In this document: piece after piece, positions 1 through 64,000 of the stretch
Numbering within the stretch: the stretch's first letter is position 1
How the letters are laid out: the number at the start of each line of letters is the position of its first letter
Source: Bugula neritina
Taxonomy: Eukaryota > Animalia > Bryozoa
DNA: 64,000 bases
Reading direction: 5' to 3'
Assembly: GCA_964035545.1 (NCBI GenBank)
Contig: OZ037768.1
Span: 24,731,344 to 24,795,343, forward strand
Notes under the pieces: model-generated
What the model was told of the DNA's origin: nothing
Seen by the model: the letters and a program-made list of their open reading frames with translations, nothing else
Database searches by the model: none
Program-made: the position numbers and the translations under genes

Positions 1-428
1 TAATTACAATTACAATTACATGGCAATGTAATTAGTTACAATTACAATTACTTTCGTTCTCGCAAGAGATAAATAGAAGTTATGCAATTTTACTTCTAGG
101 GTCCAACTAGCAGGGGCAATTTTGACAGTGCTGAACCTCCTTTGTACTCAACAGTGATACTATACCACATTGACAATTAATCTGAATTTGTTATTTAACA
201 GTAGGCATGGTAGGAAAAGTATGAAACTTTTAGGATTTCAAAGTTTGAAGTAATTGACATGTAATTATAAAGTAATTGTAAAAATCAATTACATTAGATA
301 TGTAATTAATTACAATTACAATTACAATTACATTTTTATACATCAATTACAAATTACATTCAATTACTTGAAAAAATGTAATTAATTACAACCAATTACA
401 ATTACAAATTACAATTACCCCAACCCTG
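1..428 (-). mobile_element. hAT-type MITE, truncated by the window edge
   Basis: Reverse-complement match to the complete element at 51264-51749; ends in the TIR CCCCAACCCTG; subterminal AATTAC repeats. Confidence 0.85.
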
Positions 429-478
429 ATTACTAGACTACTATATTACTATGTCACTAAACTACTCACTTGTTGTAG

Positions 479-2779
479 GCAAGAGACGTAAAAAGGTGCA
501 CCTGATACCTAAAGAGTTACTGTACACTGCTCCGTCTAACCCTTTCACAGGTGATGACACTCTGTGTTAGCATTGAGCTTACAATCTAAGTGCCTCTCTT
601 TCTCTCTGGTAACTTTGTGTTCATGATGTCATGTGTTCATGTCTCTTTCTCTCTGGTAACTTTGTGTTCATGATGTCATGTGTTCTTGTCTCTTTCTCTC
701 TGGTAACTTTGTGTCTATGATGTCATGTGTTCATGTCTCTTTCTCTCTGGTAACTTTGTGTCCATGATGTCATGTGTTCATGTCTCTTTCTCTCTGGTAA
801 CTTTGTGTCTATGATGTCATGCGTCTCTTTCTCTCTGGTAACTTTGTGTCCATGATGTCATGTGTTCGTGTCTCTTTCTCTCTGGTAACTTTGTGTCCAT
901 GATGTCATGTGTTCGTGTCTCTTTCTCTCTGGTAGCTTTGTGTCCATGATGTCATGTGTTCGTGTCTCTTTCTCTCTGGTAACTTTGTGTCCATGATGTC
1001 ATGTGTTCATGTCTCTTTCTCTCTGGTAACTTTGTGTCTATGATGTCATGCGTCTCTTTCTCTCTGGTAACTTTGTGTCCATGATGTCATGTGTTCATGT
1101 CTCTTTCTCTCTGGTAACTTTGTGTCTATGATGTCATGCGTCTCTTTCTCTCTGGTAACTTTGTGTCCATGATGTCATGTGTTCGTGTCTCTTTCTCTCT
1201 GGTAGCTTTGTGTCCATGATGTCATGTGTTCGTGTCTCTTTCTCTCTGGTAACTTTGTGTCCATGATGTCATGTGTCTCTTTCTCCCTGGTAACTTTGTG
1301 TTCATGATGTCATGTGTTCGTGTTTTTCAGAAAGCAGCAAGTGGAGCAGAACACACATGATGTCTAAACAAATGCCTCAAGTTTACTCCTCCATGTTGCC
1401 TTCATGTTTGAGAGGTACCTTCAAATATTTGGTATACTGGTTGCTATAGTAACACACAGAGTATATTAAATATAGAACTGGTTGCTATAGTAACACACAG
1501 AGTATATTAAATATAGAACTGGTTGCTATAGTAACATATATTTTATAACTTGCGCTGGTTGCAGTGAATCAGAGAAGAGAGTTGGCAGAAGTTGTTACTT
1601 CTGAAGAAATTGAGTTGCTTAGCAACAAGAGCTCCTCTTGTAAGATACGAGAAAATGCTGGCAGTTCTTGTAAGTTTAATATTTCAAACTTATCGGCTAA
1701 TATTTTCACTAGCTGTTAGTACACTCACTGTTAGTATACTCACTGTTAGTATACTTACTGTTAGTATACTCACTGTTAGTATACTCACTGTTAGTACACT
1801 CACTGTTAGTACACTCACTGTTAGTATACTCACTGTTAGTATACTTACTGTTAGTATACTCACTGTTAGTATACTCACTGTTAGTACACTCACTGTTAGT
1901 ACACTCACTGTTAGTATACTTACTGTTAGTATACTCACTGTTAGTACACTCACTGTTAGTATACTTGCTGTTAGTATACTCACTGTTAGTATACTCACTG
2001 TTAGTACACTCACTGTTAGTATACTCACTGTTAGTATACTCACTGTTAGTATACTCACTGTTAGTATACTCACTGTTAGTATACTCACTGTTAGTATACT
2101 CACTGTTAGTACACTCACTGTTAGTATACTCACTGTTAGTACACTCACTGTTACAGATAAGCCAAAGCGCTCGACCAGAACTCTGAAAGACAGACTGGAG
2201 AGATGGAGGTATGAAGTCTCTCTGCTGACTGGAGATGCCAGGGAGTTTTCTCCTCGTACAGGTAGTCACCGTCTGTTTCATCACTTTAGCGAGTCATCTG
2301 ATGCATGAAACATTGCAAGTATTAGATTTAATGCACAATACTGCTATGAAGTATTGGCCTGTTCATGAATTGTGTGTTGGTCTAATCACTCTTGTCATAT
2401 TGATTCTGTTAGAGTGTTAGTTATAGTTAGTTAAATAGATGGCCAACTCTTCAATAAGTTAGGTTGTGATTGGGTGTGCGAGTGAGTGAGTGAGTGAGTG
2501 AGTAATTGAGTGAGTAACCTTGTGGTACAACTAGACTATGTCAATGAGTTATTTTAGTATTTAAACGTGCGAGTTATTTATTTTTCAGCTATTAAGCCAC
2601 CTAATTACCAGGAGATCCTCAGTAGTATAAACAACTCCTCTCACTTTCTTCCTCCTCTCAGCGCAATTAACATCAAAAGGCAAAACCTCAATCTATGTAT
2701 TGATGAGGGAGTTATCTCCCCAGAAGAGAGCATGGAATTGCTGTTGAGTAACGTTCGAAATGAATGGCTCAAGTGTTAA
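479..2779 (+). CDS. 3' exons of an unidentified protein-coding gene (5' part outside window)
   Basis: Exons 479-550, 1331-1414, 1565-1639, 2157-2261 and 2589-2779 join in one open frame through GT-AG introns (KRRKKVHLIPKELLYTAPSNPFT...LKDRLERWRYEVSLL...NVRNEWLKC*); AATAAA at 2921. No family recognised. Confidence 0.7.
594..1322. repeat. Intronic minisatellite, 47-bp unit with shorter deletion variants
   Basis: Unit GTCTCTTTCTCTCTGGTAACTTTGTGTCCATGATGTCATGTGTTCAT; ends a few nt before the AG at 1330. Confidence 0.95.
1436..1537. repeat. Intronic 41-bp tandem repeat, about 2.5 copies
   Basis: Unit ACTGGTTGCTATAGTAACACACAGAGTATATTAAATATAGA. Confidence 0.9.
1713..2152. repeat. Intronic 15-bp array, about 29 copies
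   Basis: Unit CTGTTAGTAYACTCA; the last copy becomes the acceptor CTGTTACAG (2156). Confidence 0.95.
2479..2515. repeat. (GAGT)n microsatellite
   Basis: Direct reading, in the last intron of the first gene. Confidence 0.85.
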
Positions 2780-3399
2780 TCCGTTCTCATGGAGAGAATA
2801 TTCATTTCACCAGAGACTAAAGGAAACTTCTTTCACTCTAATTAGGAAGTATATCTTCTGTTGCTTTCATTTTCCTTTTATACTATTTTCAGCTTCAATC
2901 AGAAGGTATATATATTTAAAAATAAATTTTGACTTTGCTACTTGCCCTCTCACTACAAAGATATTCATGTATTTCATTTGTAATATAGTTTCTGATTAAA
3001 AGCTTTGTGGTTTCTAAAGAATTGGCTGCTAAAGCTATTTCCACATATTGATTTATGTTGAAGCTCAGTTTCAGTTTGTGAACATCGCGTTGTGAGTCAT
3101 GCATATGCATGTTATGAATATTAAAAAATATAATAAGTAAATTTTGAAAGCAGAGAAAAGTTTTTGCAAGATGATCAAGTGATGGTCAATAATGCTGAAT
3201 GTAGCACATCTAGTGGTTAGAATTTTCACACAGTGCTAGTAAATATATTAAGGACAAAGTGTTGAGTATTTCACTTATGGTGTTCTTGGCAGCTAGTTAA
3301 TGTGAACATGAAAAGCTTCAAATTTGAGTGATAATATTTGATCTGATGGTGTGCAAACTTGTCCACTCGTCTTTTCTTTTACTTGTTTTTATTGACGAG

Positions 3400-3960
3400 G
3401 TCAGTAACGGGGTTACATCTCGTATCAGCCCATAACATCTACTGTCTTTGCCACTATTGACCTCCATACTTTTCTATGTTGTGCCAGATCTATGCAATAA
3501 TCAAATGTCATGTTAGCATATGTTTTGAGGTCCTTTTTGACAGTATCAACCCATGAGATATATATCTAGTGCTTGCTTGGGTGGTCTACCTCCTGGTAGT
3601 CTGAGAAGGTGCCGGGCCATTTTATTCTACGTGTTCTTATGGTGTGAGACCAAGGTTTCTGCCATGTCTTCTTATATAGCTCATTGTTGCTGATCTTTTG
3701 AGGCCATCTCACCTTCAATATTTTACGTATATAGGAAGTTTCTTTGGCATATGTCGATGTCATCACATTTCTCTTGTGTGATTGACCATAGTTCACTGTT
3801 ATAAAGAAAGATGCTTCATATTAGCGCATCAAAGAGTCTCATCTTAATATTTAGACTGATCCCTTTGTGTGTTAGTATTTTGTTAATGTTGTTGTAAGCC
3901 ACTGTTAGTTGGTTTCGTCTGGCAATGTCGTTCTGTGGCAGGAGGATTGACCCTATGAAA
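3400..3960 (-). mobile_element. Decayed 3' fragment of an RTE-like LINE
   Basis: Frameshifted peptides ISLNIKMRLFDALI and IRKILKVRWPQKISNNELY...IRTRRIKW resemble the post-RT C-terminus of RTE-clade ORFs; boundaries approximate. Confidence 0.75.
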
Positions 3961-4224
3961 GTTATCTTCTTTATATAATAGCCCGAACGTTTAAAGCTGA
4001 TAGAAAAACGTCTCGCACAACACAAGTCCCTTTTGACAATAATAAATCAATTTCGCTAGCTATGGGTGCAATAGTAGCAATCCTATCGCACGCAAATAAA
4101 TATTTTGCGGTACTCATGATTATATGAGGGATGAATTATAGCTCAGACTATTATCCATACGAAGTCTGCCTGGAGGGAGTAGTTTATGCGAGTTAGTAAA
4201 TAAAGTATGCTAATATTTCTATAA

Positions 4225-4332
4225 CTCAGAAGTTTTACTTCAAAATACGAAATATTAATCTTGAACTGTTATTGCATAATTGTTATAACAGTTCAAGATT
4301 AATATTTCGTATTTTGAAGTAAAACTTCTGAG
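4225..4332. repeat. Perfect 48-bp inverted repeat with 12-nt loop
   Basis: 4225-4272 is the exact reverse complement of 4285-4332. Confidence 0.95.
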
Positions 4333-5072
4333 CATAATTGTTATAAGTTTGTGAGGCTGCAAGTGCAACTATTACTGAAAAATATTTAGACGTAGACTTT
4401 TGTCATTTGACTTTGTGTAAAATAGCAATATCAATTTCAAATTGAAATTGAAATTTAAATTCACTTTAGTATGAATTAGAGTATGAATATTGGTATTCAT
4501 ACTGATACTGGTGGTGATACTCATACTCATAGTCATAGTGATAGTTATACTCATAGTCACACTACAATGACTATGACTATCACTATGAGTATGAGTATAT
4601 TTATAAGTATAACTACAACTAATACTATAAGTATAAGTCTAAGACCAAGTGTTAGTATAACTGTAAGGCTAAGCAGCATAATGATTTGTTGAAATAGTTA
4701 TATATAATTTCATTGATATTAAATGTAATTATTATTTTAATAATAGTTGTAAATATATTTAATTGTAATTATTACAATTTACAGTGTATATAATAATTTA
4801 ATTAATAATTATGAAAATACTACTAATAATTCTAATAGCTATAACCTGTAAGTATAAGTATGACCTAATCCTATTGGAGTTACTTGCAGCAACCTATACC
4901 TTCACTTGAACACAGACCTAGAGTTTGACTTGCAGGCTTGGAAATTGATCATAAATTCTGATTTGCTGTCAAACTTTAAATTTTAGATTTAGATGCCCTC
5001 ACTCCTTTCCATTTTGAGTTAACCTTGAAGAAATTCCATGTTTTATAAATCTGGTGCCAACCCACTATTCAC

Positions 5073-8000
5073 ATGGCTCAATGTCAGAAATCGGCACAAG
5101 CTTTTGTGAGAGATGCATTCAATCCAATAGTCGGTGTCATATGTTCAGAGGAGGCAAATGTCATCTGCCAGAAGAATCATTTATCATTTGTTGAGTTGCT
5201 CTTACCGTTTAGTCGAATAACATCTCCAAGTGAGTTGAGGATCAAAACTTACTATTGCTGATTTTGTTAGCATCTATTTCTTATGAATGCCAGGTTTGTG
5301 ATGAGATTAACTGAAGCCAGCGGTGCATCAGCTCAATTACTTTGGTAGTTGTTGTTGGCTTATTGTTTGATAGTGTTTGTAATGCTGTTTCAGTTCATAT
5401 AAGAGACGCCTCAAACATCAGTGTAAATCTTCAGGACTTTTCTGTACAATTCCGGGATGTGAATAATCTCCCCCCACAACAGACTCTTGGGGTAAAGCTA
5501 CTAACGTGAGTTTGAGTTGTGGAATACTAATAGGCTGTATCACTTTCACTACTCAGTATCTCACTGCTCAGTATCACTCTCACTACTCAGTATCACTCTC
5601 ACTGCTCAGTATCACTCTCACTGCTCAGTATCACTCTCACTGCTCAGTATCACTCTCACTACTCAGTATCACTCTCACTACTCAGTATCACTCTCACTGC
5701 TCAGTATCACTCTCACTACTCAGTATCACTCTCACTGCTCAGTATCACTCTCACTGCTCAGTATCTCACTGCTCAGTATCACTCTCACTACTCAGTATCA
5801 CTCTCACTGCTCAGTATCACTCTCACTGCTCAGTATCACTCTCACTGCTCAGTATCACTCTCACTACTCAGTATCACTCTCACTACTCAGTATCACTCTC
5901 ACTGCTCAGTATCACTCTCACTGCTCAGTATCACTCTCACTGCTCAGTATCACTCTCACTACTCAGTATCACTCTCACTACTCAGTATCACTCTCACTAC
6001 TCAGTATCACTCTCACTACTCAGTATCACTCTCACTGCTCAGTATCACTCTCACTACTCAGTATCACTCTCACTACTCAGTATCACTCTCACTACTCAGT
6101 ATCACTCTCACTACTCAGTATCACTCTCACTACTCAGTATCACTCTCACTACTCAGTATCACTCTCACTGCTCAGTATCACTCTCACTACTCAGTATCAC
6201 TCTCACTACTCAGTATCACTCTCACTGCTCAGTATCTCACTGCTCAGTATCACTCTCACTACTCAGTATCACTCTCACTGCTCAGTATCACTCTCACTGC
6301 TCAGTATCACTCTCACTGCTCAGTATCACTCTCACTACTCAGTATCACTCTCACTACTCAGTATCACTCTCACTGCTCAGTATCACTCTCACTACTCAGT
6401 ATCACTCTCACTACTCAGTATCACTCTCACTACTCAGTATCACTCTCACTACTCAGTATCACTCTCACTGCTCAGTATCACTCTCACTGCTCAGTATCAC
6501 TCTCACTGCTCAGTATCACTCTCACTACTCAGTATCACTCTCACTACTCAGTATCACTCTCACTACTCAGTATCACTCTCACTGCTCAGTATCACTCTCA
6601 CTGCTCAGTATCACTCTCACTACTCAGTATCACTCTCACTGCTCAGTATCACTCTCACTACTCAGTATCACTCTCACTACTCAGTATCACTCTCACTACT
6701 CAGTATCACTCTCACTGCTCAGTATCACTCTCACTGCTCAGTATCACTCTCACTACTCAGTATCACTCTCACTGCTCAGTATCACTCTCACTACTCAGTA
6801 TCACTCTCACTGCTCAGTATCACTCTCACTACTCAGTATCACTCTCACTGCTCAGTATCACTCTCACTGCTCAGTATCACTCTCACTGCTCAGTATCACT
6901 CTCACTACTCAGTATCACTCTCACTGCTCAGTATCACTCTCACTGCTCAGTATCACTCTCACTACTCAGTATCACTCTCACTGCTCAGTATCACTCTCAC
7001 TGCTCAGTATCACTCTCACTACTCAGTATCACTCTCACTACTCAGTATCACTCTCACTGTACATATAAGTCATATTATCATTATGAATACTTGCAGGGAG
7101 GCAGTGGGTGTCTGTTTCCCTACTCAGAAGGAGCAGCACATCACTTCAGGAGGCTATGAGATTCGTATAGCTGGTGAGACTCAATGCTATACTATATTAT
7201 ATTATATTATACTATATTATATTATGTTATATTATACTATATTATATTATGTTATATTATACTATATTATATTATGTTATACTATATTATATTATGTTAT
7301 ATTATACTATATTATATTATGTTATACTATATTATATTATGTTATACTATATTGTACTATCTTATATTATGTTATACTATATTGTACTATATTATACTAT
7401 GTTATACTATATTGTACTATATTATATTATATTATACTATATTGTACTATATTATATTATGTTATACTATATTGTACTATATTATATTATGTTATGTTAT
7501 ACTATATTGTACTATATTATATTATGTTATACTATATTGTACTATATTATATTATGTTATGTTATATTATACTATATTATATTATGTTATACTATATTGT
7601 ACTATATTATATTATGTTATACTATATTGTACTATATTATATTATGTTATACTATATTGTACTATATTATATTATGTTATACTATATTGTACTATATTAT
7701 ATTATGTTGTACTATATTGTATTATGTTATATTATGTTATACTATATTGTACTATATTATATTATGTTATACTATATTGTACTATAGCCTCTACCCCATG
7801 GTTTGAAGAGTATAGAGAATGCTTTCTAAACATCATAGCCCCGTCTGATCATGAGTTTCTGCGACACTATGCAGCCTGCGTGTTCGTCGTGTCCTCAACT
7901 CATTCCGATCCTATGAGTCAGTTTGCTCAACTCACAATAACACAGCATCAACAGCAGGTTAGTGTGTGTAACACAGTACTAACTACAGGTTAGTGTGTAT

Positions 8001-11000
8001 AACACAGTACTAACAACAGGTTAGTGTGTATAACACAGTACTAACAACAGGTTAGTGTGTATAACACAGTACTTACAACAGGTTAGTGTGTATAACACAG
8101 TACTAACAACAGGTTAGTGTGTATAACACAGTACTAACTACAGGTTAGTGTGTATAACACAGTACTAACAACAGGTTAGTGTGTAACACACAGTACTACC
8201 TACAGGTTAGTGTGTATAACACAGTACTAACTACAGGTTAGTGTGTAACACAGTACTAACTACAGGTTAGTGTGTATCACACAGTACTACCTACAGGTTA
8301 GTGTGTATAACACAGTACTAACTACAGGTTAGTGTATATAACACAGTACTAACTACAGGTTAGTGTATATAACACAGTACTAACTACAAGTTTATGTGTT
8401 TATGTATGTTATAGACAATAAGGAACTCAATGGTAAATGTGTTGTTTTAATGTTGGGTATTATGTGGTTATTGTTAAACTTTCTGTTTACATGCATGGCC
8501 AGCATCTGTACCTGAGCAGTATATCTGCTATATAGTATATCTGTACCTGTGTAATACTAGAAGATAGTAGTATATCTACATGATAGTAGTATATCTACAT
8601 GATAGCAGTATATCTACATGATAGTAGTATATCTACATGATAGCAGTATATCTACATGATAGCAGTATATCTACATGATAGTATATTCTGTTGTGTTGCC
8701 TTCACTTGTAAGTCTACATGTTCAACTCTAAGAGGATCCAGCCTTGCTAACTGGTCATTATCTTCTCCATGTTGACAAGACGACTCTATACTGCAGTGTA
8801 TACATAGCAACAGCGTACACATAGCAACAGTGTACACGTAGCAACAATGTACATGTAACAACAGTGTATACGTAACAACAGTGTATACGTAGCAACAGTG
8901 TATACATAACAACAGTGTATACGTAACAACAGTGTATACGTAGCAACAGTGTATACATAGCAACAATGTATACATAGCAACAGTATACATATGTATGTTA
9001 TGTTTCCAGCAGCAGACGCCAGCCAAGCTGCCCAAGTGGTTTGCTGCTGATCTGTGCAGATACTATGTGCTCCTACATGACTGTACTGAGGGGGAAGACC
9101 CTAAGTGAGTTGTCTTCTCGTGTATTACCTCTCACTACATATATTACTACTAGTAGTTAGTATATAGTACTACTAGTAGTTAGTATACAGTACTACTAGT
9201 AGTTAGTATACAGTACTACTAGTAGTTAGTATACAGTGCTACTAGTAGTTAGTATACAGTAATACTAGTAGTTAGTATTCAGTACTACTAGTAGTTAGTA
9301 TACAGTACTACTAGTAGTTAGTATACAGTAATACTAGTAGTTAGTATTCAGTACTACTAGTAGTTAGTATACAGTACTACTAGTAGTTAGTATACATTAC
9401 TACTAGTAGTTAGTATACAGTATAACTGTAGAGCGGAAGCTGTCTACCAGAGTATGAAGTCAAAGTACGGAGTTCACTCCTGTCATCTCCTCAGAATCAA
9501 CTCAGTTCTCCCAAATACTGAGGATACGCCGTCTAGCGAGACTCTGCCCGACCCGTGGAGTAACTTTATCAGACCTCGCAGCTCCGTGAGTTTCTATTTA
9601 GACTATTTGTATTACCAGACTATACAGTATACTGTGTATAGTCTAAATATCTGTATTATTAGATTATACAGTATACTGTGTATAGTATAAATATCTGTAT
9701 TACTAGACTATATAGTATATTGTGTATAGTATAAATATCTGTGTTACTAGACTATACGGTATACTGTGTATAGTATATAGTATACTGTGTATATCAGATG
9801 CCTTCCAAGGAACACCCAGAAATGAAGACTAATGGTATAACAGACAGTCAACAAGTGAACTCTGATACTCTCCACCATCCTCTCAGCACCACAACTACGG
9901 AGAGAAGTTATCCTGGAGTTCCCCGTAGACCGAGAACCAGATCTGTTTCAGAGAGGGGGTGTTGGCTGAGCTCCCATGATCACGACAGGTTGAAGACGTT
10001 TGTTCAGGAGTTTGTGGTGAGAGCTGTAATACCCTGGGCTGAGCGTCTCATCAAAGCCTACAACGAGTTGGTGCGTGTTTTTATATTACTCTATCATATT
10101 ATATTACTGTATTATATATTACTATGTCATATTATATTATTGTATTATATATTACTATGTCATATATTACTATAATATATGTTACTATATTACTAAAATG
10201 TATATTACTATATTACTATTGTAGTACCAGTCCAAGAAGCGAGCTGGTAGTCTCATCAAGTCTCTATTTAACAGAGGGAAACAGACCGAGTCAAAACCTG
10301 TGTCAGGGTGAGTCATATGATGTGAATATTCAGTCACAGTAGAGGTTGTGTTGTATTGTATACTATTCTGTATTACTATACTGTAGAGGTTGTGTTGTAT
10401 TGTATACTATACTGTAGAGGTTGTGTTGTATTGTATAATATACTGTAGAGGTTGTGTTGTATTGTATACTATACTGTAGAGGTTGTGTTGTATTGTATAC
10501 TATTCTGTAAAGGTCGTGTTGTATTGTATACTGTACTGTAGAGGTTGTGTTGTATTGTATACTACACTGTAGAGGTTGTGTTGTATTGTATACTATACTG
10601 TAGAGGTTGTGTTGTATTGTATACTATACTGTAGAGGTTGTGTTGTATTGTATACTATACTGTAGAGGTTGTATTGTATACTATACTGTAGAGGTTGTGT
10701 TGTATTGTATACTATACTGTAGAGGTTGTGTTGTATTGTATACTATACTGTAGAGGTTGTGTTGTATTGTATACTATTCTGTAAAGGTTGTGTTGTATTG
10801 TATACTGTACTGTAGAGGTTGTGTTGTATTGTATAATATTCTGTAGAGGTTACCTCTCTGAATCTCCGGAGATGCAGCTTAGACGTCTGGGAGACTTGTG
10901 TTTCATGTTTCAGCTGTACGAACAGGCGTACAGTGTCTACCACACTCTGAAAAAGGACTTTGAGGGGGACAAGACGTGGCTGTACTGTGCTGGTGCCCAG

Positions 11001-14000
11001 GTGTGTAGATGTATGATGTCACAGTAGTAGTAGTGATGATGTCACAGTAGTAGTGATGATGTCACAGTAGTAGTAGTGATGATGTCACAGTAGTAGTGAT
11101 GATGATGTCACAGTAGTAGTAGTGATGATGTCACAGTAGTAGTGATGATGATGTCACAGTAGTAGTAGTGATGATGTCACAGTAGTAGTAGTGATGATGT
11201 CACAGTAGTAGTAGTGATGATGTCACAGTAGTAGTAGTGATGATGTCACAGTAGTAGTGGTGATGATGTCACAGTAGTAGTGATGATGTCACAGTAGTAG
11301 TGATGATGTCACAGTAGTAGTGATGATGATGTCACAGTAGTAGTAGTGATGATGTCACAGTAGTAGTGATGATGATGTCACAGTAGTAGTAGTGATGATG
11401 TCACAGTAGTAGTGGTGATGTCACAGTAGTAGTGATGATGTCACAGTAGTAGTAGTGATAATTTCACAGTAGTAGTAGTGATGATGTCACAGTAGTAGTA
11501 GTGATGATGTCACAGTAGTAGTAGTGATGATGTCACAGTAGTAGTGGTGATGATGTCACAGTAGTAGTGGTGATGCAGGAAATGGCTGGACTCTCCATAT
11601 TCATGCAAGGTGCTGCCGCACAGAGGAACTACCCGACTCACTACCTGGACGGAGCCATTGATGTCTACCAGACATGTCGCTCTCAGTCCTTCATGACTCG
11701 CTCTGTTCTCCTCAGCACCGAAGTTCTCAAGGTCAAAGGGCTCTGGTTGCAAGCTGCTTCTCAGTTCCTCAAACTGACTGGGGAGGTGAGTTACTCCCCC
11801 CACCTACTGTATAGAACGTAATTCTAGACTATATTATACTATAGCATGTATTACTAGACTATATTATATTATAGCATGTATTACTAGACTATATTATACT
11901 ATAGCATGTATTACTAGACTATGTTATACTATAGCATGTATTACTAGACTATATTATACTGTAGCATGTATTACTAGACTATGTTATACTATAGCATGTA
12001 TTACTAGACTATATTATACTATAGCATGTATTACTAGACTATATTATACTATAGTATGTATTACTAGACTATATTATACTATAGTATGTATTACTAGACT
12101 ATATTATACTATAGCATGTATTACTAGACTATATTATACTATAGCATGTATTACTAGACTATATTATACTATAGTATGTATTACTAGACTATATTATACT
12201 ATAGTATGTATTACTAGACTATATTATACTATAGTATGTATTACTAGACTATATTATATTATAGCATGTATTACTAGACTATATTATACTATAGTATGTA
12301 TTACTAGACTATATTATACTATAGTATGTATTACTAGACTATATTATATTATAGCATGTATTACTAGACTATATTATACTATAGTATGTATTACTAGACT
12401 ATATTATACTATAGTATGTATTACTAGACTATATTATACTATAGTATGTATTACTAGACTATATTATACTATAGTATGTATTACTAGACTATATTATACT
12501 ATAGTATGTATTACTAGACTATATTATACTATAGTATGTATTACTAGACTATATTATACTATAGCATGTATTACAGGAGTTTGACCTGAGAAGTGCTGTC
12601 TTGCTGGAACAGGCAGCGTACTGTTACCTCAACATGTCTCCTCCACAGATTAGGAAGTTTGCCTTCTACATGGTGCTGGCTGGTCACAGGTACTCCAAGT
12701 CCAGTCAGAGGAAGCACTCTCTCAGGTGTTACACCGTCTCGTCCCAAGTCTATAAAGGGAAGGACTGGACTCTGGCTGAGGTACTACACTGTATGATACT
12801 ATACTGTATGATACTATACTGTATGATACTATACCGTATGATACTATACCGTATGATACTATACCGTATGATACTATACCGTATGATACTATACCGTATG
12901 ATACTATACCGTATGATACTATACCGTATGATACTATACCGTATGATACTATACCGTATGATACTATACCGTATGATACTATACCGTATGATACTATACC
13001 GTATGATACTATACCGTATGATACTATACCGTATGATACTATACCGTATGATACTATACCGTATGATACTATACCGTATGATACTATACCGTATGATACT
13101 ATACCGTATGATACTATACCGTATGATACTATACCGTATGATACTATACCGTATGATACTATACCGTATGATACTGTAGAATCACATAGGAGTGAGTGTA
13201 TCGCGTCTCTCCAGTCAACTCAGCCTCTCTCTGCAAGCTCTCTCTCACGCCAGCAAACTTCTTACAGAGTCTTCAGAACAACCTCACCAGCAGTGCGTCT
13301 TCCTCAAGGAGTATCTGCAGTTATACCAGGTGGGTAGAGAATGTCTGCAGATATACCAGGTGAGTAGAGAATATCTGCAGTTATACCAGGGGAGTAGAGA
13401 ATGTCTGCAGATATACCAGGTGAGTAGAGAATGTCTGCAGATATATTAGATGAGTAGAAAATGTCTGCAGATATATCAGGTGAGTAGAGAATGTCTGCAG
13501 ATATATCAGGTGAGTAGAGAATGTCTGCAGATATATCAGGTGAGTAGAGAATGTCTGCAGATATATTAGATGAGTAGAAAATGTCTGCAGATATATCAGG
13601 TGAGTAGAGAATGTCTGCAGATATATCAGGTGAGTAGAGAATGTCTGCAGATATATCAGGTGAGTAGAGAATGTCTGCAGATATATTAGATGAGTAGAAA
13701 ATGTCTGCAGATATATCAGGTGAGTAGAGAATATCTGCAGTTATACCAGGGGAGTAGAAAATGTCTGCAGATATACCAGGTGAGTAGAAAATGTCTGCAG
13801 ATATATCAGGTGAGTAGAAAATGTCTGCAGATATATCAGGGGAGTAGAGAATATCTGCAGTTATACCAGGGGAGTAGAGAATGTCTGCAGATATACCAGG
13901 TGGGTAGAGAATGTCTGCAGATATACCAGGTGAGTAGAGAATATCTGCAGTTATACCAGGGGAGTAGAGAATGTCTGCAGATATACCAGGTGAGTAGAGA

Positions 14001-17000
14001 ATGTCTGCAGATATATTAGATGAGTAGAAAATGTCTGCAGATATATCAGGTGAGTATCCCTGTCTGCTCTGCAGAAAGTGAAAGCCGATGAAGGGGAGAA
14101 GTGGAGGTCTGAGATGGCTGTCCCACAGATGGTGGACAACGAAGTGATGGTTACGACGGAGCAGTTTGAGATGCCCACCAACAGCACGGTGTACTCAGAC
14201 GATGTGAGGTGGACTCAGTTAGAGGAAGCCTGTGTTCTCAAGAGTCAGGGCAGCCTTCCCCTTGTCTTCATTAAGAGTACCCCTTCTTATAACAAATACA
14301 TGACCAATACTCAATGCCCAGGGGCTGTGCTTGGAGGTATTACACAATACTATGTAACTATGTAACTGTGTAACTATGTAACTATACAGTTGTACTGTGT
14401 AACTATACAGTTGTACTATGTAACTATACAGTTGTACTGTGTAACTATGTAACTATACAGTTGTACTATGTAACTATGTAACTATACAGTTGTACTATGT
14501 AACTATTAACTATGCAATTGTACTATATGACTATACAGTTGTGCTGTGTAACTATACAGTTGTACTGTGTAACTAAACAGTTGTACTATGTAACTATACA
14601 GTTGTACTAGTAACTATACAGTTGTACTATGTAACTATACAATTGTACTATGTAACTATTAACTATGCAATTGTACTATGTGACTATACAGTTGTGCTGT
14701 GTAACTATACAGTTGTACTGTGTAACTAAACAGTTGTACTATGTAACTATACAGTTGTACTAGTAACTATACAGTTGTACTATGTAACTATACAGTTGTA
14801 CTGTGTAACTATACAGTTGTACTATGTAACTATCCCCAGAGACCCAGTTTGTCAGAGTTATGGTATACAACCCGTTAGGAGTTGTCTTACAGTTGACTCA
14901 AGTCCACATTAGCTGGAGATTCCAACCTTCAGGGGAGGAAAACTTTTCCTTCGACAGCAAGGTGACATTCTCTAGTCATAGTTGTATAATATACTCACTA
15001 CTATATATATAGTTGTATATACTCACTACTATATATATAGTTGTATCTACTCACTACTATATATATATAGTTGTATATACTCACTACTATATATATAGTT
15101 GTATATACTCACTACTATATATATATAGTTGTATATATTCACTACTTCATATATATAGTTGTATATATTCACTACTATATATATAGTTGTATATACTCAC
15201 TACTATATATATAGTTGTATATACTCACTACTATATATATAGTTGTATATATTCACTACTTCATATATATAGTTGTATATACTCACTACTATATATATAG
15301 TTGTATATATTCACTACTATATATATATATATAGTTGTATATACTCACTACTATATATATATAGTTGTATATATTCACTACTATATATATATATAGTTGT
15401 ATATACTCACTACTATATATATAGTTGTATATATTCACTACTTCATATATATAGTTGTATATATTCACTACTATATATATAGTTGTATATACTCACTACT
15501 ATATATATAGTTGTATATACTCACTACTATATATATATATAGTTGTATATACTCACTACTATATATATATAGTTGTATCTACTCACTACTATATATATAG
15601 TTGTATATACTCACTACTATATATATAGTTGTATATACTCACTACTATATATATAGTTGTATATACTCACTACTATATATATAGTTGTATATACTCACTA
15701 CTATATATATAGTTGTATATACTCACTACTATATATATATATAGTTGTATATACTCACTACTATATATATAGTTGTATATACTCACTATTATATATATAG
15801 TTGTATATACTCACTACTATATATATAGTTGTATATACTCACTACTATATATATAGTTGTATATACTCACTACTATATATATAGTTGTATATACTCACTA
15901 CTTCATAGCGTTTCTATTCTTCAGAATAACCCGGATGTAGTTGATCAGATGAATATTCCAGTAATTGACCTCCTTCCACTTAGCAGGCAATGGGTGAGTT
16001 TGTTATACTCCCTGTGATTGGTGGGTGAGTTTGTTATACTCCCTGTGATTGGTGAGTGAACGTGTTATACTCCCTGTGATTGGTGGGTGAGTTTGTTATA
16101 CTCCCTGTGATTGGTGGGTGAACGTGTTATACTCCCTGTGATTGGTGGGTGAGTTTGTTATACTCCCTGTGATTGATGTGTGAGTTTGTTGTACTCCCTG
16201 TGATTGGTGGTGATGCTCGTTATACTCCTGTTTAGATTCTCTTCCGTTTGGTGCCGAAAGCTCTGGGAATACTCAACCTGCTCTCCATCAACTACCATGT
16301 GGCTTACAAAGACTTCAGCTCGGAGGTGCTCTCCTCTCCCGTCCAGGGAGAACTATTGCTCACTGTACGAGGTCCCCGACTGAACAACACTGTCAAGGAC
16401 AAAACCTCCGTCAGCTATGCAGACGACCAACGACTGTACATCAACATACAGTCAGCACTTCCCAAACTACAGGTGGCTATATGTGTCTATTATTAGTAAC
16501 AGAGTAATATATGTGTCTATTATTAGTAATGGATTAATATAATTATGTGTCTATTATTAGTAACAGAGTAATATATGTGTCTATTATTAGTAACAGAGTA
16601 ATATATATGTTTATTAGTAACAGAGTAATATATATGTCTAATATTAGTAACAGAGTAATATATATGTCTATTATTAGTAACAGAGTATATATGTCTATTA
16701 TTAGTAATATAGTAATATATGTGTCTATTATTAGTAATAGAATAATATATGTGTCTATTATTAGTAACAGAGTAATATATATGTCTATTACTAGTAACAG
16801 AGTAATATATATGTCTATTACTAGTAACAGAGTAATATATATGTCTATTATTAGTAATATAGTAATATATGTGTTTATTATTAGTAATGGAGTAATATAT
16901 GTGTCTATTATTAGTAATAGAGTAATATATATGTCTATTACTAGTAACAGAATAATATATATGTCTATTATTAGTAACAGAGTAATATGTATGTCTATTA

Positions 17001-20000
17001 TTACTAACAGAATAATATATATGTCTATTATTAGTAACAGAGTAATATACGTGTCTATAATTAGTAATATAGTAATATATGTGTCTATTATTAGTAACAG
17101 AGTAATATATATGTCTATTATTACTAACAGAATAATATATATGTCTATTATTAGTAACAGAGTGATATATGTGTCTATTATTAGTAACAGAGTGATATAT
17201 GTGTCTATTATTAGTAACAGAGTAATATATGTGTCTATTATTAGTAACAAAGTAATATATGTGTGTCTATTATTAGTAACAGAGTGATATATGTGTCTAT
17301 TATTAGTAACAGAGTAATATATGTGTCTATTATTAGTAACAGAGTAATATATGTGTGTCTATTATTAGTAACAGAGTAATATATGTGTCTATTATTAGTA
17401 ACAGAGTAATATATGTGTCTATTATTAGTAACAGAGTAATATATGTGTCTGCAGGTGATTTTCCAGTCACTGCCTGACAACATGCTGTGTGGAGAAATCG
17501 TCAGAGTCCCTGTGAAACTCACTAACGTTGGATCTGTAGCCCTGAGCAGACTACATGTTACCTGCAATGAGCCGCAGATGGTCACTTTCTCAGAATATAC
17601 TGATGTGCAGGACTATTCTCCTTTCTCTAGGTATTCTGTTAGCTAGCTCAGTGACATAACAGTAAGTGAGTAGTGAGTAGGGAGTACAGAGTGAGTAGTG
17701 AGTACAGACTGAGTAGTGAGTACAGAGTGAGTACTGAGTAGTGAGTACAGAGTGAGTAGTCAGTACTGAGTAGTGAGTACAGAGTGAGTACTGAATAGTC
17801 AGTAGTGAGTACTAAGTAGTGAGTAGTGAGTACAGAGTGAGTAGTCAGTAGTGAGTAGTCAGTAGTGAGTAGGGAGTACAGAGTGAGTAGTCAGTAGGGA
17901 GTACAGACTGAGTAGTCAGTGGTGAGTACTGAGTACAGACAGAGTGAGTAGTGAGTACAGAGTGAGTAGGGAGTAGTGAGTACAGAGTGAGTAGTCAGTA
18001 GTGAGTACAGAGTGAGTAGTCAGTAGTGAGTAGTGAGTACTGAGTAGTGAGTAGTGAGTGATATAGTATCACACATACCTCCAGGAAAGTGATCGCACTA
18101 GACACTCGAGTTGCCACACTCTCACCTGCCGATTCACTGGATGTCGAGCTGTGGATCCGGGCAGAAGATATTCCGATGAGCAAACCTCTCAACTTCCTGT
18201 TTTATTATGAGTTGGCAGATGATTCTACGGGAACGAAAATAAGGTATATACTGTGATATGTACTATGATATATACTATGATATGTACTATGATATGTACT
18301 ATGATATGTACTATGATATGTACTATGATATATACTGTGATATATACTATGATATGTACTATGATATATACTATGTTATGTACTATGATATGTACTATGA
18401 TATGTACTATGATATATACTATGATATATACTATGATATATACTGTGATATATAATATGTTATGTACTATGATATATACTATGATATGTACTATGATATA
18501 CTATGATATGTACTATGATATATACTATGATATATACTATGATATGTACTATGATATGTACTATGATATATACTATGATATATACTATGATATGTACTAT
18601 GATATATACTATGATATGTACTATGATATGTACTATGATATGTACTACGACTGTATGACATGTGTAATGGCTGCAGGCACAGGTGTAGTAGATACAGTTT
18701 TGTCATAACCACCACTTCCGGTCTCACCACTCAGTGTAACACTCACATTAGAGCAGTTAAAGACGCGACACACCTGGGGAGTTATCTCTCCTCTATACTA
18801 GTACACAACTGTTTGAAGGTATTCCCATTCTATCTTATAATATACAGTGGATTTATAGCTATGTTGTTGTTATTGTGGTGGTATGTTGTTGTTAATGTGG
18901 TGGTATGTTGTTGTTGATGTGGTGGTATGTTGTTGTTATTGTGGTGGTGTGTTGTTGTTAATGTGGAGGGTTATGTTGCTGTGGCACTATTGTAGCCATC
19001 TAACGAAGCTGCCACTGAGTTTGCTGTCACAGACATATTATGTAAGAGCAGCGGATGGCGGGTGACGTCACTCAGCTCTGAGTCACCTTCCAATGTCCGA
19101 GTCAACCAATCAGAAGTGGCGCTCCTCAATGTCTACCTCATGCAGCTACACGAGGATAAAACACAGTGTCTTAGTCGGGTACATCTCAACTCCGAACAGG
19201 TGAGGAAAGTAGCACAACCAGTGTGACACGGTGCACTGGGCATGCTCGGTGAAGTACCGGGACAGACACGGTGCACGGGGCATACTTGGCTCAACTTTAT
19301 GATGACTGAACGTAGAAAACAATTATATTTCATTCAACTGGTCGGATTCAGATATTTTTATAAAACGAGTTTGATGTTTGTTTTGGAAAATTAAATGAAT
19401 GATTAGATGTTGGGGTTGTTCTGCTAGCCTATTGGTGGTTTGTGTGGCCTTGACCTCAATGGTTTAGTATTGTACAGGTTGCCATGGGCGACGAGATTGT
19501 TGACAGCTTCCTGTCCGTACCCTTTGTCCAATCAGAGCAGCCCCCTGCTGGAGAGGGAGACCAATCAGATCCTTGCGTGGCTGTAGTCGGTGTAGTGTGG
19601 AAGGTGAGTGTGTTCTATACAGTGTACGTACATGTTCTATACAGTGTACGTACATGTTCTATACAGTGTACATACATGTTCTATACAGTGTACATACATG
19701 TTCTATACAGTGTACATGCATGTTCTATACAGTATACATACATGTTCTATACAGTGTACATACATGTTCTATACAGTGTACATGCATGTTCTATACAGTA
19801 TACATACATGTTCTATACAGTGTACATACATGTTCTATACAGTGTACATACATGTTCTATACAGTGTACATACATGTTCTATACAGTGTACATACATGTT
19901 CTATACAGTATACATACATGTTCTATACAGTGTACATACATGTTCTATACAGTGTACATACATGTTCTATACAGTGTACATGCATGTTCTATACAGTATA

Positions 20001-22772
20001 CATACATGTTCTATACAGTGTACGTACATGTTCTATACAGTATACGTACATGTTCTATACAGTGTACATACATGTTCTATACAGTGTACATACATGTTCT
20101 ATACAGTGTACATGCATGTTCTATACAGTATACATACATACATGTTCTATACACTATACATACATGTTCTATACACTGTACATACATGTTCTATACACTG
20201 TACACACATGTTCTATACAGTATACATACATGTTCTATACAGTGTACATGCATGTTCTATACAGTATACATACATGTTCTATACAGTGTACATACAAGTT
20301 CTATACAGTGTACATACATGTTCTATACAGTATACATACATGTTCTATACAGTGTACATACATGTTCTATACAGTGTACATACAAGTTCTATACAGTGTA
20401 CATACATGTTCTATACAGTATACATACATGTTCTATACAGTATACATACAAGTTCTATACACTATACATACAAGTTCTATACAGTGTACGTACATGTTCT
20501 ATACAGTGTACATACATGTTCTATACAGTGTACATACATGTTCTATACAGTATACGCACATGTTCTATACAGTATACATACAAGTTCTATACAGTGTACA
20601 TACATGTTCTATGCTACAGTGTATGCACTATGTTACTTCCTTTCAGAGATTTAGAATGGATGTAAATGGAATCACTACACAGTCTGCAGGACTCCATTGT
20701 CTGCCCATATTAACTATGAGTGAAGAAGTAGAAACCAGGGCAGGGAGATCTCCAGTTAGTTGAGCATATCTAGTATCACTCAGTACTATACAGAGTATCA
20801 CTCAGTACTATACAGTATCACTCAGTACTATACAGTATCACTCAGTACTATACAGAGTATCACTCAGTACTATACACAGTATCACTCAGTACTATACAGA
20901 GTATCACTCAGTACTATACAGAGTATCACTCAGTACTATACAGTATCACTCAGTACTATACAGTATCACTCAGTACTATACACAGTATCACTCAGTACTA
21001 TACAGAGTATGACTCAGTACTATACAGTATCACTCAGTACTATACACAGTATCACTCAGTACTATACAGTATCACTCAGTACTATACAGAGTATCACTCA
21101 GTACTATACACAGTATCACTCAGTACTATACAGTATCACTCAGTACTATACAGTATCACTCAGTACTATACAGTATCACTCAGTACTATACAGAGTATCA
21201 CTCAGTACTCCACAGTATCACTCAGTACTATACAGTATCACTCAGTACTATACAGAGTATCACTCAGTACTATACAGTATCACTCAGTACTATACAGAGT
21301 ATCACTCAGTACTATACAGTATCACTCAGTACTATACACAGTATCACTCAGTACTCCACAGTATCACTCAGTACTATACAGAGTATCACTCAGTACTATA
21401 CACAGTATCACTCAGTACTATACAGTATCACTCAGTACTATACAAAGTATCACTCAGTACTATACAGTATCACTCAGTACTATACACAGTATCACTCAGT
21501 ACTATACAGTATCACTCAGTACTATACACAGTATCACTCAGTACTATACAGAGTATCACTCAGTACTATACACAGTATCACTCAGTACTATACACAGTAT
21601 CACTCAGTACTGTACAGAGTATCACTTTCTGTAGAGTTTCAACAACCAATTCGCTGTGCTGGAGATACCAAGAAGGCCGACCTACACGGAGTTAGCAGCA
21701 CCCACACAGCGTGCTGACTGCAGAGTGGAGTATCAGCTGCTGTATGAGTCACATTTCATGGTTGACTTGTCCAAACACAGGCAAGTCAACACAGTTTATA
21801 TACTGAGAGAAAGTCTATACCGTCTTGTAGCTATTTCCTGCTATTTGCTTCTCCTTCTTGAGTAAATCTAATACCAGATTCACTTTTTACAGAGTCTGTG
21901 TGTTTCCGGTAAAACTGGTGCTCAAATCTTACTCCAACGTAGATGTTGAGGTCTGCGTTCAACACCAGAAGTAAGTTACACCACATTATGGTACAGCTGA
22001 TACATTATACTACTGTATTACAGCTGATACATTATACTACTGTATTACAGCTGATACATTATACTACTGTATTACAGCTGATACATTATACTACTGTATT
22101 ACAGCTGATACATTATACTACTGTATTACAGCTGATACATTATACTACTGTATTACAGCTGATACATTATACTACTGTATTACAGCTGATACATTATACT
22201 ACTGTATTACAGCTGATACATTATACTACTGTATTACAGCTGATACATTATACTACTGTATTACAGCTGATACATTATACTACTGTATTACAGCTGATAC
22301 ATTATACTACTGTATTACAGCTGATACATTATACTACTGTATTACAGCTGATACATTATACTACTGTATTACAGCTGATACATTATACTACTGTATTACA
22401 GCTGATACATTATACTACTGTATTACAGTTGATACATTATACTACTGTATTACAGCTGATACATTATACTACTGTATTACAGCTGATACATTATACTACT
22501 GTATTACAGCTGATACATTATACTACTGTATTACAGCTGATACATTATACTGCAGTCTGTTATGTTGTAGTGTTGATGGACTCATGTGGTCAGGTAAAAC
22601 CTGTAGCAAGGTTAGAATAGCTCCGTATCAGGAGACCTCTATACACATGACAGTTACCATCCTCAGATACGGAGTGTATGACCTCAACTCTCTGGCTGTC
22701 ACTGCGCTAGACAACACGTTTGTCAGACATCATGCCTCAGTGCCACATCTCCTTATAGTGGAGAAAGGATAA
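5073..22772 (+). CDS. TRAPPC8: Trafficking protein particle complex subunit 8 (Trs85 orthologue), 25 exons, 1288 aa
   Basis: N-terminus MAQCQKSAQAFVRDAFNP...NHLSFVELLLPFSR; motifs TPWFEEYRECF, SDHEFLRHY, ESPEMQLRRLGDLCF, LLEQAAYCY..IRKFAFYMVLAGHRYSK, GPRLNNT, GVYDL. Exons: 5073-5229, 5394-5505, 7097-7173, 7788-7957, 9010-9104, 9432-9585, 9798-10070, 10225-10307, 10847-11000, 11579-11785, 12577-12780, 13180-13329, 14075-14336, 14840-14961, 15925-15993, 16236-16472, 17455-17630, 18085-18243, 18677-18818, 18996-19199, 19478-19603, 20647-20754, 21635-21780, 21893-21970, 22571-22772; total 3867 nt, phase-consistent. Confidence 0.95.
5547..7059. repeat. TRAPPC8 intron 2 array, 19-bp unit, about 80 copies
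   Basis: Unit CTCAGTATCACTCTCACTR. Confidence 0.95.
7186..7785. repeat. TRAPPC8 intron 3 AT-rich array built from 5-mers (25-35-bp higher period)
   Basis: ACTATATTGT ACTATATTAT ATTATGTTAT; runs directly into the AG at 7787. Confidence 0.9.
7955..8388. repeat. TRAPPC8 intron 4 array A, 31-bp unit x14, spans the donor site
   Basis: Unit CAGGTTAGTGTGTATAACACAGTACTAACWA. Confidence 0.95.
8563..8685. repeat. TRAPPC8 intron 4 array B, 19-bp unit
   Basis: Unit ATAGYAGTATATCTACATG. Confidence 0.9.
8794..8990. repeat. TRAPPC8 intron 4 array C, 17-bp unit
   Basis: Unit CAGTGTATACRTARCAA. Confidence 0.9.
9145..9422. repeat. TRAPPC8 intron 5 array, 23-bp unit x12
   Basis: Unit TACTACTAGTAGTTAGTATACAG. 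Confidence 0.95.
9609..9793. repeat. TRAPPC8 intron 6 array, 44-bp unit x4, diverged
   Basis: Consensus TATTACTAGACTATACAGTATACTGTGTATAGTATAAATATCTG. Confidence 0.9.
10084..10175. repeat. TRAPPC8 intron 7 short 33-bp repeat
   Basis: ATATTACTATGTCATATTATATTACTGTATTAT, 2-3 copies. Confidence 0.7.
10339..10851. repeat. TRAPPC8 intron 8 array, 31-bp unit, spans the acceptor site
   Basis: Unit CTGTAGAGGTTGTGTTGTATTGTATACTATA; the last CTGTAG|AGGTT is the real acceptor. Confidence 0.95.
11011..11575. repeat. TRAPPC8 intron 9 array, 20-26-bp unit
   Basis: GATGTCACA(GTA)n GT(GAT)n. Confidence 0.95.
11824..12574. repeat. TRAPPC8 intron 10 array, 30-bp unit x25
   Basis: Unit [30 protein letters not shown]; terminates as TTACAG. 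Confidence 0.95.
12788..13175. repeat. TRAPPC8 intron 11 array, 15-bp unit x26, nearly invariant
   Basis: Unit ATACTATACCGTATG; fills essentially the whole intron. Confidence 0.95.
13309..14056. repeat. TRAPPC8 exon 12/intron 12 array, 30-bp unit x25, spans the donor site
   Basis: Unit GAATGTCTGCAGATATAYCAG|GTGAGTAGA; the first copy is the exon end. Confidence 0.95.
14348..14832. repeat. TRAPPC8 intron 13 array, 21-bp unit
   Basis: Unit TAACTATACAGTTGTACTRTG. Confidence 0.95.
14978..15902. repeat. TRAPPC8 intron 14 array, about 28-bp unit with variable (TA)n
   Basis: Unit GTTGTATATACTCACTAC(TA)n. Confidence 0.95.
15991..16230. repeat. TRAPPC8 intron 15 array, 31-bp unit, spans the donor site
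   Basis: Unit TGG|GTGAGTTTGTTATACTCCCTGTGATTGG. Confidence 0.95.
16479..17450. repeat. TRAPPC8 intron 16 array, 30-bp unit
   Basis: Unit TATTATTAGTAACAGAGTAATATATRTGTC; ends 4 nt before the exon. Confidence 0.95.
17661..18061. repeat. TRAPPC8 intron 17 degenerate purine-rich array
   Basis: GTGAGTA / GAGTACAGA modules. Confidence 0.9.
18248..18650. repeat. TRAPPC8 intron 18 array, 12-bp unit
   Basis: Unit TACTATGATATR. Confidence 0.95.
18860..18980. repeat. TRAPPC8 intron 19 short degenerate GT-rich repeat, about 22 bp
   Basis: TATGTTGTTGTTAWTGTGGTGG, about 5 copies. Confidence 0.75.
19610..20612. repeat. TRAPPC8 intron 21 array, 22-bp unit
   Basis: Unit CATGTTCTATACAGTRTACRTA. Confidence 0.95.
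20772..21626. repeat. TRAPPC8 intron 22 array, 20/22-bp unit
   Basis: Unit CAGTATCACTCAGTACTATA, with or without a 2-bp insertion. Confidence 0.95.
21992..22551. repeat. TRAPPC8 intron 24 array, 27-bp unit x21, nearly invariant
   Basis: Unit TACAGCTGATACATTATACTACTGTAT. Confidence 0.95.
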
Positions 22773-22807
22773 CTCCTAATATATGCAATAGTTGTTTTCT
22801 CATGAGA

Positions 22808-22813
22808 AATAAA
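22808..22813 (+). terminator. Candidate polyadenylation signal of TRAPPC8
   Basis: AATAAA 36 nt after the stop codon. Confidence 0.6.
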
Positions 22814-22840
22814 GTTAATTGACGAGTCTTTTCTTATATA

Positions 22841-22846
22841 TTTATT
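22841..22846 (-). terminator. Candidate polyadenylation signal of TOMM7
   Basis: AATAAA on the minus strand about 190 nt after the TOMM7 stop. Confidence 0.5.
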
Positions 22847-23035
22847 ATCACAAAACCAGATATTTATATACAATACATGATAATTTCATACAGTACAAGA
22901 TGTATTTACATTTGGTTTCGGTTGAGTGAACGTAGTGAAATACAAGTAGAACTTCACTGCGGGTTTTGTGAAATGATGTTTCAGGCGTTACTTGTGAGGG
23001 TGAAATTGTGCTGCGTACAAGTCTTCATTTCCTTT

Positions 23036-23672
23036 CTAACCAGTCGGCATAAATACACTGCAATTAATAGAATTGTGATCATACATTAGCATGTGAAGGT
23101 AAAATAGCAGGTGATGGTAGAACAGCAAGTGATGGTAGAACAGCATGTGAAGGTAGAATAGCATCACTTACTCTATGAGTGTAGGGTCTGGCATACCCTC
23201 TGATCCACCCTTTCTTATTCCTGCAAAAATTCATTATTTTGGTAAAAAGCCACCATGAGCTCACAGATGGTACTGGTGAGTACAGAGGCATACCAACTCA
23301 GTTAGATGGGAACACAAGCTAAACTAGCTCCAACACATGCAACATACAATAAATATATGGGGTAATAGTTGTTTGCATTTGCAAACTTGTATTATAATTG
23401 AAGTTATTGATGGAATAAATGGATATATACTAATCCTTCCAACAATAAAGAATTAATGATACATTAAGATGACGAATATTTAAATCTGAAGTCAAGAGTT
23501 TTAATACTTTACTAAAAACTTCAACTAAAATGTAAAACTTACCCAAATAAATAACAGTTGGTAAAAAGCCCCAATGAAACACAAACTTTGCAAAACTGGC
23601 AACAGTGTATACCCTAGACTTCATTCCACTCAGTTCATCATGAGCAGGCTTGGGCATACCAATTGACTGCAT
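23036..23672 (-). CDS. TOMM7: Mitochondrial import receptor subunit Tom7
   Basis: Exons 23672-23543, 23220-23172 and 23057-23036 give ...AKFVFHWGFLPTVIYLG IRKGGSEGMPDPTLI DVFMPTG*; the FHWGFxPxVIYLG and GMPxPT signatures of Tom7 are present. The start codon may be a later ATG; an upstream acceptor near 23717 implies a 5' UTR intron. Confidence 0.9.
23088..23163. repeat. 18-bp repeat x4 in TOMM7 last intron
   Basis: Unit AGCANGTGAWGGTAGAAY. Confidence 0.8.
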
Positions 23673-26609
23673 AGTGTCAGTGATGGAGTAAACAGCAATT
23701 CAAAACAATCACTACCTAGAAATTACATTAACTTGAAGGAACAAAATAATTATTAAAACAATGGTGATCATAATTCCATTCTACAAAATATTATTAGTAC
23801 ATGTAACATAGGCTCACTATACTTTTTACACTGATATAATAAAACAATAAAAATATAACAATCATAATGACAGTGCCATGCTACCCGAACAGGACAAAGT
23901 GGAGATAGGTGAGAATCATAATGACAGTGCCTTACACAGCTAGCAAACCAGTGACTACAAGGCTAAGTAACACTAACAGTAACTGTAAATGAGTGCATTA
24001 GGTGAGTGCATTAAGTGAGTGCAGCAAGCCTGGTTACCGTGATTACTAACCTACAGCAATGGTTACTTACTCTTAGGCTTAAAGTAGTCATCGTCATATT
24101 ATTTAATTTACAGTTAGTTTAGTAGAAATATTAAATTTGGTTATTTTTTATACTATTAACTTTCAAGTGACTAACTTTATAGCTTACAATAAATAATATG
24201 ATCATAGATATTAATAGTAATACCATGATTATCATCACCATTATTATTCGTAATCACATTACTACAACTATAGTTATTACTATAACTATAAGTATTACTA
24301 TTATTACTACTAATGGTATTAATATTACTAAGTACTAGTACGGATACTACTACCAGCACTACTACTACTACTAGTACTATAACTATAAGTATAACTATAA
24401 CTAAAAGCATAACTATAAGTATTACTGTAAGTGTATTACTATTAGTATAACTGTAACTAAACTTTAACTATAACTATAAGTATAAGTAATACTAATACTA
24501 ATACCTGTCGATACCTGTCGATGTTATTTCCACACTGGACCTTACTAGAGGGAAGAAGGGGTGTGCCTCATATAAAAAAAAACTAAGTTGTAATACTGAT
24601 AGTTAATGTTATACTTAAATAGATAGAAAAAGAATAAGTATAACAAATTGAAATTGAAATAGTAAAACTCAGACTAGATGGAATATTTATATCAACAGTA
24701 ATGAGTAAGAGTAGTACTTACTGTACTGTAAGTATAACATTAACTATAACTGTATAAGTATAACATTAGTCATTATGATTATCATTATGATTATGATTGT
24801 GATTAACTTCAACTATAATTATAACGTGAACAGCTATTTTTGAGTTTAAGTTTAGCATAAACTATAGTATAACTATAAGTATAAGGCTAAGCTGTAAGCA
24901 TACTAATAGTAATACTGATACTCATAGTCATACTCATAGTCATACTCATAGTGATACTCATAGTGATACTGATAGTGATAGTCCTACTGATACTCATACT
25001 GATAGTGATACTGCATAAGCAAATTTAAATATAGCCTACAATAATTATAAATATAATTTCAACTTCTTAGATTGAAGATGAACTTGATAAAGGTTAGGAT
25101 ATAAAATTAAATATATGTTAAAGTTTAACTACAATAAGCAATTTAAGTTTAAGTTTAACAATATGCATAACTAACTTGCTTAATGCGTGGGTAATCGAAC
25201 TTATAAAAGAAATCGCTAGATACAGCACAAATTCTGGAATCACCGAATGCAGTGTTCGCATATAATGATTGTCCAAATTCTAAGACTCCCATGACTGTTT
25301 CTAGTTATTCCCAACTTTGTGCTGCATCAAGCGCTTTCACATATTGTAAAGTATAAGAAATATTTATTATCATTGCCTGAATAAGAATTTGTATACACAT
25401 GCAGCATATTATGTAGTCTGCATTGTAGATAAGAATAATAAAATTAATGACCTTGTTATTAATAATTGAAAAGATTTATGTTTGCCTGTATTGGAACAAA
25501 CTTTAACAAGGGTTAATTAGTAGTTTTATGATGCATGAATTTTAAAATTGGAGTTGTTGTCTTTTCTTCAAACAAGTATTCTAGATTTTTATTGCTAGTT
25601 TTAAAAACAAAACAAAAGAGACAAAAAATTAATTTAAACTTTTTTTATTATACAAAATTGAATTTACTAACTTTCCATCAACACAGTGTACGCTTTTAAT
25701 TAACTCGATCGGTGAAAAAACCCAGGTAATGCCGTACGCTCGGGCGAAAGATAGGGAATTTTGTATCGTAGTTTTTATCGTAAATTAAATTTAATGCAAT
25801 ATTCTTATTATTATTAGTATTACTATTAGTATTACATTTACTATTACTATTACATTTACCACTAGTATTTGTAATAATTCTATCAATGTAATTTTGAAAT
25901 TTTAATTTAAATCAATAATACTTATATTAGTATAAGTATTAATTTTAAATATCGATGTGGATAATATTAATTATTTAATATAAATAAGTATCACTATTAA
26001 CTATCAGTATTACTGTATTAGTATTAAGTTTAACCTTTCTTATCATGTCTATGACCATTGTCCATTGGGCACAGGATAGGCCTATGACTATCAGTTTCAG
26101 TACCACGATGATGATGATGATGAGTATCATTATCGCCTATCACCATCACTATCAGACTCAGTATGATTATGAGTATAACACTATAACTATAAGATAAAGG
26201 TTATCATTATGTAAGTAATACTAATACTAATACTAATAATATAAACATCAGTATTAAACTTAATAGTAAACTACAGGTATGACATTAATATTGTAATTAA
26301 ACCGAAATATTAAACTCAAATATGTTATACTTATTGTTAGAAACATTTTAATATTTATATTGCAATTTTGCTATTACTATTAGTATTAGTATTAATATTA
26401 GACTAGTATTAGTATTACTAGTAGTTTAGTTAGTCTTAATCTTATGACTATGAGGATGACTTATGAGTCATGAGAGGTATGACTATGACTTTCACTATCA
26501 GTATAAGTATCGCGCTATCAAATTACTAAATTCAATATCATGCTGAAGGTTGGAGAGAATGTAATAGCTCACACTCATTGTGATTGTGATAATCATATTT
26601 CTACTTAGG

Positions 26610-27113
26610 TTTCATCTCAGATAGACGCTTTCCAGTTAAACACATCCCACTTAGACGCTTCTCAGTTAGACACTATTTTTTATTTTGGTACAGCATATAT
26701 AGTAATAGACCTTTATATACTTATATAACTGCTGTATTGACTGCTACACAAGAAATAAAAGGTAATACGAGTTATCTGGTATAATATTTCAATTTTACGA
26801 ATTTGCGTGAGACAAAAAAAACAGTAATACATTAGTAATAGACACTGTCTTTAATGAATACTTATTGTATTAATAAAATGTTTTTTCAAACAACAAGAAG
26901 TATAGAAAATGCAAAATTAATAAGTTGATGCAGATCATTATGTGTGTTGTTAGTGGCTTTTTGCTACCTATTAAGTGCTAAATAGCTAGCAATTAATTCA
27001 AATTTATTTATATATACACATATTTCAATAACATTCAAATAAATTGTACATAAAATATGTATATTGTACCAAAATAAATAAATAGCATCCAACTGGGAAG
27101 CATTTAACTGAAA
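26610..27113. mobile_element. Probable MITE with imperfect terminal inverted repeats
   Basis: GACGCTTCTCAGTTAGACACTATTTTTTATTTTGGTACA (about 26654-26691) is inverted relative to TGTACCAAAATAAATAAATAGCATCCAACTGGGAAGCAT (about 27065-27103); no TSD resolved. Confidence 0.6.
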
Positions 27114-27913
27114 TTATGCTTATACTTATACAGTCATAGTCATGGTGATAAGTGTAAGGTAGTGATTGTTATTGGTAATATTGCTTGATTTGGATTGATG
27201 AAATTAAATAAAAATAATAATAAGTTATGGAAATAGTAATCATTATGATTATTATGATAACTGTACTCACAACTGCCATAAGGGGTCATATAGCTAAGCA
27301 CAGTGACAATGGCAAGGTTGATCTAAATGTTATACTTATTGTTCTTACAAGTATTATTATTATAAATCTTAAATTAAAGTGTAATTAATAATAATGATTG
27401 ATTTCGAAATGATGTTAATAATATTTAGCAGCAATATAATATTTATCGATGAATTATTTTTAATAATAACATTAAACTTAATTTTGTTATCATTATGCCC
27501 GTAACTCTTAGTCTTATGACTTATGAGTCTTCTTGTACTAGACTAATACCCAGTCTTATGAAATTAATTCATAGAATGAAATTTTTGTTTCAAGTTAAAG
27601 TTGTTAAATAATCATCGTATTCACAAATTTATTATTTTGAGCTCTTGGTTTTATCTTTTCTATAGTTGTAGTTGTATATCTATACTACTTTTACCTTCAT
27701 CTTGTTCTCACTTGAAAAATTTAAAGTTTAACTTTTTGTTTTTGGTATTGTTAATTCACTAATATTAATTTTACAAGATAATAGATTTTGTGTAATTTTG
27801 AATTTTGATAGGTATGCGGGTTAACTCGATTGAGCAATGGCTTGTAGCTATCATAATATTAACTGATAATGATGAGTCACTGTTACAGGTCCACCATATA
27901 CTTTGCTTGTCTA

Positions 27914-30900
27914 ATGGACGGAGAACGGTCTGCAGCCGGTCCCCTGGTAGTCTTTGCCAGCCGACCAAATTCTCACCCATTCCAGGAGCGGCAAGTTTAC
28001 TGTGAGGAGCCGGTGAAGATCGGCAGATCTGTGGCCAGAGTTCACCCAGCTCCTAGCAACGCCATCTTTGACTGCAAAGTTCTCTCTCGAAATCATGCCT
28101 TGCTGTGGTTTGAGGAGGCAAAAGTAAGGGGCGTAGAAATTATTCTGTGTTTATCTTCTGGTTAATGCCTTTGTGTAGTTTATATCTTAAGAAATGTCAT
28201 AAGAAATCTGTACCATGTTTAGTATTGAATACAAATCTATGTATTTCAGTTTTTCCTGCAAGATACGAAAAGCAGTAACGGCACATTTGTAAATAACCAA
28301 AGACTAAGTAAAGGTTCAGAGGAAAGTGAACCTCATGAGATATTTTCTGGAGACATCATTCAGTTTGGTGTGGATGTGATGGAGAATTCAAAGAGAGGTC
28401 AGTGTGTAATAATATTATGTAATAATACTGAGTTATATTATGTAATAATACTGAGTTATATTATGTAATAATACTGAGTTATATTATGTAGTAATACTGA
28501 GTTATATTATGTAGTAATACTGAGTTATATTATGTAATAATACTGAGTTATATTATATAATAATACTGAGTTATATTATGTAATAATACTGAGTTATATT
28601 ATGTAATAATACTGAGTTATATTATATAATAATACTGAGTTATATTATGTAATAATACTGAGTTATATTATGTAGTAATACTGAGTTATATTATGTAATA
28701 ATACTGAGTTATATTATGTAATAATACTGAGTTATATTATATAATAATACTGAGTTATATTATGTAATAATACTGAGTTATATTATGTAATAATACTGAG
28801 TTATATTATGTAATAATACTGAGTTATATTATATAATAATACTGAGTTATATTATATAATAATACTGAGTTATATTATGTAATAATACTGAGTTATATTA
28901 TGTAGTAATACTGAGTTATATTATGTAATAATACTGAGTTATATTATATAATAATACTGAGTTATATTATGTAATAATACTGAGTTATATTATGTAATAA
29001 TACTGAGTTATATTATGTAATAATACTGAGTTATATTATGTAATAATACTGAGTTATATTATGTAGTAATACTGAGTTATATTATGTAATAATACTGAGT
29101 TATATTATGTAATAATACTGAGTTATATTATGTAGTAATACTGAGTTATATTATGTAATAATACTGAGTTATATTATGTAATAATACTGAGTTATATTAT
29201 ATAATAATACTGAGTTATATTATGTAGTAATACTGAGTTATATTATGTAGTAATACTGAGTTATATTATGTAATAATACTGAGTTATATTATGTAGTAAT
29301 ACTGAGTTATATTATGTAGTAATACTGAGTTATATTATGTAGTAATACTGAGTTATATTATGTAGTAATACTGAGTTATATTATGTAGTAATACTGAGTC
29401 ATGTTGCAGTGACTCACGGCTGTATCATGGCATCCATCACGTTGTATTTACCTGACGGCAGCGAAGGTAAGCCGAGGTTTGTCAGCAGCAGCCTGTCTAG
29501 TGCTCATTCAATAAGTACTGTACACTCACAGGAAATGTATCAGTTGTCTCAGTTCCTTCAGGAGGCTCTGCACAGAGAGCAGGTATATATTGTGTTGTAA
29601 TATAATATGTTGTATAGTGTAATATAGTGTAATATAATATGTTGTATAGTGTAATATAGTGTAATGTAATATGTTGTATAGTGTAATATAGTGTAATGTA
29701 ATATGTTGTATAGTGTAATATAGTGTAATATAATATGTTGTATAGTGTAATATAGTGTGATATAATATGTTGTATAGTGTAATATAGTGTAATATAATAT
29801 GTTGTATAGTGTAATATAGTGTAATATAATATGTTGTATAGTGTAATATAGTGTAATGTAATATGTTGTATAGTGTAATATAGTGTAATATAATATGTTG
29901 TATAGTGTAATATAGTGTGATATATGTTGTATAGTGTAATATAGTGTAATATAATATGTTGTATAGTGTAATATAATATGTTGTATAGTGTAATATGGTG
30001 TAATATAATATGTTGTATAGTGTAATATAGTGTAATATAATATGTTGTATAGTGTAATATAGTGTAATATAATATGTTGTATAGTGTAATATAATATGTT
30101 GTATAGTGTAATATGGTGTAATATAATATGTTGTATAGTGTAATATAGTGTAATATAATATGTTGTATAGTGTAATATGGTGTAATATAATATGTTGTAT
30201 AGTGTAATATAGTGTAATATAATATGTTGTATAGTGTAATATAGTGTAATATAATATGTTGTATAGTGTAATATAATATGTTGTATAGTGTAATATGGTG
30301 TAATATAATATGTTGTATAGTGTAATATAGTGTAATATAATATGTTGTATAGTGTAATATGGTGTAATGTAATATGTTGTATAGTGTAATATAGTGTGAT
30401 ATAATATGTTGTATAGTGTAATATAGTGTAATATAATATGTTGTATAGTGTAATATAGTGTAATATAATATGTTGTATAGTGTAATATAGTGTAATATAA
30501 TATGTTGTATAGTGTAATATAGTGTGATATAATATGTTGTATAGTGTAATATAATATGTTGTATAGTGTAATATAGTGTAATATAATATGTTGTATAGTG
30601 TAATATAGTGTAATATAATATGTTGTATAGTGTAATATAGTGTAATATAATATGTTGTACAGTGTAATATAGTGTAATATAATATGTTGTATAGTGTAAT
30701 ATAGTGTAATATAATATGTTGTATAGTGTAATATAGTGTGATATAATATGTTGTATAGTGTAATATAGTGTAATATAATATGTTGTATAGTGTAATATAG
30801 TGTGATATAATATGTTGTATAGTGTAATATAATATGTTGTATAGTGTAATATAGTGTGATATAATATGTTGTATAGTGTAATATAGTGTAATATAATATG

Positions 30901-33900
30901 TTGTATAGTGTAATATAGTGTGATATAATATGTTGTATAGTGTAATATAGTGTAATATAATATGTTGTATAGTGTAATATAGTGTAATATAATATGTTGT
31001 ATAGTGTAATATAGTGTGATATAATATGTTGTATAGTGTAATATAATATGTTGTATAGTGTAATATAGTGTAATATAATATGTTGTATAGTGTAATATAG
31101 TGTAATATAATATGTTGTATAGTGTAATATAGTGTAATATAATATGTTGTACAGTGTAATATAGTGTAATATAATATGTTGTATAGTGTAATATAGTGTA
31201 ATATAATATGTTGTATAGTGTAATATAGTGTGATATAATATGTTGTATAGTGTAATATAGTGTGATATAATATAGTGTATAGTGTAATATAGTGTGATAT
31301 AATATGTTGTATAGTGTAATATAATATGTTGTATAGTGTAATATAGTGTAATATAATATGTTGTATAGTGTAATATAGTGTAATATAATATGTTGTACAG
31401 TGTAATATAGTGTAATATAATATGTTGTATAGTGTAATATAGTGTAATATAATATGTTGTATAGTGTAATATAGTGTAATATAATATGTTGTATAGTGTA
31501 ATATAGTGTGATATAATATGTTGTATAGTGTAATATAGTGTGATAGAATATGTTATATAGTGTAATATAATATAGTATATAATGTAATATAACATAGTAT
31601 ATAGTGTAATTTAATATGTTGTACAGATTCTACAAGATAAACTAACACATCTACAGAGCTTGTTACATTCTACAAATGAATCGTGTGAATCGAGTTGGCA
31701 AGCTCTGATCAAAGAGGACCGACTTTTGTCTAAACTAGAGGTTCTACAGAATCAGCTTTCTGTGTATAGTAAAGTGAGTATATGTTATATTACTATTATA
31801 CTGTAATATTATACTGTAATATATTACTATTATACTGTAATATTACTATTATACTGTAATATTATACTGTAATATATTACTATTATACTGTAATATTGTA
31901 CTGTAATATATTACTATTATACTGTAATATTACTATTATACTGTAATATTATACTGTAATATATTACTATTATACTGTAATATTACTATTATACTGTAAT
32001 ATTATACTGTAATATTATACTGTAATATTGTACTGTAATATATTACTATTATACTGTAATATTACTATTATACTGTAATATTATACTGTAATATATTACT
32101 ATTATACTGTAATATTACTATTATACTGTAATATTATACTGTAATATATTACTATTATACTGTAATATTGTACTGTAATATATTACTATTATACTGTAAT
32201 ATTACTATTATACTGTAATATTATACTGTAATATATTACTATTATACTGTAATATTACTATTATACTGTAATATTATACTGTAATATTATACTGTAATAT
32301 TGTACTGTAATATATTACTATTATACTGTAATATTACTATTATACTGTAATATTATACTGTAATATTACTATTATACTGTAATATTATACTGTAATATAT
32401 TACTATTATACTGTAATATTGTACTGTAATATATTACTATTATACTGTAATATATTACTATTATACTGTAATATTATACTGTAATATATTACTATTATAC
32501 TGTAATATTGTACTGTAATATATTACTATTATACTGTAATATTACTATTATACTGTAATATTATACTGTAATATATTACTATAATATATTACTATTATAA
32601 TATATTACTATTATAGTATATTACTATACGCATATTCTACAGAACCAAACTGAAGGGAGTCTTCAGCACCAGATCATAAGTATGGAGGAGGAGAGACTTC
32701 GCTATGAACAGAGTAGCAAGGAGTCTCTACGGAAGGTTCTAGAAGAGAAGATTGTAGCTATTCAAGATCTGGCTGAAGTAGAGGTAACTACCTGCTAGCC
32801 CTTCTAGCTACTTGCTACCCCTTCTAGTTACTTGCTACCCCTTCTAGTTACTTGCTACCCCTTTATGCAAGTTCTGCTGCTACAATTTTAGAGGTCATTG
32901 GCTAACACTGAGAATGAATGTCAGTATCTGAAAGACTTACATGAGAAAAGTCAGCAGCAATACGCTGACCTAACTGAGCAGTTTGAAGCTAAGATGAAGG
33001 AGCACTCAGAGCTGGAACAACAACTGCAGGTTGACATGTTATATATATTATATAACTGAGTATGTTATATAACTGAGTGTATTATATAACTGAGTATATT
33101 ATATAACTGAGTATATTATATAACTGAGTATGTTATATAACTGAGTGTATTATATAACTGAGTGTATTATATAACTGAGTATATTATATAACTGAGTATG
33201 TTATATAACTGAGTGTATTATATAACTGAGTGTATTATATAACTGAGTGTATTATATAACTGAGTATATTATATAACTGAGTGTATTATATAACTGAGTG
33301 TATTATATAACTGAGTGTATTATATAACTGAGTGTATTATATAACTGAGTATGTTATATAACTGAGTGTATTATATGACTGAGTGTATTATATAACTGAG
33401 TGTATTATATAACTGAGTATATTATATAACTGAGTGTATTATATAACTGAGTGTATTATATAACTGCGTGTATTATATGACTGAGTGTATTATATAACTG
33501 AGTGTATTATATAACTGAGTGTATTATATAACTGAGTGTATTATATAACTGAGTATGTTATATAACTGAGTGTATTATATAACTGAGTATGTTATATAAC
33601 TGAGTGTGTTATATAACTGAGTGTATTATATAACTGAGTGTATTATATAACTGAGTATATTATATAACTGAGTGTATTATATAACTGAGTGTATTATATA
33701 ACTGAGTGTATTATATAACTGAGTGTATTATATAACTGAGTGTATTATATAACTGAGTGTATTATATAACTGAGTGTATTATATAACTGAGTGTATCATA
33801 TAACTGAGTGTATCATATAACTGAGTGTATCATATAACTGAGTATATCATATAACTGAGTGTATCATATAACTGAGTGTATTATATAACTGAGTGTATTA

Positions 33901-36900
33901 TATAACTGAGTATATTATATAACTGAGTATATTATATAACTGAGTATATTATATAACTGAGTATATTATATTACTGAGTATATTATATAACTGAGTATAT
34001 TATATAACTGAGTGTATTATATAACTGAGTGTATTATATAACTGAGTGTATTATATAACTGAGTGTATTATATAACTGAGTATATTATATAACTGAGTGT
34101 ATTATATAACTGAGTGTATTATATAACTGAGTATATTATATAACTGAGTGTATTATATAACTGAGTATATTATATAACTGAGTGTATTATATAACTGAGT
34201 ATATTATATGACTGAGTATATTATATAACTGAGTATATTATATGACTGAGTGTATGCAGGGTATACGTATAAACAACATGTTGTTGCTCTGAGTAGGAAG
34301 CAGTGACTAAAAGGGAAGCAGATTATACAGAATATGAGGCTATAAAAGATGGAATTCAGGCTAAACTGGAGGCAGCTTTAGCTGACAGAGATGCCTACCA
34401 GGCTAAAGTCATACACCTACAGAATATGCAATCACAGCCATCTAAATCAGAACCGAGTGCTAATGGTGGTGGTGACGATTCCCCAATCAATGGAGAAATA
34501 TTGGAAGGAGAGAGAGACTCGTGTCACCCGCCCTCTCCTGACTCAGTTGACTCAATAGAATCTCTCAGACTACAAGTCGAAGATTCACAAATCAAAATAC
34601 AAGACTATCAGAGTGAGTATTACAGTAACACAGTATATTATGTTATAGTAACACAGTATATTATGTTACAGTAACGCAGTATATTATGTTATAGTAACAC
34701 AGTATATTATGTTATAGTAACACAGTATATTATGTTATAGTAACGCAGTATATTATGTTATAGTAACACAGTATATTATGTTATAGTAACACAGTATATT
34801 ATGTTATAGTAACGCAGTATATTATGTTATAGTAACGCAGTATATTATGTTATAGTAACACAGTATATTATGTTATAGTAACACAGTATATTATGTTATA
34901 GTAACACAGTATATTATGTTATAGTAACACAGTATATTATGTTATAGTAACACAGTATATTATGTTATAGTAACACAGTATATTATGTTATAGTAACACA
35001 GTATATTATGTTATAGTAACGCAGTATATTATGTTATAGTAACACAGTATATTATGTTATAGTAACACAGTATATTATGTTATAGTAACGCAGTATATTA
35101 TGTTATAGTAACGCAGTATATTATGTTATAGTAACACAGTATATTATGTTATAGTAACACAGTATATTATGTTATAGTAACACAGTATATTATGTTATAG
35201 TAACACAGTATATTATGTTATAGTAACACAGTATATTATGTTATAGTAACACAGTATATTATGTTATAGTAACACAGTATATTATGTTATAGTAACACAG
35301 TATATTATGTTATAGTAACACAGTATATTATGTTATATTACACAGTATATTATGTTATAGTAACACAGTATATTATGTTACAGTAACACAGTATATTGTG
35401 TTATAGTAACGCAGTATATTATGTTATAGTAACACAGTATATTATGTTATAGTAACACAGTATATTATGTTATAGTAACACAGTATATTATGTTATAGTA
35501 ACACAGTATATTATGTTATATTACACAGTATATTATGTTATAGTAACACAGTATATTATGTTATAGTAACACAGTATATTATGTTATAGTAACACAGTAT
35601 ATTATGTTATAGTAACACAGTATATTATGTTATAGTAACACAGTATATTATGTTATAGTAACACAGTATATTATGTTATAGTAACACAGTATATTATGTT
35701 ATAGTAACACAGTATATTATGTTATAGTAACACAGTATATTATGTTATAGTAACACAGTATATTATGTTATAGTAACACAGTATATTATGTTATAGTAAC
35801 ACAGTATATTATGTTATATTACACAGTATATTATGTTATAGTAACACAGTATATTATGTTATAGTAACACAGTATATTATGTTATAGTAACACAGTATAT
35901 TATGTTATAGTAACACAGTATATTATGTTATAGTAACACAGTATATCATGTTATAGTAACACAGTATATTGACAGATCTGTTGAATAAAGCAAAGCAGTC
36001 GCTAGCAGAAAGAGATGATGAAGTGAAGCAGTTAAATCAGAACATGGAGCAGGCGCAGCTGGAAATAGTGGAGTATGTGACAAAAGTGGCTACATTAGAA
36101 GAGAAACTCAAGCTAGTCTCCGAGCATAATGGGGGGCGGGTGGATGAAACAACCAAACTGCTGCAAGGTGGGGTGCTTTATTTTCTATAATAATATTATT
36201 TATATACAGTACTTCAGTATGCACTGTACCACTATACCGTATTTCAACATGCACTGTACCACTATACTGTATTTCAGTATGTTTGAACATTGATAGTTTT
36301 GTTTTAGAGCAAATAACACAGCTAACCCTTTCCCACAACACCGTTGTTGAAGATCTTAAAGGTAATCACTTTTTGGGATTTCATTTCCTATTTCGAGTAT
36401 AGATAGTAATAATATAGACATGAGTATAGATAGTAATAATATAGACATGAGTATAGATAGTAATAATATATACATGAGTATAGATAGTAATAATATAGAC
36501 ATGAGTATAGATAGTAATAATATATACATGAGTATAGATAGTAATAATATAGACATGAGTATAGATAGTAATAATATAGACATGAGTATAGATAGTAATA
36601 ATATAGACATGAGTATAGATAGTAATAATGTAGACATGAGTATAGATAGTAATAATATAGACATGAGTATAGATAGTAATAATATAGACATGAGTATAGA
36701 TAGTAATAATATAGACATGAGTATAGATAGTAATAATATATACATGAGTATAGATAGTAATAATGTAGACATGAGTATAGATAGTAATAATATAGACATG
36801 AGTATAGATAGTAATAATATATACATGAGTATAGATAGTAATAATGTAGACATGAGTATAGATAGTAATAATATAGACATGAGTATAGATAGTAATAATA

Positions 36901-49346: not shown

Positions 49347-50953
49347 CTTATCTTACCATACTCCGGACTAGGCTAATGCCTGTTAGGTAGGAAATTTAGT
49401 CAGGCTTCTCCATAATTGTCTGTTTTCAAACAATCTTTCCAAGTTAGCATTTCTCTCAATGTACTGGTACCATCTCTGCCGTGGTCTGTCACGAGCTCTT
49501 GTTCCTGGTATTGTGTAATTCAGGGCTTCCATTGTTTGCTGGTCTGCTTGTGTTTGTCTAAGATGACCATACCCCCTGATCTGCTGATTTTTAATTTTCT
49601 CTGCAATTGGTATGGCATGAGTCCGTTTTGCATAGGTTCAAATTTCTTATCTTATCCATCTTGGTTACGCCATTTATCATCCTTATGACCTTCATATCTG
49701 CTGCGGTAATATTTTTCATATTGTTCTTGTTTATATTCCATGTTTCACTACCATAAAGTAGGATTGGTCTTAATATTCCCGTGTGTATGATTTTCTTTGC
49801 TTGCCATGGTACTTTTTTATCTTTAAATAGGCGGTAAAGAGATCCTAAATTTTGTAAATATTTCCTTATTCCTGCAATTATTTCATGATCTACTAGTTCG
49901 GTCTCTGACAGCGTGCTTCCTAAATATTTGAAGGTGCTAACTTGTTTGATTTCGTTGTCGCGAGAGTGAAGTGTGTTTTGATTTTGTAGCGCGCTAGGAC
50001 TAGTACTTCTGTTTTTTCTATGTCAAGTTTGAGCCCATACTTGGTGAATGTGTCATGCCATGTTTGTAGATGTCTTTGTAACGCTTCCTCTGTGCTGGCC
50101 AGCTGAGCAATATCATCAGCATAAGCTAATACGTTAGTTGATATCTGATTACTTGCTACTTCCTGTATCACCTGATCTAGGTACATAATAAATAACCATA
50201 GTTCTTCACCTGCCCCTGTGGATACTGTGCTCTCGCTGGTACTATATGTGCTAACAATGGCGCTTCTTAGATGATATGGTATGTTATATGTTTCTAGCTT
50301 GTTGCAAAGTGTTTCTCAGGGCACTCTATCAAAAGCCTTCTCTAGGTTGAGGAATACAATGTACATGTATAATGGTAAATCCTACTCCCAGTGTTCATCT
50401 ATGGTTCTCTTGATGGCAAAAATCATGCCACTAGTGCTATGCCCTGATCTAAACCCATGTTGCCAGACTCCTAGTTTGTTTTCTACCAGTTCTTTTAATC
50501 TCTTTTCTATGACTCTTTCATAGATTTTAGCTATAGAATTAAGTAATGATATTCCTCAGTAGTTGTGCATGATAAGTGATCTCCTTTGTTTTTAAATATT
50601 GGACAGATTATCGTTTTTTCCCAATCAGTTAGTATAGTTCCTGTCCGGTAAGCTTTCGTAACAGTATTCGCTATTTTTGCAGATAGAATTGGTTTGATCA
50701 ATTTAAGGATTTCATTGGGAATAAGGTCACATCCTGTTAATTGCTGACTCCATTTCCTCAATTGTAATTGTTACGTTTTCTAGTTCTCTGGCTTGCTGCT
50801 CTGTTGGTGGTTAGATCCCACAGTTTAAGTTTTCTGTTGCGCGATAAAAAGTAGTTTTTCCATGTTTGATTTATGCTTTCTGGATTGGTCAGTATTTCTC
50901 CAGTTTCAAGGTCTTTAATATTTGTTGCTTTTTCTGTATTACTTTTCCTGTAC
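49347..50953 (-). mobile_element. 5'-truncated, frameshifted RTE-like LINE with long target-site duplication
   Basis: RT motifs WEKTIICPIFKNKGD, QHGFRSG, LEKAFDRVP, LAYADD; perfect 30-bp direct repeat AATCTAAAATTAAATATTATTATTAAATGT at 49317-49346 and 50970-50999. Confidence 0.9.
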
Positions 50954-51263
50954 AATTATCAAGTAGTTGAATCTAAAATTAAATATTATTATTAAATGTA
51001 GCATTAGTAATACTAATAGTAATAGTAATACTAGTAGTAGTATAAGTGTACGTATTAAGTTATTAGACTTGGTATTACTATTAGTGTTGTTTTGATTTAT
51101 AATTTAGTGCTAGCCACTAGGTATTTCAATTTTTTATCAGTCTCATTAGCATAATCATAATGATAATTATTATCATTGTCAGTTTCGCTGATAGTGGACA
51201 TAGTAAAAACAGTCAAACTTGATGCTTATGATTTACTATTTTTAGTTTTTTATTAGTATTTAA

Positions 51264-51749
51264 CAGGGTTGGGGTAATTGTAATTTGTAATTGTAGTTGG
51301 TTGTAATTAATTACATTTTTCAAGTAATTGAATGTAATTTGTAATTGATGTATAAAAATTTAATTGTAATTGTAATTAATTACATATCTAATGTAATTGA
51401 TTTTTGCAATTACTTTATAATTACAAGTCAATTACTTCAAACTTTAAAATCTTCAAAATCTCCTACTTTTCCTACCATGCCTACTGTTAAATAACAAGTT
51501 CAGATTAGGTCTAGGTAGTATAGTATCACTGTTGAGAACAAAGGAGGTTCACCCCTGTCAACATTGCCCCTGGTACTTCTATTTATCGCTTGTAGGTACA
51601 AAAGTAATTGTAATTGTAATTAATGACAATGCCATGTAATTGTTATTGTAATTAATTACATTACTTTTTAACTGTAATTATAATTGTGATTGACAAATTT
51701 TCATGTAATTGTAATTAATTACATTCACATGTAATTGACCCCAACCCTA
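51264..51749 (+). mobile_element. Complete hAT-type MITE (486 bp)
   Basis: TIRs CAGGGTTGGGG / CCCCAACCCTA; 8-bp TSD GTATTTAA (51256-51263 and 51750-51757); subterminal GTAATT repeats. Confidence 0.92.
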
Positions 51750-51967
51750 GTATTTAATAAAATTAAAATTATTGCTTGAATATATTATTAGTTGATTTTA
51801 AAATTAGAAATATTAAAACTGATAAATTGATTATTTTAAGTTTGCAAAAGTATAATTATAAGTTTTGTATTACTTAGACCGTACTAGCAGTATGAATATT
51901 TTAGTAGTAAAGTAGTGAGTGATGTCAGTATTAAACTACATGATGGCAGTATTTCAGTAGTAACAGC

Positions 51968-54900
51968 ATGAAAGGTGTTGGGGAGACAATTCCTACAGAT
52001 TATGACTCTACCACAACTTGGTATGACTGGTACATAAAAAACCTGAGTAAAATTAAACCAACATCAAACTATTATTGGACGCACCAATTGATTACCCCTC
52101 AAACACAAAGCTGGCAGAAGACAACGAATTTCGCTGATCAGCTGGCGACGACTCCATTTTATCATCTACCACGTATGTATACTAATATACTGCTATAGTA
52201 TGTATGATACTGTAAAGTTGTATATACTAATATACTGCTATAGTATGTATGATACTGTAATGTTGTATATACTAAAATACTGCTATAGTATGTATGATAC
52301 TGTAATGTTGTATATACTAATATACTGCTATAGTATGTATGATACTGTAATGTTGTATATACTAAAATACTGCTATAGTATGTATGATACTGTAATGTTG
52401 TATATACTAATATACTGCTATAGTATGTATGATACTGTAATGTTGTATATACTAAAATACTGCTATAGTATGTATGATACTGTAATGTTGTATATACTAA
52501 TATACTGCTATAGTATGTATGATACTGTAAAGTTGTATATACTAAAATACTGCTATAGTATGTGTGATACTGTAATGTTGTATATACTAATATACTGCTA
52601 TAGTATGTGTGATCCTGTAATGTTGTATATACTAATATACTGCTATAGTATCTATGATACTGTAATGTTGTATATACTAGTATACTGCTATAGTATCTAT
52701 GATACTGCTATACTCTGTTTATTGTTCAGGCACCAGGTTTGGCTTATCTTTATCAACATTTCTGATTACGGGACTAATTGCTGCCGCTGTCTGTGCTTTT
52801 ACGATTTGCATTTGCTGCTGCGTCTGTCACACAAAACGTCAGCGAAGGAGGAGAATACAATTGAGAAGATCTGGTATATATAGTATATGTGACCAGTCGC
52901 GACAAAACCGGGGATGTGGCGGCGTTTATTAAGTGTAGTAAATGAAGGTTTAATTTGGAAATACTTAAATTTGAAATTAATTTCCAATTTTCAGATTTTA
53001 GACTTTTCTAGTGCAAAAAAATATAAGGATTTCAAAAATCATACTTTCGTAAGCATTTGATGATTCCTTCAGCTCTAAAATTGCATTTAAAGCTGGTAAC
53101 TAAGGCTTTCAATTTTTTAAATGATGAAAAAATTGCGAAGTTATCGATTAAAGAAAGAAGACAATTTTAGTCACTTTCATAGCATGGAATCTTGCAAATT
53201 TATTTTTTATCAAATGAATTTAGCTTACACCTCTTTCTTCGCACTGTCAGAAGCATCATATTTAAAATCGAAGGCTAGTTTTAGTTTTTCATCGTGTTCC
53301 ATCCAAAGTTAGCTTTTAAGTTACTGAGCTGTTTTGCCCTTTGGTGATAAATGCTGAACTTAATCTTTATCTTTAGCGTTCAAGCTTGAAAACCACAACA
53401 ATACAGGTAATTATACTCAAAACAATCATTTACGCTACTAACTTAGAATTGTTGCCAGGATTATTTGTAGTCATCAATTTAATAATATTTATACTATCAC
53501 TAGGACACTAGGAGTAGGAGTCTGTCTTAGTCTATTCTATTCTTATTCTATACTACTACTAGTACTAGTAACTATTTAGATGGCTTTCACTATGACTCAC
53601 AGTTTGAGGTACGGTTACTCATAATGATAATCATAATGACTATTATTCATGATTTACTGATACTGGTATTTGGTAGTAAAACCAAATGTAACTCATTAAT
53701 AATAATAGTTAATACTAATAAGTAATAGTATAACTATAACTATAAGTTTAGTATAAGTATAAGTAATTAATAATTATAAATTCACTATTACTATTAGTAT
53801 TACTATTACTTATTACTTATTAGTATTACTGTATTATTTATTTGGGTCTGACTCTGAGTTTTGCCTTTGCTATTAATACTTGATACTCATACTGATAGTA
53901 TTATATTTATTGATTTATTCTATAGTTGATATTTCAATTTACATTAGACTTACTCTTACTCTTAGTAACTTTTAGCCTCTGTCTTAGATTTTGTCAATAC
54001 AGTTACTGATTACTATTACTATTAGTATTAACATTAGGCCTACTAGTACTAGTCAAACTACCGGTTCCTTTTGTGATTTTTAAATTAGCTCGAAGTTTGA
54101 TTTAAAATATAATGATAAAATCTTTATCACATTATGCAGGCTTACAGTTAGTGTTACTATCAAAACTCAATTGATAATCATATTTATATTCATAAAAGCA
54201 TCACCTATAACCAAATTGAAATGATATATGTGACTAAATGTAAATGATTATAATGATGAAATATTAATGCGAGTTCATGATGATTCTATAGTTGACTGAC
54301 TTAGTTTTTCAGTAAGTTACTTTTAGTCTTATTTAGTGAGTAGTAACACTAACTAAATGTATAAATAGTCTAAACTTTTTAATTTTATTTTAAGATGAGC
54401 AAAAATTTATTCATATTTTAAAGTAATTCATTGAATTCTAATTGATTTTATAGTAAATGTCTCTAATAGATTCAGTTGCACTTAGCTAGCTTTTTTACTC
54501 AATTAAATGCCTGAGTGGTTAATAGTTATCTAAAGACATTGCTTCAAAATTGCCAATTGCAGATATGCTAGATATTCAAGTGCATAATGTGTAATTTTAC
54601 TGATAATACTATAATGTTAATATAGAATAATCCGATATTCTGTACATTTTAGAAAGTGCACTTGTGAGGGCATTAGAGTGAAGACTTATACCTACACAAC
54701 TCTACTACCTATCAATCTAATACTTCTAATGTAGACACTCCGAATTTTGGCTTGCAAGGTTATGGCTTCTGCTTATTTCATTCATAAAAAGGTTTGCAGT
54801 CTTTTAATGATGTGCTTGAAAATTTTCAAGCATTTTTTTAATTTAAATTGTTCTGTTTAATTCAATAAATTTAAACGTTGATGAAATGCAGGATCACAAT

Positions 54901-57900
54901 AGTACTACAAGAGTGTTCAGCCAACTAAATTTCTATAATATAACTGGGTATAATTTCTAATCAAGCTACCGTTTCCTTTTGTTATTTAAAAAAAGTCAAC
55001 ATTGTACTTTCAGCTCTGGAATAGACAATAAGTGGGTAGATTTGCAGGATGGAGGTTAAGTAGCAGCATCTATAATTGCTAGAAAATCAACTGATGATAG
55101 TGATGAAGCTTTTGCCACATACATGATGTTATGTGTCCATACTCTGTAAACTCATATTATGAAGACCAAGGAAGTAGAAAGATGATAAGTGCCTTCTCTG
55201 CAAAAACTGTAGAAGCTATCTAATTTTCTTTTCTTGATAAGAGTTAATTCAAGCATAATGGTTGTATCCAGGCTGGATTTTTTACTGCATTTAATTGGTT
55301 TTTTAAAATAATGTATTTGATGTTTTAAATGTGAATATTAATGCCTAATAAAACTCAAAAGTTCAAATAGCTGATTTTATGTTTATAATATTTTCAACAT
55401 CTCAGCCAAATCAATTGCTAAATTTAGTTGCTGTTAGAGATTATAAAGATATTTATGAATGAACCTCGCATGATCTCATAATAGTCAAATAATTTTCTCA
55501 TAAGTGTTCTACTCATAAAGCAATAATTATGAAACAGCACAGCTCAATAGCTGCAGTTTGATATATTACAGAATATATTAGAGGAAAGGGAGGTATTCAA
55601 TGTATAAGAGGAAGCAGCTGCCATTTTGTTTTATATGATTTCCTGCTGACTTGGATGCCTAATTTAAATATCTCAACACACAAACTTGCTGAAACATCTT
55701 CTTCTTTGCTGGAATTGTTAAACCTTTCAACCATTAAACAAAGTAAAAAGCAAATTGACAAATAAATTAGACAAAAAGTTTGGCGGCCATATTTGACCTA
55801 ATTTTATGTTGAGGCAGCATGAAATTTAGTTTAACAGAAAGCCCAAACTTTCACAATTATTTTGATACCAAATTTGTCACTATTCCTGTTATACAAAGAC
55901 CCGTTGCTAAGGCTTGTAAATTGTAAACAAATAATTCTCAACTTATTCTAGAGTTGCCAACTTTAAACGCGATTTTCTCGAAACAGTAATTTAGAAATTC
56001 TAAAAACGTTAAGGTTTTTAAATACTGATATCTCGAGTTCTACTTATGCTAGAGACTTCAAATAAAGTGCAAAATGTTCAAAAAAGTCTGCTCTATCACT
56101 CCATAGTAATAACTAGGTATCCAACATTTTATATACATCCCTTGTTTTGTGGTGCCAGGTCACATATAGTACTACCTGTATATAGTATATAGTACTACCT
56201 GTATATAGTATATAGTACTACCTGTATATAGTATATAGTACTACCTGTATATAGTATATAGTACCACCTGTATATAGTATATAGTACTACCTGTATATAG
56301 TATATAGTACTACCTGTATATAGTATATAGTACTACCTGTATATAGTATATAGTACTACCTGTATATAGTATATAGTACTACCTGTATACAGTATATAGT
56401 ACTACCTGTATATAGTATATAGAGTATAGAGTGTATAGTTACAGTGTCCACGCAGTATACTGGAGCCAACAGGCCGAATGGTGACACAAGATTTGCTGTG
56501 AATAGAAACCCCTGGTCTTCCCCACCTGTCTCTACAAACACTTATCCAGTGTGAGTCACTATTCGTTATAACTTGTATTATATCTCTACTAGATAAGTTA
56601 TATTATATCTACTAGCTAAGTTATATTATATCTACTAGATAAGTTATATTATATCTACTAGATAAGTTATAGTATATCTACTAGATAAGTTATATTATAT
56701 CTCTACTAGATAAGTTATAATATATCTACTAGATAAGTTATATTATATCTACTAGATAAGTTATAGTATATCTACTAGATAAGTTATATTATATCTCTAC
56801 TAGATAAGTTATAATATATCTACTAGATAAGTTATATTATATCTACTAGATAAGTTATATTATATCTACTAGATAAGTTATATTATATCTACTAGATAAG
56901 TTATATTAAATCTACTAGATAAGTTATATTATATCTCTACTAGATAAGTTATATTATATCTACTAGCTAAGTTATATTATATCTACTAGATAAGTTATAT
57001 TATATCTACTAGATAAGTTATATTATATCTACTAGATAAGTTATATTAAATCTACTAGATAAGTTATATTATATCTCTACTAGATAAGTTATATTATATC
57101 TCTACTAGATAAGTTATAATATATCTACTAGATAAGTTATATTATATCTACTAGATAAGTTATATTAAATCTACTAGATAAGTTATAATATATCTCTACT
57201 AGATAAGTTATAATATATCTACTAGATAAGTTATAATATATCTACTAGATAAGTTATAATATCTCTACTAGATAAGTTATATTATATCTACTAGATAAGT
57301 TATATTATATCTACTAGATAAGTTATATTATATCTACTAGATAAGTTATATTATATCTACTAGATAAGTTATATTATATCTACTAGATAAGTTATATTAT
57401 ATCTACTAGATAAGTTATATTATATCTACTAGATAAGTTATATTATATCTACTAGATAAGTTATATTATATCTACTAGATAAGTTATATTATATCTACTA
57501 GATAAGTTATGTTATATCTACTAGATAAGTTATATTATATATCTATTAGATAAGTTATAATATATCTACTAGATAAGTTATATTATATCTACTAGATAAG
57601 TTATAATATATATCTACTAGATAAGTTATATTATATCTACTAGATAAGTTATATTATATCTACTAGATAAGTTATATTATATCTACTAGATAAGTTATAT
57701 TATATCTACTAGAAAAGTTATATTATATCTACTAGATAAGTTATATTATATATCTATTAGATAAGTTATAATATATCTACTAGATAAGTTTTGTGTTTGA
57801 AGCCATTCTTGTCATAATTCTCTCTAATTTATAGTCGTGATACATATTCTGGTTTTCCTCGAGATGTGAGTTTTTCCATGCTGCCCCCTTCCTATGAACA

Positions 57901-58527
57901 AGCTACAACAGAGACCCAGGCTAGTACTTAGACATACAGTATCAGATTCCTCTGGTCTCTTCATGTAACTGAGTCAGATGATCAGATGAGTAGTGGTAAG
58001 CTTTAAGGTTCTGTCTACCCTTACAGTTCAGGGAGCCAGAAGTATCTTCTCAACCCACCGGCGGTGGTTTACCATCTTACCAAGACTTAATCAAAACGTC
58101 ACCATATAATTCTGAAGTAAACATTGACCAAACAGAGCAAGTCAGGCAGGTTGACACTACAGGACAGGTTGACACTACAGGGCAGGTTGACACTACAGGG
58201 CAGGTTGACACTACAGGGCAGGTTGACACTACAGGGCAGGTTGACACTACAGGGCAGGTTGACACTACAGGGCAGGTTGACACTACAGGGCAGGTTGACA
58301 CTACAGGGCAGGTTGACACTACAGGGCAGGTTGACACTACAGGGCAGGTTGACACTACAGGACAGGTTGACACTACAGGGCAGGTTGACACTACAGGGCA
58401 GGTTGACACTACAGGGCAGGTTGACACTGCAGGACAGGTTGACACTGCAGGGCAGGTTGACACTACAGGGCAGGTTGACACTACAGGACAGGTTGACACT
58501 ACAGGGCAGGTTGACACTACGTGTTGA
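51968..58527 (+). CDS. Putative single-pass membrane protein with Cys-rich juxtamembrane motif and PY motifs (WBP1/VOPP1/Shisa-like architecture)
   Basis: Exons 51968-52172, 52730-52873, 56445-56550, 57835-57919 (or 57865) and 58027-58527 splice in frame: Thr-rich ectodomain, TM FLITGLIAAAVCAFTI, CICCCVC, basic KRQRRRR, then LPPSYEQA and LPSYQD. Start codon and last exon uncertain. Confidence 0.7.
52175..52710. repeat. Intronic array, 45-bp unit x12
   Basis: Unit TGTATATACTAATATACTGCTATAGTATGTATGATACTGTAATGT. Confidence 0.95.
52888..56164. mobile_element. 3.3-kb non-autonomous DNA transposon, superfamily not assigned
   Basis: Imperfect TIRs TGTGACCAGTCGCGACAAAACCGGGGATGT and (reverse complement of right end) TGTGACCTGGCACCACAAAACAAGGGATGT; TA on both sides (or ATAT with termini 1 nt shorter); no transposase ORF. 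Confidence 0.75.
56165..56422. repeat. Intronic array, 23-bp unit x11
   Basis: Unit TAGTACTACCTGTATATAGTATA. Confidence 0.95.
56575..57790. repeat. Intronic array, 23/25-bp unit
   Basis: Unit TCTACTAGATAAGTTATATTATA. Confidence 0.95.
58147..58520 (+). repeat. 18-bp array x21, in frame with the last exon (QVDTTG)
   Basis: Unit CAGGTTGACACTACAGGR. Confidence 0.95.
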
Positions 58528-61500
58528 ATGTACATTATATTACAGTATAAACTGTTGATAGCATGTTTAAAAGTATTTTCATGTTTTGATAAACATGGTT
58601 TTAAAAATTAATATTTCAGATGAATATTATTTTTATTGCTGTCTTATTACTAAAGGTAATGTATTTTATAATAACTGTTTTTTGTTACCTATTATTTTAT
58701 GCCATTTGTGGAAAGTTACATTATGTTATTATATATATTATATATATTTTTCTATACTCGGATACCATATTTATACATTCTCCCGCTACCTGACAAAGCG
58801 AAGATAGGTGAGAATATGTTTACATTATAGTTTGACTACCACAAATATAATAACTTTTATTACTGTTAATTCTAATATTTGATATTTTGCTTTTAAAAAG
58901 AATTGCTGCAAGAGCTTACTCTTAGTTTATTCTAGAAAAAGAAATAAATTTATTTTGAAGCCGAGAGATAGCTATCTGTAATATAACTGCTTATAATATG
59001 TGAATGTGTAGAACAGATACCACTATGCATTGCTAAATTGATTTAAAAGTTACAAACCAGCAAATTTTCAATGATTCTACTGAGTCAGCTGGTATCTGTC
59101 ATTTCAGATAAAAGGCAAGCTCTTGAGTCTTGTGAAAATTAGAACTAAAAATCTCACGATCGATAATGCAATTCTTTTTATTGAGGGTTGTCTTTCTAAA
59201 ATGGCAAATTATATTTTTTATTGTTGATTTTATTTTATGCTATTTTTTGTGCTGTTTGTTTCGAGACTATAGACAGTTTCCCTCTCTCACTTTCACTAGG
59301 TTCAGTTTATAACTACCTCACTCACAAATTAAGTTATAATTATATTATACACGTAGCCTACTAAAACTGAGAAAACCTCTCGAACCTCAACAGTTGACAA
59401 ACTCTCATAACCACTGAGCTGGGAGTATTCTATAATTACCATAGTAAACTACGTCCAAAAAAGTCACTTATTTTATCGTAACTTATGAGTGGCGACAGCA
59501 GCTCTCTTTAAAAAGTTTCAGCTCTAAAATTAAGGGTCATTGAGTACAATATTTACATGAACACCAACACCGTAGTTCGGATTTTTTAAGTCGAGACCAA
59601 ATCGGTTTCTGAACTATGTGACCCCAAACATTGTGCTGCAGCGAGTTTTGTGGTTTCAGATACTGGGAACACGTGACCTGTTTCAGACGACTGAACGCAG
59701 ACGATGTTGAAGGGGCACTCACAATCAGACGGACTGGCCGCACTCAAAGTTACTGTAATCACTGGTCTAGCCTACTTCACTCCGGCATCTTAAGATGACT
59801 TTACTTTAAGTCAAAACGTGGATTGTGACTAGCTTCAAAATTAGCGTAAAATACACAACTGTCACTGCCGGGTAAGAGTTGAATTATAAAATCGGTCGTG
59901 ACGATCACTATGAGTATGACTATGACAGTGATACTCTAACTCTATCAGTATCAATCTATGAGTATCAGTAGGGCTATGAGTATGAGTATCACTATTAGTA
60001 TGAGCATCACTATCAGCGTCATACTCATAGTCATGCTGACTATCAATACGAATATGAGATTGAAAAGCAGTATGATTATGACCATCATCTATCACTATCA
60101 GTATTATTTTCAGCAAATGTTGTGTTACTGTTGGTGATATTACAGTTAACTGATTCATCATATAGTTTTATTTTTGCTATCAAGTATCAGTATCACTATG
60201 ACTATCGCTACAATTTAATTTTATAATTGTGATTTGCCATTTGATGAATTACTGCTAACTTTAATTTTATTTTGTATTTACTATTTGCATCTATTTTTAT
60301 TTCTAGTTAATGAATATGATGAGCTGTTAAATTATATGCATAATCATGATAGATACAGGGAGGAGCTGTGGCCAGTAGAAGCCAGTAGATACGGAGTCAG
60401 GGTTCTCACAGGAATGGTGACTATATAAACTTGCGTGAGTTGTTCTTATAATAATTATACATAGAATTTGAAGTTCATAATTTAGAGCACTGTTAATGCT
60501 GTATAATTATAATAATAACTTTAAGTATAAGTTATAATAATAATTGTGATAATTGTTTTATAGCTTATAGTAATAGCTACAATTATAATAGTTATATCAT
60601 TGACTTGTTTTAAACTGTTGACTTCAAATGGTTCGGACTGTAGACTGAGTCATAATGTTTAATCTATTTTATATTACAACTAGTTATAGTATTATTAGTT
60701 AGCTCAAATTTCTACACTAACAAGTCAACTGTATTACCAGCTCTATAATTTATGAATATAATGTTTTCAGGATATTAGTATAAATTATTACTAGTATAGT
60801 AACTAAAGCTGTTATTCTTTACATTTTCTCTTAAAGGTTAGCTTTGCAAAACCTATTTGTTATTGTCAACAGTTGCTTAGCAGTTTTGTTGCAATTGATG
60901 AGGTATTGATGGATTGCTATGTTATTCTTAACTAACATATAACTTAATATTTGGGCAGCTTCTGTTTTAGACTGTCTGAATATCAACTTACAATAAAATA
61001 AATTGTTTATAATTTACTTGAATTCAAAGTTGAAGAATAAATAGAAGCACTATAGCTAGATTTTCCCCTTTTGTTGTGATTAAATATGCTCATGAATACT
61101 TGTCTAGAACAGTGGTTCCCAACCTGGGGGGGGGAATTCCCCCTAGGGGAGAATTTGGACATTTTAGGGGGAGAATTTGGATTTTGAAAAATTCACGCAA
61201 TTTGTTGAGGTTTTTGAGCTCTTGCAAGTTACATGCATATGCAATTATGCATGTCTATAAATCTTCATCTTAGTTCATCTATTTAACTAAACCATATTCT
61301 GCAATCTCAGTTTACTTCTATACATGAATGTGTGTTTATTAATTACTCTATCCTAACTGTTCTCTGTGTTACTTCAAATGAAAGTCAAAAATATGCAAAA
61401 ACTAACAGGCCAACTTTTAGCAGCCATGCACGTCAATTTCTATGAACTGTATATTACATACCTAGTGAATATATTTGCTACACTAAATAATCTGAACCTA

Positions 61501-61644
61501 AAAATTCGGGAGTGTAATCATCATATCATTGCCTTTCATAGAAGCAGAATTTTTTTTAAAGTTGCACTAAAGTAGTGTCATCTCTATCAAAAGCACGGTG
61601 TCTTTCCCTACACTCAATGAACGTTGATAAAAGAAGAACCTGTT

Positions 61645-61853
61645 CCAATTTTAGGTAAAAATAGCACAGGCAAAAATCGCATGCTGGTGTTAAATTTTCC
61701 CAAACCCAAACCTCCAAACCCCTCATCCTGAATGTCTAACCTCCAACTCAAATCTACAATGCTAATATTGAAAATGTGCCAATTTTACTTAATTTTCCAT
61801 TTGTGCCATTATTACCTGTGCCATTTTTACCTGTGCCATTTTTACCAGACACC
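61645..61853 (-). mobile_element. Nested 0.2-kb insert (copy 1) in the hAT element
   Basis: GGTAAAAATGGCAC-type motifs, C-rich centre; flanked by ACCTGTT direct repeats (61638-61644, 61854-61860). Confidence 0.7.
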
Positions 61854-62099
61854 ACCTGTTACAGATCATTTTTTTAAAAAACTTCTAGGCATCTCTCTGA
61901 ACTTTTAATGGAGTTTTAAGGGTATTTCTCTGAGCTACCTCTCAAAAAGAAAGAGCTAGATTCTTAACAAAACATGTGATCCATTGCAACGCTTTGTTGA
62001 AAAGTTTTCAGAGGAGTTGCAGGAGGATTTTATTGAGTTGGTTCACAATTCAGCATTGAAGGGTAATTTGAATTTTTCTCCAGTTGATGTATTGTGGGT

Positions 62100-62300
62100 A
62101 GTGTCCAGTAAAAATGGCACAGGTAGTAATGGCACAAATGCAAAAGTAAGTAAAAATGGCGCATGTTTTCAATATCGAGGTGGGGGTTTGGAGTTTGAAA
62201 GAGGGGTTTGGGGGAAAGATTTTGGGTTTGCACTTAAGATTTTGGAGTTTTGGGGGGTTTAGGTTAGGGGGTGGAGGTTTGGGGTTCAAGAGTTGGGGGC
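62100..62300 (+). mobile_element. Nested 0.2-kb insert (copy 2, inverted) in the hAT element
   Basis: Reverse-complement relative of copy 1; flanked by TTGATGWATTSTGGGT at 62084-62099 and 62301-62316. Confidence 0.7.
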
Positions 62301-63598
62301 TTGATGAATTCTGGGTTTCAACAAGCAAACTCTTTCCGCACATAACTGATAAAGCAGCACCACCTATTTGTGTGAGGTAGGATTCCCATCTCAAAAACAG
62401 CCTTAACCTGCAGAATGACTTAAGGTGGGCCTGGTCAAACACAGAGCTAGGCTTAAGCAAGCCGGCACAAAAATATCAAATGAAGCCATAACATTAATAA
62501 TTGAACTGCTCTGTGTTTTATAACATAAAAATAACTATAATATTACTATTATGATAATTATATTACATGCAAATATAATAGAACAAAATATATTGCATTG
62601 TATCATATATTCTCATTCAGTAAGTCATAAAATATTGTTGGTCTTCGAAGGGGGGGGGGGAATTAATAGTCAACATTTATGAAAGGGGGTGGTATAGTAT
62701 GAAAAATGTTGGAAACCACTGGTCTAGAATCACTGCGGGTTGTAAAGTTTATTTCATTGGCTAAGTTTGTGAAGATTCAGTTGCATTGTGCTAGTTGACC
62801 TTAAGTTCAGTCTATAATTTGTAATGATGCAATACTTTTTCTTAGACTCTCATCCTTTGGTTTATCACATTTTCTATCTACCTAAATGTAGTTTGTATTG
62901 TGTTTTATATAATATATAGACAAATATTTTATCTACAAGTTTAAAGGTTATTGCGGGGTAGTTTATGAAATAAGAAATTGTAACCAGCAGTTACATGTAA
63001 TTATTTATTATTTAGGCAAATAATAAATAATAGCAAATGCTTGTAATTTACTAATAAACTATTATTGCTAATAAACTATTATTACTAATAAACTATTATT
63101 AATATATAAATATTATTGATTAAAATTGATTAACAGAAAAAGTATTTTATAATTAGCAATTTCCGAAGGTCTATGTTTTACTGTAAAGCAGTCAGTTCTA
63201 GTGTATCTTGGTTCATTTATTTATTTGTTTGTTTTGCACTGCAAGCTTCCATTGAAATAACCTTTTATGGAATTCAAAATTTTAAGGGTTTTAAGCATTT
63301 GACTCCGTTATCTGCCATTTTTTCTCCATGTAAAGCAACAAGTTAGGTTGTTTGATATACTCTACATAGTTTGACTGTTTGAAGCAAAGCTGCAAGTAAC
63401 TACAGTGTAGCTGTGCTGCAGTTTAAAGCTTTCTTTCAAGATAAAGCTAAATCTTAGCTACTGTTATTGTGTAGATTATAGATGCTGCAGATCTTTCTGT
63501 GCCTGTTTGATGTCAGGTGCAGTCATGGTGAAGCTCCCCCAACACTTGTCTGTTCATCCCATACAGCAGCTGGTCTTCTCTTGTCATTGCCATATAGC

Positions 63599-63797
63599 TC
63601 TCACCTGCCTGCCGCAGACGCGTCTCACCTGCCTGCCGCAGACGCGTCTCACCTGCCTGCCGCAGACGCGTCTCACCTGCCTGCCGCAGACGCGTCTCAC
63701 CTGCCTGCCGCAGACGCGTCTCACCTGCCTGCCGCAGACGCGTCTCACCTGCCTGCCGCAGACGCGTCTCACCTGCCTGTCGCAGATGTCTCACTTG
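63599..63797 (+). repeat. GC-rich 24-bp array x8 in a probable exon
   Basis: Unit TCTCACCTGCCTGCCGCAGACGCG (SHLPAADA in the ATG-63482 frame). Confidence 0.95.
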
Positions 63798-64000
63798 CAG
63801 TGAATGGTAAGTAAATATTATTAACCATTCCCAGTCACTTATACTTGAATACTAGTTGACAGACTACAATATTCTCTATGTAGAAGTTTTTAGGGTTACT
63901 TGTGGTATTTAAAAGTGTTTTATATCAAGCTTTTCATATTTGTAATTTATTGAACCGTATGGGCCATAATGTTTTATGTTTTACTTTCATGTTATAATTG

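What the first reader, a model, noticed from the sequence alone, without database searches (positions are those of the whole stretch)
551..58520. Nearly every internal intron carries its own private tandem array: a gene-body-restricted repeat-generating system
Seen: more than 40 arrays with units of 3-47 bp. They occupy about 21 of 24 TRAPPC8 introns, 15 of 17 SLMAP introns and most introns of the two flanking genes. Each array has a different unit, usually fills most of the intron and often stops within 0-30 nt of the GT or AG. The intergenic stretches (2.8-5.0, 24-27.8, 47.4-51.9, 58.6-60.3 kb) and the first coding introns of TRAPPC8 and SLMAP have none. Exons stay in frame. Inference: this is not a dispersed satellite family or a transposon. 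Each array was amplified in place from local sequence by a process tied to transcribed gene bodies (transcription-coupled damage or repair, R-loops, or gene-body chromatin), with exonic events mostly purged. Selection for longer introns is an alternative. I know of no named system for this but cannot search the literature.
Basis: partly seen in the sequence, partly recalled or inferred. Interest (0 to 1): 0.9.

Follow-up and report, generated by a model that had tools for sequence, protein, structure and literature searches.

The report
Chromosome-end intron stuttering in a bryozoan
Near the ends of this moss animal's chromosomes, most introns have been overwritten by their own short tandem repeats that start right beside the exons; this resembles the recently described 'sequence stuttering' of bird genes and looks like a by-product of a high-recombination zone rather than of transcription itself.

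Summary
In detail: 43 of 50 introns in four genes (21/24 TRAPPC8, 15/17 SLMAP) hold 47 private minisatellites, 83% of intron DNA. Public RNA and DNA contigs confirm splicing and arrays. The window is the last 64 kb of Bugula neritina chromosome 4.

Interior housekeeping genes have array-free introns (3/24 with arrays), look-alike arrays are about 20-fold denser near chromosome ends, and there is no R-loop skew. Distal exons have higher GC3 (0.55 vs 0.41).

In introns that keep long unique DNA, 14 of 16 arrays lie within 45 nt of a splice site (3.7 expected), so they start at exon edges. Units use an odd strand-symmetric TA/AC-rich vocabulary.

Best reading: recombination-linked local duplication in distal zones, seeded at exon edges and bounded by exons. 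It works like avian sequence stuttering, the mouse PAR and amphioxus 'mirages', but is AT-rich and spares intergenic DNA. No recombination map was available, so the mechanism is inferred. This scan noted the same pattern in three other windows of this genome.

The parts
479..2779 (+). Gene 1 (unidentified, 3' part; 5 exons). Arrays in introns 1-3: 591-1323 (47-nt unit), 1436-1536 (41), 1713-2153 (15); last intron array-free
   Evidence: no Pfam match
5073..22772 (+). TRAPPC8, 25 exons, about 1288 codons; 23 arrays in 21 of 24 introns; array-free introns 1, 20, 23
   Evidence: junctions of exons 4-9 seen in RNA contig
5537..9777 (.). TRAPPC8 intron 2-6 arrays: 5537-7058 (19), 7188-7786 (30), 7937-8399 (31), 8563-8683 (19), 8794-8984 (17), 9145-9422 (23), 9604-9777 (44)
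   Evidence: copy-number joints in other lineages at 8847-8932 and 9604-9691
7937..8399 (+). Donor-spanning array: end of exon 4 plus 5' splice site, 13 decoy copies; first donor (7958) is the one used
   Evidence: RNA contig loose end joins exon 4 to the exon at 9010
10369..10851 (+). Acceptor-spanning array: 15 upstream copies of the 3' splice site of exon 9; the last copy (10847) is used
10082..22551 (.). Remaining TRAPPC8 arrays: 10082-10219, 11013-11575 (23), 11810-12574 (30), 12782-13175 (15), 14349-14833 (21), 14989-15902 (28), 16478-17450 (30), 17665-18059, 18245-18647 (12), 18860-18982 (22), 19611-20612 (22), 20772-21626 (22), 21992-22551 (27)
13314..14056 (+). Donor-spanning array of intron 12 (30-nt unit = exon end plus donor); best match elsewhere in the genome 73%
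15991..16228 (+). Donor-spanning array of intron 15 (31-nt unit, 5 decoy donors)
24050..27800 (.). Minisatellite-free stretch (intergenic plus probable untranslated first intron of SLMAP) with degenerate 6/12-nt tracts and an old dispersed element near 26600-27110
27872..47249 (+). SLMAP (FHA domain, coiled coil, C-terminal hydrophobic tail), 18 exons; 17 arrays in 15 of 17 introns: 28412-29399, 29596-31623, 31779-32628, 32788-32863, 33046-34255, 34620-35970, 36203-36276, 36395-40137, 40450-40602, 40730-40910, 40917-41873, 41959-42621, 42778-43639, 43755-43992, 44035-44624, 44770-44973, 45493-47046
36395..40137 (.). Largest array: 27-nt unit x 138.6, 97% matches, leaves about 74 nt of non-array intron
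40273..40362 (+). In-frame 45-nt duplication inside SLMAP coding exon 10 (exonic event that survived)
47225..47366 (+). 19-nt array that starts in the last coding codons of SLMAP, spans the stop and runs into the 3' UTR
51968..58550 (+). Gene 4 (membrane protein with Cys-rich juxtamembrane stretch and PPxY-like motifs; model tentative at both ends). Arrays 52178-52707 (45), 56164-56422 (23), 56568-57790 (23), 58145-58520 (18, donor-spanning, 20 copies)
52874..56444 (+). 3.6-kb intron with 3.3 kb of unique DNA; its only array sits 22 nt from the 3' splice site
63599..63786 (+). 24-nt x 7.8 array inside an open frame (63482-63805) that ends at a donor-like site; probable in-frame exonic array
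   Evidence: frame open, no Pfam match; exon status inferred

Best explanation
A regional mutational regime, not a dedicated system. In the distal 1-2 Mb of each chromosome, where crossover rate per base is probably highest, repair of recombination intermediates makes short (mostly 12-50 nt) tandem duplications, preferentially within about 45 nt of an exon edge. Out-of-register exchange then expands and homogenises each array, the unique intron interior is lost, and the array ends up filling the space between the two splice signals. Exons wall each array in, so each intron has its own unit; exonic events survive only in frame or in UTRs; decoy splice sites are tolerated because the outermost site is used. 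SHOWN: privacy, end gradient on all nine chromosomes, exon-edge position, short non-array remainder, correct splicing, higher distal GC3, length differences between lineages. INFERRED: that recombination is the driver, that unique intron DNA was deleted, and why edges are favoured (my guess: strand invasion holds in conserved exons and slips where homologues begin to differ).
For: Window is the terminal 64 kb of chromosome 4. Strong-array cover is 18-37% in 10-kb gene-rich samples at 0.2, 1.0 and 23.2 Mb and near zero in most interior samples. Introns with arrays: window 43/50, other distal 17/36, interior 3/24; p=1e-9 and 0.006. Of 100 look-alike loci genome-wide, 59 lie within 2 Mb of an end (18 expected, p=7e-20); density falls from 31 to 1.6 per 10 Mb and is 1.4 on the largest vs 10.1 on the smallest chromosome; a MITE control shows no such bias, 4/37. 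GC3 0.54-0.60 distal vs 0.41 interior; exon 11 has 24 GC-ward vs 7 AT-ward third-position differences against a relative (p=0.003). Two relatives have a unique intron of 595 nt and at least 587 nt where the window has 765 nt of array plus about 26 nt. Collapsed intron length median 67-75 nt vs 435 nt for interior introns. Edge test: 14/16 within 45 nt (3.7 expected), 12/16 within 30 nt (2.5), 7/16 within 15 nt (1.3). Multi-unit block duplications in 7/31 arrays. The same syndrome is reported in other high-recombination regions.
Against: No recombination map exists in my hands; position, chromosome size and GC3 are proxies. Within the window GC3 does not track arrays (0.50 vs 0.47), and SLMAP, with the biggest arrays, has GC3 of only 0.45. 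Some distal genes have no or few arrays (L020, 1.0 Mb from the end). The model does not by itself explain why intergenic DNA is spared or why units are TA/AC-alternating (purine-pyrimidine alternation 0.68 vs 0.50-0.55). The edge test rests on 16 hand-checked arrays and predicted exons; a later insertion into a short array-bearing intron would mimic it. Only 180 kb outside the window could be read.
Confidence: 0.55

Rival explanations
1. Gene-body chromatin co-factor: CpG methylation or H3K36me3 in mid-gene bodies recruits mismatch or base-excision repair that expands repeats, and distal chromatin amplifies it.
For: Arrays avoid first introns and thin out at 3' ends. CpG o/e is 0.59 intergenic, 0.36 in introns, 0.15 in units; array-flanked exons are somewhat more CpG-poor (0.42 vs 0.51; 0.58 vs 0.72). 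A multi-exon cytosine methyltransferase-like gene exists on C1 (DNMT1 vs DNMT2 not resolved).
Against: Interior introns are equally CpG-depleted (0.37) yet lack arrays. No bryozoan methylome found. Does not predict the chromosome-size effect.
Confidence: 0.17
2. Neutral birth everywhere plus a minimum-intron ratchet: deletions shrink distal introns until the array is needed to keep a spliceable length, so intronic arrays cannot collapse while intergenic ones drift to one copy.
For: 13 of 43 introns would be under 65 nt if collapsed, two only 24 and 34 nt; the shortest credible array-free introns are about 65-75 nt.
Against: Most collapsed lengths are viable; arrays reach 3.7 kb; young arrays already sit at edges of long introns (UFD1); almost no young exact duplications of 13 nt or more in 18 kb of intergenic and long-intron DNA. 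It can only be a contributor.
Confidence: 0.1
3. One reading: transcription-coupled damage, R-loops or splicing-linked stalling generate arrays in any transcribed gene body.
For: Intergenic DNA is spared; arrays hug splice sites, where the spliceosome and paused polymerase act; T>A skew on the sense strand in 53/69 arrays.
Against: Interior housekeeping genes lack arrays; no GC skew; the T>A skew equals that of array-free introns (19/25, 16/21); unit words are strand-symmetric.
Confidence: 0.12
4. Dispersed satellite family or transposon footprints inserted into introns.
For: Weak 68-86% gapped matches to other loci, and one multi-locus family on C8 resembles the SLMAP intron 7 array; units share short words.
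Against: No near-identical copy elsewhere for any array tested; five arrays are copies of their own exon edge; look-alikes are explained by shared composition.
Confidence: 0.03
5. Assembly artefact.
For: Repeat arrays are hard to assemble; run X1 may be the source sample.
Against: HiFi assembly at 132-fold, QV 53.7; arrays carry patterned variant units; short-read contigs span them exactly and a lineage about 5% divergent carries the same units.
Confidence: 0.01

Closest known systems
Avian 'sequence stuttering' on dot chromosomes (Hron et al. 2026, PMC12954441; zebra finch T2T, 10.1101/2025.10.14.682431)
   Same: [quoted passage not shown]
   Different: Bird arrays are GC-rich and tied to G-quadruplexes, and intergenic DNA is also affected. 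Here units are 31% GC, TA/AC-alternating, intergenic DNA is spared, and the zone is a gradient at ordinary chromosome ends of an invertebrate.
Mouse pseudoautosomal region genes (Kasahara et al., 10.1101/2022.03.26.485930)
   Same: Introns occupied by minisatellites, short introns, high GC3, attributed to very frequent recombination and unequal crossover.
   Different: Dominated by one shared 31-nt family (mo-2), also intergenic; GC3 far more extreme; one region only.
Amphioxus 'mirages' (Adh3 and globin genes; PMC3087553)
   Same: Minisatellites spanning exon-intron boundaries that multiply splice signals without disturbing splicing.
   Different: Described at single loci; here they are 5 of 47 arrays within a window-wide pattern.
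Human subtelomeric VNTR enrichment (Linthorst et al. 2020, PMC7608644)
   Same: Locus-private minisatellites enriched many-fold near chromosome ends, linked to meiotic recombination.
   Different: GC-rich, sparse, both intergenic and intronic; they do not replace whole introns.
C. elegans autosome arms (from memory, not checked here)
   Same: Recombination-rich arms with more tandem repeats, many in introns.
   Different: Largely dispersed repeat families and transposon-derived inverted repeats.

Membership tests
Avian sequence stuttering | Introns filled by one or several locally expanded imperfect tandem motifs | tested here: met
   43/50 introns, 83% of intron DNA, private units
Avian sequence stuttering | Coding regions stay intact; blocks do not cross exons | tested here: met
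   All modelled TRAPPC8 and SLMAP exons stop-free and in phase; RNA contig spliced as modelled
Avian sequence stuttering | Occasional copying of an exon edge with its splice site | tested here: met
   5 introns with 5-20 copies of their own donor or acceptor
Avian sequence stuttering | Extensive intron length variation among individuals | tested here: inconclusive
   Joints skipping 84 and 86 nt and a 33-nt extra duplication in two other runs, but these are short-read contigs of a lineage about 5% divergent
Avian sequence stuttering | GC-rich, G4-prone sequence on dot microchromosomes, intergenic DNA also affected | tested here: not met
   Units 31% GC, no GC skew; ends of 11-36 Mb chromosomes; intergenic stretches spared
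Mouse PAR syndrome | Short unique introns and raised GC3 | tested here: met
   Collapsed median 67-75 nt vs 435 nt; GC3 0.55 vs 0.41, a mild version
Mouse PAR syndrome | One dominant shared minisatellite family | tested here: not met
   Best unit pair 80%, no near-identical copies elsewhere
Mouse PAR syndrome | Measured very high meiotic recombination rate | not testable with these tools
   No linkage or LD map at hand
Amphioxus mirages | Tandem repeat spanning an exon-intron boundary with normal splicing kept | tested here: met
   Five arrays; two checked against an RNA contig
Amphioxus mirages | Somatic length instability | not testable with these tools
   Needs raw long reads from parts of one colony
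R-loop-driven repeat instability | G-rich non-template strand | tested here: not met
   33 positive vs 35 negative skews, p=0.90
Dispersed satellite or transposon family | Shared unit at many loci | tested here: not met
   Only own locus above 90% for five arrays

The most novel reading that the evidence does not exclude
Exon edges themselves nucleate tandem duplications in recombination-rich DNA (for example where a strand invasion anchored in a conserved exon meets divergent intron), and a repair polymerase with a TA/AC-alternating bias writes or selects the units. That would be an undescribed, position-targeted mutational process that turns over whole introns, independent of GC content and G4s, and might be the general cause of avian stuttering and mirages.
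Probability: 0.3. Interest if true: 0.78.

Novelty: new variant of a known kind. Interest (0 to 1): 0.52.

Why it matters
Sequence stuttering was reported in 2026 as a bird-specific instability of unknown mechanism, tentatively blamed on GC-rich G4 DNA. An AT-rich version in a bryozoan argues that G4s are not required and that the common factor is recombination plus exon constraint. The 18 chromosome ends give a graded natural experiment, with young arrays at the gradient's foot, in a small genome of a clonal, culturable animal in which meiotic and somatic change can be separated. The decoy splice sites also test how the outermost site is chosen. I found no paper describing this in bryozoans; the library is incomplete.

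Tried and rejected
R-loop skew: none. Units as branch-point or donor-derived words: common 4-mers are strand-symmetric, and exon-flanking zones of array-free introns do not share the vocabulary. Hairpin excess: palindromes slightly above mononucleotide shuffles (5.6 vs 5.0) but inverted 5-mers and folding energy not above dinucleotide shuffles. Copy number vs alternation: rho 0.19, p=0.12. 'Intergenic DNA is merely young': it holds elements 72-79% and 87-92% like their relatives. I first read 551-608 as an exon and 8415-8432 and 8712-8796 as exons; frame and the RNA contig reject these. Homologue searches with single exons gave one blank (says nothing of full-length kin) and three short genomic contigs of unnamed relatives. 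Sample L012 (retrotransposon) and L013 (satellite) were left out of intron counts.
Full report
Source. The window is G000:C4:24,731,344-24,795,343 of a 216,009,554-base assembly, and C4 is 24,795,343 bases long. Both numbers match the Darwin Tree of Life assembly tzBugNeri2.1 of the bryozoan Bugula neritina, nine chromosomes, HiFi at 132-fold (PMC11480708). The window is therefore the last 64 kb of chromosome 4. It shows no telomeric repeat, so the true tip lies somewhat further out.

Observation. I rebuilt the gene models from coordinates. TRAPPC8 has 25 exons (5073-22772), all stop-free and in phase, with one GC donor; homologues match along it and Pfam confirms it. SLMAP has 18 exons. About 18 kb of non-coding DNA between genes, and 3.3 kb inside one long intron, hold no comparable array, only short degenerate 6/12-nt tracts. 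An RNA contig joins exon 4 to the exon at 9010 and on through exon 9, so the first of 14 donors and the last of 16 acceptors are used. A short-read DNA contig spans two arrays with no mismatch, and runs from a lineage about 5% divergent in exons carry the same units with joints that skip 84 and 86 nt. The arrays are real, older than that split, and variable in length.

Privacy. No two window units match above 80%. Five arrays searched against the genome match only their own locus above 90%; other hits are 67-86% and gapped, as expected from a shared composition. Five arrays are copies of their own exon edge, which shows local origin directly.

The pattern is regional. Eighteen 10-kb samples along chromosome 4 show arrays at both ends and almost none inside. 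A small gene finder trained on the window (24/25 and 15-17/18 exons recovered in cross-tests) gives arrays in 17/36 other distal introns and 3/24 interior introns. Interior genes confirmed by Pfam include ADHFE1, an RNA polymerase I A49 subunit and an NAGK-like kinase, housekeeping genes by general knowledge, with plain introns of 100-850 nt. Genome-wide, 59 of 100 look-alike loci lie within 2 Mb of an end against 18 expected, density falls about 20-fold inward and rises about 7-fold from the largest to the smallest chromosome, while a MITE control is unbiased. These hit lists are capped lower bounds, but the cap is blind to position. Transcription alone is thus not sufficient.

Marks of a recombination zone. 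GC3 is 0.54-0.60 in distal samples and 0.41 inside; TRAPPC8 exon 11 differs from a relative's at third positions 24 times toward GC and 7 toward AT. Two unnamed relatives have about 600 nt of unique DNA in intron 10, where the window has 765 nt of array and about 26 nt else. Collapsing arrays leaves a median of 67-75 nt against 435 nt for interior introns, so unique DNA was probably replaced, not just added to. Seven of 31 arrays contain multi-unit block duplications. End bias, small-chromosome bias, GC3 rise, short unique introns and minisatellites co-occur in bird dot chromosomes, the mouse PAR and human subtelomeres. The link to recombination here is inference. Against a tight link, GC3 does not follow arrays exon by exon, and SLMAP has GC3 of only 0.45.

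Exon-edge seeding. In filled introns, closeness to splice sites is trivial. I therefore used only introns that keep at least 150 nt of unique DNA: 14 of 16 arrays lie within 45 nt of a splice site against 3.7 expected, 12 within 30 nt against 2.5, and 7 within 15 nt against 1.3 (first pass; sequences read). Young arrays of 2.6 and 4 copies in UFD1, 2 Mb from the end, sit 3 and 1 nt from acceptors. This goes beyond earlier notes of this scan, which found junction-spanning arrays no commoner than chance; adjacency, not spanning, carries the signal. The sample is small and hand-checked, and later insertions into short introns could mimic part of it.

Unit composition. Units are not random copies of intron DNA: purine-pyrimidine alternation is 0.68 against 0.50-0.53, TpA o/e 1.72, AA/TT o/e 0.36, CpG o/e 0.15. 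The words are strand-symmetric and not enriched beside exons of array-free introns. There is no sense-strand GC skew, and the T>A skew equals that of ordinary introns. This points to a DNA-level bias in what is written or expanded; I cannot explain it.

Mechanism and rivals. Best reading (0.55): recombination-linked duplication at exon edges in distal zones, expansion by out-of-register exchange, loss of the unique interior, exons as walls, purging of frame-breaking events (the surviving coding cases have 45- and 24-nt units). Rivals: gene-body chromatin as co-factor (0.17), transcription or splicing-coupled damage (0.12), a minimum-intron ratchet (0.10), dispersed family (0.03), artefact (0.01). 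Why intergenic DNA is spared remains the least explained step.

Comparison and verdict. It works like avian sequence stuttering (PMC12954441) and meets its three structural features, with length variation only partly tested; it fails the GC-rich, dot-chromosome and intergenic features, so I file it as a new variant, not a member. The junction-spanning subset equals amphioxus mirages (PMC3087553). I found no description in bryozoans. Spliced models were searched exon by exon; the joined search was left out. Interest 0.52.

Noticed in passing
window 22950-23690, minus strand: Probable small 3-4 exon gene with a short degenerate 18-nt array (23075-23164) in one intron; read from splice-like sites and open frames only.
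   Followed up: no
window 21781-21892: TRAPPC8 intron 23 has a GC donor and is one of the few array-free introns.
   Followed up: partly
window 1-430 and about 51260-51750: Two copies, in opposite orientation, of a MITE-like element with at least 40 relatives at 86-92% spread evenly over the genome.
   Followed up: yes
G000 C3 9.3-10.5 Mb and 17.5-17.8 Mb; C8 8.05-8.2 Mb; C2 20.4 Mb: Interior clusters of array look-alikes. Chromosomes 1-3 are about twice the size of the rest, so some clusters could be old chromosome ends left by fusions. Untested.
   Followed up: no
G000 C8 0.13-4.2 Mb: Many loci of one tandem family 72-77% like the SLMAP intron 7 array; a true dispersed family or a gene cluster, unlike the private arrays.
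   Followed up: no
L012 (C4:13.00-13.01 Mb): GC-rich stretch with gag-, protease-, reverse transcriptase- and integrase-like ORFs of a Gypsy-type LTR retrotransposon, in several frames (read by eye).
   Followed up: partly
L013 (C4:15.00-15.01 Mb): Entire 10 kb is one satellite of about 20-nt period, a candidate centromeric block.
   Followed up: no
G000 small contigs C11-C315: Most kinase hits carry in-frame TAA/TAG, the ciliate code, so many unplaced contigs are from a ciliate, not the bryozoan.
   Followed up: no
L004 7300-8316: 27-nt array not beside a predicted exon edge; by eye it continues an open frame on the plus strand and may be a coding 9-residue repeat.
   Followed up: no
window 3400-4000 and 49400-50900: Stretches that read like decayed non-LTR retrotransposon coding sequence; impression only, not tested.
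   Followed up: no
L021 894-2186 and 6966-8258: A fibrinogen-domain gene segment duplicated about 6 kb apart together with its arrays, which dates the arrays before that duplication.
   Followed up: no
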